This document shows, one piece after another, positions 1 to 64,000 of a stretch of DNA of 64,000 bases (the first letter of the stretch is position 1; each line of letters starts with the position of its first letter). The stretch is taken from the NCBI GenBank assembly GCA_026770705.1, contig JANJGN010000052.1, positions 1,860,001 to 1,924,000 on the forward strand, read 5' to 3'. This stretch comes from Isurus oxyrinchus (taxonomy: Eukaryota). Position numbers and translations under genes: made by a program. The notes beneath the pieces were generated by a model. The model saw only the letters and a program-made list of their open reading frames with translations. It did not search any database and was not told the origin of the DNA.

Positions 1-1310
1 TCCTCGAGGATGTAACAAGTGGATTGGATAAAGGGGAACCTGTAGATGTGGTGTATTAGGGACTATGACACAGCCAAGGGTAAAGGCTGAGTTGTTCAAA
101 TCCCAGAGGGAAAATTGAAACAACTGTCATAACCCAATTTTGCTGTTTGTAATGTCGAGATGAAGACTTTGAATTCAGTAGGAATAAGACCACCGAGGAT
201 TGTGGGTTTTTTATATAAAACTAAATAAACCATTTATTAATTTAACAACAAATTTAACACATACACATTGGCTACAAATAACTACTATAATAACATTTTA
301 ACAAATCCCCAAATTAATCACCCGTACATAAATCTCTCCTAAGGCAACAATGAACCATTGACATAATGTAGACACCAGGCAAAGCACATTTGACATTATG
401 AATTCCGAATGAGGTTCCTTTAGAAGTTGGTTGGAGGCTACAGGCTGGTTAGGTCTGAAACGCTCCTGCCTCACACACACAAACTCCTTCCTTTATATAG
501 CTAGCTTTCCCTTTGAATGTAAATTTTCCATTGTATCACTCGGTCTTCTGAACTCCAGCTCTTCGAACAATAAAACCCCCTTTCATAGCACCAATTTCAT
601 TAGTAAGTTCAAGAAAAAACACATCTTTTGGCTCCTTCTAACTAGGTGCAAGATTTTACCCCCAGTCTGGAATGGTTTATTCAACAATTGCAAATGAACA
701 CTTAACTGTTCTCCTCACAATTCACCCAATTAACATCTCAAAACTACTAAACATCAAAGCACACAGACCAGCTGGCTTTAATCCAATTAAGACACACCCA
801 GACACACACCTATACATGGACCACCACTAGAATTCTATTTTAAAAAATAATTTCCAAGGACATTTTACACACAAATATCTCTTCATGACATTGCATTTCC
901 AAAAGGCTTTCGATAAGGTGCCACATCAAAGGATACTGCACAGGGTGAAATTGGATGGTGTTGGGGGGGATATATTAATACGGATAGAGGACTGGCTAAC
1001 TGACAGGAAACAGAGAGCCAGGATAAATGGGTGATTTTCAGCTTGGTAAACTGTAACTAGTGGAGAGCCACAGGGATCAGTGCTGAGGCCTCAACTATTC
1101 ACAAACTACATTAGTGACTTGGATGAAGAGACTGACTATACTGTAGGCAGATTTTCTGACTGTGTGGTGAAGATAGGTAGGAAATATATAAGCTGAGCAG
1201 GAAAGCAAGCTGTGAGGAGGACACAAAGAGGCTGCAGAGGGAGATTAATAGTTTCAGAGAGGGGACAAAAAAATGAGTGGATGGAATATAAGGAATGAAA
1301 ATATCAGGGT
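1..1310 (+). mobile_element. CR1-type LINE RT fragment, interrupted by a ~830-bp LTR-like insertion (~59-890)
   Basis: Translates as ...LEDVTSGLDKGEPVDVVY | FQKAFDKVPHQRIL..., and GEPQGSVL resembles CR1 GVPQGSVL. The motif is split by unrelated sequence ending ...tcatgaca at 890. Confidence 0.75.
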
Positions 1311-1406
1311 GTCCAGCTGATCCTACTTGTTCTGTTCTTATATTCTTATACAGACACAGGGTTTACTGACAGTGCACAGCAAAGTGCTGTTCTCTCACTT
1401 TGTTCC

Positions 1407-1547
1407 AACTTCCTCATTTTGTCTCACAGTGACACATCAACCCTTTCTAATTAAATACACAGAGGGAGCAGCACAGGAAGAGGTCATTCAGCCCAAGCAG
1501 AGCGTGTGGGCAGTTACTCCCCAGGCGAGCAGTCGGACAGGTCCTGG
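1407..1547 (+). promoter_or_regulatory. Siglec-like gene A promoter and non-coding exon 0, copy 1
   Basis: PU.1/ETS-type AACTTCCTCATTT at 1407-1419, an AT-rich TAATTAAATA box, and a strong donor GG|GTAAGT at 1548. The same block precedes each of the four leader exons. Confidence 0.6.
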
Positions 1548-1983
1548 GTAAGTAACAGAACGATTGGAATTCACTTCCACCACCAACACCGTCCTTTGTT
1601 GATGTTGTGACTTTATAAAGACAGATTCCAATGATTGATGCCTTTGAAAGATTTCTACTGATTATTGAGATCTGGGTGTGAGGCTCAAGTTGTACAGAAC
1701 ATCTTTCTAGCTCAAGGGATGAGGGAAGTGCAGGGTCATGAGATTTGGGACATACTGAGGTGGTGATAGGTGCTACAGAAATGCAAACCCTACATAGTTT
1801 TTCTTTCTGAAAGCTTAGTAACTCTCTGCAGAGCACCTCTCATCCCATGGAGAATCAAGTAAGTCTTGTCTAAAAGCAGTTCTGATCTCACGAGAGCTGT
1901 CGGACAAGAGGTGAGGTCTCATTAACTCCTTTCTCTTTCAGAGTTTGAGAGTGAGAAGCTAATGGAATATCTGGGAGTGGACA

Positions 1984-2023
1984 ATGATCGGGAAATCTTA
2001 CTTCCTCCTGTCACTTCTTCAAG
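1984..2023 (+). CDS. Signal-peptide exon, copy 1 (MIGKSYFLLSLLQ, phase 1)
   Basis: Acceptor tttcag at 1941, ATG at 1984, donor AG|GTAAT at 2024. Joins in frame to the V exons (..LLQ-VGLSQ..). Confidence 0.8.
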
Positions 2024-3159
2024 GTAATATCATCGTCAGCTTGGACAGATTTATGGTTAATAGTCTTTGTAAAATAGCATTCTTATTGAGCTCTGATAGG
2101 GAACCGATTCAGCAGTGAGCTAGTGTACAAACTCACACCAAGTCCCATTCACCCATCACCCCTGTGCTCACTGAAATACACTGACTCCCTGTCTGACAGC
2201 AGAATTGGAGAAGAATAGAGATCTCAGAGCGTTGTAGGGGCTGGAGACAGTTACCCAATTAGGCAGGATTGTAGCAGCTAGAGCAGAATCTTAAACTTCA
2301 GGTGATGTCGGGTGTTGGTCAGTGAGAGACGGGGAGTAATGGGTTGAGCAGAAAGTCAGGGATAAAAACTGGGGGATGAAATATATCCAGGTGCTAGGAC
2401 TCTGATGGCAATGGCCTGAAATTAGTGTCTTTTGCTGATTTTAGTTAGAATTTCCCATGAAGACAACACAGCAGCTCCTAGAATAGACAGGCTGTTCAGT
2501 GTCACACTTCCTGTCCATTCTCACCTTGCTAGATACTTCAATAAGGGAGCAAGATAACTGAAAGAGAGAAGGAAGGTAAAGCTGTCTGTGTGTAGAACTG
2601 TCAAATATTCTGAGTTATCATAATTGTCTCTGACCTGCTGCAGAGTTTAAATTTCACAGAACATTAGCACTTTGCAGCTCAGAGAGAGACCATTGACTCA
2701 CTGCCTGAAAGGGCGGTGGAAGCAGATTCAACAGGAACTTTCAGAAGGGGAACTGGATAAATACTTGAAGGGGACATTTTGCAGGGCTTTGGAGGAGAGA
2801 GTAGAGCTGAGCGTGGGAATAATTAGACAGATATTTCAAAGCCTCAACTATTCACAATCTACATTAGTGACTTGGATGAAGGGACTGACTGTACTGTAGA
2901 CAGATTTTCTGACTGTGCGGTGAAGATAGGTAGGAAATATATAAGCTGGGCAGGAAAGCAAGTTGTGAGGAGGACATAAAGAGGCTGCAGAGGGAGATAA
3001 ATAGTTTCAGTGAGTAGATAAAAAAATGAGTTGATGGAATATAGGGAATGAAAATATCAGGGTGTCCAGCTGATCCTACTTGTTCTGTTCTTATATTCTT
3101 ATACAGACACAGGGTTTACTGACAGTGCACAGCAAAGTGCTGTTCACTCACTTTGTTCC

Positions 3160-3300
3160 AACTTCCTCTTTTTGTCTCACAGTGACACATCAGCTCTTTC
3201 TAATTAAATACACAGAGGGAGCAGCACAGGAAGAGGTCATTCAGCCCAAGCAGAGCGTGTGGGCAGTTCCTCCCCAGGCGAGCAGTCGGACAGGTCCTGG
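3160..3300 (+). promoter_or_regulatory. Gene A promoter and exon 0, copy 2 (tandem duplicate, ~1753-bp period)
   Basis: Near-identical to copy 1. PU.1-type AACTTCCTCTTTT at 3160-3172, donor GTAAGT at 3301. Confidence 0.6.
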
Positions 3301-3744
3301 GTAAGTAACGGAATGATTGGAATTCACTTCCAACACCGTCCTTTGTTGATGTTGTGACTTTATGAAGACAGACTCCAATGATTGATGCCTTTGAAAGATT
3401 TCTAATGATTATTGAGATCTGGGTGTGAGGGTCAAGTCTGTCATACAGAACATCCTTCTAGCTCAAGGGGCGAGGGAAGTGGAGTGACATGAGCTTTGGG
3501 ATGCCCTGAGGAGGTGAAAGGTTGTATAGAAATGCAAATCCTTCATTGTTTTTCTTCCTTAAAACCTTGTAACTCTCTGCAGAGCATCTATCATCCCACC
3601 GTGAATCAAATTAGTCAGTGAAGACATTGTCTAAAAGCAGTTCTGATCTCTCGAGAGCTGTCGGACAAGAGGTGAAGTCTCATTAACTCCTTTCTCTTTC
3701 AGAACTTCAGAGTTAGAAGCTGATGGAATATCTATGAGTGGACA

Positions 3745-3784
3745 ATGATCGGGAAATCTTACTTCTTCCTGTCACTTTTCCAAG
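3745..3784 (+). CDS. Signal-peptide exon, copy 2 (MIGKSYFFLSLFQ, phase 1)
   Basis: Acceptor at 3702, ATG at 3745, donor GTAAT at 3785. 40 coding nt, as in copy 1. Confidence 0.8.
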
Positions 3785-5199
3785 GTAATATCATCGTCAG
3801 CTTGGACAGATTTATGGTCAATAGTCTTCGTAAAAGATCATTCTTATTGAGCTGTGACTGGGAACTGATTCAGCAGTGAGCCAGTGTACAAACTCACACC
3901 AAGTCCCATTCACCCATCACCCCTGTGCTCACTGATATACACTGACTCCCTGTATGACAGCAGAATTGGAGGGGAGCAGAGATCTCAGAGGGTTGTAGGG
4001 GCTGGAGGAGGTTACAGGGTTAGGCAGGATTGTAGCAGCGAGAGCAGAATCTTAAACTTCAGGTGATGTCAGGTGTTGGTCAGTGAGAGATGGGGAGGGA
4101 TGGGTTGAGCTGAAAATCAGGGATAAAAACTGGGGGATGAAATCTATCCAGGTTCTAGGATCCTGATAGCAATAATCTGAAATTTGTGCCTTTTGCTGAT
4201 TTTAAAAAGAATTTCCCATGAAGACAACACAGCAGCTCCTAGAATAGACAGGCTGTTCAGTGTCACACTTCCTGTCCATTCTCACCATGAATTTCAAATC
4301 ATTCTGTGAAGCAACATTGGGCTGATTGTCTAACTCTAGTTCAAACCTGAAAACAGCTTTAATGAGCTTAGAAAAGCTGGATTTCAAAATAATTGTATAG
4401 TGTCCACAGAGGCTTTATTATGTTGCATACATTTGATTTGATTTGAAGGGGACATTTTGCAGGGCTGTGGGGGAGAGATCAGAGGTGAGAGTGGGACTAA
4501 TTGGACAGATCTTTCAAAGGCCCAGCACATGCTCGATGGGCCAAATGGCTTCCTTCAGTTCCGGATCATTCTACAATCCAATAAATTAAATCTCTTATCA
4601 GTAACTCTTCAGGCTCCCGCTGCAGGAATGGCTCTTTCAGAAGGGCAGGGAACAAGCGGTTTCTCATATCATGTTCATATTTATTGACAATTACATAAGT
4701 GTACGGAACTGTTGAATATTTGACTCTCTAAAGTGTGGATTTAACCTTCTGGTCCACCCAGATCTTGTGCTGGTTCCCTTGTCCGGAGGTGTCTTTAACT
4801 GCTCACAGTGATCTGTGGGATTGTCATCCTTGGATGTTGTTCCTGATTTCATGTGGGATCTTCTCCTCGATGGAATAGGAGCGGGAATGGATCTGATTTA
4901 TCCTCGGTTCCGCCTCACCGCTGTGCCCTTGTGTGTTTGACTCCATAGGCCCTTGGTTCTGAACAAATCCTCGTCACCTCGGCTGGTGGTCATGAACCTT
5001 CTGTGGGATGCTGGATGTGAACTTGTCCCAACTGTAAACTTGGCAACTCTGCACCTCCATTTTTATCATGAACATTCCTTATCTTCTCTTGTAGTTTTAA
5101 AAGTTGCCCTCTGGTTTCTGAGAGAGTAGAATGGGTAAGAGTAGCGAAATTGGTCACTACTAGCCCACCAAACATGCTCTCTGTCAGTGATGGAATAAG

Positions 5200-5520
5200 G
5201 TGAGGTGATGGTGTAGTGGTATTGTTGCTGGATGAGTAATTCAGAGACCCAGGGTAATGGCCTGAGAATATGGGTTCAAATCCGACCATAATAGATGATG
5301 GAATTTGAATTTAATAAAAATATGAAATTCAAAGTCTAGCAATGACCACAAAACCATTGTTGGAAATCCCACCTGGTTCACCAGTGCCGTTTAGGGAACA
5401 AAATTGTCTGGCCGACATGTGACTCCAGATTCCACGTCAATGTGGTTGACTCTTACATTAGGGATGGGTAATAAATCCTGGCCTGGCCAGTGACTCCCAC
5501 ATCCCATGAATGAATTTAAC
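5200..5520 (+). mobile_element. tRNA-derived SINE inserted in the gypsy element
   Basis: A/B-box-like TGGTGTAGTGG..GGTTCAAATCC. Related copies at ~49780-49900 (+) and ~61000-61340 (-). Confidence 0.6.
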
Positions 5521-8500
5521 AAAGTTGCAGTTGTAGGTGTCGATCTCAGATGTAACATTGCAATGTGTGGATCTTGCTTGGCCTGTCTACATTTGAGAAT
5601 TAGGGATTTCACTGTGTGAATCATTCATTCAGCGAGGCTGTTAGATCTGGGGTAATGAGGAGAAGAAGTAGTGTGATTGATATTCCAGATTATCTGTAAT
5701 CATGTCCCTAGGCTCACCAAATAAACTGAAAATAGTGCTTAGAGTGTGTGCACCAGTTGTGCTTGGTGTGTTGTGCTATTTTTGAATAACGGGATATCTG
5801 GTAAAGCTGTCGACGATGATGATGAAGTCAGTGACATGGAAATGAAAGGATTCAGACCTGATTTTGGACTAAGAATGGGCAGGAATTTCCTGTGGAATCA
5901 GTGGTTCTTTGTGCTGACTTGGCTCATCCTCTTGACAAGCCTCGTACTTCCCTACAACGACTTCAAGGTCATTCTTCATAACCGGCCAGGGAGTATATCT
6001 CTTGTGAGTCTCCTTGTCTGATCTGTGCCCATGTGTGAGGGATGAAGTTGTTGAAGAATATAGGATCACAAAGGCTCCGGTATGATGCCCTGCCTGCCAT
6101 TAAAAATGGTTCCCTGGGAGATGCCTCACTTATCCCGATGAGGTCAAGCTGAATCAGGCCACCCTTTCAATGATATTTCCCCAGTTCCTGTAGAATTTTT
6201 CACTGTTCCCTTTTGTAGCTGCTGTCATTTCTGTTGTGCTAAATATACTGGATCAATTGACAGACTTGCATTCTCCTGCAGGTGTAATGTTGCAGCTCCC
6301 TTGAAACTGCCAATATTGTTGAAACTTTCTGCATATTTCAATGTTATGTCAATGAACTGAGGTGATGGGGTAGTTTCTGAGGTTGACCCATGTGAGGTCT
6401 GACAGATTCCATGGATTGTCACTAGTGTGAGGTCACCGCATGCCGGTAGACTTGCAATTGCTCAGCCTTTATTCTGCACGATGTAGAACATCTGTGACAC
6501 CCAGGAAGATTGATTGTACTTGCACTGTAGGACTATGGATTCTGCACATGGAGTTGGTGAAGTGTTGTACACAGCAGTAGGTTTCCCCATGGACTTCCAT
6601 GTCCTTGGATATATGTCTTTGAAAATTTGCTGGGGTGGGCTGGGGGAGGGGAATGTTGGCACTTGTCCCTGTATCAATCTTGGCCAATAAAGGGGAGGTA
6701 GAAACTTTCTCAGGGCAGATAATTGGAATCTTGGCCAATAGTGCGGGTGAAGTGACGGCATCTGTTCTCCATGAGATTGATGGTGTAATAGGTGTGAAAT
6801 TGTTCAACAGTTGCACAATACGTTAAGCACAAGTGTTGCAAAAACTCTAAGCCGGGGTTTTCCGGCCCAGTCATGGTGGGACCTGCCGTGGGAGATTGGG
6901 ACAAATATAAATCCATTGGCTTTCGGCCGGACCGGACAATCCTGGCAGTGGGTGGGGCCAGAAAATCTAACACCTATGGGACATTTTCAGTTTCTTTGAT
7001 GTGCCCAGAGATATCATGAAGGACAACAATCCACAATTTATTGGCAAGCCACGTCAGGATATGTGTGAGAGGTGGAATATCGATCACCGCACTTCGTCTC
7101 GTCATGCACATCATCGCCATTTCCTGGCTTGTCAGTCACCACATGTATATGTTCCTGATGGGATAGCGGATGGTCATTCTTATTGCTTGAAGGTTCCCCG
7201 TTGTGTAGGGTCTGTTTGGATCAGCGCACGGCTCTTTGTAGCTGCATCAGCCTTTGCTCTAGTGCCCTGCCGCTGTCAATGGCCCTTTCTGCTACAAGCC
7301 TTGCAGGATTGGTGGAAAGCTGGGGATTTCCTTGGTGCCTGCCACACATCTCACTAGGTTTGGATGTGCTAGTGAGTGTGTCAACAATTGATGTTGTACT
7401 GAGGACCTGTAAGCTTCGTTGACCTGCGAGGATTACTTCGTATTTATGTCCATCCTTGAGTAGCTCTTCAATGCTATAGGTTTTGGTCTTATCTAGCAGA
7501 TCTTTTTGGAAGGCTTCCATGGGAGTGGATGCGATCGCCAACTCAACAACTCTGTCTGCAGGCTCTGTGTTTGAAATCACAGTGCGTACCCTTTTCTCTA
7601 CATCGGCTGATGAAGTGGTCTATGGATTGTGTCGGCTGATGAAATGACATAAACTCTAGTTGATGAATTTGGAGTTTCACCTGATTCTGAACCTGTCTTC
7701 CAATACCGTCCGTGTCTATTGGGGATCCTTTCGCTCTTCTGCTGTTAATCCTGATGTCTTCAGCCTATGTAGACCTTCATTCCCAATCGCGAGGTGAATT
7801 TTTATGGGTGGTTCATCTGGTTCAGTCACACCAGAATCAGGAAACCAGAGTTCTGTACGCTGTTTAAAAATTCTGAATTCAGATAGTCGGTCAGCTACAT
7901 CCCAGTTCAAACTGGGGAATTTTGTGGACATTCTGACAATATTCCTTTGACCTTCCTTCTCCTACAGGACCTGGGATGAGTGTCGCTTTAGCCCCTTTCA
8001 CGTGCTTTTCCGAAGCTCCGCCCACGAAGATGGGTTGCGGCAGGAACACACCACGGAGTAATGGAGTCTTTGTTTTTTATTCAATTTGCTGTTCAGCAAT
8101 CTAGAAGCCGCCCGTTATAATCACTAACTTCTCTGGGCTGATTTTTATAATGGTTTCTGTGTGTTTGACTCTCCCTCGCTCACTATCGATCCAGCCCACA
8201 CCCTGGTCACTCGCCTTCCCTGACTGAGCTAACCCGCTGCTGGTCCTGGCGATACACACTATCCCACTCACTGACCTACAGGCCCTGTGCTGTAATCTCA
8301 CCACGAGGGATGCGTCTGCTCCCCAGCTCTTTACTTGAGCTCTTTCCCGTCACTGTGTCTTCAAAGGTTTCCTGAGCAGTCAGTACACTGCGATTTCAAC
8401 CCTCTCTGATGCTGTGTCTCTGTTGTGGTCTGACCAAAGCGTCGAGGGTCATCTCATGTCATGTAGCTCGATCTCAGGCTGTTCACCATGTCATACCTGC

Positions 8501-8752
8501 ACTGAATCTTGCGGCCAGAATGTTTGGCCACCGCTGATCACCATGTTGTGTTTTTATAATGATATAAAGGCACCAGCCACTGATACGGAATTGGGTAAAT
8601 ACATTGTGGGTTCAGTTATTTAGAATGGGGACATGAGAACAGATGTACAAGGATAGAAAGCTGGGAGACACCTGCAGCCAAACTGTGTGAGCTGTGTTCT
8701 GCTCACAGGCCAAAGTGAAACTTGGACTGGATGGTGTTATCATCCCAGCTGA

Positions 8753-10001
8753 TGTTACTACTGGGCAAGTCAGATCCCAGGGTGGAACTCAGCTTGATAG
8801 GTCCTAACTTTTATTTTTTATTTAGGAATGTGGAGTGCTGCTACTGAACAGAGTCACAGGAATCATCTGATGACCTTCTAACAAAAGAATAAAACATTTA
8901 TTAAACTAGGAAAGACAAACTATATTACATTACTCCTTCACCCAGACCTATACATTTACAGATTCATAAGTAGAATACAAGTTACAATAACTATCTTATA
9001 CTCTCATGTTAACACTAAGTACACAGTTCATGCAAACCAATAGACGACCTGGTGTCAGGGACACCACATTCTGTAACCAAGTGATAGACCCCAATTGGAA
9101 CAAATGCTATGGGTTTCAGCTCAACTGACTCCAGACACTTGTTTCACCATGAGGCAACAGGTCTTACAAAACTGTATCTTTCACATGAGAGTTTCCAATC
9201 TCTACTCGTCAAGTGCTCTGTTTGGAATCTTCTCTAACATGACACTTTCACTCAGAGACCTTCCACACGGGTCCACTTCCACGATTTCAAACTCTCCTTC
9301 CCATGTTCCTGCCCCCTGGATCGCCACATGCATTCAGCCTTCCTTCTACGCGTTGTCTTTCCAATGCTCAGTCATGCCAATGGAACACCATGGCTTCACA
9401 TGGTCATAGTAAGAAGACATCAACATTTCGCTGTCTCCTATGATCTTCTGGCTTCTAATCAGCCTTTTTTGCTTTAGGTCTGTGTCCTTTTGCTTTTTCT
9501 CTTTTAGCTTGGATCCCTCCTCTGCTCCTCAATCTTATCTCGACTTAACAGGACCTTTTTCAGATTCCTGATCTTCTTTGGAGTAGAAGGTCTTCTTGGC
9601 TCTTTCTCCTGTTCCACTCGATAGTTTTGGCTTCTTCTTTACTTTGGGACTGACTATCTGTCCCGCTCCTTTGCTGCTTCTCCTGGCAACTCCTTTCAAC
9701 CAAACTGAAAGCACATTTCTGTTTTTCTCTGTCTCTATGGGTCCGTCCCTCTGGATCACTGTTGCTTAGCAATAGCACAGTTTCTTACACCTTGTGTTTG
9801 TTTTGACTTTCCTTCAAGAGACATCAAACCCCATTAGATTGCTAAACGAAAATGAAACCAAAACTGAAGTTTCCCCCTTTCTTAACACACAAATACAGAA
9901 ATCAAACTAAACTTGAACTTAAACATATACCTTATCCCTAACACACACAAATACACATAGAACTTACTTAAGCTATACCCAATTCCTAAAATCACATGAC
10001 A
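8753..10001. mobile_element. Solo-LTR-like insertion splitting the gypsy LTR
   Basis: TGTTAC...ATGACA termini, non-coding, A/T-rich. Confidence 0.45.
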
Positions 10002-10055
10002 CACTTCCCCTCGAGTGATGTCATGCTGCTGTCCCTGAAAGGCATATTACAACAG

Positions 10056-10981
10056 TGTTATCACTTGGCAGGTGATGTGTGCCAGGCAGACCAAGTCCAT
10101 GAGAGAAAGATGGTCACATGATCATAATGATTTTGCAATTTGTATTTATTATGAGATGTGTGCACTGAATTCAGAAGCAATAATTACATAAAGACCTTTA
10201 GCGATTTGAAAATTAAATTAAAATACTTGCTCTCAAAATAAATGATTTGAAGCACATACATAACTCTACAATTACCACTATAATAATTCTTAAAATTCTG
10301 AATTAAACTGACTCCCAGTTACACTCCCTTTAAGGCAACGGTCCAAAAATAGACTTTATATTTAAAACAAACCCAGCAAGTTAACACAATATAAAAGCAA
10401 TACCCTGCACAGAGGAATTCCAAGTGGCTTTTCCCCAACTTCAGTTCTGTTGGATAGCAGGCTTGTGCACAAATGCTAGAGGTTTCATTAAGACTATATC
10501 ACACACTCGTGTTAGATCTTACATGGCATTCTGACACATAGCCTTTCATTCTCCCTGATAGATATATATTTCTCTCTTTGTAACATGAAAATTCTATTGT
10601 TCCATATGTTTTTGAAACTGTATATTCCACATAACAAACTCTTTCGTGGTGCCCATATTGCCAGGAGCCTTTGAGAAAAATAAACACATTCCTTAGTCTT
10701 GCTTATCTGGCTAGTTGTAAACAAGCTAAGATTCCTTTGAAATCCAACAACCCCTTCATTGATAGAAAAATGCAAATTCTCTTCATACCTTCCATGCTAA
10801 GCAGCATCCATGTTTCCTCAATAGCATGTCAAGCACCTAGCTCCTTTTGATCATTTTAAACTTCCAATCTAATTAACTCCAAATGTACTTAAATCACATG
10901 CAGACCCATCATGCGTACCCCCATAAACCTACTTCACAATATACTATAAAATATTATGAAAATTATTATACTTACATCACA
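10056..10981. mobile_element. Solo LTR
   Basis: TGTTAT..CATCACA termini with acag/atag 4-bp flanks. Its end (ggcaggtgatgtgtgcc) is shared with the insertion at 39030-39753. Confidence 0.55.
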
Positions 10982-11384
10982 ATAGGAACCACTGCCTTAG
11001 ACACTGAGGATCTAGGACAGCTAGGCCAATTCATGATTCATGATGGTGATAATGGGGGAATTCTGAAGGCTCCTAATCCATTGTCCTACGTTGTAAATCA
11101 GCAGTGAACTCACTTCAATTAGTGTGTCTTGTAGACACTGTGTTGGGTGGCAGACTGACTTCACTAAATAGGTACCTGAGGGTCATGAGCCAATTTAGAA
11201 TGAACTTGTCCACTCCTGTGTCCGGAATTCTCTTCAATCTGTTGTGAAACCTTGGGGCATTCATTGTGTGACCTGTGGATTATCCAGACTGCAGCCTGTG
11301 TGCCCCAGTGATGGAGGGGGTGAATATTGAGTCTAGTGGATTGAGAAAACATTCAGAGTTAAATATTGATATTTCTCTCCCTAG

Positions 11385-11759
11385 TTGGACTATCACAAGT
11401 GTGGAAAGGTGACACTCCAGGAGAGGTGACAGCGCAGGAAGGTTCGTGTGTACAGATTCCATGTAATTACAGTTATCCATCATATTTAGTAGCGAGATCA
11501 CCAGTCGGAATCTGGTATATGAGAAGGAATTGGGAAAAATGGAATGAACGGTCTATAGCCTTTCACTCCAAGGATCATAATCGCGAGTTACCACAGTTCC
11601 ACCATCGGACCCAGCTGTCTGGAGACCTGAAAGATGGCGACTGTTCCCTGATTATAAACAACATCAGACGGGAAGATGCAGGATATTATTTATTCAGCCT
11701 AGAATTTGACAACAGGAATAGATACAACGACCGTCCTGAAACCCAGCTTCACGTTTCTG
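11385..11759 (+). CDS. Siglec-like V-set exon V1 (divergent; essential Arg replaced by Ser)
   Basis: 375 nt, phase 1-1, TAG|..G|GTAAGT. Siglec V signature AQEGSCVQIPC..W..LSGDLKDGDCSLII..EDAGYYLFSLE. Confidence 0.88.
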
Positions 11760-11984
11760 GTAAGTGCTGTGTTATAATTACTCAACAATTCACATCCAAC
11801 ACTCAATGGGAAATAATAGTGTTTGATTTGCTTGTTTTTTGGCCGTGTTAACCAGCGCCACTATTTTTAATGATTTGTCTATTTCTGCTCCCAGATCCAT
11901 AAGCTTATTGTGTGTGATTGAATCCACATCATAGCTGTAACATAAACCGAGCTGAGGGGTGATGACACCTCCCCCCTGAGTGAA

Positions 11985-13760
11985 GTATCTCCTCCCCACT
12001 ACACCTTCCACCCCTCACACTGTCCGTGTAAACCCCCGTCCCATCTCCAGCCTCTCTTTCCCCTCCAAAGTCCTGCAACCTGTTTCCATCTCCCGAATCT
12101 GTTCCCATCTTTCCCGGAACTCCATGTTTGAATCCCTCCAATCAGGTTCCCACCCCAGCCACTGTGCTGAAACAGCTCTTATCAAGGTCACAAATGGCAT
12201 CCTGTGTGACTGTGACAAAGGTCAACTTTCCCTCCTCGTCCTTCTCGATCTGTCTGCAGCCTTTGACACGCTCGACCACACCATCCTCCTCCAACACCTC
12301 TCCACTGTGGTCCAGCTGGGTGGGACTGCTCTCCCCTGGCTCCATTCTTATCCATCTCATCGTAGCCAGAGAATCACTTGCAATGGCTTTGCAGCATCAT
12401 CTGAACAGTGTTAGTTTTCACCTGTCCACTGAGGATCCCCAGCTCTACCTCACCACCACCTCTCTCGACTCCTCCACTGCTACTAAATTATCAGGCTGCT
12501 TATCCGACATCCAGTACTGGATGGGCAGAAATTCCCTCCAATTAAATATTGGAAAGACTGAAGCCATTGTCTTCATTCCCCGCTCCAAACTCTGTTCCCT
12601 CGCTACCAACTCCATTCCTCTCCCTGGCAGCTCTCTGAGATTGAAGCCAATCTGTTCACAGCTTTGTTGTCCCATTTGATCCTGAGATGAGCTTCCGGCC
12701 TCCTATCTGCGCCCTCACTAACACCGTCTATTTCCACCTCCGTAACATCGCACGACGTCACCCTGTCTCAGCTCATCTGCTGCTGAAACCCTCATCCACG
12801 CCTTCATTACCTCCAGTCTCGACTGTTCCAACACACGCTCTACACTCCATAAACTTGAGGCCATCCAAAACTGCTGACCACGTCCTTACTCACACCAAGT
12901 CCCGTTCCCTTATCACCCGCTCTGCTCGATGACCGAGACTGGCTCCTGGTCAAGCAAAATGTCAACGTCCAAATTTTCATCTTTGTTTCCTCACTATCCC
13001 TGTAATCTTCTCGTCCTCCTCCAGTACCTACAACCATCCCATTCTCTGTAACCTCTTCAAGCCTCTACCGCTTCCCTATATCTGTAAATTCATCCTGCCC
13101 CAACAAACCTACCAATCTCTGCAACCTCCTCCAGCCACTACAACCCTCCCTATTTCTGTAACTTCCTCCTGCCCCTAAAAGCTTCCCTATCTCTGTAGCC
13201 TGCTCCAGTCCCGACAACAATCCCTGCCTCTGTAACCTGCCCCAGTCACTACAACCCTCCCTACCTCTGCAAACTCCTCCAGACCCTACACTCTCCCAAT
13301 CTCTCTTAACTTTTCCAGCCCCTACAACCCTCCCTATCACTATAACTCCTCCAATCACTACAAACCTCGCTATCTCTGTAACCTCCTCCAGCCCCTACAA
13401 CCCTCCCTATCTCTGTAACCTCCTCCAGACCCACCAACCTTCAGAGGTCTCTGCGCTCCTCCAATTCCAGCCTCTTGACCATCCCCCGATCTCAACACTC
13501 TAACATTGGTGGCCATGCCTTCAGCTGCCTGGGGACCGAGCTCCGTAATACCCTCCCTTAAGCCCTCTCCATCCCTCACACTCACTCTCTCTCTCTCACT
13601 AACCATTTCATCCCTCTTTTAAGTTTCTCCATAACACCGATCCCTTCTGGTCAGCTGTCGCTAATATCTCCACATGTGTCTGGGTGACATACTTTGTTTT
13701 ATGACGCTCCTGTGTAGCACCTTGGGGTGATTTGTCATGTTAAAGTTGTTGTGAAAATAT
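11985..13760 (+). mobile_element. L2-clade LINE 3' fragment, including a 37-bp minisatellite (~13000-13440)
   Basis: FESLQSG..HCAETALIKVTNG..LVLLDLSAAFDTLDHTILL and CLSDIQYWMGRNSLQLNIGKTE. Confidence 0.8.
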
Positions 13761-14309
13761 AAGTTGTTGCCCTTTGACCCTCGACCCCAGATTGAGTCTT
13801 ATTTTTGAGGGAATGTACAACCTGCTTAGATTTCTGACCAAAGTGTCATTTGATTATTTTTATTGAGCGAATGCCAAGCCCCGATACCGAGCGAGAGCCT
13901 CCTCATTTGCTGAGTTCAAGGTGATGAGTCAGCCCCTTAGTCCGTAGAGGGGATTCTCCTCGGTAATGTACAGCCTTGTTTGTGTCTCTCCACAAGCGCA
14001 TGAGGGATTTGTACAGAGGCTGCAGCGCTGGAGGGGGTCTGCACAGGGGTCCTGGCCTGTCCTGAGCTGGTTTTAGCAAGGACCACTCTGGCCTTGGCAG
14101 CTGAAAGCCAGCCATTGGACAGACAGGGCCTGTCACAAGGAGCCTGTTAGTCACTCCCCCCCGTGTCTCCTGTGCTCGGATCCAGACCATGTTGGCTGGT
14201 GGATCTGGCTCAGGAAGGGTCCTCCCCATGGGACCCCCAGATGGAAGGTGGGTCGAGCGGGTCAGTCACTTGCATGTTTATTCTGCAGCTTTAATATTTT
14301 AAGAAGGTA

Positions 14310-15110
14310 AGAATGTAGGAACATAAGAAATAGGGACAGGAGCAGGCCATTCGGCCCCTCCAGCCTGCCCTCGCTGATCTGGTTGTGGCCTTAACTCCAT
14401 TTTCCTGCCTGTCCCCCAAACCCTTGACTCCCTTGTCGATCAAAAACCTGCCTCACTCAGCCTTGAGTCTATTCAATGGCCCAGCCTCCACTGCTCTCTG
14501 GGGAAGAGAATTCCACAGGCTAGCGCCCCTCTGAGAGAGGAAATTCCTCCTCATCTCAGTCTTAAATGGGAGAGTCCTCATTCCGAAACTGTGCTCCCTG
14601 GTTCTAGATTCCCCCACGAGGGGGAAACATCCTCCCAGCATCCACCCTGTCAAGCCCCCTCGGAATTGGATATGTTTCAATAAGGTCACCCCTCATTCTT
14701 CTAAACTCCAATGGATACAGGCCCAACCTGCTCAACATTTCCTCACAGGACAAACCCTTTAATCCCAGGAATCAGCCCAGTGAAGCTTCTCTGAACTGCC
14801 TGTACACAATGATCCTGTTACAATCTCACTAACGCCCTGTGCAGCTGTTGCAAGACTTCCCTCCTTTTATACTCCATCCCTTTGCAATAAAGGCCAACAT
14901 TCCACTTGCCTTCCTCATTCCGTGGTGTTCCTGAATGCTGACTTTCTGTGATTCATGTACAAGGACACCCAGATCCCTCTGTACTGCATTCTGCAGCCTG
15001 TCTCCATTTAAATAATATCCTGTTTTTCTATTCTTCCTGCCAAAATAATTTGTTGCCATTCTCCTCAGTATTGACCATCCCCCCAATTCAGCCTCATCTG
15101 TAAATTTTGA
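14310..15110 (-). mobile_element. CR1 LINE 3' fragment (repeated in each array unit)
   Basis: Minus-strand SKFTDEAELGG (cf. SKFADDTKLGG), YYLNGDRLQ..VQRDLGVLVHESQK and FKTEMRRNFLSQR. Confidence 0.85.
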
Positions 15111-15164
15111 GTCTAGTGGATCCACAAACCATCCAGAGATAAATATTGAGATTTCTCTCCCCAG

Positions 15165-15533
15165 TTGGACTGTCACAAGAGTGGAAAGGTGACACTCCAC
15201 GAGAGGTGACAGCTCAGGAAGGTTCGTGTGTACAGATTCCATGTCATTACAGTTATCCATCGTGTCTGGAAAACCAACCGCGAGGTGGACTCTGGTTTAA
15301 TAATGAGAAACAGATTCCCTGGGCTCCCATTGCCTTTCACTCCAAGGATCACAGTCACGAGTTACCACGGTTCCGCCATCGGACCCGGCTGTCTGGAGAC
15401 CTGAAAGATGGCGACTGTTCCCTGATTATAAACAACATCAGACGGGAAGATGCAGGACCTTATTTTTTCAGAATAGAATTTGACAATGGTCCGAGCCATA
15501 ACTATTACCCTGTAACCCAGCTTCACGTTTCTG
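15165..15533 (+). CDS. Siglec-like V-set exon V2 (type A loop NNEKQIPWAP; Arg present)
   Basis: 369 nt, open, phase 1-1, CAG|..G|GTAAGT. Contains YFFRIE. Confidence 0.88.
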
Positions 15534-17468
15534 GTAAGTGCTGTGTTATAATTACTCAACAATTCACATTCAACACTCAATGGGAATTAACACAAACTGT
15601 GACGTTTACATATTAACACAAAACACAGTTTATTATAACACACTGTCTGATTCTCAATAACCTGGTGATAGCTTCCAGTTCAGTCCTAAAGCAATGTCTA
15701 ATACTCACTTTAATATCAATGATTAAATGTGTTGACTGTGTCTATCAATGTTATCAGTTTATCCACTCCCATCAATCTCTCAAATCCTGTCTTGAAGTCT
15801 GACATATCGACAGAAGAAAGATTTACATTTCTACAGCGCCTTTCACCACCCTAGACTTCCCACCCTAAACCTCTCCCTCTCCCTCTTCCTCTCCCTCTCT
15901 CTCTCTCTCTCTCTGTCTCTTTCTCTCTGTCTCTCCATAACACCGACCTCTTCTGGTCAGCTGTCGCTAATATCTACACGTGTCTGGGTGACATACTTTG
16001 TTTTATGACGCTCCTGTGTAGCACCTTGAGGTGATTTGTCATGTTAAAGTTGTTGTGAAAATATAAGTTGTTGCCCTTTGACTCTCGACCCCAGATCGAG
16101 TCTTATTTTTGAGGGAATGTACAACCTCCTTAGATTTCTGACCAAAATGTCATTTGATTATTTTTATTGAGCGAATGCCAAGCCCCGATACCGAGCGAGA
16201 GCCTCCTCATTTGCCGAGTTTAGGGTGATGAGTCAGCCCCTTAGTCCGTAGAGGGGATTCTCCTCGGTAATGTACAGCCTTGTTTGTGTCTCTCCACAAG
16301 CGCATGAGGGGTTTGTACAGAGGCTGCAGCGCTGGAGGGGGTCTGCACAGGGGTCCTGGCCTGTCCTGAGCCGGTTTTAGCAAGGACCACTCTGGCCTTG
16401 GCAGCTGAAAGCCAGCCATTGGACAGACAGGGCCTGTCACAAGGAGCCTGTTAGTCACTCCCCCCCGTGTCTCCTGTGCTCGGATCCAGACCATGTTGGC
16501 TGGTGGATCTGGCTCAGGAAGGGTCCTCCCCATGGGACCCCCAGATGGAAAGTGGGTCGAGCGGGTCAGTCACTTGCATGTTTATTCTGCAGCTTTAATA
16601 TTTTAAGATGGTAAGAATGTAGGAACATAAGAAATAGGGACAGGAGCAGGCCATTCAGCCCCTCCAGCCTGCTCTCGCTGATCTGGTTGTGGCCTTAACT
16701 CCATTTTCCTGCCTGTCCCCCAAACCCTTGACTCTCTTGTCGATCAAAAACCTGCCTCACTCAGCCTTGAGTCTATTCAATGGCCCAGCCTCCACTGCTC
16801 TCTGGGGAAGAGAATTCCACAGGCTAGCGCCCCTCTGAGAGAGGAAATTCCTCCTCATCTCAGTCTTAAATGGGAGAGCCCTCATTCTGAAACTGTGCTC
16901 CCTGGTTCTAGATTCCCCCACGAGGGGGAAACATCCTCCCAGCATCCACCCTGTCAAGCCCCCTCGGAATCGGATATGTTTCAATAAGGTCACCCCTCAT
17001 TCTTCTAAACTCCAATGGATACAGGCCCAACCTGCTCAACATTTCCTCACAGGACAAACCCTTTAATCCCAGGAATCAGCCCAGTGAAGCTTCTCTGAAC
17101 TGCCTGTACACAATGATCCTGTTACAATCTCACTAACGCCCTGTGCAGCTGTTGCAAGACTTCCCTCCTTTTATACTCCATCCCTTTGCAATAAAGGCCA
17201 ACATTCCACTTGCCTTCCTCATTCCGTGGTGTTCCTGAATGCTGACTTTCTGTGATTCATGTACAAGGACACCCAGATCCCTCTGTACTGCATTCTGCAG
17301 CCTGTCTCCATTTAAATAATATCCTGTTTTTCTATTCTTCCTGCCAAAATAATTTGTTGCCATTCTCCTCAGTATTGACCATCCCCCCAATTCAGCCTCA
17401 TCTGTAAATTTTGAGTCTAGTGGATCCACAAACCATCCAGAGATAAATATTGAGATTTCTCTCCCCAG

Positions 17469-17837
17469 TTGGACTGTCACAAGAGTGGAAAGGTGACACT
17501 CCACGAGAGGTGACAGCTCAGGAAGGTTCGTGTGTACAGATTCCATGTCATTACAGTTATCCATCGTGTCTGGAAAACCAACCGCGAGGTGGACTCTGGT
17601 TTAATAATGAGAAACAGATTCCCTGGGCTCCCATTGCCTTTCACTCCAAGGATCACAGTCACGAGTTACCACGGTTCCGCCATCGGACCCGGCTGTCTGG
17701 AGACCTGAAAGATGGCGACTGTTCCCTGATTATAAACAACATCAGACGGGAAGATGCAGGACCTTATTTTTTCAGAATAGAATTTGACAATGGTCCGAGC
17801 CATAACTATTACCCTGTAACCCAGCTTCACGTTTCTG
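17469..17837 (+). CDS. Siglec-like V-set exon V3 (protein identical to V2)
   Basis: 369 nt, open, canonical splice sites. Confidence 0.88.
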
Positions 17838-19774
17838 GTAAGTGCTGTGTTATAATTACTCAACAATTCACATTCAACACTCAATGGGAATTAACACAAA
17901 CTGTGACGTTTACATATTAACACAAAACACAGTTTATTATAACACACTGTCTGATTCTCAATAACCTGGTGATAGCTTCCAGTTCAGTCCTAAAGCAATG
18001 TCTAATACTCACTTTAATATCAATGATTAAATGTGTTGACTGTGTCTATCAATGTTATCAGTTTATCCACTCCCATCAATCTCTCAAATCCTGTCTTGAA
18101 GTCTGTCATATCGACAGAAGAAAGATTTACATTTCTACAGCGCCTTTCACCACCCTAGACTTCCCACCCTAAACCTCTCCCTCTCCCTCTTCCTCTCCCT
18201 CTCTCTCTCTCTCTCTCTGTCTCTTTCTCTCTGTCTCTCCATAACACCGACCTCTTCTGGCCAGCTGTCGCTAATATCTCCACATGTGTCTGGGTGACAT
18301 ACTTTGTTTTATGACGCTCCTGTGTAGCACCTTGAGGTGATTTGTCATGTTAAAGTTGTTGTGAAAATATAAGTTGTTGCCCTTTGACTCTCGACCCCAG
18401 ATCGAGTCTTATTTTTGAGGGAATGTACAACCTCCTTAGATTTCTGACCAAAATGTCATTTGATTATTTTTATTGAGCGAATGCCAAGCCCCGATACCGA
18501 GCGAGAGCCTCCTCATTTGCCGAGTTTAGGGTGATGAGTCAGCACCTTAGTCTGTAGAGGGGATTCTCCTCGGTAATGAGCAGCCTTGTTTGTGTCTCTC
18601 CACAAGCGCATGAGGGGTTTGTACAGAGGCTGCAGCGCTGGAGGGGGTCTGCACAGGGGTCCTGGCCTGTCCTGAGCCGGTTTTAGCAAGGACAACTCTG
18701 GCCTTGGCAGCTGAAAGCCAGCCATTGGACAGACGGGGCCTGTCACAAGGAGCCTGTTAGTCACTCCCCACCGTGTCTCCTGTGCACGGATCCAGACCAT
18801 GTTGGCTGGTGGATCTGGCTCAGGAAGGGTCCTCCCCATGGGACCCCCAGATGGAAGGTGGGTCGAGCGGGTCATTCACTTGCATGTTTATTCTGCTGCT
18901 TTAATATTTTAAGAAGGTAAGAATGTAGGAACATAAGAAATAGGGACAGGAGCAGGCCATTCGGCCCCTCCAGCCTGCTCTCACTGATCTGGTTGTGGCC
19001 TTAACTCCATTTTCCTGCCTGTCCCCCAAACCCTTGACTCTCTTGTCGATCAAAAACCTGCCTCACTCAGCCTTGAGTCTATTCAATGGCCCAGCCTCCA
19101 CTGCTCTCTGGGGAAGAGAATTCCACAGGCTAGCGCCCCTCTGAGAGAGGAAATTCCTCCTCATCTCAGTCTTAAATGGGGGAGCCCTCATTCCGAAACT
19201 GTGCTCCCTGGTTCTAGATTCCCCCACGAGGGGGAAACATCCTCCCAGCATCCACCCTGTCAAGCCCCCTCGGAATCGGATATGTTTCAATAAGGTCACC
19301 CCTCATTCTTCTAAACTCCAATGGATACAGGCCCAACCTGCTCAACATTTCCTCACAGGACAAACCCTTTAATCCCAGGAATCAGCCCAGTGAAGCTTCT
19401 CTGAACTGCCTGTACACAATGATCCTGTTACAATCTCACTAACGCCCTGTGTAGCTGTTGCAAGACTTCCCTCCTTTTATACTCCATCCCTTTGCAATAA
19501 AGGCCAACATTCCACTTGCCTTCCTCATTCCGTGTTGTTCCTGAATGCTGACTTTCTGTGATTCATGTACCAGGACACCCAGATCCCTCTGTACTGCATA
19601 CTGCAGCCTGTCACCATTTAAATTATATCCTGTTTTTCTATTCTTCCTGACAATATAATTTATTGCCATTCTCCTCAGTATTGACCATCCCCCCAATTCA
19701 GCCTCATCTGTAAATATCGGGTTCAGTGGATCCACAAACCATTCAGAGTTAAATATTGAGATTTCTCTCCCCAG

Positions 19775-20140
19775 CTGAACCCTCACAAGAGTGGAAAGGT
19801 GACACTCCACGAGAGGTGACAGTGCAGGAAGGTTCCTGTGTACAGATTCCATGTCATTATAGTTATCCATCATGTCTGGAAAACCAACCGCGACGTGGAG
19901 TCTGGCTTAATAATGAGGAATGGAGAACATCGTCTATAGCCTTTCACTCCAAGGATCACAGTCACGAGTTACCACGGTTCCACCATCGGACCCGGCTGTC
20001 TGGAGACCTGAAAGATGGCGACTGTTCCCTGATTATAAACAACATCACATGGGAAGATGCAGGACCTTATTTTTTCAGAATAGAATTTGACAATGGTCCG
20101 AGCCATAACTATTACCCTGTAACCCAGGTTCACGTTTCTG
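19775..20140 (+). CDS. Siglec-like V-set exon V4 (type B loop NNEEWRTSS; Arg present)
   Basis: 366 nt, open, canonical splice sites. Confidence 0.88.
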
Positions 20141-22073
20141 GTAAGTGCTGTGTTATAATTACTCAACAATTCACATTCAACACTCAATGGGAATTAACAC
20201 AAACTGTGACGTTTACATATTAACACAAAACACAGTTTATTATAACACACTGTCTGATTCTCAATAACCTGGTGATAGCTTCCAGTTCAGTCCTAAAGCA
20301 ATGTCTAATACTCACTTTAATATCAATGATTAAATGTGTTGACTGTGTCTATCAATGTTATCAGTTTATCCACTCCCATCAATCTCTCAAATCCTGTCTT
20401 GAAGTCTGACATATCGACAGAAGAAAGATTTACATTTCTACAGCGCCTTTCACCACCCTAGACTTCCCACCCTAAACCTCTCCCTCTCCCTCTTCCTCTC
20501 CCTCTCTCTCTCTCTCTCTGTCTCTTTCTCTCTGTCTCTCCATAACACCGACCTCTTCTGGTCAGCTGTCGCTAATATCTACACGTGTCTGGGTGACATA
20601 CTTTGTTTTATGACGCTCCTGTGTAGCACCTTGAGGTGATTTGTCATATTAAAGTTGTTGTGAAAATATAAGTTGTTGCCCTTTGACTCTCGACCCCAGA
20701 TCGAGTCTTATTTTTGAGGGAATGTACAACCTCCTTAGATTTCTGACCAAAATGTCATTTGATTATTTTTATTGAGCGAATGCCAAGCCCCGATACCGAG
20801 CGAGAGCCTCCTCATTTGCCGAGTTTAGGGTGATGAGTCAGCACCTTAGTCTGTAGAGGGGATTCTCCTCGGTAATGAGCAGCCTTGTTTGTGTCTCTCC
20901 ACAAGCGCATGAGGGGTTTGTACAGAGGCTGCAGCGCTGGAGGGGGTCTGCACAGGGGTCCTGGCCTGTCCTGAGCCGGTTTTAGCAAGGACAACTCTGG
21001 CCTTGGCAGCTGAAAGCCAGCCATTGGACAGACGGGGCCTGTCACAAGGAGCCTGTTAGTCACTCCCCCCCGTGTCTCCTGTGCTCGGATCCAGACCATG
21101 TTGGCTGGTGGATCTGGCTCAGGAAGGGTCCTCCCCATGGGACCCCCAGATGGAAGGTGGGTCGAGCGGGTCAGTCACTTGCATGTTTTTTCTGCAGCTT
21201 TAATATTTTAAGAAGGTAAGAATGTAGGAACATAAGAAATAGGGACAGGAGCAGGCCATTCGGCCCCTCCAGCCTGCTCTCACTGATCTGGTTGTGGCCT
21301 TAACTCCATTTTCCTGCCTGTCCCCCAAACCCTTGACTCTCTTGTCGATCAAAAACCTGCCTCACTCAGCCTTGAGTCTATTCAATGGCCCAGCCTCCAC
21401 TGCTCTCTGGGGAAGAGAATTCCACAGGCTAGCGCCCCTCTGAGAGGGGAAATTCCTCCTCATCTCAGTCTTAAATGGGAGAGCCCTCATTCCGAAACTG
21501 TGCTCCCTGGTTCTAGATTCCCCCACGAGGGGGAAACATCCTCCCAGCATCCACCCTGTCAAGCCCCCTCGGAATCGGATATGTTTCAATAAGGTCACCC
21601 CTCATTCTTCTAAACTCCAATGGATACAGGCCCAACCTGCTCAACATTTCCTCACAGGACAAACCCTTTAATCCCAGGAATCAGCCCAGTGAAGCTTCTC
21701 TGAACTGCCTGTACACAATGATCCTGTTACAATCTCACTAACGCCCTGTGCAGCTGTTGCAAGACTTCCCTCCTTTTATACTCCATCCCTTTGCAATAAA
21801 GGCCAACATTCCACTTGCCTTCCTCATTCCGTGTTGTTCCTGAATGCTGACTTTCTGTGATTCATGTACCAGGACACCCAGATCCCTCTGTACTGCATAC
21901 TGCAGCCTGTCACCATTTAAATTATATCCTGTTTTTCTATTCTTCCTGACAATATAATTTATTGCCATTCTCCTCAGTATTGACCATCCCCCCAATTCAG
22001 CCTCATCTGTAAATATCGGGTTCAGTGGATCCACAAACCATTCAGAGTTAAATATTGAGATTTCTCTCCCCAG

Positions 22074-22439
22074 CTGAACCCTCACAAGAGTGGAAAGGTG
22101 ACACTCCACGAGAGGTGACAGTGCAGGAAGGTTCCTGTGTACAGATTCCATGTCATTATAGTTATCCATCATGTCTGGAAAACCAACCGCGACGTGGAGT
22201 CTGGCTTAATAATGAGGAATGGAGAACATCGTCTATAGCCTTTCACTCCAAGGATCACAGTCACGAGTTACCACGGTTCCACCATCGGACCCGGCTGTCT
22301 GGAGACCTGAAAGATGGCGACTGTTCCCTGATTATAAACAACATCACATGGGAAGATGCAGGACCTTATTTTTTCAGAATAGAATTTGACAATGGTCCGA
22401 GCCATAACTATTACCCTGTAACCCAGGTTCACGTTTCTG
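22074..22439 (+). CDS. Siglec-like V-set exon V5 (protein identical to V4)
   Basis: 366 nt, open, canonical splice sites. Confidence 0.88.
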
Positions 22440-24373
22440 GTAAGTGCTGTGTTATAATTACTCAACAATTCACATTCAACACTCAATGGGAATTAACACA
22501 AACTGTGACGTTTACATATTAACACAAAACACAGTTTATTATAACACACTGTCTGATTCTCAATAACCTGGTGATAGCTTCCAGTTCAGTCCTAAAGCAA
22601 TGTCTAATACTCACTTTAATATCAATGATTAAATGTGTTGACTGTGTCTATCAATGTTATCAGTTTATCCACTCCCATCAATCTCTCAAATCCTGTCTTG
22701 AAGTCTGACATATCGACAGAAGAAAGATTTACATTTCTACAGCGCCTTTCACCACCCTAGACTTCCCACCCTAAACCTCTCCCTCTCCCTCTTCCTCTCC
22801 CTCTCTCTCTCTCTCTCTGTCTCTTTCTCTCTGTCTCTCCATAACACCGACCTCTTCTGGTCAGCTGTCGCTAATATCTACACGTGTCTGGGTGACATAC
22901 TTTGTTTTATGACGCTCCTGTGTAGCACCTTGAGGTGATTTGTCATATTAAAGTTGTTGTGAAAATATAAGTTGTTGCCCTTTGACTCTCGACCCCAGAT
23001 CGAGTCTTATTTTTGAGGGAATGTACAACCTCCTTAGATTTCTGACCAAAATGTCATTTGATTATTTTTATTGAGCGAATGCCAAGCCCCGATACCGAGC
23101 GAGAGCCTCCTCATTTGCCGAGTTTAGGGTGATGAGTCAGCACCTTAGTCTGTAGAGGGGATTCTCCTCGGTAATGAGCAGCCTTGTTTGTGTCTCTCCA
23201 CAAGCGCATGAGGGGTTTGTACAGAGGCTGCAGCGCTGGAGGGGGTCTGCACAGGGGTCCTGGCCTGTCCTGAGCCGGTTTTAGCAAGGACAACTCTGGC
23301 CTTGGCAGCTGAAAGCCAGCCATTGGACAGACGGGGCCTGTCACAAGGAGCCTGTTAGTCACTCCCCCCCCGTGTCTCCTGTGCTCGGATCCAGACCATG
23401 TTGGCTGGTGGATCTGGCTCAGGAAGGGTCCTCCCCATGGGACCCCCAGATGGAAGGTGGGTCGAGCGGGTCAGTCACTTGCATGTTTTTTCTGCAGCTT
23501 TAATATTTTAAGAAGGTAAGAATGTAGGAACATAAGAAATAGGGACAGGAGCAGGCCATTCGGCCCCTCCAGCCTGCTCTCACTGATCTGGTTGTGGCCT
23601 TAACTCCATTTTCCTGCCTGTCCCCCAAACCCTTGACTCTCTTGTCGATCAAAAACCTGCCTCACTCAGCCTTGAGTCTATTCAATGGCCCAGCCTCCAC
23701 TGCTCTCTGGGGAAGAGAATTCCACAGGCTAGCGCCCCTCTGAGAGGGGAAATTCCTCCTCATCTCAGTCTTAAATGGGAGAGCCCTCATTCCGAAACTG
23801 TGCTCCCTGGTTCTAGATTCCCCCACGAGGGGGAAACATCCTCCCAGCATCCACCCTGTCAAGCCCCCTCGGAATCGGATATGTTTCAATAAGGTCACCC
23901 CTCATTCTTCTAAACTCCAATGGATACAGGCCCAACCTGCTCAACATTTCCTCACAGGACAAACCCTTTAATCCCAGGAATCAGCCCAGTGAAGCTTCTC
24001 TGAACTGCCTGTACACAATGATCCTGTTACAATCTCACTAACGCCCTGTGCAGCTGTTGCAAGACTTCCCTCCTTTTATACTCCATCCCTTTGCAATAAA
24101 GGCCAACATTCCACTTGCCTTCCTCATTCCGTGTTGTTCCTGAATGCTGACTTTCTGTGATTCATGTACCAGGACACCCAGATCCCTCTGTACTGCATAC
24201 TGCAGCCTGTCACCATTTAAATTATATCCTGTTTTTCTATTCTTCCTGACAATATAATTTATTGCCATTCTCCTCAGTATTGACCATCCCCCCAATTCAG
24301 CCTCATCTGTAAATATCGGGTTCAGTGGATCCACAAACCATTCAGAGTTAAATATTGAGATTTCTCTCCCCAG

Positions 24374-24739
24374 CTGAACCCTCACAAGAGTGGAAAGGTG
24401 ACACTCCACGAGAGGTGACAGTGCAGGAAGGTTCCTGTGTACAGATTCCATGTCATTATAGTTATCCATCATGTCTGGAAAACCAACCGCGACGTGGAGT
24501 CTGGCTTAATAATGAGGAATGGAGAACATCGTCTATAGCCTTTCACTCCAAGGATCACAGTCACGAGTTACCACGGTTCCACCATCGGACCCGGCTGTCT
24601 GGAGACCTGAAAGATGGCGACTGTTCCCTGATTATAAACAACATCACATGGGAAGATGCAGGACCTTATTTTTTCAGAATAGAATTTGACAATGGTCCGA
24701 GCCATAACTATTACCCTGTAACCCAGGTTCACGTTTCTG
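24374..24739 (+). CDS. Siglec-like V-set exon V6 (protein identical to V4)
   Basis: 366 nt, open, canonical splice sites. Confidence 0.88.
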
Positions 24740-26673
24740 GTAAGTGCTGTGTTATAATTACTCAACAATTCACATTCAACACTCAATGGGAATTAACACA
24801 AACTGTGACGTTTACATATTAACACAAAACACAGTTTATTATAACACACTGTCTGATTCTCAATAACCTGGTGATAGCTTCCAGTTCAGTCCTAAAGCAA
24901 TGTCTAATACTCACTTTAATATCAATGATTAAATGTGTTGACTGTGTCTATCAATGTTATCAGTTTATCCACTCCCATCAATCTCTCAAATCCTGTCTTG
25001 AAGTCTGACATATCGACAGAAGAAAGATTTACATTTCTACAGCGCCTTTCACCACCCTAGACTTCCCACCCTAAACCTCTCCCTCTCCCTCTTCCTCTCC
25101 CTCTCTCTCTCTCTCTCTGTCTCTTTCTCTCTGTCTCTCCATAACACCGACCTCTTCTGGTCAGCTGTCGCTAATATCTACACGTGTCTGGGTGACATAC
25201 TTTGTTTTATGACGCTCCTGTGTAGCACCTTGAGGTGATTTGTCATATTAAAGTTGTTGTGAAAATATAAGTTGTTGCCCTTTGACTCTCGACCCCAGAT
25301 CGAGTCTTATTTTTGAGGGAATGTACAACCTCCTTAGATTTCTGACCAAAATGTCATTTGATTATTTTTATTGAGCGAATGCCAAGCCCCGATACCGAGC
25401 GAGAGCCTCCTCATTTGCCGAGTTTAGGGTGATGAGTCAGCACCTTAGTCTGTAGAGGGGATTCTCCTCGGTAATGTGCAGCCTTGTTTGTGTCTCTCCA
25501 CAAGCGCATGAGGGGTTTGTACAGAGGCTGCAGCGCTGGAGGGGGTCTGCACAGGGGTCCTGGCCTGTCCTGAGCCGGTTTTAGCAAGGACCACTCTGGC
25601 CTTGGCAGCTGAAAGCCAGCCATTGGACAGACGGGGCCTGTCACAAGGAGCCTGTTAGTCACTCCCCCCCCGTGTCTCCTGTGCTCGGATCCAGACCATG
25701 TTGGCTGGTGGATCTGGCTCAGGAAGGGTCCTCCCCATGGGACCCCCAGATGGAAGGTGGGTCGAGCGGGTCAGTCACTTGCATGTTTATTCTGCAGCTT
25801 TAATATTTTAAGAAGGTAAGAATGTAGGAACATAAGAAATAGGGACAGGAGCAGGCCATTCAGCCCCTCGAGCCTGCTCTTGCTGATCTGGTTGTGGCCT
25901 TAACTCCATTTTCCTGCCTGTCCCCCAAACCCTTGACCCCCTTGTCGATCAAAAACCTGCCTCACTCAGCCTTGAGTCTATTCAATGGCCCAGCCTCCAC
26001 TGCTCTCTGGGGAAGAGAATTCCACAGGCTAGCGCCCCTCTGAGAGAGGAAATTCCTCCTCATCTCAGTCTTAAATGGGGGAGCCCTCATTCCGAAACTG
26101 TGCTCCCTGGTTCTAGATTCCCCCACGACGGGGAAACATCCTCCCAGCATCCACCCTGTCAAGCCCCCTCGGAATCGGATATGTTTCAATAAGGTCACCC
26201 CTCATTCTTCTAAACTCCAATGGATACAGGCCCAACCTGCTCAACATTTCCTCACAGGACAAACCCTTTAATCCCAGGAATCAGCCCAGTGAAGCTTCTC
26301 TGAACTGCCTGTACACAATGATCCTGTTACAATCTCACTAACACCCTGTGCAGCTGTTGCAAGACTTCCCTCCTTTTATACTCCATCCCTTTGCAAAAAA
26401 GGCCAACATTCCACTTGCCTTCCTCATTCCGTGGTGTTCCTGAATGCTGACTTTCTGTGATTCATGTACAAGGACACCCAGATCCCTCTGTACTGCATTC
26501 TGCAGCCTGTCTCCATTTAAATAATATTCTGTTTTTCTATTCTTCCTGCCAAAATAATTTGTTGCCATTCTCCTCAGTATTGACCATACCCCCAATTCAG
26601 CCTCATCTGTAAATTTTGAGTCTAGTGGATCCACAAACCATCCAGAGATAAATATTGAGATTTCTCTCCCCAG

Positions 26674-27042
26674 TTGGACAGTCACATGAGTGGAAAAGTG
26701 ACACTCCACGAGAGGTGACAGCGCAGGAAGGTTCGTGTGTACAGATTCCATGTCATTACAGTTATCCATCGTGTCTGGAAAACCAACCGCGAGGTGGAGT
26801 CTGGTTTAATGACGAGAAACAGATTCCCTGGGCTCCCATTGCCTTTCACTACAAGGATCACAGTCACGAGTTACCACAGTTCCACCATCGGACCCGGCTG
26901 TCTGGAGACCTGAAAGATGGCGACTGTTCCCTGATTATAAACAACATCAGACGGGAAGATGCAGGACCTTATTTTTTCAGGATAGAATTTGACAATGGTC
27001 CGAGCCATAACTATTACCCTGTAACCCAGCTTCACGTTTCTG
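26674..27042 (+). CDS. Siglec-like V-set exon V7 (type A variant; Arg present)
   Basis: 369 nt, open, canonical splice sites. Loop reads NDEKQIPWAP. Confidence 0.88.
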
Positions 27043-28353
27043 GTAAGTGCTGTGTTATAATTACTCAACAATTCACATCCAACACTCAATGGGAAATAAC
27101 ACAAACTGTGACGTTTACACATTAACACAAAACACAGCTTATTATAACACACTGTCTGATTCTCAATAACCTGGTGATAGCTTCCAGTTCAGTCCTAAAG
27201 CAACCTCTAATACTCACTTTAATATCAATGATTAAATGTATTGACTGTGTCCATCAATGTTATCAGGTTATCCACTCCCATCAGTCTACCTAATGCTTTT
27301 TAAATGTCTAACAATTTGACAAAAGAAGGATGTGCATTCCTATAGCGCCTTACACCACCTCAGCAAACTTCAAATCATTTCACAGAAAATGAAGAAATTC
27401 TTGAAGTATAGTCACTAACGTGGCAGTGAGTTTGTGCACAGGAAGATCCCACAGAGAGCAATGGGATCAGTGACCCAGATCTCTGAGAGAATGATGAGCC
27501 AGGGTTCCATGAGCTGTGGACTGCTCCATCACCCACACCCCAGTGTTGGCAATTCAAGGGTCTGGGAGTGAAAGTGTATTCAGCTCAGTGACACATTCCC
27601 CACCAAGTTTGAAAATAGGAAAGTTGCTGCTGATTGTTGTAACCTCTCAGTTCCCATCTCATTCTTGGAAACCTGCTTTCAAAATACAAAAGCAATTCTC
27701 GCATTTCCATAGCGCCTTTCAATACCTCAGGATGATCCTAAATCGATTCACAGCCAATGAAGTGATTCTTGAAGCACACATTCTCCCCACTCTCTGGGTA
27801 AAGAAGTTCCTCCTGAATTCCCCATTGGATTTATTAGTGAGGATGTTATATTGTCAGCCTCTGGTTTTGTTCATTGTGAGGAGTGGAAACACTCTCTCCA
27901 TGTCTACTCGATCAAAACCTTTCACTACTTCAAAGGTCAAATGAGGTCACCCCTCAACCTTCTCTGTTCACGGGAACAGAGACCCAGCCTGTACATCCTC
28001 TCCTGATAGGTAAAGCCTCACATTGCTGAGATCATCCTTGTGAAGCTTTTTACCACCCTCTCCAGTGTCTCTATATTCTTTTCCAAATGCTGAGTCTGTT
28101 CTCCCCGAGCTGTGAGCTGTTCCTCCACCCTCACCCAGTCTGGTCAAATCAAGGGTCACTGAGTGAGAGTGTATTAATCTGAGTGACAGAGATTCAACAA
28201 GTGTAAAAATAGACAATTCTTTAATGATCATTGTAACCTCTCAGTTCTGATATCATCCTTGTAAAAGTGCTTTCTCGTGTGGGACTGTGGTTTCTATTTG
28301 AACTGATGCTTCACGTTATATTTCTCTAAAAGGATCCATTCTCTGTGTGTTAG

Positions 28354-28650
28354 ATTTCACAGATAAACCCACGATATTCCCTGCTGAAATTATTGCAGGA
28401 AAGCGTGTGGATGTAAGCTGCACCTTCAACACAACGTGCAATGGAACAGCAGCACCTGTCTTAACCTGGGACACTCCCACTGACGTACCTGGATCAGTCT
28501 CAAACACTGTAACTCAGCATGGTGTCACTCTGACCTATACTTCTGTTCTGACCCTGATCCCATCACTCAAACACCACGGACACACTCTCAGCTGCAGAGT
28601 GAGATATCCATCTGTTTCATCGGAGCGGACCCTCGTACTAACTGTGCAAG
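28354..28650 (+). CDS. Gene A C2-set Ig exon 1 (DFTDKP...LVLTVQ)
   Basis: 297 nt, phase 1-1. SCTFNTTC carries the extra Cys typical of Siglec domain 2, which pairs with the V-domain Cys; LSCRV. Confidence 0.9.
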
Positions 28651-28823
28651 GTAAGTACAAACACCCTTCATTCTACATTAGCTGGAATAGTATCAAATGT
28701 GCACAGCAAGCTCCCACATCCTGCACTTTGTTTATAAACAAACCATTGGTGTTTAACTGGGAAAAAGTGACCCCTGACAGGCAGTACATCCTTACTACTG
28801 ACTCTCCGACAGTGCATCATGGA

Positions 28824-30550
28824 CTCATAGACTCATAGACACTTACAGGACAGAAGGAGGCCATTTAGCCCATCATGTCCATTCTGGTCAGCAACTCCCT
28901 CCCCAAGTGCATCACCTCACACTTTTCCAGGTTGAAGTCCATTTGCGTCGTGATCATTCCCCCTATATTTACGTCCAATTCATTTATATACACCACAAAC
29001 AGCAAGTGCCCCAGCACTGAGCCCTGTGGAACCCCACTGGAAACAGACATCCAGTCACAGAAACATCCCTCCACCATCACCCTCTGCTTCCTGCCTCAGC
29101 CAATATTGGATCCAACGTGCCACTTTGCCTTGGATCCCATGGGCTCTTACTTTCTTGGCCTCTCTGCCAAGAGGCACCTTATCAAAAGCCTTCCTCAGCC
29201 CATGTCGACCACATCAAAGGCATTACTCTCATCAACACTCCTGGTTACCTCCTCAAAAGATTTGATCAGGTTTGTCAAACATGACCTTCCCTTAACAAAT
29301 CCGTGCTGAATATCCCAGATTAATCCTTGTCTCTCCCAGTGCAGATTCATTCTGTCCTTCAGAATTCTTACTAGTAACTTCCCCACCACCGAGGTTAGAC
29401 TGACTGGCCTGTAATTTCCTGATCTATCCCTTCCTCCCTTTTTTAATAATGGGACAACATTAGCCATCCTGCAGTCCTCTGGCACCTCACCTGTGGCCAG
29501 AGAGGATTTGAAAATTACTGCCAGGGCCCCTGATATCTCTCCCCTTGCCTCCCTCAACAGCTTTGGATTCATCTCATCTGGGCTTGTGGATTTATCCACT
29601 TTTCAGGCCGCTAAACCCACTAGTACCTCCTCTCTCTGTGTTAATTTCCTCTCATATTTCACTGTCCTCCACCCTGATGTTATACCTGCATCATCCTTTT
29701 CCATTGCGAAGACTGATGCAAAGTATTCATTGAGGACTGTACCCACGTCTTCCAGGTCCACACACACATTACCTCGATGGTCCCTAATCAGCCCCACTCT
29801 TTCCCGAGTTATTCTCCTGCTCTTTACATATTTAAAAAACCCCTCTGGGTTTTGCTTTATTCTACCCACCAGTGCTTTCTCATGCACTCTCTTATCTTTC
29901 CTAATGTCCTTTTTCAGTTCCCCTCTGCACTATTTATACTCCTCTAGGGACTCTGCTGTATTGAGCCCTCAGTATCTGCCATAAGCTTCTCTTTTTTCTC
30001 AATCCAAACCTTTATGTTCCTTGTCTTCCAGGGTTCTCCAGACTTGGTCTCCCTCTTTGTCTTTGCAGGAAGATATCTGCTCTGTACTCTCGCTATTCCC
30101 TCCTTGAATGCCTCCCACTGCTCTGACACAGTTTTATCTGCAAAGAGCTTCTCCCAGTCCACTTGGGCCCAATCATATCTCATCTTAGTAAAATTAGCCT
30201 TTCCCCAGTTTAGAATTTTTATTCCCAGCACAAACTTATCCTTCTCCATAACTGTCCTAAATCCAATTGAGTTCCAGTCACTATCTCCCCTACTGATACG
30301 CTTTCCAACTTCCCCGGCGCTTTTCCATATATTAGGTCCAGAACTGTCCCCTCCCTTGTTGAGCTTTCTATGCACAGGCTAAAAATCTTCTCCTGGATGC
30401 AACTTCAGAATTTTTCTCCCTCCCTACCTTGCTCACTAAAGCTGTCCCAGTTAATATTTGGGTAGCTAAAATCCCTGAGTATTACTGCTTTGTTATTCTT
30501 ACACATCTCTGAAATGTGATCACATGTTGGATTGTCCATCTCTCCCTGAC
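28824..30550 (-). mobile_element. CR1 LINE ORF2 fragment
   Basis: NWGKANF, IKQNPEGFFKYV, ANVVPLLKKG..GNYRPVSLTSVVGKLL, QHGFVKGRSCLTNL, GVPQGSVLG. Confidence 0.9.
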
Positions 30551-30636
30551 TGTTTGTTGGTTTTATATCTTGAGTCTATGAGTTCACTGGTTGATTAAAT
30601 TCGAATTGCACTCCTTCACATACACTTGTTAGTTGA

Positions 30637-30840
30637 TAAAAACAAAAAAACTGCGGATGCTGGAAATCCAAAACAAAAACAGAATTACCTGGAAAAACTC
30701 AGCAGGTCTGGCAGCATCGGCGGAGAAGAAAAGTGTTGACGTTTCGAGTCCTCATGACCTCAGTTCTGTCAAAGGGTCATGAGGACTCGAAACATCAACT
30801 CTTTTCTTCTCCCCCGATGCTGCCAGACCTGTTGAGTTAT
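30637..30840. mobile_element. Penelope-like element terminal fragment with inverted repeat
   Basis: ctgcggatgctggaaatcc..cagcaggtctggcagcatcgg..gacgtttcgagtcctcatgacc followed by its reverse complement. Related pieces at 43735-43870, 48665-48765 and 55748-55900. Confidence 0.6.
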
Positions 30841-31109
30841 TCTTAGCTGATGCTCGCTATCAATAACCAAGAGAGACCGACATTAGAACAAGCTGATTAT
30901 TTATTGTAACAGAGGGCAGAGCACTAAATCCTTGCCTGCTCCCACAGCCACCTCCAGCTCTAGACTTACAGTTAACCAGTGGCCCACACTGTCCAGTGAT
31001 TGGTCAGTACTGTCACATGGTTTATCCACTTGTATTCTCTTAAAGGTACCTGGCACTCCACATTATCACAGGAGGCCTATAGTACACACATAACAGCGTT
31101 TTTGCCTCC

Positions 31110-31450
31110 TCAGCACTGACCCTTCTACAGTGCAGCACTCCCTCATTACTGTCTCTCTAATAGTATAATGATCCCTCAGTAGTGCTCCTCCAACATTGCA
31201 CTGGTCAATCAGAACTGACGCTCTGACTGTGCAGTTTTACCTCAGCAGTAACCCTCCTACAGTGCAGCACTCCCACAGTACTGTCCCTCCTACAGTGCTG
31301 CACTCCCTCAGGACTGACCCTCTGACAGTGCAGCACTCCCTCAGCACTGAACCTCTGGCAGTGCAGCACTCCCTCAGTACTGACTCTCTGACAGTGCAGC
31401 ACTCCCTCAGTACTGACCCTCTGACAGTGCAGCACGCCCTCAATACTGAA
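31110..31450 (+). repeat. 33-bp minisatellite (CCCTCCGACAGTGCAGCACTCCCTCAGTACTGA-type)
   Basis: Tandem degenerate copies. Confidence 0.85.
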
Positions 31451-31581
31451 CTGAAGTGTCTGCCTGGATTACGGACTATGTGGTGAAAGAACCTACATTG
31501 ACATCACACCTTTCACATTCTCAGTGTCTTTCAAAGTGCTTCACAGTCAGTGTAAGTTAACTGATCTGTATTTGTTTTTAG

Positions 31582-31863
31582 ACGCACCACGGAATCTCTC
31601 AATTACTTCTCCAGATATGATTAACGCTTCATCGATCAATATAATTGAGGGGAATTCTACAGTGATAATCTGCTCTGTCGAGAGCTTCCCAGCTTCTAAC
31701 CTGATGTGGCGACATCTTAATGTCCCAATGAACAGAACAAGTTCCAACAATGAGCTGTGGTTGGTGATTCCTCACGTTACATCCAGGGATACTGGAGAAT
31801 ATCAGTGTGTGGCAGAGAATGAACATGGAGCAGTGGAGGGGTTCCTAACCATTACTGTGGAAT
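31582..31863 (+). CDS. Gene A C2/I-set Ig exon 2 (DAPRNLSI...LTITVE)
   Basis: 282 nt, phase 1-1, TAG|..T|GTGAGT. IICSVESFPAS..W..DTGEYQCVAENEHG. Confidence 0.9.
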
Positions 31864-33528
31864 GTGAGTGTACACAGACTTTAAAATTTCTCTCATCTCC
31901 GAACACATATACTCAGATGCTCTCCCACGCACACACACACAAGCACTCACAAATGTACAGACCCAAAGTGCATGCACACACACAATCCCACACTCATGAG
32001 CACACAGAAAGACACACTCACACACAAACTCAGTACTGCACTGGAGAGTTCTCCTGGATTCTGGGATATGTGTTCCCATTCATATTTATCGAAGAATATC
32101 CAAATTACAAAGTGTATTCCAGAAACTCACATGCACAAAGATTCCAACTGATACTCCCCACCTCTCTGTGTATCTCTCTCTTCCTTTAAGAAGCTTCCTA
32201 ATCCGTAACTCTTGCCTGTCCTAACTCCTCCTTATAAGTCCCTGTGTCAAATTTTTTGTGTATCTGAGAGAAAGGGAGAGATAAGGAAGTTTAGGAAGGG
32301 ATTTCCTGTTAGTGAAGAGCTTACTTCTTTTTCTCACCTTTCCAGTGTTCAGTTTTGCCATCATGTCCAATGACCCTGTTTATAATGGGGGCATCCTATG
32401 TAAACGTCACACTGTCTTTACATCCTCCCATCAGTGGTGGCACTGTGGTGCTTAAGCTTGCACCTCCCAGCTTTTCAGCCAACTTCACTTCACAATTTGC
32501 TACATATGGTGTAAGTTCATCGAAATTAACATATATCAAATGGTAGATTTGATAATACAGTTTATTGAAAGGTTCATCCGCGCTCTGGGAAGGGTTTACA
32601 CTCTCCAGGAAGCAGGAATAGGCTGGATGTTGGGGAGTTCATCTTTTCCCAGAGAGTAGGGATCCTCGGGAATGTGCTGTCAGTGGGTGTGGTGGTTGCT
32701 GTCTCTCTGTCACCTTCAAGAGGGATCTGGAGTGGTTACTGACTGGGGGAGAGATCATGGAAGCGGAGAATGATACAGCACAGGAGGAGGCCATTCAGCC
32801 CATTGTGCCTGTGCCAGGTCTTTCAATGTTCTATCCAATCAGATCCACTAACCACCACTCCACTTTGCCCCCATCTTCTTCCTTCAAGTGTTTATCCAAT
32901 TTCCCATTTGAAAGTTCCTGTTGAATCTGCTTCCACTGCCCTTTCAGGCAGCACCTTCCAGATCACAACAACTCGCTCTGTCAAAACAAATTCTCCTCAT
33001 CTCCCCCTCCGGTTCATCAATCTGTGTCCCTCTGGTTACCGACCCTCCTGCCCCTTAAATACATCGATACTGTTCACCTCGACCACTCCCAGTGGGAGCG
33101 AGTTCCACATTCTCCCCTCTCTCTGGGTAAAGATTGGAACTGTTTATTAAGCGGGGGGTGTAAGTTCATGGGGGAGTCCATCTCGATCCTGCTTGATTTG
33201 CACACGCGTCCGAGATGGATTTCCACCCTGCACTAAACGTTTCCAGAATTTTCTACAGCACAATCCTGTACACAGCGATGGAGAGAAACATTGGACAGGG
33301 AGTCCAACAGCACAATGATCCATTCTCACCAATGTTCCACGCTAAGGGGAAAGTTCCGATTGTCCACTCTTAGAGTGTTTACAATGAAAACATTCATTCC
33401 ACATTGAATCCCAGTGGATGGGTCAATATTACAGCAAATGTTGCAGTGATATGAAGCTTGATTGTTCAGCCAGAGTGAGAGATTGAAAGCGGAGAGTCAG
33501 TGATGATTTCTTTCTGTGTGTTCTCTAG

Positions 33529-33668
33529 ACAGTGGAGGAGAGATTCTGCACGTGATCCTGATCCTGGGAATACGAGCTGTGATATTCCTTGTGGCTGTGG
33601 TTATCACTATCGCTGGAGTCTGTGTCTGGGAGAGACAAACAGTGAAAGGAAGTCGACAGACTGTTTGA
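33529..33668 (+). CDS. Gene A TM + short tail exon: (Y)SGGEILHVILILGIRAVIFLVAVVITIAGVCVWERQTVKGSRQTV*
   Basis: Acceptor ttctctag at 33528, phase 1 in frame with C2 exon 2. Hydrophobic stretch with CGA (Arg) at 33573-33575, stop TGA at 33666-33668. Confidence 0.85.
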
Positions 33669-33769
33669 AGCTTTGTACAGCAACAATCTGGTCAGTCAGT
33701 GCGGACAAATAACGTGTGATGTTGGGTTAAATTGTAAAGAAACTGGTCAGTGTCCTGGTTAGAATCACC

Positions 33770-34390
33770 TTCGTATCAGAGAGGCATTCCAGCACAGTGG
33801 GAGCCCATTGAGCCCATTGAGTCCATGCTGTCTCTCTGTAGAGCAATCCAGTCAGTCCCATTCCCCCGCTCTATCCCTGTATCCCTGTGAGTTTATTTCC
33901 CCTCAAGTGTCCATCCAATTTCCTTTTGAAATCGTTCATCGTCTCCACTTCCACCATCCTCGTAGGCAGCGAATTCCAGCTCATTACCACTTGCTGTGGA
34001 GAAAAGTTCGTCCTCACATCCCCCTCTGCCCAAAACCTTCAATCTGTGTCCCCCAGTCCTTGTACCATCAGCTAATGGCAACAGCTTGTCTTTGTCTACA
34101 TTATCTAAACCCATCATCATCTTGTACACCTCGATCAGATCCCCCCTCAATCTCCTTTGCTCCAAGGAGAACAACCCCAGCTTCTCCAACCCAACCTTGT
34201 AGCTAAAATCCCTCATCCCTGGACCCATTCTGCTCAATCTCCTCCCCACCCTCTCAAGGACCCTCACTTCCTTCCCAAAGTGGGGAGACCAGAACTGGAC
34301 ACAATATTCTAGTTGTGACCTAACCAGAGCTTTATAAATGTTCAGCATAACCTCCCTGTGTTTGTATTCAATCCCTCGATTTATGAAAAG
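33770..34390 (-). mobile_element. CR1 3' fragment, antisense, in the putative 3' UTR of gene A
   Basis: YKALVRSQLEYCVQFWSP..LGLFSLEQRRLRGDLIEVYK. Duplicate at ~46805-47420. Confidence 0.85.
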
Positions 34391-34744
34391 CTTATTCTTT
34401 CCATCAGCACAAACAGCAATTTCCAAGCGGACTCCCATCAGCAGACAGAGTGCAATGAAACATCGGCATGCCTGCTTCTTAATGTACGGAGAGAAACCTG
34501 CAACGAGAGATTCTCCTTCTTCTCCTCAGCAAGCTGAAACTTTTCCTTATACCTGGTGCTCCCCAGTCCTGCTGTGTGGACACATCATAACCACGGCATT
34601 GTCTGGCTGTGTGCAGCCAACATGGTCGAATAGGAATGAACAGAAATGTGACATTGCTAAACTCTGTTCTCTGATTGGAATGTGCTTTCTGAATGCTGCA
34701 CCTTTTTCATGCTGCGATAGATTGTAAGAAGCATTTGGGTTATG

Positions 34745-34750
34745 AATAAA
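34745..34750 (+). terminator. Candidate poly(A) signal of gene A
   Basis: AATAAA ~1.1 kb after the stop, retained in the gene C duplicate (~47777). Confidence 0.35.
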
Positions 34751-35092
34751 ATTACATTGATTAACACAAGTGATTAAAATGCTCAGCCTGTTCTGTAGAT
34801 ACTTATGGATTAAAATTCTTATTTTGCTGCCAGATTCTTGGCTCAAAGACATTACTTCATGTTGTCACTTTTTCCAGTCAGATGAATTCCTGTGCCCATC
34901 TTTGTAATGGAAATTTTCAATGTAAACACGTCACATAGCAGCTGCACACAATTGCCAGTGGGTGGTGTGATATCAAAGCTGTCTTGCTGCTCAGAAAGAG
35001 AGAGAAATATTCCTGATAAATGCATGAACTTCATGTGTGCATCAGACACTGACATCAGATGCAATTTTGTGCAATTTATGCAATGTATTTTA

Positions 35093-36030
35093 GACAGTGC
35101 AGCACTCCCTCTGTTCAGACCCTCCAGCAGTGCAGCATTCCCTCAGTTCAGACCCTCCAGCAGTGCAGCACTCCTTCAGATCAGACCCTCCAACAGTGCA
35201 GCACTCCCTCAGTTTAGACCCTCCAACAGTGCAGCACTCCCTCAGTTTAGACCCTCCAGCAGTGCAGCATTCCCTCAGTTCAGACCCTCCAGCAGTGCAG
35301 CACTCCCTCAGTTCAGACCCTCCAACAGTGCAGCACTCCCTCAGTTCAGACCCTCCAGCAGTGCAGCACTCCCTCAGTTCAGACCTTCTGACAGTGCAGC
35401 ACTCCCTCAGTTCAGACCCTCCAGCAGTGCAGCACTCCCTCAGTTTAGACCCTCCAGCAGTGCAGCATTCCCTCAGTTCAGACCCTCCAGCAGTGCAGCA
35501 CTCCCTCAGTTCAGACCCTCCAACAGTGCAGCACTCCCTCAGTTCAGACCCTCCAGCAGTGCAGCACTCCCTCAGTTCAGACCTTCTGACAGTGCAGCAC
35601 TCCCTCAGTTCAGACCCTCCAGCAGTGCAGCACTCCCTCAGTTTATACCTTCCAACAGTGCAGCACTCCCTCAGTTCAGACCTTCCGACACTGCAGCACT
35701 CCCTCAGTTTAGACCCTCCAGCAGTGCAGCACTCCCTCAGTTCAGACCCTCCAACGGGTGCAGCACTCTCTCAGTTTAGACCCTCCAACAGTGCAGCACT
35801 CCCTCAGTTCTGACCGGCCGACAGTGCAGCACTCCCTCAGTGCCAACACTCTGACAGTGCAGAACTCCCTCACAGCTGTCCCTCAAACAGAGCAGCACTC
35901 CCTCGCTGCTTATCCTCCATCAGTGCAGCACACCTCAATACTGACGCGCCAACAGTGCAGCACTCCCTCAGTACTGACCCTCTGACAGGGTAGCACTCCA
36001 ACAATACTGACCCTCCGACAGTGCAGAACA
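35093..36030 (+). repeat. 33-bp minisatellite array (CAGTTCAGA variant)
   Basis: More than 20 tandem copies. Source of the spurious 295-aa and 238-aa ORFs. Confidence 0.95.
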
Positions 36031-36693
36031 TGCTTAGTATTTCTCCTCCAACAGCATTTTTAAATATAAACCCTCAGAGCCATGGTAGAAATTTGAAGTT
36101 AACAAACAGCAAACAGAAAGATCACAGAGTCATGATGAATTGCCAACAGTTTGATTCTGTTGTAACGCATTGTGAAATTACGCACTCATTCCTAATGCCT
36201 GTTTACTCACTCCTTTACTACTTCCTCATTTTGTCTCACAGAGACACATCAACCCTTTCTCATTAAATACACAGAGGGGGCAGCACAGGAAGAGGTCATT
36301 CAGCCCAAGCAGAGCGTGTGGGCAGTTCCTCCCCAGGCGAGCAGTCGGACAGGTCCTGGGTAAGTAACGGAACGATTGGAATTCACTTCCACGACCAACA
36401 CCGTCCTTTGTTGATGTTGTGACTTAATAAAGACAGATTCCAATGATTGATGCCTTTGAAAGATTTCTACTGATTATTGAGATCAGGGTGTGAGGCTCAA
36501 GTCTGTTGTACAGAAAATCTTTCTAGCTCAAGGGATGAGGGAAGTGCAGAGACATGAGCTTGGGGGCGTCCTGAGGTGGTGAAAGGTGCTATAGAAATGC
36601 AAGTCTTTCATTGTTTTTCTTTCTTAAAGCCTTGTAACTCTCTGCAGAGCAACTATCATCCCACAGAGAATCAAATTAGTCTGTGAAGACATT

Positions 36694-37330
36694 GGGCTGA
36701 ATTTCCAGCCTGTCGAGCGGGTGGGCCTGACCCAATCTCCAGCGGGCGGGGAGCCAATCCCCACCGGAGAAGCGGGACCCGCCGCCATTTTAAGTGGGCG
36801 TGCCAATTAAGGCCCACCCAGCGTGATGTCCGGCGGGAAGGGCTATGCCCTTCCTGTGTGGGCCGGGGGTGGGGGGTGGGGGTGGGGACATTCCCCAAAT
36901 GCGTGAGTGCGCTCTGTCACACATGCGCATGATAAAGCCCACATCACCCTGAGGCTAAGTGCTGCCTCAGGGAGATCGCTGAAAGGTTTTCAAACAATCA
37001 AAATAGAAAAATAAAAAAATCCTCAACATGTCCCCCTCACATGACAATGTCACGCTAGATGGGACATGTTAATAAACTGCACCAAAACTTGAATAAACTC
37101 TTTTAAAACCGACATGAGTCCTCGTCCCGCCGGTGGATGAGGTTTCATGTTTTCTCTAGTTGTCGCTGGAGCTCCTGCCCTGCCCACCAGCCTTAAGGTT
37201 AGACCGGCAGGTCGGTTCATTGTTTAAATGTTCCTGTCAATGTCTTCAATTGGCCATTGACAGGTCGGCAGGCCCACAGCTGATTTCACTGCACCCCTGC
37301 CCCCTGCTCACCGACAGCGAAACTCTGCCC
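36694..37330. mobile_element. MITE / non-autonomous DNA transposon (PIF/Harbinger-like termini)
   Basis: Absent from paralogous introns (gaagacATTgtct). Imperfect TIRs GGGCTGAATTTC / GAAACTCTGCCC; ATT duplicated at both ends. Confidence 0.75.
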
Positions 37331-37719
37331 ATTGTCTAAAAGCAGTTCTGATCTCTGGAGAGCTGTCGGACAAGAGGTGAGGTCTCATTAACTCCTTTCT
37401 TTTTCACAGCTTGAGAGTGAGAAGCTGATGAAATATCTGCGAGTGGACAATGATCTTACTTCCTCCTGTCACTTCTCCAAGGTAATATCATCGTCAGCTC
37501 GGACAGATTTATGGTTAATAGTCTTTGTAAAAGATCATTCTTATTGAGCTGTGATTGGGAACCGATTCAGCAGTGAGCCAGTGTACAAACTCACACCAAG
37601 TCCCATTCACCCATCACCCCTGTGATCACTGATATACACTGACTCCCTGTCTGACAGCAACAGAAAATTAAAATCCAGGTCATCCTGTAGAAATCCCTCC
37701 AAAATTTTGCAACTCTCCC

Positions 37720-38125
37720 TATCCATGTTACCTCCTCCAGCCCATACCAACCTCCCTATCTCTGTAACATCTTCCAGCACATATATTACTCCCTACCTCT
37801 GTAACCTCGCCCTGCTCCTACAATCCTCCCTATCTCAGTAACCTCCTCCAGCCCCTACCACTCTCCCTAACTCTATAACCAACTCCAGCCCCTATATCCT
37901 TCGCTATCTCTGTTAATTTCTCCAGCCCCTACAAACCTCCCTTTCTCTGTAACCTCGTCCACCATTACAACCCTCCCTATTTCTGTAATCTCCTCCAGTA
38001 CCTACAACCCTCCGAGATCTCTGCACTCCTCCAATTCCAGCATCTTGACCATCCCCCGATTCCCAACATTCCATTATTGGCGGCCGTGCCTTCAGCTGCC
38101 TGGGCCCCGAGCTCTGGAATTCAAA
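37720..38125 (+). repeat. 37-bp L2-tail-derived minisatellite
   Basis: CCTACAACCCTCCCTATCTCTGTAACCTCCTCCAGCC repeats followed by L2 tail sequence. Confidence 0.8.
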
Positions 38126-39029
38126 ATCAAAATTCAGGGATGAATAAACTCCAATAGTCCATTCCCTGAGAGGCCATGATTACATCACAGCAGCATTCAG
38201 AATAGACAGAGGGTCCAGCCCTCACACTTCTTGCACAGTTTCACCATAATGAAATGAATTAACTGAAAGGTAAACCGTCAGTGTAGAGAGATGAGATATT
38301 TACACAGTTTCCCTGTGTATCTTGTAGACACTGTGTTGGGTGGAAGACTGGCTTCACTAAACAGGGTCCTGAGGACCATGAGCCAATGTAGAATGAAGTT
38401 GTCCACTCCTGTGTCCAGGATTCTCTTCCATCCATTGTGAAAACTTGGGGAGTTCCTTGTGTGTCCTGTAGATGGTCCACACTGCAGCCACTGTGCCCCA
38501 GTGATGGAAGGGGTGGATATCGAGTCTAGTGAAGCTACAAAACATCCAGAGTTAAATATTGATATTTCTCTCCCCAGTTGGACTGTCACAAGAGTGGAAA
38601 GGTGACACTCCACGAGAGGTGATAGCGCAGGAATATTCGTGTGTACAGATTCCATGTCATTACAGCTACCCATCGTGTCTGGAAAACCAACTGCAAATTG
38701 GAATCTGATTTAATGACAAAGTCTTGATAAGATTCTTTATAGCCTTTCACTCCAAGGATAATAATCGCGAGTTACCACTGTTCCAACATCGGACCCGGCT
38801 GTCTGGAGACCTGAAAGATGGTGACTGTTCCCTGATTATAAACAACATCAGACGGGAAGATGCAGGACCTCATTTTTTCAGCATAAAATTTGACAATGGT
38901 CCGAGCCATAACTATTACCCTGTAACCCAGCTTCACGTTTCTGGTAAGTGCTGTGTTATAATTACTCAACAATTCACATTCAACACTCAATGGGAATGAA
39001 CACAAACTCTGACGTTTACATAATAACAC

Positions 39030-39753
39030 TGTTATGACATGGCAGGTGATGTGTGCCAAGTGGAGAGAATCCACAAAGGGAACTTGGCCAAGCATAATTT
39101 CCAACTACACACCCCCTTGAAGGCAACAATCCCAATAAATCTTAAATGGAAATGGGAATCCGGCAAGGTTACTGCAGCACCCACTTGACAGTGTAATTCC
39201 AAAGTCTTTTAACACACCTTTAAGTACTGGAGCAGCAAAAGTGAACAGAAACGTTTTACCCAAGGCTGCTTCACCTACTGTACCTTTCAAGAAATTCATG
39301 TCCCCCTCCCACATAACATTCCATCCTTCTTTATGTTGGTTTCTCTCTCTCCAATGTATAAAATCCCATTGTTGCACCTTTCTTGGGAAATACACTTTTC
39401 CCAAAATATAAAAATCTTTCGTGTTGTCAATATGGCCCATTCCTTTTGGGAAGAATACACATAATAACCTTGCCCTGGTTATCTTGTTAATTATAAACAC
39501 CCAACTACCCTTTGACAATCAAACATTCTCTTTACTGATCTAAAATTTCATTTACAGCTTTTCTGTGGAACCCTCATCCTAGCTCGTCCATCCCCATTTC
39601 AGAAGTCTGCTTTGCACCAAACTCTATTGATAATTTTAACCTCATAGTTGATCTGACTCAAATTCAATTAAATCAGACCCACAGACGGAACCATCCACAT
39701 TCATTCCCATAAGCCGACAATATTATTCTGAAAAATATCATAGTTTCATCACA
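39030..39753. mobile_element. Solo LTR in the gene B V-C2 intron
   Basis: TGTTATGAC..TCATCACA termini with acac/acat flanks. Interrupts sequence that is contiguous downstream of the other V exons. Confidence 0.65.
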
Positions 39754-40504
39754 ACATAAAACACAGTTTAGTATAACGCAGAGTCTGATTCTCAATAACC
39801 TGGTGATAGCTTCCATTCAGTCCAAAAGCAACCTCTAATACTCACTTTAATATCAATGATTAAATGTATTGAATGTGTCCATCAATGTTATCAGGTCATC
39901 CACTCCCATCTATCTCTAATCTTAAGGCTGTGATTTCTATTTGAACTGATGCTTCACGTTATATTTCTCTAAAAGGATCCATTCTCTGTCTGTTAGATTT
40001 CACAGATAAACCCACGATATTCCCTGCTGAAATTATTGCAGGAAAGCGTGTGGATGTAAGCTGCACCTTCAACACAACGTGCAATGGAACAGCAGCACCT
40101 GTCTTAACCTGGGACACTCCCACTGACGTACCTGGATCAGTCTCAAACACTGTAACTCAGCATGATGTCACTCTGACCTATACTTCTGTTCTGACCCTGA
40201 TCCCATCACACAAACACCACGGACACACTCTCAGCTGCAGAGTGAGATATCCATCTGTTTCATCGGAGCGGACCCTCGTACTAACTGTGCAAGGTAAGAA
40301 CGGACACCCTTCATTATACATTCGCTGGAACAGTCTAGATGACGCACAGCCGGATCCCATAGAAAGGTATTCTGATGACAATCAGATAATCTGTTTTTTA
40401 AAGAAAATGGTGACCAGAATACAATTAATAACAGTTTCTGAACATTAACATAGGGGCTTTTATGTCCAGCCAAGGGGCTGATAGAGCAGAGCAGGAATCG
40501 CAAT

Positions 40505-41172
40505 GTACTCACCCCCTGACAGTGCAGCACTCCCTCAGTACTGACCCTCTGACAGTGCAGCACGCCCTCAATACTGAACCTCTGACAGTACAACACTCCC
40601 TCAGTACTGACCCTCCGACAGTGCAGCACTCCCTCAGTACTGACCCTCTGACAGTGCAGCGCTCTCTCAGTACTGACCCTCCAACAGTACAACACTCCGT
40701 CAGTACTGACCCTCCGACAGTGCGGCACACCCTCAGGACTGACCCACCGACAGTGCAGCACTCCATCAGTACTGACCCTCCAACAGTGCAACAATTCCTC
40801 AGTACTGTCCCTCTGACAGTGCAACACTCCCTCAAAACTGTCTCTCCGACAGATTAGCACTCCCTCAATACTGTCCCTCTAACAGTGTAGCACTCCCTCA
40901 GTACTGACCTTCCGAGAGCGCAGCACCCCCTCAATACTGACCCTCTGACAGTGTAGCACTCCCTCAGTACTGATCCTCCGAAAGTGCAGCACTCCCTCAG
41001 TACTGTCCCTCTGACAGTGTAGCACTCCCTCAGTACTGACCCTCCGACAGTGCAGCACTCCCTCAGTACTGTCCCTCTGACAGTGTAGCACTCCCTCAGT
41101 ACTGACCCTCTGACAGTGCAGCACTCGTTCAGTCCTGACCCTCTGACAGTGCAGCACTCCCTCAGTACTGAC
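40505..41172 (+). repeat. 33-bp minisatellite array
   Basis: About 20 tandem copies. Confidence 0.95.
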
Positions 41173-41411
41173 ACTGGGGAATTTCAGTCTACTCTGTGGG
41201 GCAGGCATCTCCTGAATGGGGTCTTGAACCCCAGAAAATTCTACAACATACTGACTCCCTGAGTTCGGGTGTGAAACCCACTGACCCACAGGAGAAACTC
41301 CTGGTTAATGACTGTCCATCAGTGAGCAGAAATATCACCACAGGGTCAGGACACAAAGCGTTAACAGTTCACCAACATCTCAAAACATGAGCTGCTCTGT
41401 CACTTTGATCC

Positions 41412-44400
41412 AACTTCCTCATTTTGTCTCACAGAGACACATCAACCCTTTCTCATTAAATACACAGAGGGAGCAGCACAGGAAGAGGTCATTCAGCCCA
41501 AGCAGAGCGTGTGGGCAGTTCCTCCCCAGGTGAGCAGTCAGACAGGTCCTGGGTAAGTAACGGAACGATTGGAATTCACTTCCACGACCAACACCGTCCT
41601 TTGTTGATGTTGTGACTTTATAAAGACAGATTCCAATGATTGATGCCTTTGAAAGATTTCTATGATTATTGAGATCTGGGTGTGAGGCTCAAGTCTGTTG
41701 TACAGAAAATCTTTCTAGCTCAAGGGATGAGGGAACTGTAGATACTTTGGGATGCCCTGATGTGGTGAATGGTGCTATAGAAATGCAAGTCCTTTGTTGT
41801 TTTTCATTCTTAAAGCCTTGTAACTCTCTGCAGAACACCTATCATCCCACAGAGAATCAAATTATTCTGTGAAGACATTGTCTAAGAGCATTTCTGATCT
41901 CTCGAGAGCTGGTGGACAAGAGGTGAGGTCTCATTAACTCCTTTCCCTTTCAGAGTTTCAGAGTGAGAAGCTGATGAAATATCTGGGAGTGGATAATGAT
42001 TGGAAAATCTTACTTCCTCCTGTCACTTCTCCAAGGTAATATCATCGACAGCTCGGTCAGATTTATGGTTAATAGCCTTTGTAAAAGATCATTCTTATTG
42101 AACTGTGATTGGGAACCGATTCAGCAGTGAGCCAGTGTACAAACTCACACCAAGTCCCATTCACCTATCAACCCTAAACTATCTGACTCCTGGTCCTACA
42201 ACATCTCAAACTTAAAATTCACATCTCTTTGTTCAAATGCATCCATTGCCTCACACTGCCTCCTTATCTCTGTAACCTCCTGCAACTCTCCCAACCAACG
42301 TCCCAGATCTCTGTGTTACTCCAATTCCGGCCACTTGACAATCCCCCGATTCCCATCACTCCAATACTGGCGGCCGGGCCTTCAGCTGCCTGGGGCCTGA
42401 GCTCTGGAATTCACTCCCTAAAGCTCGGGATGTAGGAGATCAGAGGGTTTCATTTTACTGAAAATCACCACGACCACATCACAGCTGCAGTCAGAATAGA
42501 CAGAGAGTCCAGCCCTCGCACTTCCTGCACAGTTTCACCATAGCAACCACAATAAGGAAGTAAAATAACTGAAAGTTAAACCGAAGCTCAACCAGTCAGT
42601 GTAGAGAGATGAGATATTTACACAGTTTCCCTGTGTGTCTTGTAGACACTGTGTTGGGTGGAAGACTGGCTTCACTAAACAGGGTCCTGAGGACCATGAG
42701 CCAATGTAGAATGAACTTGTCCATTCCTGTGTCCAGGATTCTCTTCTATCCATTGTGAAACACTGGGGAGATCCCTGTGTGTCCTGTAGATGGTCCACAC
42801 TGCAGCCACTGTGCCCCAGTGATGGAGGGGGTGGATATCGAGTCTAGTGGATCTACAAACCATCCAGAGTTAAATATTGATACTTCTCTCCCCAGTTGGA
42901 CTGTCACAAGAGTGGAAAGGTGACAGTCCCCGAGAGGTGACAGCGCAGGAAGGTTCGTGTGTACAGATTCCATGTCATTACAGTTATCCAGCACATTTGG
43001 AAAATCAACCGCGAGGTGAAGTCTGGTTTAATAATGAGAATCAGATTCCCTGGGCTCCCATTGCCTTTCACTCCAAGGATCACAGTCACGAGTTACCATG
43101 GTTCCACCATCGGACCCGGCTGTCTGGAGACCTGAAAGATGGCGACTGTTCCCTGATTATAAACAACATCAGATGGGAAGATGCAGGACCTTATTTTTTC
43201 AGAATAAAATTTGACAATGGTCGAGCCATAACTATTACCCTGTAACCCAGCTTCATGTTTCTGGTAAGTGCTGTGTTATAATTACTCAACAATTCACATT
43301 CAACACTCAATGGGAAATAACACAAAGTGTGACGTTTACATATTAACACAAAACACAGCTTATTATAACACACTGTCTGATTCTCAATAACCTGGTGATA
43401 GCTTCCAGTTCAGTCCGAAAGCAACGTCTAATACTCACTTTAATATCAATGATGAAAAGCATTAACTGTATTATCAGGTTATCCACTCCCATCAATCTCT
43501 CCTGTCCTGTTTAAAAGTCTGACGTATCGATAAAAGAAAGATGTGCATTTCTGCAGCGCAATTTACCACCTCAGGAGGATCCAAATCCATTCACAGCCAA
43601 TGAAATTATTCCTGAATTGTAGTCACAGATGTTAAACACAGCAGGCAGTTTGTGCACAGCAAGATCCAACAAACCACAAGGTGATAAATCACCCAGATCA
43701 CTGAGGAAATTAGAAGCCAGTGAACTCAAACCTCTGGTCTGATGAAGAGTCATACGGACTCGAAACGTTAACCCTGTCTTCCTCTCCACTGATACTGTCA
43801 GACCTGCTGAGTCTTTCCAGCAATTTTTGTTTTTGTTTCAGATTTCCAGCATCCGCAGTATTCTGCTTTTAACTCCAATCTCTGGTCTGAGCCTCTTCTC
43901 TCATCCAGTGTTCTCAATTCACATGTCTCGGAGTGAACGTGTATTAAGCTGAGAGACAGAAACACTACTGCCAAAGAGCAAGAAAATCTTTCCTGATCAT
44001 TGTAACCTCTCAGTTCTGATATCATCCTTGTAAAAGTGCTTTCTCTTGTGGGACTGTGATATCTATTTGAACTGATGCTTCACGTTATATTTCTCTAAAA
44101 GGATCCATTCTCTGTCTGTTAGATTTCACAGATAAACCCACGATATTCCCTGCTGAAATTATTGCAGGAAAGCGTATGGATGTAAGCTGCACCTTCAACA
44201 CAACGTGCAATGGAACAGCAGCACCTGTCTTAACCTGGGACACTCCCACTGACGTACCTGGATCAGTCTCATACACTGTAACTCAGCATGGTGTCACTCT
44301 GACCTATACTTGTGTTCTGACCCTGATCCCATCACTCAAACACCACGGACACACTCTCAGCTGCAGAGTGAGATATCCATCTGTTTCATCGGAGCGGACC

Positions 44401-46701
44401 CTCGTACTAACTGTGCAAGGTAATTACATACACCTTTCATTCTACATCAGCACTCCCTCAGCGCTGACCCTCTGACAGTGCAGCCCGTTCTCAGTATCCA
44501 CATTCTAAGGCCTCTCTAAGTGCTTCAAAGTCGATAGAAGTTAATTGATCTTTATTTGATTATTGCTGAATGAAGAGACAAGCTGTCTAAACTTTACATC
44601 TCGCACACACCATTCTCCATGGCAACACCTCCACCTATCAGAGACCACTTGCCAACCAATCAGCACTCTCTTCCCATTAAGTATAAATTGTTGTTCATTT
44701 TCTGTTGGTAATCCTGTGAACGGGCTTCTTGATTCCTGCCCTGACATCTTAATGTCCCAATGAACAGAACAACTTCCAACAATGAGCTGTGGTTGGTGAT
44801 TCCTCACATTACATCCAGGGACACTGGAGACTATCAGTGTGTGGCAGAGAATGAACATGGAGCAGTGGAGGGATTCATAACCATCACTGTGGAACGTGAG
44901 TGTACACAGACTTCAACATCTCTCTCAGATTCGAACACGACACAAACAACCTCAAACATACACATCTAAGTAGACACATGCAGACACACATATATGAGCA
45001 CACAGAAAGACACACTCACACACAAACACACTAACACACACTCCCCTGTGGGCTACCTGACCTCCCTCAGTACTGCCCTGGAGAGTTGGCCTGAATTCTG
45101 GGATTTGTGTTCCCATTCATATTTATGCAAGAATATGGAAATTACAAAGTCTATTACAGACAGTCAGATGCATAGAGACACTCACAGATACTCTCTGCCT
45201 CTCCAACTCTCTCTCTCCCTTTAAGAAGCTTCCTGAAAGCTCACCCTTCGAACAATCACCGGTCCCAAATCCTCCTTATCTGATTTGTGTGATTTTCTTT
45301 GTGTATTTGAGAGTAAGAGAGGTGGAGAGGTTTAGGAGGAGAATTCCTGTTGGTGAAAAGCTTACATCATGTTCTCACCTTTCCAGTGCCCATATTTCAC
45401 ATGATGTCCAATGTCCTTGTTCATAATGGGAATTGCCTATGTAAACATCACGCTGTAGTTACAGTCTCCTACCAGTGGTGGCATTGTAGCACTTAATCCT
45501 TGTGTTTCCCAGCTTTTCAAGCAACTCCACTTCCCAGTTTGCTCCACAAGCTGTGAGTTCATTGGAATTCAATTATTTCTCAAACGGTAGATTTGATGTC
45601 ATTTTATTGAAATGCCTCCCTGAAGGGTTTACACTCTCTGGGAAGCAGGAATAGGCTGGATGTTGGGGAGTTCATCTTTTCCCAGAGAGCAGTGATCCTC
45701 GGGAATGTGCTGTCAGTGGGTGTGGTGGTTCCTGTTTCTCTGTCGCCTTCAAGAGGGATCTGGAGTCGTTACTGACTGGGGGAGAGATCATGGAAACGGA
45801 GAATGATACAGCACAGGAGGAGGCCATTCAGTCCATTGTGCCTGTGCCAGGTCTTTCAATGTTCTATCCAATCAGATCCACTAACCACAATTCCAATTTG
45901 TCGCCATCTTCCTCCTTTAAGTATTTATCCAATTTCCCTTTTGAAAGTTCCTATTGAATCTGCTTCCACCGCCCTTTCAGGCAGCACCTTCCAGATCACA
46001 ACAACTCGCTCTGTCAAAACAAATTCTCCTCATCTCCCCCTCCGGTTCGTCAATCTGTGTCCCTCTGGTTACCGAGCCTCCTGCCCCTTAAGTACATTGA
46101 TACTGTTCACCTCAACCACTCCCTGTGGGAGCGAGTTCCACATTCTCCCCTCTCTCTGGGTAAAGATTGGAACTGTTTATTAAGCGGGGGGTGTAAGTCC
46201 TTGGGGGAGTCCATCTCGATCCTGCCCGATTCGCACACGCGTCCGAGATGGATTTCCACCCTGCACAAAACGTTTCCAGAATTTTCTACAGCACAATCCT
46301 GTACACAGCGATTGGGAGAAACATTGGACAGGGAGTCCAACAGCACAATGATCCATTCTCACCAATGTTCCACGCTAAGGGGAAAGTTCCGATTGTCCAC
46401 TCTTAGAGTGTTTACAATGAAAACATTCATTCCACATTGAATCCCAGTGGATGGGTCAATATTACAGCAAATGTTGCAGTGATATGAAGCTTGATTGTTC
46501 AGCCAGAGTAAGAGATTGAAAGCGGAGAGTCAGTGATGATTTCTTTCTGTGTGTTCTCTAGACAGTGGAGGAGAGATTCTGCACGTGATCCTGATCCTGG
46601 GAATACGAGCTGTGATATTCCTTGTGGCTGTGGTTATCACTATCGCTGGAGTCTGTGTCTGGGAGAGACAAACAGTGAAAGGAAGTCGACAGACTGTTTG
46701 A
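41412..46701 (+). pseudogene. Siglec-like gene C (probable pseudogene): exon 0 ends 41552, leader 41996-42035, V 42896-43263, C2-1 44123-44419, C2-2 remnant 44743-44895, TM 46562-46701
   Basis: V exon is 368 nt (1-nt deletion, aatggtCgag vs aatggtCCgag, near 43222). The 5' half and acceptor of C2-2 are replaced by foreign sequence. Leader, C2-1 and TM exons are intact. Confidence 0.8.
43736..43773 (+). ncRNA. Minimal type-I hammerhead ribozyme motif within a Penelope-like fragment
   Basis: GGT-CTGATGA-A-GAGTC(ATACG)GACTC-GAAAC-GTTA-ACC: canonical core boxes, 5-bp stem II, short stem I. Confidence 0.6.
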
Positions 46702-48116
46702 AGCTTTGTACAGCAACATGCTGGTCAGTCAGTGCGGACAAATAACGTGTGATGTTGGGTTAAGTTGTAATGAAACTGGTCAGTGTCCTGGTTAGAATCA
46801 CCTTCGTATCAGAGAGGCATTCCAGCACAGTGGGAGCCCATTCAGCCCATTGAGTCCATGCTGTCTCTCTGTAGAGCAATACAGTCAGTCCCATTTCCCC
46901 CGCTCTATCCCCGTATCCCTGCAAGTTTATTTCCCCTCAAGTGTCCAACCAATTTCCTTTTGAAATCGTTCGTCTCCGCTTCCACCATCCTCGTAGGCAG
47001 CGAGTTCCAGCTCATTACCAATCGCTGTGTAAAAAAGTTCCTCCTCACATCCCCCCTCTGCCCAAAACCTTCAATCTGTGTCCCCCAGTCCTTGTCCCAT
47101 CAGCTAATGGCAACAGCTTCTCTTTGTCTGCCTTATCTAAACCCATCATCATCTTGTACACCTCGATCAGATCCCCCCTCAATCTCCTTTGCTCCAAGGA
47201 GAACAACACCAGCTTCTCCAACCCAACCTTGTAGCTAAAATCCCTCATCCCTGGACCCATTCTGCTCAATCTCCTCCCCACCCTCTCAAGGACCCTCACT
47301 TCCTTCCCAAAGTGAGGAGACCAGAACTGGACACAATACTCTAGTTTTGACCTAACCAGAGCTTTATAAATGTTCAGCATAACCTCCCTGTGTTTATTCT
47401 CAATCCCTCGATTTATGAAAAGCTTATTCTTTCCATCAGCACAAACAGCAATTTCCAAGCGGACTCCCATCAGCAGACAGAGTGCAATGAAACATCGGCA
47501 TGCCTGCTTCTTAATGTACGGAGAGAAACCTGCAACGAGAGATTCTCCTTCTTCTCCTCAGCAAGCTGAAACTTTTCCTTATACCTGGTGCTCCCAAGTC
47601 CTGCTGTGTGGACACATCATAACCACGGCATTGTCTGGCTGTGTGCAGCCAACATGGTCGAATAGGAATGAACAGAAATGTGACGTTGCTAAACTCTGTT
47701 CTCTGATTGGAATGTGCTTTCTGAATGCTGCACCTTTTTCATGCTGCAATAGATTGTAAGAAGCATTTGGGTTATGAATAAAATTACATTGATTAACACA
47801 AGTGATTAAAATGCTCAGCCTGTTCTGTAGATATTTAAAGATTAAAATTCTTGTTTTGCTGCAAAATACTTGGCTCAAAGACATTAGTTCATATTGTCAT
47901 GTTTTTCAATCAGATGAATTCCTCTGTCCATCTTTATAATAGAAATTTCCAATGTAAACATGTCACATTGTAGCTGCACACACTTGCCAGTGGCTGGTGT
48001 GATATCAAAGCTGTCTTGCTGTCGAGAAACAGCGAGAAATATTCCTGTTGTGTGCATGAACTTCATGTTAGCATGAGACACAGGCATCAGATACAATTTT
48101 GTGCAATTTGTTCTTT

Positions 48117-48665
48117 AGACAGCGGAGCATTCCCTCAGTACTGACCCTCCAACAGTGCAGCACTCCCTCAGTTCAGACCCTCCTACAGTGCAGCACTCCC
48201 TCAGATCAGACCCTCCGACTGTGCAGCACTCCCTCAGTTCAAACCCTCCGACAGTGCAGCACTCCCTCAGTTCAGACCCTCCGACTGTGCAGCACTCCCT
48301 CAGTTCAAACCCTCAGACAGTGCAGCACTCCCTCAGTTCAGAACCTCCGACAGTGCAGCACTCTCTCATTTCAGACCCTCCGATAGTGCAGCCCTCCCTC
48401 ATTTCAGACCCTCCGACAGTGCAGCACTCCCTCAGTTCAGGCCTCCGACAGTGCAGCACTCCTTCAGTTTCTACCCTCCGACAGTGCAGCACTCCCTCAG
48501 TTCAAACCATCCGACAGTGCAGCACTCCCTCAGTTCAAACCCTCCGACAGTGCAGCTCTCCCTCAGTTCAGAGCCTCCGACCGTGCAGCATTCCCTGAGT
48601 TCAGACCCTCCGACAGTGCAGCACTCCCTCAGTACTGAACCTCTGACAGTGCAGCACTCCCTCAG
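48117..48665 (+). repeat. 33-bp minisatellite array
   Basis: Tandem copies, at the position equivalent to 35093-36030 in the duplicated block. Confidence 0.95.
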
Positions 48666-49929
48666 TTCTTCTCCGCCGATGCTGCCAGACCTGCTGAGTT
48701 TTTCCAGGTATTTCTGTTTCTGTTTCTGTTTTGGATTTCCAGCATCCGCAGTTTTTTTGCTTTTAGTGCTGGGCAGTTGCTCAGCAAGGATTCGGGCCAC
48801 AAAACATTGCGAGTGCTGTGGGTCTGCGCCACGATTTAGAGAGCTGTGCTTGGCATGCCTATTCTAGTCCCAGTCCAGTGTGGTGGGGACAGCCTGGCAG
48901 TCCTGGGTTGGTGGTGCCCAGCATGGTGTGCAGGACGTGGTCAGTCCCTCACACACGTCGGTCCTGGGGGTGGGGGCTTGATACTAGGCCGCAGGTGGCA
49001 CAATCCCTGTCAGGGGAGGCATCTGCAGCCTGTCAGTGGGGACCAGGTAATATAGAGAGTAGGGGTGGGGGTGGGAATCGAGGGGGGCCAGTGGTCTCTG
49101 TAAGTCACAGTACAATGGGCCTCTAGTTGGAGAGACGTCAGGTCTACATGGGGCATTGGGATGTCAACATGAGACAGTCTAGGGAGGAGGACTGGGATGT
49201 CAACCCCGAACACAATAAGATCAAGGATTAGAGAGGAAGGGAGGAGACTGATTGGAAGGAGGGGAATGTGCACATTATGCTCCTCCAGCACGATGGGAGG
49301 GACTGTGATGGTTACAGGGGTGGGGGGGGGGGGTGACGTGTGAGGGGATAGACGCTTACCTGGTGGTATTGCCTCAGCCTCACCCTTTTTCAAGCTGATC
49401 CAATGTCGCAGTTGAAGAATAAGCTACAAAACAAATTGGCAGGGGAGGTCTCCCAGGGCCTGTGGGAGACATCACCCACTGCACTCGTAGGCCTGTTTGA
49501 AGGGGCACCCGAACAATTCCGGCTTTTCCAAATGATGAGGAAGACACAGCTGCACCCCGAGTCCCCTACTGGGGATCCAGAAGGTTGCAATAGCGCTGCG
49601 AGGGACTCATGGGTTCCACAGTGACTCCCTAATTAGCGACTGGAAGGTTTATGTTCATTTATCTTTATTATCCGTTCATATTGAGCCATGGAGCTCCTGA
49701 TTTGTCACCTTTCTGTACCTCGTCCAATGCTTCTGTTATCAGGACTTCCACATCGATGTGAAAGAGCCATGATGATAGCAGACAGTCGCACCATGGGAAT
49801 GGCACTAGGCCAGTGATCCAGAGGCCCAGGTAAATGCTTTGAAGGCACGGGTTCAAATCCCACCACGGCAGCTGGAGGAATTTCAATTCGATTAATCAAT
49901 AAATTTAATTGATTGATACATTTTTTTCT

Positions 49930-52110
49930 TATTCATTTCAGGGATGTTGGTGTCGCTGACTAGGCCAGTATTTGTTGCCCATCCCCATTTGCCTTTGAGA
50001 ACATATGGATATCTGAGTTAGGATCAGGAGTAGGTCACTCAGCCCCTCGAACCTGCTCCGCTATTCAGTAAGATCATGGCTGATCTGATTGTCACCTCAA
50101 CCTCACATTCCTGCCTACCCCCAATGACCTTTCACCCCATTGTTAATCAAGAATCTATCTAGCTCTGTGGAAGGGGAGCCAATCAATCGGGCTGCTTTGT
50201 CCTGGATGGTGTCGAGCTTCTTGAGTGTTGTTGGAGCTGCACTCATCCAGGCATGTGGAGAGTATTCCATCACACTCCTGACTTGTGCGTTGTAGATGGT
50301 GGACAGGCTTTGGGGAGTCAGGAGGTGAGTTACTGTCTGCAGGGTTCCCAGCCTCTGACCTGCTCTTGCAGCCACAGTGTTTATATGGCTGGTCCAGTTC
50401 AGTTTCTGCTCAATGGTAACTCCCAGGATGTTGATATTGGGGGATTCATTGATGGTAATGCCATTGAATGCCAAGGGGCGATGGTTATGAATGGTCTGTG
50501 GGATATTCTGGTACAAAATTTCAACACTCGGACTCCAGATGCAATATTCAAGTGGTTCCTTTATTAGGCATGTGGGGAGCAAACGCTGGGCAGTACAGGC
50601 GCTTCTCCACCGAGGTTCAAATGAGCACAGTTTATATATTTTTTACTCTCAGTTACAAGGTAATGGTATTAGTTAGACAAAGGCCACAGCACAATGACCC
50701 TCCGGTGGGCTGATAATTGTGTTCTTGTTCAGTAATTACAGGGCAGAGACTGGCTATTGTCCTTTTGAGACAGCAAAGAATCTATGTTTGTTCGATACAA
50801 AAGGTTACCGGAGGCTGACTGGATGTGGTTCAAGGCCATCGGACGGTGTGAAATAACCTTCCCCATTTCTTGATTGAGTCACCCTGTGTCCTTGTGTGTG
50901 TGTCTCCCATTTCCTCATTGCAAATTTCCAACTGAGCCCTTAGTACAGGTTTTTAAGTTTTCACGTAAGGATGTGTACGCTTTGGCGCCCTAGCTGCTGG
51001 TCCTGGCTGGCTCTTGAACATAAATCCAAATTTTCTGCACCTTCAATTAGATTCTCTCTTGTTGGAGCTGGTCATTGCCTGGTACTTGTGTGGCATGAAT
51101 GTTACTTGTCACCTGTCAGCCCAAGCCTGGATGTTGTCCAGGTCTTGCTGCATTTGGACATAACTTGCTTCAGTATCTGAGGAGCCGTGAATGGTGCTGA
51201 ACATTGTGCAAACATCAGCAAACATCCCCACTTCTGACCTTATGATGGAAGGAAGGTCATTGATGAAGCAGTTGAAGATGTTTGAGCCTAGGACACTACC
51301 CTGAGTAACTCCTGCAGTGATGTCCTGGAACTGAGATGATTGACCCCCAACAATCACAACCATCGTCCTTTGTGCTGGGTATGACTCCAAGCAGCGGAGA
51401 GTTTTCCCCCGATTCCCATTGACTCCAGTTTTGCTCGGGCTCCTTGATTTGCCACACTCAGTCAAATGCTGCCTTGATGTCAAGGGCAGTCCCTCTCACC
51501 TCTGGAGTTCAGCTCATTTGTGCATGTTTGAACCAAGGCTGTAATGAGGCCAGGAGCTAAATGATCCTGGTGGAACACAAACTGAGCGTCAGTGAGCAGG
51601 TTCTTGGTAAGCAGGTGCTGCTTGCAAGCGCTGTTGATGACCCCTTCCATCACTTTAGTAATGATCAAGAATAGACTGCTGGGGAATTGGCTGGGTTGGA
51701 TTTGTCCTGCTTTTTGTGTACAGGACGTACCTCATAGCCGGGTAGTTGCCAGTGTTGCAGCTGTACTAGAAAATTCCAGAAAAGCTTGGCTAGGGGCGCA
51801 GCAAGTTCTGGAGCACAAGTCTTCAGTACTATTGCCAGAATATTGTCAGGGCCTGGAGCCTTTGCAATATCCAGTGCCTTCAGCCCTTTCTTGATGTCAC
51901 GTGGAATTAATCGAATTGGCTAAAGATTGGCATCTGTGATGCTGGGGACCTCAGGAGGAGGCCGAGATGGATCAGCCACTCAGCACTTCTGGCTGAAGAT
52001 TGTTGCGCATGCTTCAGTCTTGTCTTTTGCACCGATGTGCTGGGCTCCTCCATCATTGAGGATGGGGATATTTGTGGAGCCTCCTCCTCCAGTGAGTTGT
52101 TTAATTGTCC
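49930..52110 (-). mobile_element. CR1-clade LINE ORF2 remnant (different subfamily), interrupted by insertions at ~50000-50165 and ~50495-51045
   Basis: AGVTQGSVLG..FINDLPSIIRSEVGMFAD and LSTIYNAQVRSVMEYSPHAWMSAAPTTLKKLDTIQDKAARLIG. Confidence 0.85.
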
Positions 52111-53759
52111 ATGACTGGATGTGACATCTGGAATGCGAAGCTAGTCTCAGTAATGGTGACCATGAAACTAAGGCCAATTGTTGCAAAAACCCATCTGGGT
52201 CACTAATGCCCTTTGGGGAAGGAAACCTGCCGTCCTTACCCATTCTGGCCTACGTGTGACTCCTGACCCACAGCAATGTGGTTGACTCTTAACTGGCCCC
52301 TGAAATGGCCGAGCAAGCTACTGAGTTATATCAAAACCCGCCACAGACCAGTCAAACCAGGCGAACTGCAGCACTTCGAAAAGGCAGCTCAGCACCCCCT
52401 TCTCAAGGGGTCAGTCAGAAACAGGTAACAAACGCTGTCCACATCCCGTGAAAGAATTTTGGTAAAAAGGTAGCCGTGTATCACCACCCACGGCCAGCGC
52501 CAACCCCCCCACCCCTACCTGATTGCACCAGTTTCAGATGACACCAGGTCAATGAACGGATAGAAACTCAAACCAATGAGATGAGCACAGAGCAGGATCA
52601 AGCCAGAGAGAGTTGGTGGGAAGAATTGGGAAAGCAACAAAAAAGGCAGAGCGGACACTAACACTATAACAAAGTAAAGACCAGAGGAGGAAGGAAGCAA
52701 GTGCGAAGAGGAATTGAGAGTAGAGCTGGTAGGCTGATTGTCGAAGCCAAGAACATCCATAGGTCACACCCACAGTGCTTTTGGGGAGGGTGATACATGA
52801 TTTTGACCCAGGATCATCAAGTTTTGCACTGGCAGAGCCTTTAAAGAAAAGGGACCTTCACTACCCGTGTCCCCCGCCCAACAAAGCTGTTGACATGCCG
52901 AGTCCACCTGTACAGGCAACCTCCAGACAGTTGACTACAAAGGCCATTGCAGCTGCTGAATATGACTTCCAGTTTCAAAACCTTCATGAATACAAGGATG
53001 GGGGATTCAGCAGGAATATTCCTGCACATCCTGTGGCAGATCCTGTAAATAAAAGGGACCTTCACTCACTCCTCAAAGCTGCTGACCTGCTGATTCACAT
53101 CTACAGGCAACCTCCAAACAGTCGACTAGAGAAGACAATGCAGCTGCTGAATGTGACTCCTAGTTTCAAACCCTTCACTCTGGAAAGAAGGAATCCAGAG
53201 CAATGGGCCTCACTATGATACTTGACAGAAACTGATTTTAAATCTCATGTCTAAGTATTATTTTTCCTTTGCTTACATTTTAATCCCTGCACCTGATGGC
53301 TTTATCGCTTCAACTTAAATAACTTTCAGCAGGAGCCAGGTTCAAATTGAATGGACAAGCAGGCTTGGGGGGCCAAAAGGCCTACTCCTGCTTCTGTTTA
53401 TTTATGTTTGTGTTGTTATGTAGTGGAACTAGAGAGGTTATAGCAGTTATGAGAACATTAAGCACACAGCAGCAAGAATTGAACACCTACGATGTGGTTT
53501 ATGAAAAGGTTTTCAACCTGGTCAACTGGTAAAATCTGTTGAAAGTGGGCTATCATGGCGTGTGCCCTTTGTGAGATATTTGTAACAACGTTCTCGATGT
53601 CGGAACATTTTGCATTGAACAAAGCTGATCTTTACCCAGAACTTCAGAGGAAGGGGGGACAATTGTTCCCTGGTGTGGGGGGCATGGTGGGGGGGGAGGG
53701 TGAGGGGGAGACAAGTAGCCTGAAATACCAAGCCAGACACTTTGTGAAGACAAAAGTTG

Positions 53760-53765
53760 TTTATT
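53760..53765 (-). terminator. Candidate poly(A) signal of the hepcidin-like gene
   Basis: TTTATT on + (AATAAA on -), ~900 nt past the stop codon. Confidence 0.3.
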
Positions 53766-53959
53766 CATTTTTTTTACAAATCATAATCTTTGCAATTAAA
53801 GTCCCGACAAGATGATGGTGAATCATGAACACATTGTCGGGGTGAATCTGTGCCCGGGAGCATAAAGCAGCAAAATCAGGAGCCCGCTTTACATCTCTCT
53901 GAATTTTAACTATCATTAACCCCAGTAACATCCATTCAAATGACTTAGTCATAAGATTC

Positions 53960-54355
53960 CTCACACATTCACTTGCACACTCACACACCCACACCCACAC
54001 AGACACACTGACACACTCACTCATTCACATTGACACACACTGACACAGTCACACACACCCACACAGACACACTGACACACTCACTCATTCACATTGACAC
54101 ACACTGACACAGTCACACACACCCACACAGACACACTGACACACTCACTCATTCACATTGACACACACTGACACAGTCACACACACACATACACACACAC
54201 ACACACGCTGACACAATCACACACATTCACATTGACACGCACTGACAGTCACACATACACACACACACGCTGACACAATCACACACATTCACATTGACAC
54301 ACACATATTGACAGTCACACACACACGCTCATAAAGACAGACACAAACACAGTCA
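53960..54355. repeat. CA-rich minisatellite (~64-bp higher-order unit)
   Basis: acacagacacactgacacactcactcattcacattgacacacactgacacagtcac.. three times, plus degenerate copies. Confidence 0.85.
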
Positions 54356-54657
54356 CGTGAGGTGAATAGTGTCGATGTATTTAAGGGGAAGCTGGATAAA
54401 CACACGAGGGAGAAATGAATAGAAGGATATGGTGATGGGGTGAGATGGAGAAGGGGTGGGCGGAGACTCGTGTGGAGCAGAAACTCCAGCATGGAACAGA
54501 TGGGCCGAATGGCTTCTTTCCCTGCTGTAAAACGCAGGTAAAGTTTCAGTTGGAATTAATGAACAGGGCCTGTGTGAAATAGATTGCTAAGCAGTAGATA
54601 AGGAGGGGAGAGGCTGTGGCATGGTGCAGGATGACCTTGCGTGAATGAGGCCAGGGT

Positions 54658-54774
54658 CTAATATCTACAGCAGAGACCACAAGTCTCATTTGGTTCTCTC
54701 CAATTACAGCAGTTACAGCAGAATCTGCAGAGCTGCTGTCTGCTCATTCTGTTCTGGCGCTGCAGCAAGGAGCC
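54658..54774 (-). CDS. HAMP: Hepcidin-like exon 3: GSLLQRQNR/MSRQQLCRFCCNCCNWREPNETCGLCCRY*
   Basis: Acceptor cttttccag, phase 0. Eight-Cys hepcidin pattern C-x2-CC-x-CC-xn-C-G-x-CC, preceded by R-x-x-R; TAG stop. Confidence 0.9.
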   Translation of the reverse strand, partial: GSLLQRQNRMSRQQLCRFCCNCCNWREPNETCGLCCRY

Positions 54775-54864
54775 CTGGAAAAGCAGGAGCACAATAGGTG
54801 AGAACATTCCGGAAAGAAAGAAGGCATCATTTCAATCAGGCGCGTCATTGGAAGGAGGATGGCG

Positions 54865-55590
54865 CATTTCTATAGCGCCTTTCCCCTCCTCGGGATGGCC
54901 CAAAGTGTTCCACAGCTGAAGGAAGGACTTTTTCTGAAGTGAGCTCACCGCTGTAATGTAGGAAACGCAGCAGGCAATTCACGCACAGCAAGATCCCACA
55001 AACAGAAATGTGATAATGGCCCCGATTTTCAGTTTTTTACCAATGTCAGTTGAGGGATAAATGTTTGCCCCAGGAAAGCAGACATAACTCCACCCCATCC
55101 AGCCCCCACCACCCCCTCCACACATAACCCCAACTCCTGACGCACTTCATTTAAATTGTGGCCATGGAATCCCCTACATCCATCTGAGAGGGCAGATGTT
55201 GTCTCAGTTTAACATCTCATCTGAAAGACAGCGCCTTCAACAGTGCAGCATCCCCTCAGTACTGACCCTCCGACTGTGCAGCACTCCCTCAGTACTGACC
55301 GTCTGACAATGCAGCACCCCCTCAGTACTGACCCTCCGACTGTGCAGTCCCCCGCCGGGACTGACCCTCTGACAGTGCAGCACTCCAAGACTGACCGTCT
55401 GACAATGCAGCACCCCCTCAGTACTGACCCTCCGACTGTCCTGCCCCCCCGCCGGTACTGACCCTCCGACAGCTCGGTAATTTCTCAATTACGCCTGGTG
55501 GTCCTTTTAACTCAGAGCTGAGAGTTGCAGAGAATCGAGCAGACACCCTGAACTGACACTTGCAGTGCAAGTACTGGGAGCGCGCTGGTC
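54865..55590 (-). mobile_element. DeuSINE (SacSINE1/AmnSINE1-like) with internal 33-bp expansion
   Basis: Reverse complement of Deu-domain sequence (..tctgccctctcagatggatg..atttatccctcaac..). Other copies at ~57325-57980 (-) and ~63250-63530 (+). Confidence 0.65.
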
Positions 55591-57167
55591 ATTATCATGC
55601 TGCTGTCTGTGGGATCTTACAGTACGCCAATGGCTGATTCTTTTCCCACAGTACATCAGTGACCTCACATGAAAGAAAAAAAGCACTTGATTGTCTGCGA
55701 AACAGTTTGGGACGTCCTGATGTGTTGGAAGGCGCTAGAGAAATGCAAGAGTTGACGTTTCGAGTCCTCATGACCCTTCTGAGGACTCGAAACGTCAACT
55801 CTTTTCTTCTCCGCCGATGCTGCCAGACCTGCTGAGTTTTTTCAGGTAATTCTGTTTTTGTTTTGGATTTCCAGCATCCGCAGTTTTCTTTGTTTTTATA
55901 GAGAAATGCAAGTCCTCTTTGTCTTTCACTCGATCCTCTAAGGTGTCTGTTGATTAACCAGCCTCTCGGTGTATGATGTAGGCCTGGTTATAAACAGTTA
56001 GAAGGATCAAATATCAAAAGTGCTTTGGCTGACAGTCAAACCGATTGTGCATTCGGAGAGATTAGATACGGTCTGCACACAATGACTCCAGTCTCTGGCA
56101 CTGACTGCCGCCTGGGGTCTCCCTTCCACATAACACTCACAACTTGCATTTACACAGCGCCTCTGACATTGCAAAATGTCCCAGCCCACATTACCGGAGC
56201 GTAAATCAGAGAGAAGTCTAACACTGAGTCACATATGGAGATATTAGGGATAGGTGACCAAAAGCTTGGTCAAAGATGTCAGTTTTTAAGGAGCGTCTTA
56301 AAGGAGAGAGAGAGAGAGAGGCAGAGAGGTTAAGGGAGGGTATTCCGGAGCTCAGGGCCCCAGGCAGCTGAAGGCACGGCCGCCAATGGTGGAGCGATGG
56401 GAATCAGGGGGACCCGGGAGATGCAGTAATTTCAGAGATTTTGGAGGAACATCGGGACCGGAGGAGGTGTTCTCCTGCTCCATATCTCTCTCTCTCTTCC
56501 TCTCATCCACTCCTCCTCTCCCTGTCTCTCTCTCTCCTACTCTTCCGCTCAATTGCCCTCTCTCCCAATCTTTCTCTCCTCTCTCCCTTTTCCTGTCTCT
56601 CTCCCTCTCTCTCCCCTGTCTCCTTCTCCCACTCTGTATCTCTCCCTCTCTCTCACACTATTTTTGTACCTTTCGCTCACTCTGTAACTCTCCCTTCCCT
56701 GTTAATTTCTCTCTCTTGGACAATCTCTCTTCCCTTTTCACTTTCCCTCACTCTGCATCTCTTTAATTTCTCCCTCTGTCACTCTCTCCCACCTATGTTC
56801 TTTCCCTTTCACCCCTCCCCGTCCCACTCTCTGTCTCTCTCTTCCAATCCCTCCCTCCCCCATTCCATCCCTCTCTCCGACTCTCGACTCCCAGCCTCTC
56901 TTTTTACCCACTCCCAGGCTGGATCAGTCTCCCTCTCACTATTCCCGGCGTGGGTTACATTTAAAATTCCTGTGGGGATATGTTCACTTCCTTGGAATTG
57001 CCTCTTCCCAGCTTTGCAAAAAAAGTTGGGGGGGGGCTCGATTTCAAACCTGCCTCCTGAGTATAACCGAGACAGACTGCCACTGAAATCAGCTTGAAAT
57101 CAGAAAACTTTCTGTGGAAGAAACGAGCAGGGAGAAACCTTAAAATAAGGAATGAATTTCCACCTAC

Positions 57168-57224
57168 CGTGTCCGGGGAATCCACAGATTTCTCAATCGT
57201 CGAAGAACCTAAAGCAGTGTCAAC
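57168..57224 (-). CDS. HAMP: Hepcidin-like exon 2 (propeptide VDTALGSSTIEKSVDSPDT)
   Basis: 57 nt, phase 0-0, ctttctttttgcag| ... |GTAGGT. Size and phase match hepcidin exon 2. Confidence 0.75.
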
Positions 57225-58049
57225 CTGCAAAAAGAAAGAATTTATCAGGGAGAAAGTGAGAGGAGGATTGAGGGAGAGGGAGAGAGAGAGAGAGAGGTAC
57301 AGGAGAGAGAGGGGGAGGAGGACAGACTTGCATTTCTCTAACGCCTTTCACCACATCCCAAAGCATTTCACAGCCACTGAAGGATGTTTTTGAAGTGCAC
57401 TCACACTGTAGGAAATGTGGCAGCTGATTTGTGCACAGCAAGATCCCACAAATAGCAATGTGATCATGGCCTAGATCATCTGTTTTTGGTGATGTTGGTT
57501 GAGGGATAAATATTGGTCCCAGGACACCGGGGAGAACTCCCCCTGCTCTTCCTCCAAATAGTGGCTGTGGGATCTTTCACACCCGCCCGAGAGGGCAGAC
57601 GGGGGACTCGGTTTAGTGTCTCATTCAACATTGTTGTGCTCCCTCAGTACTAACCCTTTGACACTGCAGCACTCCCTTAGTATTAACCCTTCGATAGTGC
57701 TGCACTCCCACAGTATTGTCCCTCCGTCAGTGCAGCTCTATTTCAGTACTAACCCTTTGACACTGCAGCACTCCCTCAGTACTAACCCTTCGATAGTGCT
57801 GCACTCCCACAGTATTGTCCCTCCGTCAGTGCAGCGCTCCCTCAGTACTGACCCTCCGACACAGCAGCACTCCCTCAGTACTGACCTCCGACAGTATAGC
57901 ACTCACTCAGTACTGTCCCTCCAATAGTGCAACACTTCCACACTACTGACCCTCTGACAGTGCAGCACTCCCTCAGCACGGAGTGTTGACCGACGTTATG
58001 GGACTGAATTCCCTGGAGTGAGACTCAGACCAGAGATTTAGGTGGGGTT

Positions 58050-58860
58050 GTTCCGGCTGGAGGAGGTTACAGAGATAGGGAGGGTTGTAGAGGCTGTAGG
58101 AGGTAACAGAGATAGGGAGGGTTCTAGAGGCTGTAGGAGGTTACAGAGATAGGGAGGGTTGTAGGGGCTGTAGGAGGTTACAGAGATAGGGAGGTGTGTA
58201 GGGGCTGTAGGAGGTTAAAGAGATGGGGGGGTTGTGGGGGCTGGAGGAGGTTACAGAGGTAGGGAGGGTTGTAGAGGCTGGAGGAGGTTACCAAAATAGA
58301 TACTGTTGTAGGGGCCACAGTAGGTTACAGAGATAGGGAGAGTTATAGTGTGGAGAGGACGTTATAGAGTTCATGAGCATTGTAGGGGCTGGAGGAGGTT
58401 ACAGTGATTCTGAGGGTCGTGGGGCCTGGAGGAGGTTACAGAGATAGGGAGGGTTGTAGGGTCTGGAGGAGGTTACAGAGATAGGGAGGGTTGTAGGGTC
58501 TGGAGCAGGTTACAGAGATAGGGAGGGTTGTAGGGTCTAGAGGAGGTTACAGTGATCATGAGGGTTGTGGGGCCTGGGGGAGGTTACAGAGATAGGTAGG
58601 GTTGTAGGTGCTGGAGGAGGTTACAGAGATAGGGAGGTTTATAGGGGCTGGAGGAGGTTACAGAGATAGGGAGGGTTGTAGGGGCTGGAGGAGGTTACGG
58701 AGATAGGGAGTGTTGTAGGGGCTGGAGGAGGTAACAGAGATAGGGACAGTTGTAGGGGCTGGAGGAAGTTACAGAGATAGGGAGGGTTGTAGGGGCTGGA
58801 GGAGGTTACAGATATAGGGAGGGTTGTAGCGGCTGGAGGAGGTTACAGAGATAGGGAGTG
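58050..58860 (-). repeat. 37-bp L2-derived minisatellite array
   Basis: GGAGGAGGTTACAGAGATAGGGAGGGTTGTAGGGGCT tandem, about 20 copies. Confidence 0.95.
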
Positions 58861-59059
58861 GCTGAGGAGGGATTGAAAACAAGAATGAGAATTTCAGGGG
58901 AAACGACAGAAGGAAATGATGTTAAATTCATAGAGGGCGATAATATTAAAGGCACGAACATAATAATATCAAACTGCGGAAGTGACCAGTCTATCTGGGT
59001 GGTAGACGTAGAGTCATGTGCAAGAAACACCTCACCCAGAGGGACATCTCTTAGCTTAC

Positions 59060-59152
59060 CCTCGACAAGGAGAAGAAGTGACTCAGCTGCAGGGAGAGCA
59101 GCAAAGTCAGAGTGAACAAGACAAGTCGCCATTTCATCTGGGAGCTTCCCAT
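59060..59152 (-). CDS. HAMP: Hepcidin-like exon 1 (signal peptide MGSSQMKWRLVLFTLTLLLSLQLSHFFSLSR)
   Basis: In-frame ATGs at 59152 and 59137, hydrophobic core, phase-0 donor AGG|GTAAGC, TATA box upstream. Confidence 0.82.
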
Positions 59153-59223
59153 CTCTGCCTGTCTCTTCTGATCTTCTGGCTCTGCTTTGATGCTTTGGTT
59201 TGTAACTAGAGGAGCTTCCTGCT

Positions 59224-59435
59224 CTTATACCTGAAACACTTGAAGGGGACAGCCGGGGGCGGGTTGCTGTGTGGTATCACACCCATTTCTGGATATTGCA
59301 GTGTCGATGTTCCCTGTCCCACTGGCCTGGGACCAGCAGTAAGGTCACTGGGACATTGACTGTCTGGCGCCGAGAACTATCAGTCCCTCCGCAACGCCCT
59401 TCACCTTGTGCAAATATGTGTTCATATTGACGCAA
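59224..59435 (-). promoter_or_regulatory. Hepcidin-like promoter: TATA (59224-59229), GC box (~59255-59263), BMP-RE-like GGCGCC (59366-59371) with adjacent AGAC, C/EBP-like TTGCACAA (59406-59413)
   Basis: Motifs read directly on the - strand, upstream of exon 1. Confidence 0.6.
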
Positions 59436-59814
59436 CACAACATAGCAAAAACATAGGGGCTGGTTCTTATGTCGGCAGATCAGGTGAACCGCATGCCCCC
59501 TAACCCCTTAATCCTCTCATTGCTACACTTACTATTTTACAAATTGTGTGCGTTGCTTTTATTTTGGACAAGGGGCCTCGAGGGGGAACTGATTTACGCT
59601 GAGATTTAGGGGTTAACAGCCATGTCATGTGTTGATCGGTCAGTGTTTACCATGTGGAGACTGTCTGTCACCAGCTTTGTTCATGGTTTATCCAGGAACA
59701 TTGAAGGGCATGAACGTTCTTGCTTTGTATGGAACAAGTCACCAACTGGGTTCAGTCATCGACTCAGACTCACATCAACATAAACTGGCTTCTGACAGGT
59801 AAGTTTCTATTACA

Positions 59815-60420
59815 TGAGGGTAGGAGGAGGCCATTTGGCCCCTCGAGCCTGCTCCACCATTCAATGAGATCATGGCTGATCTGCAAACTAGCCCCATATG
59901 GCTTTGTCCCATCTCCTTTAATACCTTTGGATAACAAAAATCTATCAGTCTCACAGGTTTAAAATGAACAACTTGATCGTGCATCAGTTTCAGTTTGGGG
60001 AAGAGAGTTCCAAATTTCTCCCACCCTTTGTACTTCCTAATTTAATTCCTTTTTAGGCTCTGACCCCGAGTCCCAGACTCCCCCCAACCAGGGGAAATGG
60101 TTTCTCTTTATCGCCCCCGATCTGTTCCCCTTAATATCATGCAAACTTTCATCAAATCTCCTGCTTAACATTCTAACTTCCAGGGAATACAAGCCGAGTT
60201 TGTGTTTAATCTCTCCTTGTGATTTAACCCTTGGAGTCCCGGTCTCATTCTGGTAAACTGACACTGCTCTCCCTCCGAGGTCAATATATCCTTCCTAAGG
60301 TGTGGGGCCCAGAATGTCTCACAGTGACTCCAGGTGTGGTCTAGCCAGGGCTTTATGTAGACTGAAGCATGACCTCTGCCCCCTTATATTCTAATCCGTG
60401 AGATAGAAAGGGCAGAGTTC
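59815..60420 (-). mobile_element. CR1 3' fragment
   Basis: aggccatttggcccctcgagcctgctccaccattcaatgagatcatggctgatc tail; LGLYSLE..; GLEYKGAEVMLQ. Confidence 0.7.
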
Positions 60421-61489
60421 CAGAATTGTTGTGTTTATTCGACAACAGAATAACAGAGGAAGGTTTCCTCTCTGCCCTCTTCAGCCCCACTGGGAAGGTC
60501 AGGATGAGAAGGTTGGGCTGGGTCCCCTGTACTGGACACTCGCTGAATCTTCCAATGATAGTTCTGGGCTGGATTTCAAAACGCATAGACAAGGATTCAG
60601 TGTTCCATCACATTCTGCCTTTGTCTCTTTTCCTCTCGTTCTCTTTCTCTACCATCCTCTCTCTCTATCTATCTATCTTTCTCCTCATTCTCTCCTGCTT
60701 CATCTCTATCACTTTCTTTCTACTTCTTTGTGTGTCTCTGTCTGTCTCTCTCTCTCACTCTTTCTTTCCTTGTCCTTATCTCTTTCAGTGTCTCCCTCTT
60801 TCTCTCTCTCTCTCTCTCTCTAAATGTGACCCTCTCTAACAGTTTGGCCCAGTACTCTTATTTCCCTGTGTTACTGGTGTTCCATTTGAAGGTATACAAG
60901 ACCAGATCAGACCAGAATGTTTATTTTCCAGTGTTTACTGTGTTTTTTTCATTCTGGGTGTCTCTCGACTCTGTCTGTCCCTCTCTGTCCTTTTATTTCA
61001 TTCTTTCATGTGATGTGGACATCACTGCCTAGGCCAGCATTTATTGCCCAACCCTAATTGCCCTTGTTCAGAGGCCACTTTTTAAAAGTGAACCACATTG
61101 CTGTGGGTCTGGAGTCACATGTAGGCCAGACCAGGTAAGGACAGCAGATTTCCCTCCCTAAAGGGCATTTGTGACCCTAATACAAGAATCGGCAATGGTT
61201 TCCTGGTCATCATCGGACTTTTAATTCCAGGTTTTTATTGAGTTCAAATTCCACCAACTGCTGTGGTGGGATTCTAACCAGGGTCCCAGGAGCATTACAC
61301 TGGGTCTCTGGATTACTGGTCCAGTGAAAATACCATCAGGCCAACACCTCCCCACTCTTCCCTTCCACCATCTTTCACACTTGTTCTCTCTCTCTCACTC
61401 TCCTTCTCTCTTCTCCCTCTCTCAGTCTCTGTCTGTCTCTCAATCTCTCTATCGCTCTCTATCTCCTGGAGGCTCTCTCTCTGACTGTC

Positions 61490-62680
61490 TCCCTCCCTAT
61501 ATCTGTAACCTCCCCTCTCTGTCCCTTTCCTCCAGCCCCTACAACCCTCCCTAAGGCAGCCTCCACCTGCCCCTACAATCCTCCCCATCTCTGTAACCAC
61601 CTTCAACCCCTACACCCCTCCCTATATCTGTAACCACCTCCAGCCCCTGTAACCCTCCCCACCTCCTCTAGCCACTGTAACACTCCCTATCTCTCAAGCC
61701 TCCACCAGCCTTGACAATGCTCCCCATCTCTGTAACTTCCTCCAACCCCCAGTACCCTCCCTATTTCTGTAATCTGTTCCAGTCCCTACAACCCTCCCTA
61801 TCTCTACAACCTGCTCTCTCTCACACACACACACACACACACCTCTCTAACACTCACAATCTCTCTCTATTGCACTCTTCTGCTCTATCTCTCTCTCACA
61901 CACACACACCTTCTCTCTAACACTCACAATCTCTCTCTATCACACTCTTCTGCTCTATCTCTCTCTCTCTCACACACATCCTCTCTCTAACACTCACAAT
62001 CTCTCTCTATCACACTCTTCTGCTCTATCTCTCTCTCTCACACACACACACATTCTCTCTCTAACACTCACAATCTGTCTCTATCGCACTCTTCTGCTCT
62101 ATCTCTCTCTCTCTCTCACACACACACATTCTCTCTCTAACACTCACAATCTCTCTCTATCGCACTCTTCTGCTCTCTCTCTCTCTCACACACACATTCT
62201 CTCTGGCTCCCTCCCTCAAACACATGCTCTCTCTCTCTCTCAGACACAAACACTCTCTCACACACTTTCCGTAAAACAAACACACTCTCTCTCTGTCAAG
62301 CACACACTCTCTCTCACACACACACACTCACTCTCTCAGACATACACATTCTCTCTCTCTCTCAGACACACACATTCTCTCTCTCTCAAACATTTACCAT
62401 TTCTCTTTATCTCGCTCTTCTGCTGTGTCCCTCTTTCCCTCGCACACACACACTCTCTCTCACAGACACACTCTCTCTCTCACACACACTCTCTCTCTCA
62501 CACACACTCTCTCTCTCACACACACTCTCTCTCACTCACACACACTCTCTCACATGCACACTCTCTCCCTCATATACAAACACTCTCCCTCACACATGCA
62601 CACTCTCTCTCTATCTCTTTTTCTCTCTCACACAGTCTCTCTGTCTCTCTTAGACACTCTCTCTCTCTCTCTGATACAGA
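61490..62680. repeat. 37-bp minisatellite followed by CT/CA compound microsatellite
   Basis: Direct inspection. Confidence 0.9.
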
Positions 62681-64000
62681 AGGTTTTAAGACCTGCTCAT
62701 GATTTCAGCTCAAAACCCAGGTAGATTCTCCCCAGTGAGGGAGTGCTGAGGGAGTGCTGCACTGTCAGAGGATCAGTACTGAGGGCGTGCTGCACTGTCA
62801 GAGGGTAAGTACTGAGGGAGTGCTGCACTGTCGGAGGGTTAGTACTGAACACAATGTCCATTCAGAACAGCTCGGTCCCCGATCAGAGAAACAGCCTCAG
62901 ACAGAACCAACTGACGCTGGAATCCATACAATTCATCAACGTGTTGGGAGTTAGTTTGATGTCGGAGATGGAGTGTTACTGGGAAGGAGGGAACCCGTCA
63001 GGATGAACAGCTCAATGTACGACAAGGAAAGGATGAGCTAAGAGGGGTTGGTCACGGACAGACGGAGCGTGTGAAGACTCAACAAGCTAATGGCAGGTGA
63101 AGAGCTGGAAAGGTGTCTTTTCAACACAAGGTTTAGACACAGAACTCGATGTTTGATCGGGTATTTCAAACCAGAGAAACTCTTTACAGGGTGAATGGAC
63201 CTTGTCAATAATCCATCCAGCCAACCTCGCCTGGAGATTAGTCCAATATTAGACACTAAACCGAGTCCTCCGTCTGCCCTCTCGGGCGGGTGTGAAAGAT
63301 CCCACAGCCACTATTTGGAGGAAGAGCAGGGGGGAGATCTCCCCGGTGTCCTGGGACCAGTATTTATCCCTCAACCAACATCACCAAAAACAGATGATCA
63401 CATTGCTGTTTGTGGGAGCTTGCTGTGCGCTAATTGGCTGCTGCGTTTCCTACATTACAACAGTAACCACACTTCGAAAAAAGGGTGAACTCAATTGTAA
63501 AGTGTTCTGGGACATCCAGAGACCATGTTGTACAGAGGAGATTTGACAGGAGCAGCAAGTGTTTTACTTACAGGAGAATGAGTTCCCAGGGTTGTAGAGT
63601 CAATCCTGTCAGATGAATGACTAACTGGAGACACTTCAGGGAGCTGATCTAATTCTGGAAATGTTCAGTTTACCAGGATCGGAGGAGAGATGATCTTCCT
63701 CTCCTGACTGCATCGGACACGAGGTGAACTGGCTCTGGGAGGAGGGTCAGTGTTAACCCAGTTTTTCTGTGTTTGAGGGAGATGTGAAACTGGGGAAGTC
63801 ACGTGGTTTTTTGGTGTGGTCACTCCATGTCTTTATTTGGTGCAGCACTCATTTAGTTCCTGTCATTGTTTCAATGCTACAAAACCACAGCGCATTCTGG
63901 ACTATTTCTGCCTGACCTGCTGTCAGATACACACAGTCTGACAGAGAGGCGGAAAAGTGGTCCCTAGCAACGTGTATAACTGTGAACTTGACTCAGTCAG

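Follow-up and report, generated by a model that had tools for sequence, protein, structure and literature searches.

Siglecs are textbook one-headed lectin receptors, and the sole described exception, to our knowledge, carries two V domains. Sialoadhesin (Siglec-1) has one V domain followed by 16 C2-set spacers, and its binding site is thought to reach past the sialic acids of its own cell. The activating Siglecs -14, -15 and -16 are coupled to DAP12 and paired with inhibitory ones. In arthropod Dscam, exactly one exon per cluster is used, via pairing between docking and selector RNA. Among mammalian Siglecs, the two V-sets of SIGLEC12 represent the maximum, and in humans the first of them no longer has the essential arginine (R122C) (PMC6288428).

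The mako gene described here resembles SIGLEC12 in that more than one V-set stands in series at the N-terminus, the first lacking the essential Arg (replaced by Ser in mako V1). However, SIGLEC12 has two V domains and is inhibitory (ITIM), whereas the mako gene has seven, together with a transmembrane (TM) arginine and no tail to speak of. Orthology with mammalian SIGLEC12 is unlikely, the likeness being in domain count only, which is also all that the NCBI name 'Siglec-12' reflects in shark models. A very long ectodomain is shared with sialoadhesin, but there the length comes from C2 spacers, whereas the mako gene adds V-set lectin-type domains. With Siglec-14, -15 and -16 it has in common a charged TM residue, a very short tail, and ectodomain exons near-identical to those of inhibitory paralogues, a YKPEISQQSE-type C2 being followed by an ITIM/ITSM tail in the relatives P0165 and P0171. 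The tandem duplication of Ig-domain exons within one gene recalls Dscam; in contrast to Dscam, V exons are joined to each other in RNA contigs, an observation made at the level of the family and not of this locus.

Organisation of the gene

The window, that is, the whole stretch of 64,000 nucleotides analysed (Isurus oxyrinchus, GCA_026770705.1 JANJGN010000052.1:1860001-1924000), contains no N. V exons were located by a script requiring the acceptor TCTCTCCC[CT]AG and the donor G|GTAAGT. The coding exons are as follows.

1984..2023, + strand: leader (signal-peptide) exon copy 1, MIGKSYFLLSLLQ, donor G|GTAATA; from tblastn and direct reading
3745..3784, + strand: leader exon copy 2, MIGKSYFFLSLFQ, in a second promoter and leader module (3300-3924)
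11385..11759, + strand: V1, V-set exon of the older 'first' type, 375 nt
15165..15533, + strand: V2, V-set exon of the internal type (GLSQ start, YPSC, YFFRIEF), 369 nt
17469..17837, + strand: V3, same exon as V2, 369 nt; 48 differences between its flanking intron and that of V2
19775..20140, + strand: V4, internal-type V exon with an AEPSQ start and a different C-C' loop, 366 nt
22074..22439, + strand: V5, same exon as V4, 366 nt
24374..24739, + strand: V6, same exon as V4, 366 nt
26674..27042, + strand: V7, last V exon, 94% amino acid identity to V2, 369 nt
28354..28650, + strand: C2a, C2-set_2 domain with an extra TTC cysteine, 297 nt, phase 1/1; from Pfam and RNA contigs
31582..31863, + strand: C2b, Ig_3/I-set domain, 282 nt, phase 1/1; from Pfam and splice sites read directly
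33529..33668, + strand: last (TM) exon, DSGGEILHVILILGIRAVIFLVAVVITIAGVCVWERQTVKGSRQTV, ending in a stop

All seven V exons are open, in phase 1/1 and of a length divisible by three, as established by the script and by translation, and they lie with intact AG/GT sites between the leaders and a single C2a-C2b-TM set, as an initial sequence-only reading had proposed. Its statement that any subset of them would splice in frame follows from the same phases and lengths. Counting either leader and the exons from V1 to TM, 11 of 11 coding exons are open with intact splice sites. A seven-exon array of this kind is far beyond chance, and the locus is a real gene of a large elasmobranch Siglec-like family. 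Translation distinguishes the four protein types expected by the same reading, namely, V1, V2/V3, V4/V5/V6 and V7, with V2 identical to V3, and V4 to V5 and V6; all seven exceed the gathering score of both Pfam V-set and Ig_CD22. The anticipated isoform sizes of about 375 and 1112 residues were likewise reproduced, for a single V (13+123+99+94+46 = 375 aa) and for all of them (13+125+3x123+3x122+99+94+46 = 1112 aa).

With regard to the 5' end, leader copy 1 is identical at 13 of 13 residues in tblastn searches with shark Siglec-like protein queries, and belongs to a promoter and leader module (1500-2163) that shares 88% identity with the paralogue C leader module. Leader-like MIGKSYFLLSLLQ was found in the window at 1984, 3745 and 41996 only, and none was detected inside the V array with these queries at E<=10, in agreement with the proposal that no leader separates the V exons.

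At the 3' end, both borders of C2a are set by RNA contigs (joint 27041->28353; loose ends at 28649/28650), and its splice sites were read directly. C2b is skipped in at least one RNA contig, where C2a is joined to the TM exon. The TM helix (LILGIRAVIF...) holds an arginine and is followed by a 13-residue tail, WERQTVKGSRQTV, and the stop. A basic residue in the helix, together with a short tail devoid of signalling motifs, marks the product, as judged from its sequence, as a putative activating receptor. This type of last exon is common to the C-termini of the S. torazame models P0157, P0006 and P0083.

A recent amplification

The exons V2 to V7 belong to a tandem array.

13563..27359, + strand: six units of ~2.3 kb carrying V2-V7; upstream border within a CT microsatellite

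Each unit comprises ~1.6 kb of intron, the V exon and ~0.3 kb of intron. The units measure 2299-2306 bp and are 95-100% identical including introns, which indicates a very recent amplification, and their exons are 92.6-100% identical at the nucleotide level. Since one border falls within the CT microsatellite, unequal exchange is the probable mechanism. V1 has another affiliation: the 263 nt upstream of it show homology to the intron between leader and V exon in paralogue C, and in a V-domain tree built without mammalian sequences it groups with the first-position V domains of Cetorhinus and Carcharodon (support 100/99). From 19453 to 25476 (6.0 kb, V4-V6), the array is a perfect repeat with a 2299/2300-bp period and a single 1-nt indel, and this tract leaves the number of V exons at five to seven.

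The dN/dS ratio among V copies ranges from 0.44 to 0.73 and gives no signal of positive selection. Exon dS (0.04-0.12) exceeds intron divergence (0-2%), which fits an older or imported exon patch and not fast change in place. Because the copies are so young, their intactness is uninformative on selection.

Siglec features of the V domains

Judged by sequence and predicted fold, the closest relatives of the V domains are Siglecs. Siglec-5, -7, -8 and CD33 are the best solved relatives (E 1e-15), with the motifs QEGxCVxxPC, NCSL and YFFRxE aligned, and the top PDB sequence matches also include MAG and Siglec-10. An AF2 model of P0170, the closest natural 2-V protein, has a pLDDT of 80.5 and a fold that matches the V-C2 structures of CD33, Siglec-10 and MAG. 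In V2 to V7, the arginine of YFFRIEF, which follows the Y-F-F-R-x-E pattern, aligns with the essential Arg in strand F of Siglec-5 and Siglec-7; V1 departs from this pattern, carrying Ser at the essential position (YYLFSLEF). The Siglec cysteine pattern, in which a B-E pair within the sheet is joined by a further B-strand cysteine that would bond to an additional cysteine of a C2 domain, appears as CVQIPC...GDCSL in every V domain and as VSC..TTC..LSC in C2a, the bonds being predicted from sequence. The receptor may bind sialic acid, and could do so with high avidity.

V1 shares 71% amino acid identity with V2, and lacks the extra YPSC cysteine present in V2 to V7. Across the family, YPSC occurs in 31 of the 46 V domains preceded by another V, compared with 1 of 74 first V domains and 2 of 126 single ones. 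From this distribution within the mako gene, the cysteine count is even only for V1 plus any number of internal V domains plus C2a, and six of the seven possible single-V choices leave an unpaired cysteine.

Poly-V models in other elasmobranchs

The elasmobranch RefSeq (Gnomon) models are automatic predictions, and those with several V domains include 2-V (Carcharodon P0165, Cetorhinus P0002), 3-V (Mustelus P0162) and 4-V forms (S. canicula P0158, Hypanus P0003, and likewise Mobula). S. torazame P0157 ('pIgR-like') has five full V domains and a partial sixth, followed by an activating TM exon as in the mako gene. The basking shark Cetorhinus maximus has a 7-V model (LOC144671591), in which all seven are kept in 15 of 15 isoforms examined; this model is a fusion with the gene upstream, and its end is intron read-through. 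In the closest lamniform models (P0165, P0002, P0170) the V domains number two. A protein search with the V4 exon alone returned three short models, from Carcharodon and Rhincodon, and no mako protein.

Like the mako gene, in which a leader, a first V without YPSC, internal V domains with YPSC and C2a follow one another, these models start with a first-type V, continue with extra-cysteine internal V domains and then C2a, and they belong to the same family, with 60-94% amino acid identity per V. In contrast to the near-identical internal V exons of the mako, the V domains within each of these models are mutually diverged. The 7-V model of Cetorhinus alternates first- and internal-type V domains, whereas the mako gene has one first-type and six internal ones. 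No description of poly-V Siglecs in sharks, cartilaginous fish or elasmobranchs was found in the literature. The poly-V layout is nevertheless widespread in shark and ray annotations, which reduces the weight of the present finding. An architecture initially held to be unusual for the family is so by comparison with mammalian Siglecs and their maximum of two V-sets, but not within sharks and rays, where the layout is annotated up to the 7-V basking-shark model.

Joining of V exons in RNA

The RNA data consist of contigs assembled from a paralogue-rich family, placed at >=93% identity, and junctions may come from other loci. The joint 27041->28353 (GT..AG), from the V7 donor to C2a, occurs in contigs of four runs from four studies, and one contig across V7 and C2a matches at 257 of 258 bases. 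With regard to V-to-V joining, run X15 contains three contigs in which the V6 acceptor (V4-6 type) is immediately preceded by the terminal bases of a V exon, TTCACGTTTCT (+G). These contigs end exactly after the single C/G site that separates donors of the V1/V2/V3/V7 type from those of the V4-6 type, as expected of a k-mer assembly if donors of both types are joined at this V-to-V junction. V-to-V and V-to-C2a junctions are accordingly present in the RNA of Isurus oxyrinchus or a very close species. Neither is proven to stem from this locus, since the contigs represent many paralogues at >=93% identity and one of them runs from C2a into an exon absent from the window.

No V6-to-V7 joint occurs among the 15 of 60 joints listed. 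In three runs of organism B, summed contig depth is roughly equal for V6-type, V7-type and C2a, which is weak evidence. The corresponding ratio in X15, ~3 : 1.6 : 1, was set aside because depth was summed over hundreds of paralogue contigs. Joints that appear to go back (26768/26770 -> 24538/24531) were considered as back-splicing, and this was rejected; they are best read as contigs of a third variant of the loop, mapped in two pieces.

Interpretation of the array

On the observed exon anatomy, repeat structure, Siglec features, RNA junctions and poly-V models of relatives, we consider that the gene probably encodes an activating Siglec-like receptor of chained poly-V type, in which some exons may be skipped. 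The ancestral layout would have comprised a leader, a 'first' V, an 'internal' V, C2a, C2b and a TM exon encoding a buried arginine and next to no tail, signalling passing through a separate adaptor, as in an activating receptor. In the mako, a 2.3-kb segment spanning this internal V exon, with intron on either side, has been amplified to six copies in this gene, and a patch of ~600 bp around the exon gives two versions of the C-C' loop. V1 and then up to six internal V domains would be spliced in series, perhaps with some skipping; serial splicing is the expected default, since strong splice sites and phase are common to all copies. This would yield a long, rod-like product in which up to six domains (V2-V7) carry the arginine-bearing Siglec motif, and the extra cysteine of each internal V would be positioned to accept the interdomain disulfide that, in a normal Siglec, joins the V domain to C2. 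The all-V form, if made by this locus, may combine such disulfides with adaptor coupling, sialic-acid binding and a gain in avidity. The multivalent poly-V alternative raised by the sequence-only reading fits all the evidence, namely, the V-to-V junction in RNA, the cysteine pattern of internal V domains and the RefSeq models with two to seven V.

The array may instead be real but mostly skipped, the main product being the ancestral two-V form (V1 and one internal V) or a one-V form, and the extra copies young, near-neutral passengers or occasional cassettes. The two-V state of the nearest lamniform models, the roughly equal depths in the organism-B runs (a weak argument), the missing V6-to-V7 joint among those listed and the contig without C2b, which demonstrates exon skipping in this Siglec-like family, all point that way. 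But acceptor, donor and ~1.9 kb of flanking intron are identical across copies and offer no sequence ground for a preference, run X15 shows V-to-V junctions at V4-6-type acceptors, and every V is kept in the examined Cetorhinus isoforms, so that we give this account a minor share of the probability. That the assembly has written a near-perfect repeat too often, with fewer than seven real V exons, is less probable still. The copy number in the perfect-period tract does rest on long genomic reads; outside it, however, the units differ at 11-72 intronic sites and include two exon types, which makes at least five distinct units, whereas a false expansion would yield identical copies, and relatives have models with five to seven V.

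A locus in decay, a recent duplication product out of use, is improbable. The mako gene could be on its way out, given that V1 has lost the essential arginine and that both neighbouring paralogues are broken (copy B by an in-frame stop, copy C by a frameshift in its V exon), and its evidence of expression comes from RNA contigs shared with paralogues. Against decay stand the complete set of open coding exons and intact splice sites, including those of the older V1, C2a, C2b and TM, and the near-perfect RNA match across V7 and C2a. A Dscam-like, mutually exclusive choice of exactly one V exon per transcript, the other option of the sequence-only reading, is disfavoured and appears very improbable. 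Exons that look like alternatives, stand in tandem and encode four protein types would suit it, as would a 22-nt, 86% complementary match between 12670-12691, outside the array, and one site per unit. Yet this match is short, has TE-derived sequence on both sides and was the only candidate found, so that no convincing docking/selector system was recognised; a 'selector' would in any case be the same in all copies, like the splice signals. The exons are in frame in any number, and their introns are long (1.9 kb) and U2-type. Single choices would bypass V1 and leave an odd cysteine count in six of seven cases, V domains are chained in relatives, and V-to-V junctions occur in RNA contigs, at the level of a family with many paralogues.

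Significance of a probably chained array

The chained poly-V receptor may be extended by a further reading, which we put forward tentatively and regard as rather unlikely, in which the V array is a fast-evolving dial for length and valency. Unequal exchange would vary the number of V domains between individuals and skipping would vary it between transcripts, the two C-C' loops being mixed along a disulfide-stapled rod. If true, one activating gene would produce a gradation of multivalent glycan sensors with mixed specificity, a mode of innate lectin diversification so far undescribed for Siglecs.

The gene catches an exon amplification nearly in progress, and is a useful case for the splicing of newly duplicated in-frame exons, as well as for how an interdomain disulfide gets re-used in domain stacking. 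With up to seven V-sets per chain, six of them with an intact motif, and with an activating membrane anchor attached to this multi-V ectodomain, the receptor would represent a natural experiment in avidity and reach.

Exon anatomy of gene A

The V exons of the Siglec-like gene A were located by a script searching for a common acceptor and donor, and are listed below with the downstream exons.

Exons of gene A downstream of the leaders
11385-11759, +, V1 exon, 375 nt, phase 1/1, open
15165-15533, +, V2 exon, 369 nt, phase 1/1, open
17469-17837, +, V3 exon, 369 nt, phase 1/1, open
19775-20140, +, V4 exon, 366 nt, phase 1/1, open
22074-22439, +, V5 exon, 366 nt, phase 1/1, open
24374-24739, +, V6 exon, 366 nt, phase 1/1, open
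26674-27042, +, V7 exon, 369 nt, phase 1/1, open
28354-28650, +, C2a exon, downstream of V7
31582-31863, +, C2b exon, downstream of C2a
33529-33668, +, last (TM) exon, reading DSGGEILHVILILGIRAVIFLVAVVITIAGVCVWERQTVKGSRQTV, then stop

As the sequence-only reading had it, seven intact V exons with shared splice sites (acceptor TTTCTCTCCC(C/T)AG; donor G/GTAAGT, cut at the slash) precede a single C2a-C2b-TM set, in a window with an N count of 0. By identity on translation they form the four protein types it had named, V1, V2 = V3, V4 = V5 = V6 and V7, and its isoform sizes of 375 aa and 1112 aa were both reobtained. Searched one at a time rather than as a joined spliced model, every one of the seven V exons matched Pfam V-set and Ig_CD22 above threshold. 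The V array also proved free of any internal leader, since leader exons (MIGKSYFLLSLLQ) occur in the window only at 1984-2023, 3745-3784 and 41996. Two promoter-plus-leader modules (1500-2163 and 3300-3924), 1.76 kb apart, share about 88% identity with one another and with the leader module of the neighbouring paralogue C; they precede V1 by 7.6-9.4 kb, and the interval between the two modules holds no V exon.

Splice junctions in RNA

RNA evidence over 24300-30299 came from four probable RNA runs, one from each of four studies and each in the form of assembled contigs. The joint 27041->28353 (GT..AG), from a V donor to C2a, was present in all four, and one contig crossing from a V7-type donor to C2a matched at 257 of 258 bases. 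Three contigs of run X15 carry TTCACGTTTCT, the final bases of a V exon, immediately before the V6 acceptor, a V-to-V junction onto the V4-6 type. They end exactly past the single C/G site dividing V1/V2/V3/V7-type from V4-6-type donors; a k-mer assembly would break there if, as may be the case, both donor types fed the junction. The 15 joints listed, out of 60, include none from V6 to V7. Another X15 contig passes, at 28649, from C2a (at least 93% identity) into a YKPEISQQSE C2 exon not present in the window, a type known from inhibitory ITIM/ITSM relatives, among them the Carcharodon protein P0165. Because this exon lies outside the window, the RNA contigs include paralogues, and the V-V and V-C2a junctions are family-level rather than locus-specific; because it is joined to a gene-A-like C2a, activating and inhibitory paralogues share near-identical ectodomain exons.

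Poly-V models and the extra cysteine in relatives

Automatic RefSeq models of other elasmobranchs show comparable layouts.

V domains in series in elasmobranch models
Carcharodon P0165, Cetorhinus P0002: 2
Mustelus P0162: 3
S. canicula P0158, Hypanus P0003: 4
S. torazame P0157 (activating TM like that of gene A): 5 full and a partial sixth
Cetorhinus LOC144671591: 7

The last has at least 24 isoforms, and 15 of the 15 examined retain all seven V; its model (P0265) is fused to an upstream gene and terminates in intron read-through. The fusion partner is a complete single-V inhibitory gene (leader-V-C2a-TM-tail), joined via translated 5' sequence, which points to read-through transcripts or to merged models in clusters of this kind. 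The architecture, earlier called unusual, is so with respect to mammalian Siglecs, where the two V-sets of SIGLEC12 are the maximum described (PMC6288428), against seven V exons in gene A, but not within elasmobranchs, where annotation commonly has it. A literature search found no publications on a poly-V Siglec layout in elasmobranchs.

A fourth cysteine, in the motif YPSC, is carried by V2-V7 and absent from V1. Among 246 V domains from 176 relatives, YPSC occurs in 31 of 46 that follow another V, in 1 of 74 first V domains of multi-V proteins and in 2 of 126 single V domains, the internal V domains in these counts all being of common ancestry. This cysteine lies 7 residues past the B-strand cysteine, and the extra cysteine of C2a 6 residues past its own. 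V1, n internal V and C2a together give 3+4n+3 cysteines, an even total, while a leader joined straight to an internal V leaves one unpaired. The pattern fits stacked V domains, with a putative disulfide, and argues against one-in-seven selection.

Tandem array and age of the copies

V2-V7 belong to a tandem array at 13563-27359 whose six units each measure 2299-2306 bp, and the CT microsatellite at its upstream border recurs at each unit border. V1, outside the array, shares 82% nucleotide and 71% amino acid identity with the array type (dS about 0.2-0.27) and is much older than the array copies. With this age, and with 263 nt upstream of it homologous to the leader-V intron of the neighbouring paralogue, V1 is the original leader-proximal V. 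In the V-domain tree, V1 clusters with Cetorhinus and Carcharodon V domains that occupy the first position (support 100/99), and the Cetorhinus V of AEPSQ type groups weakly with V4-6.

Between the V2/3 and V4-6 types, 27 of 366 exon positions (7.4%) differ, against just 0-2% in the flanks; exon positions 119-166, the C-C' loop in alignment to Siglec-7, hold 14 of these substitutions along with a 3-nt indel. The block that carries the difference begins about 240 nt upstream of the exon and ends at exon position 356. Exon dS (0.11) exceeds intron divergence, a pattern resembling an exon patch that is older than its homogenised flanks or was imported into them. The V exons gave no signal of positive selection, dN/dS being 0.44-0.73.

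LINE-type reverse-transcriptase-like ORF fragments fill the introns (12128-12932, 14829-15260 and every unit, 29195-30375, 33893-34438, 47045-47470, 50115-51483), one of them antisense, about 100 nt upstream of each array V exon and amplified along with it. A 33-nt minisatellite (consensus ACAGTGCAGCACTCCCTCAGTTCAGACCCTCCA) in cluster introns and spacers (31108-31449, 35094-35999, ~40460-41290, ~48100-48870) yields long spurious ORFs reading PPTVQHSLSSD.

Use of the V exons

Of the two uses initially offered, a poly-V sialic-acid sensor and a Dscam-like choice among V exons, the former is favoured by the V-V junction, the cysteines and the relatives, and gene A probably encodes a chained poly-V receptor, perhaps with some exon skipping. 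Selection of one V in the Dscam manner is very improbable: the introns, of about 1.9 kb and U2 type, offer no footing for known mutual-exclusion mechanisms, the reading frame is kept with any number of V exons, cysteine parity favours V1 with internal V and C2a, and the X15 contigs, although not locus-specific, join V to V. The sole docking-like complementarity (22 nt, 86%) falls within TE-derived sequence, its site at 12670-12691 in the V1-V2 intron being complementary to 14550, 16854, 19160, 21459, 23759 and 26059, one site some 600 nt ahead of each array V exon. Since the two arms are embedded in oppositely oriented LINE-like sequence, TE homology is the probable explanation.

The least unlikely alternative is a receptor made mostly in two-V form, the remaining V exons being skipped passengers, and exon skipping does occur in one RNA contig, which runs from C2a directly to the TM exon, omitting C2b. 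It is rather doubtful that copy number was over-written in assembly: the tract over V4-V6 (19453-25476) repeats with a perfect period save for a single 1-nt indel, but elsewhere the units differ from one another at 11-72 intronic sites, so at least five are distinct (exact count 5-7). A decaying locus is less probable still.

Receptor type and neighbouring paralogues

Paralogues downstream of gene A
38578-40298, fragment B: internal-type V exon (YPSC) interrupted by an in-frame stop and bearing Arg->Ser (FFSIKF), then C2a, which shares 97% identity with the gene A exon; own leader or TM exon not found
41996-46701, C: leader 41996-42034; single V 42896-43295, frameshifted near its 3' end, without the extra cysteine (YPAH); C2a 44116-44427; diverged C2b-like stretch 44520-44912 (54%); TM exon 46562-46701, its first 28 nt exactly as in gene A and its translation identical

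Paralogue C is probably a single-V pseudogene.

In structure-sequence comparison, the best solved relatives of V2 were Siglec-5, -7, -8, CD33, MAG and Siglec-10, with QEGxCVxxPC, NCSL and YFFRxE aligned, including the arginine. The arginine of YFFRxE is essential for sialic acid binding by Siglecs; V1 has a serine at this site. The AF2 model of Cetorhinus P0170, the closest natural two-V protein (pLDDT 80.5), matches V-C2 structures of CD33, Siglec-10 and MAG. The last exon, a type that also ends three S. torazame models, places an arginine within the membrane helix, followed by a 13-residue tail. Adaptor-coupled activating receptors typically have a transmembrane arginine and a short tail, and gene A is predicted to be of this type. 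Gene A stands apart in how recently its V exons were amplified, and in joining six V domains that have the arginine to a V1 that lacks it and to an activating anchor.

Follow-up and report, generated by a model that had tools for sequence, protein, structure and literature searches.

A putative activating receptor gene in a large, paired Siglec-type family of the shark Isurus oxyrinchus

Organization and splicing of the gene

The window analysed here is a stretch of 64,000 nucleotides (positions 1,860,001-1,924,000) of the 4.17-Mb contig JANJGN010000052.1 of Isurus oxyrinchus, abbreviated as C52. Positions refer to the window unless C52 is named. An intact Siglec-type gene of 1112 amino acids is situated on the plus strand, and its last coding exon spans 33529-33668. 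Leader, seven V exons, two C exons and the transmembrane (TM) exon, 11 exons in all, join into one open frame with 0 internal stops and AG/GT at every boundary; the joined frame is reduced to 1018 residues when the last Ig exon is omitted.

The leader (signal peptide) exon is present on the plus strand in an upstream copy (1984-2023) and a proximal copy (3745-3784). Further along the same strand lie V1 (11385-11759), a Siglec-type V-set exon, and V2-V7 (15165-27042), which are arranged in 2.3-kb tandem units: V2 at 15165-15533, V3 at 17469-17837, V4 at 19775-20140, V5 at 22074-22439, V6 at 24374-24739 and V7 at 26674-27042. The C2-set domain C1 (28354-28650, plus) has the second Cys of Siglec domain 2. 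The Ig domain C2 (31582-31863, plus) is intact here; a joint from C2 to the TM exon is absent among the RNA joints listed, and the exon may be skipped in transcripts. The gene ends with a 3′ UTR exon (34408-34797, plus, 3′ end approximate) containing AATAAA at 34745-34750. A protocadherin-like set of variable exons, each V exon having its own leader, was considered and discarded: only two leaders precede the V array, and at 24373 an RNA contig carries a loose end with the sequence of a V exon's 3′ terminus, which indicates V-to-V splicing.

Two defective units follow on the plus strand. The first (37442-40293) comprises a leader in which a small deletion follows the ATG, a V exon with a stop (38578-38943) and a C1 exon (~39997-40293), and is devoid of its own TM exon. 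The second (41996-46723) is a broken gene of the same type with a leader, a frameshifted V exon (42896-43263), C1, a C2 remnant and a TM exon (46562-46723), the coding part of which (46562-46701) encodes a protein sequence identical to that of 33529-33668.

The TM and tail exon of the intact gene (33529-33690, plus) starts behind the acceptor AG at 33527-33528 (TAG). It reads, in frame 2 of the window, SGGE-ILHVILILGI-R-AVIFLVAVVITIAGVCVW-ERQTVKGSRQTV-stop, with the stop codon ending at 33668 and the donor at 33691. The hydrophobic stretch (33543-33629) comprises 29 residues with the Arg, codon CGA at 33573-33575, inside it. The tail of 12 residues contains neither ITIM nor ITSM and zero Tyr after the helix, and the RNA joints listed add no further coding exon. 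The initial annotation of an Arg within a TM helix followed by a short, Tyr-free tail, the signature of an activating receptor, is thus borne out. It had also suggested, as a weak possibility, a class I PDZ ligand at the C-terminus, which was abandoned because position -2 is Gln instead of Ser/Thr; the C-termini of relatives vary as well. Since the frame is open over multiple exons, RNA joints are present and the exon occurs in 13 annotated shark proteins, 33529-33668 is no chance ORF. Comparison of the TM exon with solved structures gave zero matches, and with the protein atlas leads under 0.9 only.

Splicing was followed in contigs of 7 public runs (of 24 listed) aligned to the window; these represent the gene family as a whole and are not assignable to the 33529 locus. 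The joints are of the GT..AG type and the contigs therefore reflect processed RNA. The joint 28650>33529, which connects C1 directly with the TM exon, is present in 6 of the 7 distinct runs, which come from 3 studies and cover 2 organisms (4/4 in one set, 3/4 in another). It is accounted for by the second C exon, of which just a remnant is left in 16 of 18 genes of this type. One contig of 850 nt covers C1, the TM exon and the 3′ UTR exon at 34408, and another of 972 nt covers V, C1 and the TM exon. The joint 33690>34408 (GT..AG) is observed in 2/4 runs, and the 3′ UTR exon is the only downstream exon among the joints listed. The list covers the stronger joints and leaves 88 and 123 weaker rows outside. 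The donor in use, 33691, lies 22 nt past the stop and opens a 3′ UTR intron, so that zero cytoplasmic exons are added; at this distance (usual 50-nt rule) the message would escape nonsense-mediated decay. Two splicing variants had been named in advance as evidence against an activating receptor, and the RNA joints listed contain neither. The CAG acceptor at 33530-33532, 4 nt downstream of the acceptor in use, is out of frame and would therefore yield a soluble form instead of another TM segment, and cytoplasmic exons joined to the TM exon are absent. Splicing into a cytoplasmic-type exon at ~36280 was likewise rejected, as neither an in-frame donor nor a joint leading to it was seen and the donor used lies after the stop.

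The Siglec-type ectodomain

V-set and Ig_CD22 Pfam matches above cut-off, together with the leader and the TM segment, give the protein the domain layout of a type I Siglec. The best solved matches of the V exons are Siglec-5, -7, -8, CD33 and MAG. V2-V7 all possess an F-strand Arg that aligns with the Arg of Siglec-5/7/8, and in the outermost V1 this sialic-acid-binding Arg is replaced by Ser. We infer that the V domains with the F-strand Arg would bind sialylated glycans. Several two-V paralogues, with all classes described below represented, likewise have no sialic-acid-binding Arg in their first V exon.

Siglecs are characterized by a Cys pattern of intra-sheet and V-to-C2 disulfides. V Cys 22, 27 and 85 and C1 Cys 23, 29 and 81 align with the cysteines of MAG, the bonds being assigned from the alignment only. 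The V exon alone is slightly closer to Siglec-5/7/8/CD33, and V plus C1 is closer to MAG (contigs unplaced). The whole ectodomain matches MAG best (E 2e-43), followed by CD33 (E 4e-25), and MAG is the best match of a full inhibitory paralogue. With MAG ahead of CD33, orthology to the CD33-related Siglecs is not established. MAG (Siglec-4) is a single conserved neural gene. Among solved structures it matches V plus C1 best, and the same holds for the membrane-proximal domain in some inhibitory paralogues; the shark family, in contrast, is multicopy and variable and has three kinds of tail. Among white-shark and basking-shark proteins, the best matches share 96-100% identity with the C1 exon.

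V2-V7, but not V1, possess an additional Cys at residue 34, seven positions past the B-strand Cys. In the annotated part of C52 defined below it occurs in 32/32 non-first and 2/28 first V exons, counts that leave out 14 V exons off the pattern, and in public shark proteins in 23/27 non-first and 0/67 first V domains. In Siglecs a Cys of the C1 domain bonds to the preceding V. The extra V Cys sits about where C1 has this V-bonding Cys, which argues for a V-to-V disulfide. Such an inter-domain bond, putatively between Cys22 and Cys34, would stiffen the tandem into a multivalent rod and suggests a way in which lectin domains can stack in series.

Interleaved activating-type and inhibitory-type copies

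The TM exon with Arg is one of many in the assembly. A 29-nt pattern in which the Arg codon was left free gave 217 exact matches (control 0), with CGA in 212 of them, and one acceptor pattern is common to 210 copies. The inhibitory type, in which the TM exon is uncharged and belongs to ITIM-bearing relatives, gave 211 matches and is located on at least 11 contigs; both totals could be inflated by allele copies left uncollapsed on other contigs. On C52, 66 Arg-TM and 65 inhibitory TM exons are interleaved on both strands.

Genes were annotated over 1.264 Mb of C52 (1,260,001-2,524,000) and were scored by script as intact when leader, V and C1 are open. The inhibitory type accounts for 21 genes: 13 intact, 3 intact with a V skipped and 5 broken or incomplete. 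Their tails have a distal Tyr motif in 21/21 cases and in addition an ITIM in 13/21. Among 18 Arg-type genes, 3 are intact, 1 is intact with a V skipped and 14 are broken or incomplete, one of which has an undetected leader as its sole defect. Broken genes are thus more frequent in the Arg type (14/18 vs 5/21; Fisher p 0.008 strict, 0.001 lenient), where the test takes related copies as independent and assembly indels may add to the broken count. Activating members of paired families are expected to be broken more often, and the gene ending at 33529-33668 is one of the few intact ones.

Domain number is highly variable among the inhibitory paralogues of C52, some of which have ten tandem V or eleven tandem C2 exons (C52:2,275,531-2,301,058, minus; 1,699,923-1,719,532, plus). 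A third class has an uncharged TM segment and, in its tail, Tyr-x-Asn motifs in place of ITIMs (for example C52:1,613,896, 1,969,103 and 2,220,407, all minus); it is represented by 7 genes in the annotated part, 4 intact, 1 intact with a V skipped and 2 broken or incomplete. Most leaders are preceded, at a distance of ~440 bp, by a duplicate of this class's first cytoplasmic exon. In the window it lies at ~1467-1547, 3220-3300, 36282-36359 and 41472-41552, and its role is probably that of a 5′ untranslated exon.

The nearest intact inhibitory gene lies at C52:1,935,043 (minus), 11 kb beyond the right end of the window. Identity between the V exons of the window and their closest inhibitory counterpart is 94.3-98.6%, with V2/V3 reaching 98.6%, and C1 identity is 97.5% between the classes and 97.5% within the Arg class. 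A linked inhibitory paralogue with a near-identical ectodomain, as expected of an activating paired receptor, is therefore present, and the search for ITIM-bearing paralogues with near-identical V exons on the flanking scaffold, proposed in the initial annotation, found them with their C exons alike. The annotation's supposition of a counterpart to an inhibitory paralogue outside the window holds as far as pairing is concerned; the gene does not have one partner but belongs to a mixed cluster as one of ~200. A tree of 75 V exons rejects a single clade of the 28 Arg-type ones (AU p 9e-79). By class, the V exons nevertheless group more tightly than under label shuffling (14 changes vs 22.6), and exchange between the classes is therefore partial. 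Ectodomain exons may have been exchanged by duplication, shuffling or gene conversion.

The frequency of broken neighbours of the same class, 14 of 18, also raises the prospect that this particular copy is functionless or mis-assembled, having arisen in a recent wave of segmental duplication within a family that still has functional members. V2 and V3 are identical, as are V4, V5 and V6, within repeats that are 97-98% identical. A 57-kb block of C52 (~1,386,000-1,444,000 vs 2,423,000-2,480,000) is duplicated at 99.96%, reflecting either segmental duplication in the very recent past or an artefact of assembly. Against this, all 11 of 11 exons are open with canonical sites and the stop lies close enough to the junction for the message to persist. 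Moreover, nearest copies otherwise differ by 0.3-6% over ~3 kb in a TM-anchored comparison, by which most copies are distinct; 59 of 67 rows are below 99.8% and 8 are at least 99.8% identical. We regard a dead or artefactual copy as very improbable.

The transmembrane arginine and its candidate adaptor

The TM exon occurs in 9 of the 120 C1 relatives listed (166 found), namely P0004, P0009, P0018, P0027, P0032, P0036, P0043, P0081 and P0102, which are NCBI-annotated shark Siglec-12/13/14-like, CD33-like and MAG-like models with automatic names. A search with the TM exon added 4 models of Chiloscyllium punctatum (bamboo shark), P0121-P0124. These have CD22-like ectodomains, unrelated to the C exons of the window's Siglec-type family. 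The Arg is kept in 13/13 shark proteins with the exon, in three orders, and 12 of the 13 end in a short tail, the exception being P0081, apparently a fused model. The ray model P0104 has an Arg at a similar place. Its distribution suggests that the Arg-TM exon may act as a portable activating cassette; near the CD22-like gene of contig C2274, none was found in bases 1-50000 of 78680. Across 12 aligned TM-exon sequences 21 of 45 columns are invariant, and the Arg is not singled out. In 18 genomic copies the exon varies like its upstream intron (0.0125 vs 0.011), with a within-genome pN/pS of 1.3 from few changes. The 212/217 figure therefore reflects mostly recent amplification and is no evidence of selection; CpG-decay and pN/pS tests on the Arg carry little signal because the copies are too young.

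Alternatively, the receptor might not signal at all and serve as a decoy or in adhesion or uptake, with the Arg merely anchoring the helix at the outer membrane face and the long V rod competing with inhibitory paralogues for ligand. Together with Trp, the 18 residues that follow the Arg could span the bilayer nearly on their own, purifying selection on the exon is not visible within the genome, and the seven-V rod resembles sialoadhesin, which is without a signalling domain in the excerpts of PMC13358205. However, a helix-embedded Arg with a short tail has been kept in three shark orders and reused on the CD22-like ectodomains of bamboo shark, and the near 1:1 ratio to inhibitory genes fits a signalling pair. 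A non-signalling role thus appears quite improbable. The receptor probably signals through some ITAM adaptor.

LILRA, GPVI and OSCAR are Arg-TM receptors coupled to FcR-gamma, for which an Asn-x-x-Arg motif is typical. According to excerpts of PMC1440944, FcR-gamma is the assembly partner of type I receptors whose TM Arg lies in the N-terminal segment, and DAP12 prefers a central Lys; the client Arg of FcR-gamma is at helix position 3 and the client Lys of DAP12 at position 9, with a strong side-chain preference. On a crude scale, the shark Arg falls at helix position 2-11. For a white-shark paralogue with Gln upstream, the helix windows listed put it at 2-8. Relatives have the polar substitutions Gln, Asp and Asn upstream of the Arg, which suggests that the core helix may begin near the Arg. 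Fc-alpha-RI (PMC1440944, excerpts) is similar in its type I helix with the Arg towards the outer side and its short tail. The shark gene differs from these FcR-gamma-coupled receptors in its Siglec-type rather than LRC-type ectodomain, the absence of Asn-x-x-Arg, a second hydrophobic run before the Arg and a candidate FcR-gamma partner with two ITAMs.

A search of the genome for the zeta/gamma family retrieved a CD247-like TM exon with Asp on contig C18 and a second gene of the family on C1723 (88553-90529) and C1648 (L044/L045). The TM exon of the latter matches FceRI-gamma best (E 2e-10), along with the annotated FcR-gamma of seven sharks (P0125-P0131). The exons in the assembly contain the TM Cys and Asp and one ITAM split across the two following exons; the leader and the last exons were not found in the assembly. 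The excerpts of PMC4016189 and PMC5742104 state that the FcR-gamma chain is absent from cartilaginous fish. To judge from these exons, a shark FcR-gamma gene is present, contrary to that statement, and the gene described here is a candidate client for it. Owing to an extra exon, annotated shark FcR-gamma has two ITAMs, vs one in the bird and teleost rows, and one catshark isoform skips this exon. CD3-zeta has three ITAMs.

The basic residue of Siglec-14 is Arg. Excerpts of PMC4042635 and PMC13358205 indicate that Siglec-14 and -16 use DAP12, as do the activating Siglecs named in excerpts of PMC13233462, so that coupling to DAP12, or to DAP10 or CD3-zeta, instead of FcR-gamma has to be weighed. 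Some helix registers place the Arg at 8-11, near the centre, and the CD247-like exon offers an Asp. On the other hand, a Lys-to-Arg change reduces KIR-DAP12 assembly to 15% (PMC1440944, excerpts), and an exon-by-exon search of the genome, a weak test, gave zero credible DAP10 genes. A family search for ITAM, also a weak test, gave zero credible matches. A predicted complex between the TM exon and an FcR-gamma dimer, computed without alignments, scored 0.10 and weighs neither for nor against the pairing. We consider DAP12 and its alternatives unlikely, and FcR-gamma the more probable adaptor.

Taken as a whole, we favour, with modest confidence, an activating member of a paired Siglec-type system coupled to FcR-gamma. 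An activating Siglec-like receptor paired with inhibitory ones, as initially annotated, is supported at the level of sequence by ITIM/ITSM paralogues with near-identical V and C exons. The V rod would bind sialylated glycans, and within the bilayer the TM Arg would pair with the Asp residues of an FcR-gamma dimer. Clustering would then lead to ITAM phosphorylation and recruitment of a Syk-family kinase, ligand binding thereby switching the leukocyte on. Microbes displaying sialic acid could exploit the inhibitory paralogues, to which such a receptor may provide an activating counterweight.

The primate Siglec-5/14 and Siglec-11/16 pairs (PMC4042635 and PMC13358205, excerpts; see also PMC5701461) are alike in the V-set F-strand Arg and the Siglec cysteines, in a short-tailed, basic-TM member beside ITIM/ITSM members, in near-identical ligand-binding exons across classes and in the frequent loss of activating members. 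In contrast to two pairs, the shark has ~200 + 200 TM exons, up to 7-10 tandem V and a third class with other Tyr motifs, and its adaptor is more likely FcR-gamma than DAP12. The combination of a TM Arg and a short tail is a textbook signature, and the exon alone is ordinary; its setting matters. What sets this family apart is its size, together with the likely adaptor and the V-V cysteine. If correct, this would extend paired activating and inhibitory Siglec-type receptors to cartilaginous fish on a very large scale. The fuller picture, possible though held with less than even confidence, would be a lamniform paired Siglec repertoire of >400 gene copies built from shuffled exons, an order of magnitude above the 15 human Siglecs. 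It would have V rods disulfide-linked by a dedicated Cys, three signalling ends, and a portable Arg-TM exon, also on CD22-like receptors, that works with a two-ITAM FcR-gamma. It would represent an independent, MAG-related origin of paired receptors for sialic acid and a use of FcR-gamma in a lineage without classical Fc receptors. In the literature on Siglecs of sharks, cartilaginous fish and teleosts covered here (excerpts of PMC8455134 included, subscription journals mostly outside and supplements excluded), the family is undescribed.

We also note divergent Siglec-like V exons of another type near the end of C52 (~4,132,900 and ~4,159,400); the public model P0006 starts with a similar sequence.

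What the first reader, a model, noticed from the sequence alone, without database searches (positions are those of the whole stretch)
54658..59152. Hidden three-exon hepcidin-like gene in an apparent cartilaginous-fish genome
Seen: minus-strand coding exons of 93, 57 and 117 nt, all phase 0, give an 88-aa signal-pro-mature peptide ending CRFCCNCC..CGLCCRY. The spliced gene is invisible to the ORF track. Known: hepcidins have three exons, phase-0 introns, a furin site and eight Cys. My recollection, not verified, is that hepcidin is poorly documented in chondrichthyans, so this could bear on the gnathostome origin of the hormone/antimicrobial peptide.
Basis: partly seen in the sequence, partly recalled or inferred. 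Interest (0 to 1): 0.85.

Follow-up and report, generated by a model that had tools for sequence, protein, structure and literature searches.

The report
Expressed atypical shark hepcidin gene copy
This is a real, intact three-exon hepcidin-family gene beside Siglec immune-receptor genes. Its exon junctions are found in very abundant spliced RNA, but the peptide lacks the usual iron-hormone N-terminus and has a doubled loop, so it is probably a diverged sister copy.

Summary
Minus-strand exons 59152-59060, 57224-57168 and 54774-54658 are open, all phase 0 and flanked by GT-AG. They encode 31 + 19 + 38 residues.

- **Family:** the last exon alone passes Pfam Hepcidin (32.5 bits, cut-off 27). 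It carries the only C-x2-CC-x-CC-xn-C-x2-CC pattern in 64 kb; 100 random windows gave none.
- **RNA:** contigs of one public run join the exons at exactly the predicted junctions. Exon depth is 100 to 1000 times intron depth.
- **Context:** the gene lies among Siglec-type V-set exons, as HAMP lies beside MAG and CD22 in mammals.

The "gnathostome origin" significance does not hold. A nurse-shark hepcidin protein is already published, and earlier work of this scan found many such copies elsewhere in this genome.

The peptide is atypical. It has Arg-Gln where hepcidin hormones have His plus a hydrophobic residue, an 8-residue loop instead of 4-5, and an N-E-T sequon. The same run holds a contig reading H-L-S-I-C-M-Y-C-C-G, a standard-type paralogue. 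The deepest junction contig differs from this copy by one base, so expression of this particular copy is not proven.

Most likely this is a diverged, possibly defence-type hepcidin paralogue. No function was tested.

The parts
59406..59413 (-). TTGCACAA, a C/EBP-like octamer 261 nt before the ATG (motif match only)
   Evidence: such patterns occur about 0.4 per kb in the window, so this is weak
59366..59371 (.). GGCGCC, the same hexamer as the BMP-responsive element of mammalian HAMP promoters, 219 nt before the ATG
   Evidence: only two GGCGCC sites in 64 kb (50984 and 59366). The function is inferred, not tested
59224..59229 (-). TATAAG box, about 30 nt before the inferred transcription start
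   Evidence: RNA depth falls from 276,913 (59076-59242) to 3,444 (59243-59400) in run X1
59153..59200 (-). 5' UTR (start approximate), with no upstream ATG
   Evidence: depth step
59060..59152 (-). Exon 1 coding part, 31 aa: a basic start (K7, R9), then a hydrophobic core LVLFTLTLLL, which looks like a signal peptide
   Evidence: Kyte-Doolittle 9-mer maximum 2.73 at residues 10-19; no signal-peptide predictor was available
57225..59059 (-). Intron 1 (GT..AG, phase 0), filled with a 37-nt tandem array (21.8 copies) and 33-nt SINE-like arrays
   Evidence: joint 57224->59060 in 11 contigs of X1, depth 10,779
57168..57224 (-). Exon 2, 19 aa of acidic/polar pro-region
   Evidence: both junctions seen in RNA contigs
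54775..57167 (-). Intron 2 (GT..AG, phase 0)
   Evidence: joint 54774->57168 in 9 contigs, depth 2,475. One further contig, depth 13,928, has A for G at 57169
55829..55983 (-). Minor cassette exon of 155 nt inside a high-copy hairpin repeat of intron 2; frame-breaking, so probably splicing noise
   Evidence: joints 54773->55828 (depth 510) and 55982->57167 (depth 844); AG and GT flanks read
54658..54774 (-). Exon 3 coding part, 38 aa plus stop: end of the pro-region, overlapping RQNR and RMSR furin-type sites, and the mature peptide
   Evidence: Pfam PF06446 Hepcidin 32.5 bits against cut-off 27, E 1e-7; PDB sea bass hepcidin 1s6w aligned CRFCCNCC...CG.CCR
54661..54747 (-). Predicted 29-aa mature peptide (after RQNR): 6 residues before Cys1, 8 Cys, 8-residue loop NWREPNET with sequon N-E-T, pI 8.2. 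The alternative is 26 aa after RMSR
   Evidence: the cleavage site is inferred from its position relative to Cys1
54408..54657 (-). 3' UTR, at least this far. Its end is not determined; the only AATAAA lies at 53765, 892 nt after the stop
   Evidence: depth 828,708 in bin 54400-54566 of X1 and loose ends at 54408
11366..44475 (+). Context: Siglec-type V-set and C2-set exons of neighbouring receptor genes
   Evidence: ORFs; V-set exon 15146-15550 hits Siglec-5/7/8, CD33, MAG and sialoadhesin at E 1e-15 to 1e-12

Best explanation
This is an intact gene of the hepcidin (HAMP) family. An 88-codon prepropeptide is spread over three phase-0 exons. It would be secreted through the exon-1 signal peptide. 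A furin-type convertase would cut it at RQNR (or RMSR), releasing a 29-aa (or 26-aa) eight-cysteine hairpin peptide. The gene family is transcribed from a TATA promoter, spliced exactly as predicted, and extremely abundant in at least one public RNA data set. This copy is a diverged paralogue. It keeps the CRFCCNCC...CGLCCRY core, but it has Arg3-Gln4 where iron-regulatory hepcidins have His3 plus a hydrophobic residue. Its hairpin loop is doubled to 8 residues and carries an N-glycosylation sequon. I infer that it acts mainly as a secreted host-defence or otherwise specialised peptide. A standard-type paralogue, seen in the same RNA run, would then carry ferroportin control. Shown: gene structure, family membership, splicing and high expression of the family, Siglec neighbourhood. 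Inferred: cleavage site, secretion, glycosylation, function.
For: Exon structure and splice sites were read directly. Pfam Hepcidin scores above its gathering cut-off on exon 3 alone. The best PDB sequence hits are hepcidins; they are weak (E 0.24 and 9) but align all eight Cys, with a 4-residue insertion in the loop. The Cys pattern is unique in the window and absent from 100 random windows. In run X1 the joints fall at 54774->57168 (9 contigs, plus one very deep contig) and 57224->59060 (11 contigs), with CT..AC on the + strand. Exon bins have depth 1.2e5-8.3e5 against 5e2-3e3 in non-repeat intron bins, and depth drops about 80-fold upstream of 59243. For the paralogue reading: a contig fits exon 3 up to codon 11 and then reads H-L-S-I-C-M-Y-C-C-G in frame (table 7). 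Several contigs cover each junction, and there is a one-base variant at 57169. Earlier notes of this scan report many copies in this genome. Siglec-type V-set neighbours match the HAMP-MAG-CD22 neighbourhood of mammals (the mammalian gene order is from my own knowledge).
Against: Expression of this exact copy is not separated from near-identical paralogues. The deepest exon 2-exon 3 junction contig differs at 57169, and the intron contigs of X1 differ from the window by 0.6-3%. X1's kind is only guessed as RNA, and its tissue is hidden. No close protein relative could be retrieved, so conservation of the odd features is untested here. Leu6 and Phe9, also important for ferroportin binding in human hepcidin (my knowledge), are kept. 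The promoter has a GGCGCC element like the iron-sensing BMP-RE. The net charge is only about +1.4, low for a membrane-active antimicrobial peptide.
Confidence: 0.6

Rival explanations
1. It is an iron-regulatory hepcidin of this animal. Shark ferroportin would accept an Arg3-Gln4 N-terminus, and the long-loop form is simply the lineage's version of the hormone.
For: The family is expressed at very high levels. GGCGCC lies 219 nt before the ATG, one of only two such sites in 64 kb. There are six residues before Cys1, and Leu6 and Phe9 are kept.
Against: His3 and the hydrophobic residue 4 are missing. A standard-type H-L-S-I-C-M-Y-C-C-G contig exists in the same run. In teleosts with two hepcidin types, only the type with the conserved N-terminus regulates ferroportin (my knowledge; PMC8235187 says second hepcidin genes are not involved in iron regulation).
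Confidence: 0.25
2. This particular copy is a silent or dying recent duplicate. The RNA signal would come from near-identical paralogues elsewhere in the Siglec-hepcidin cluster.
For: The deepest junction contig has a different base at 57169. The intron contigs differ by 0.6-3% from this copy. Earlier notes report truncated and chimeric hepcidin copies in this genome (s1-866030).
Against: The frame, all four splice sites, the ATG context, the TATA box and all eight Cys are intact. Nine and eleven contigs match this copy's own junction sequences. No exon difference was among the listed 'other letters', though 44 rows were not shown.
Confidence: 0.13
3. It is a chance arrangement of open frames and not a gene.
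For: None beyond the short exon lengths.
Against: Pfam E 1e-7; the pattern is absent from 100 random windows; RNA joints fall exactly at the predicted sites.
Confidence: 0.01

Closest known systems
Vertebrate hepcidin / HAMP (Pfam PF06446; human hepcidin-25, PDB 1m4f, 2kef, 6wbv)
   Same: Signal-pro-mature layout; the mature peptide sits at the very C-terminus in the last of three exons; an RxxR site lies 6 residues before Cys1; eight Cys as C-x2-CC-x-CC-...-CG-x-CC-x2; the locus lies beside Siglec genes.
   Different: Arg3-Gln4 instead of His3-Phe4 (or His3-Leu4 in fish); loop of 8 instead of 4 residues; an N-E-T sequon in the loop; no basic residue at P2 of the cleavage site; one of many copies.
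Teleost second-type (HAMP2-like) hepcidins, e.g. hybrid striped bass hepcidin (PDB 1s6w)
   Same: Identical CRFCCNCC block and a CG-x-CCR-aromatic end. It lacks the hormone-type N-terminus, is multi-copy, and co-exists with a standard-type gene.
   Different: Teleost HAMP2 arose within ray-finned fishes (my knowledge), so the likeness would be parallel, not orthology. The bass loop is 5 residues. The charge here is only about +1.4.
Nurse shark hepcidin detected in plasma (PMC9207270)
   Same: A hepcidin protein of a cartilaginous fish, reported there as lacking a whale shark orthologue in the annotation used.
   Different: Its sequence is not in the text or in the supplement held, so no comparison could be made.

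Membership tests
Hepcidin (PF06446) | Profile match at or above Pfam's gathering score | tested here: met
   Exon 3 alone scores 32.5 bits against 27, E 1e-7, profile positions 24-52 of 53
Hepcidin (PF06446) | Eight Cys in the order C-x2-CC-x-CC-loop-C-x2-CC near the C-terminus | tested here: met
   Spacings 2,0,1,0,8,2,0 with two residues after the last Cys. The loop is 8 residues rather than 4-5
Hepcidin (PF06446) | Prepropeptide: signal peptide, pro-region, convertase site RxxR before the mature peptide | tested here: met
   Hydrophobic core in exon 1; RQNR and RMSR in exon 3. Read from the sequence only, with no predictor and no cleavage data
Hepcidin (PF06446) | Three-exon gene with the mature peptide in exon 3, spliced as such | tested here: met
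   GT-AG introns; RNA joints at both predicted junctions
Hepcidin (PF06446) | Conserved neighbourhood (USF2-HAMP-MAG/CD22 in mammals, from my knowledge) | tested here: inconclusive
   Siglec-type V-set exons flank the gene. No USF2 exon was looked for or seen in the window
Iron-regulatory hepcidin (hormone type) | N-terminal ferroportin-binding segment with His3 and a hydrophobic residue 4 (DTHFPIC, QSHLSLC) | tested here: not met
   The N-terminus is M-S-R-Q-Q-L-C after RQNR, or Q-Q-L-C after RMSR
Iron-regulatory hepcidin (hormone type) | Binds ferroportin and lowers iron export; induced by iron through BMP-SMAD signalling | not testable with these tools
   The only hint is a GGCGCC hexamer 219 nt before the ATG
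Defence-type (HAMP2-like) hepcidin | Lacks the hormone N-terminus and co-exists with a standard-type paralogue | tested here: met
   A standard-type reading H-L-S-I-C-M-Y-C-C-G appears in one contig of the same run (table 7). It is a single contig, and the frame is inferred from adjacency
Defence-type (HAMP2-like) hepcidin | Antimicrobial activity; usually a clearly cationic peptide | tested here: inconclusive
   pI 8.2 and charge +1.4 at pH 7; activity was not tested

The most novel reading that the evidence does not exclude
Sharks carry a lineage-specific expansion of long-loop, possibly N-glycosylated hepcidin paralogues scattered through a Siglec receptor cluster. These paralogues would be the dominant hepcidin transcripts and would have a function different from both ferroportin control and classical membrane-active killing. 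They would be a parallel to teleost HAMP2, and perhaps co-duplicated or co-regulated with the receptor genes.
Probability: 0.3. Interest if true: 0.55.

Novelty: new member of a known kind. Interest (0 to 1): 0.4.

Why it matters
The gene shows that the hepcidin architecture (three exons, convertase site, eight-Cys hairpin) and its Siglec neighbourhood are present in this genome, which earlier notes of this scan take for a shark. That fits the view that the hormone and its Cys326 site on ferroportin arose together by the base of jawed vertebrates. The more useful point is the split into a standard-type form and a long-loop, His-less form within one animal. This gives an independent test case, outside teleosts, for how a hormone gene spawns defence-type or otherwise specialised copies. 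[quoted passage not shown]

Tried and rejected
- **Protein representative search:** phmmer of exon 3 against 1.84 billion representatives gave only one 1,442-aa Cys-rich protein at E 3.5e-4. This is uninformative for a 38-aa query.
- **The search for homologous proteins:** I queried the contiguous open frame 54661-54831 (57 aa, so that 31-99-aa proteins were eligible) and scored residues 18-57. No candidate shared three words. This says nothing about annotation, because even teleost CRFCCNCC hepcidins did not surface.
- **ESM Atlas:** the best score was 0.77, to an unrelated plant cluster.
- **AlphaFold2:** a single-sequence run on the exon-3 peptide gave two helices at pLDDT 68, with no hairpin. 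I took this as unreliable without an alignment, and ran no fold search.
- **Other scans:** the Rfam scan of the window found nothing. A self-BLAST found no second copy of the exons, promoter or 3' UTR in the window.
- **Nurse-shark supplement:** it does not hold the word hepcidin.
- **Phrase searches:** six phrase searches for shark or cartilaginous-fish hepcidin returned no paper.
- **Left out by instruction:** the joined 88-aa model was not submitted to any tool or script.
- **Rejected readings:** a processed retrogene as the source of the joints, because of the exon/intron depth ratio within one run; and chance.
Full report
**Observation.**
- Exon 1 is 59152-59060 and reads MGSSQMKWRLVLFTLTLLLSLQLSHFFSLSR.
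- Exon 2 is 57224-57168 and reads VDTALGSSTIEKSVDSPDT.
- Exon 3 is 54774-54658 and reads GSLLQRQNRMSRQQLCRFCCNCCNWREPNETCGLCCRY, then a stop.
- The lengths are 93, 57 and 117 nt, so both introns are phase 0.
- The donors are AGG|GTAAGC and ACG|GTAGGT, and both acceptors follow long pyrimidine tracts.
- The start codon has G at -3 and +4. There is no upstream ATG after the TATAAG box at 59229.
- The eight-Cys pattern occurs once in the six-frame translation of the window and never in 100 random windows of the same first-order composition. The DNA pattern for CCxCC also occurs once.
All searches were made exon by exon by reference, and the joined 88-aa step was left out.

**Family.**
- Exon 3 alone matches Pfam Hepcidin (PF06446) at 32.5 bits, above the curated cut-off of 27, with E 1e-7.
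- Against PDB sequences the only hits are hepcidins. Sea bass hepcidin 1s6w shares CRFCCNCC and CG-CCR, and human hepcidin 1m4f also aligns.
- Both alignments place a four-residue insertion in the hairpin loop.
- Exon 1 has a basic start and a hydrophobic core with a 9-mer hydropathy of 2.73, which looks like a signal peptide.
- Two overlapping minimal convertase sites, RQNR and RMSR, precede the Cys core. RQNR leaves six residues before Cys1, the canonical distance, and gives a 29-mer of pI 8.2 and charge +1.4. RMSR gives a 26-mer.

**Transcription and splicing.**
- One search for runs and one laying of contigs were allowed.
- In run X1 (organism A), contigs skip 54775-57167 and 57225-59059 exactly, with CT..AC on the + strand, which is GT..AG on the gene strand.
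- Nine contigs (summed depth 2,475) and eleven contigs (10,779) carry these joints. One further contig has depth 13,928.
- Exon-containing bins have depths of 1.2e5 to 8.3e5. Non-repeat intron bins have 5e2 to 3e3.
- Depth falls from 276,913 to 3,444 just upstream of 59243, which fits a start about 30 nt after the TATA box.
- X1's kind is only a guess in the table. Exact GT-AG skipping and the exon/intron ratio within one run show that it holds spliced RNA.
- Three runs of organism B do not cover the exons, apart from one spliced contig of depth 24 in X5.
- The 3' UTR runs at least to 54408, and its end was outside the stretch laid. The only AATAAA lies 892 nt after the stop.

**This copy among paralogues.** Four results within one search show that more than one hepcidin sequence is expressed.
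- Many contigs cover each junction.
- The deepest exon 2-exon 3 junction contig has A for G at 57169. This changes the last codon of exon 2 from Thr to Met, and the X5 contig shows the same change.
- The unspliced intron contigs of X1 differ from the window by 0.6-3%.
- One contig fits exon 3 up to codon 11 and then continues with 30 letters whose reverse complement reads, in frame, H-L-S-I-C-M-Y-C-C-G. That is a standard-type hepcidin N-terminus with His3 and Leu4.

The frame of that last contig rests on the loose letters being adjacent to 54742; the hepcidin-like reading itself supports this. Earlier notes of this scan report many hepcidin copies on other pieces of this genome, one of them 590 kb away on the same piece. 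They also report truncated and chimeric copies and a standard-looking expressed hepcidin. My data agree with that picture but do not count the copies. The consequence is that very high expression of the family, with these junctions, is shown, while expression of this very copy is not separated from its close relatives.

**Neighbourhood.**
- The window's + strand carries repeated V-set and C2-set exons.
- One V-set exon hits Siglec-5, -7, -8, CD33, Siglec-10, MAG and sialoadhesin at E 1e-15 to 1e-12, and it has the FFRxE arginine motif.
- In mammals HAMP lies next to MAG and CD22 (my knowledge), so the locus is consistent with orthology of the region.
- No second copy of the hepcidin exons, promoter or UTR is present in this window.

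**Promoter.** GGCGCC, the core of the BMP-responsive elements of mammalian HAMP (my knowledge), occurs at only two places in 64 kb. One is 219 nt before the ATG. A TTGCACAA C/EBP-like site and a TGACCT half-site lie nearby. These are motif matches and were not tested.

**What it most likely does.**
- The core and the C-terminus are those of a hepcidin hairpin.
- The segment that human hepcidin inserts into ferroportin differs: Arg3-Gln4 replace His3-Phe4 (His3-Leu4 in fish hormone-type hepcidins). Leu6 and Phe9 are kept.
- The loop is doubled to NWREPNET and contains an N-E-T sequon ten residues from the C-terminus. Whether it is glycosylated is unknown.
- A standard-type paralogue is expressed in the same run. 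The simplest reading is therefore a diverged sister copy, functionally parallel to the second hepcidin type of teleosts, which PMC8235187 describes as not involved in iron regulation.
- Its modest charge argues against a strongly membrane-active peptide, so the function could also be something else.
- I give 0.6 to this whole reading, about 0.93 to family membership, 0.25 to an iron-hormone role and 0.13 to a silent duplicate.

**Literature and novelty.**
- Full-text searches found no paper describing a shark hepcidin gene.
- PMC9207270 reports hepcidin among nurse-shark plasma proteins and notes that it lacked a whale-shark orthologue in the annotation used.
- PMC8235187 states that the ferroportin Cys326 site first appears in cartilaginous fish and that hepcidin has no known antecedent before fish.
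- Presence of hepcidin in this lineage is therefore expected and already recorded. Automatic genome annotation probably names such genes, which I could not check.
- The atypical long-loop, His-less form and the multi-copy arrangement are the only fresh aspects, and the scan has already met them on other DNA of this genome.

**Limits.**
- Protein searches gave no usable relatives.
- The single-sequence structure model was not informative.
- The species and the tissue of the runs are coded.
- The shark origin of the genome rests on earlier notes (NAR-TCR cassettes) and was not tested here.

Noticed in passing
window 54742 (run X1 contig, table 7): A contig shares exon 3 up to codon 11 and then reads H-L-S-I-C-M-Y-C-C-G in frame. 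This is a standard-type hepcidin paralogue expressed in the same run. Its locus is not in this window.
   Followed up: partly
window 57169: The deepest exon 2-exon 3 junction contig (depth 13,928 in X1, and also one contig in X5 of organism B) has A for G on the + strand. This turns the last codon of exon 2 from Thr to Met, so it comes from another copy or allele.
   Followed up: partly
window 55829-55983 (-): A minor 155-nt cassette exon with AG and GT flanks lies inside a very high-copy hairpin repeat of intron 2. It is frame-breaking and has roughly 3-5% of the depth of the main junction.
   Followed up: partly
window 59366-59371: GGCGCC (BMP-RE-like) lies 219 nt before the hepcidin ATG. 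The only other GGCGCC in 64 kb is at 50984.
   Followed up: partly
window 11366-27125 (+): Seven Siglec-type V-set exons lie in about 2.3-kb tandem units, some identical in protein. Each is overlapped on the opposite strand by a repeated 143-144-aa ORF (MDNCNDMESVH...).
   Followed up: no
window 58055-58858; 57639-57976; 55240-55472: Intron 1 holds a 37-nt tandem array of 21.8 copies. Both introns hold 33-nt arrays of a SINE-like unit (CAGTACTGAGGGAGTGCTGCAC...), which is extremely abundant in all four runs laid.
   Followed up: no
window 53962-54351: A CA-rich compound tandem array (periods 6 to 64) lies just beyond the proven part of the hepcidin 3' UTR. The first AATAAA comes after it, at 53765.
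   Followed up: no
window 29195-30375 (-), 50115-51483 (-): ORFs with reverse-transcriptase-like sequence, probably LINE fragments, lie between the receptor exons and the hepcidin gene.
   Followed up: no
window 34892-35813, 40462-41289, 48099-48867: Long open frames made of 11-residue repeats (PPTVQHSLSSD...) are read in several frames and on both strands. They look like translated tandem DNA repeats, not genes.
   Followed up: no
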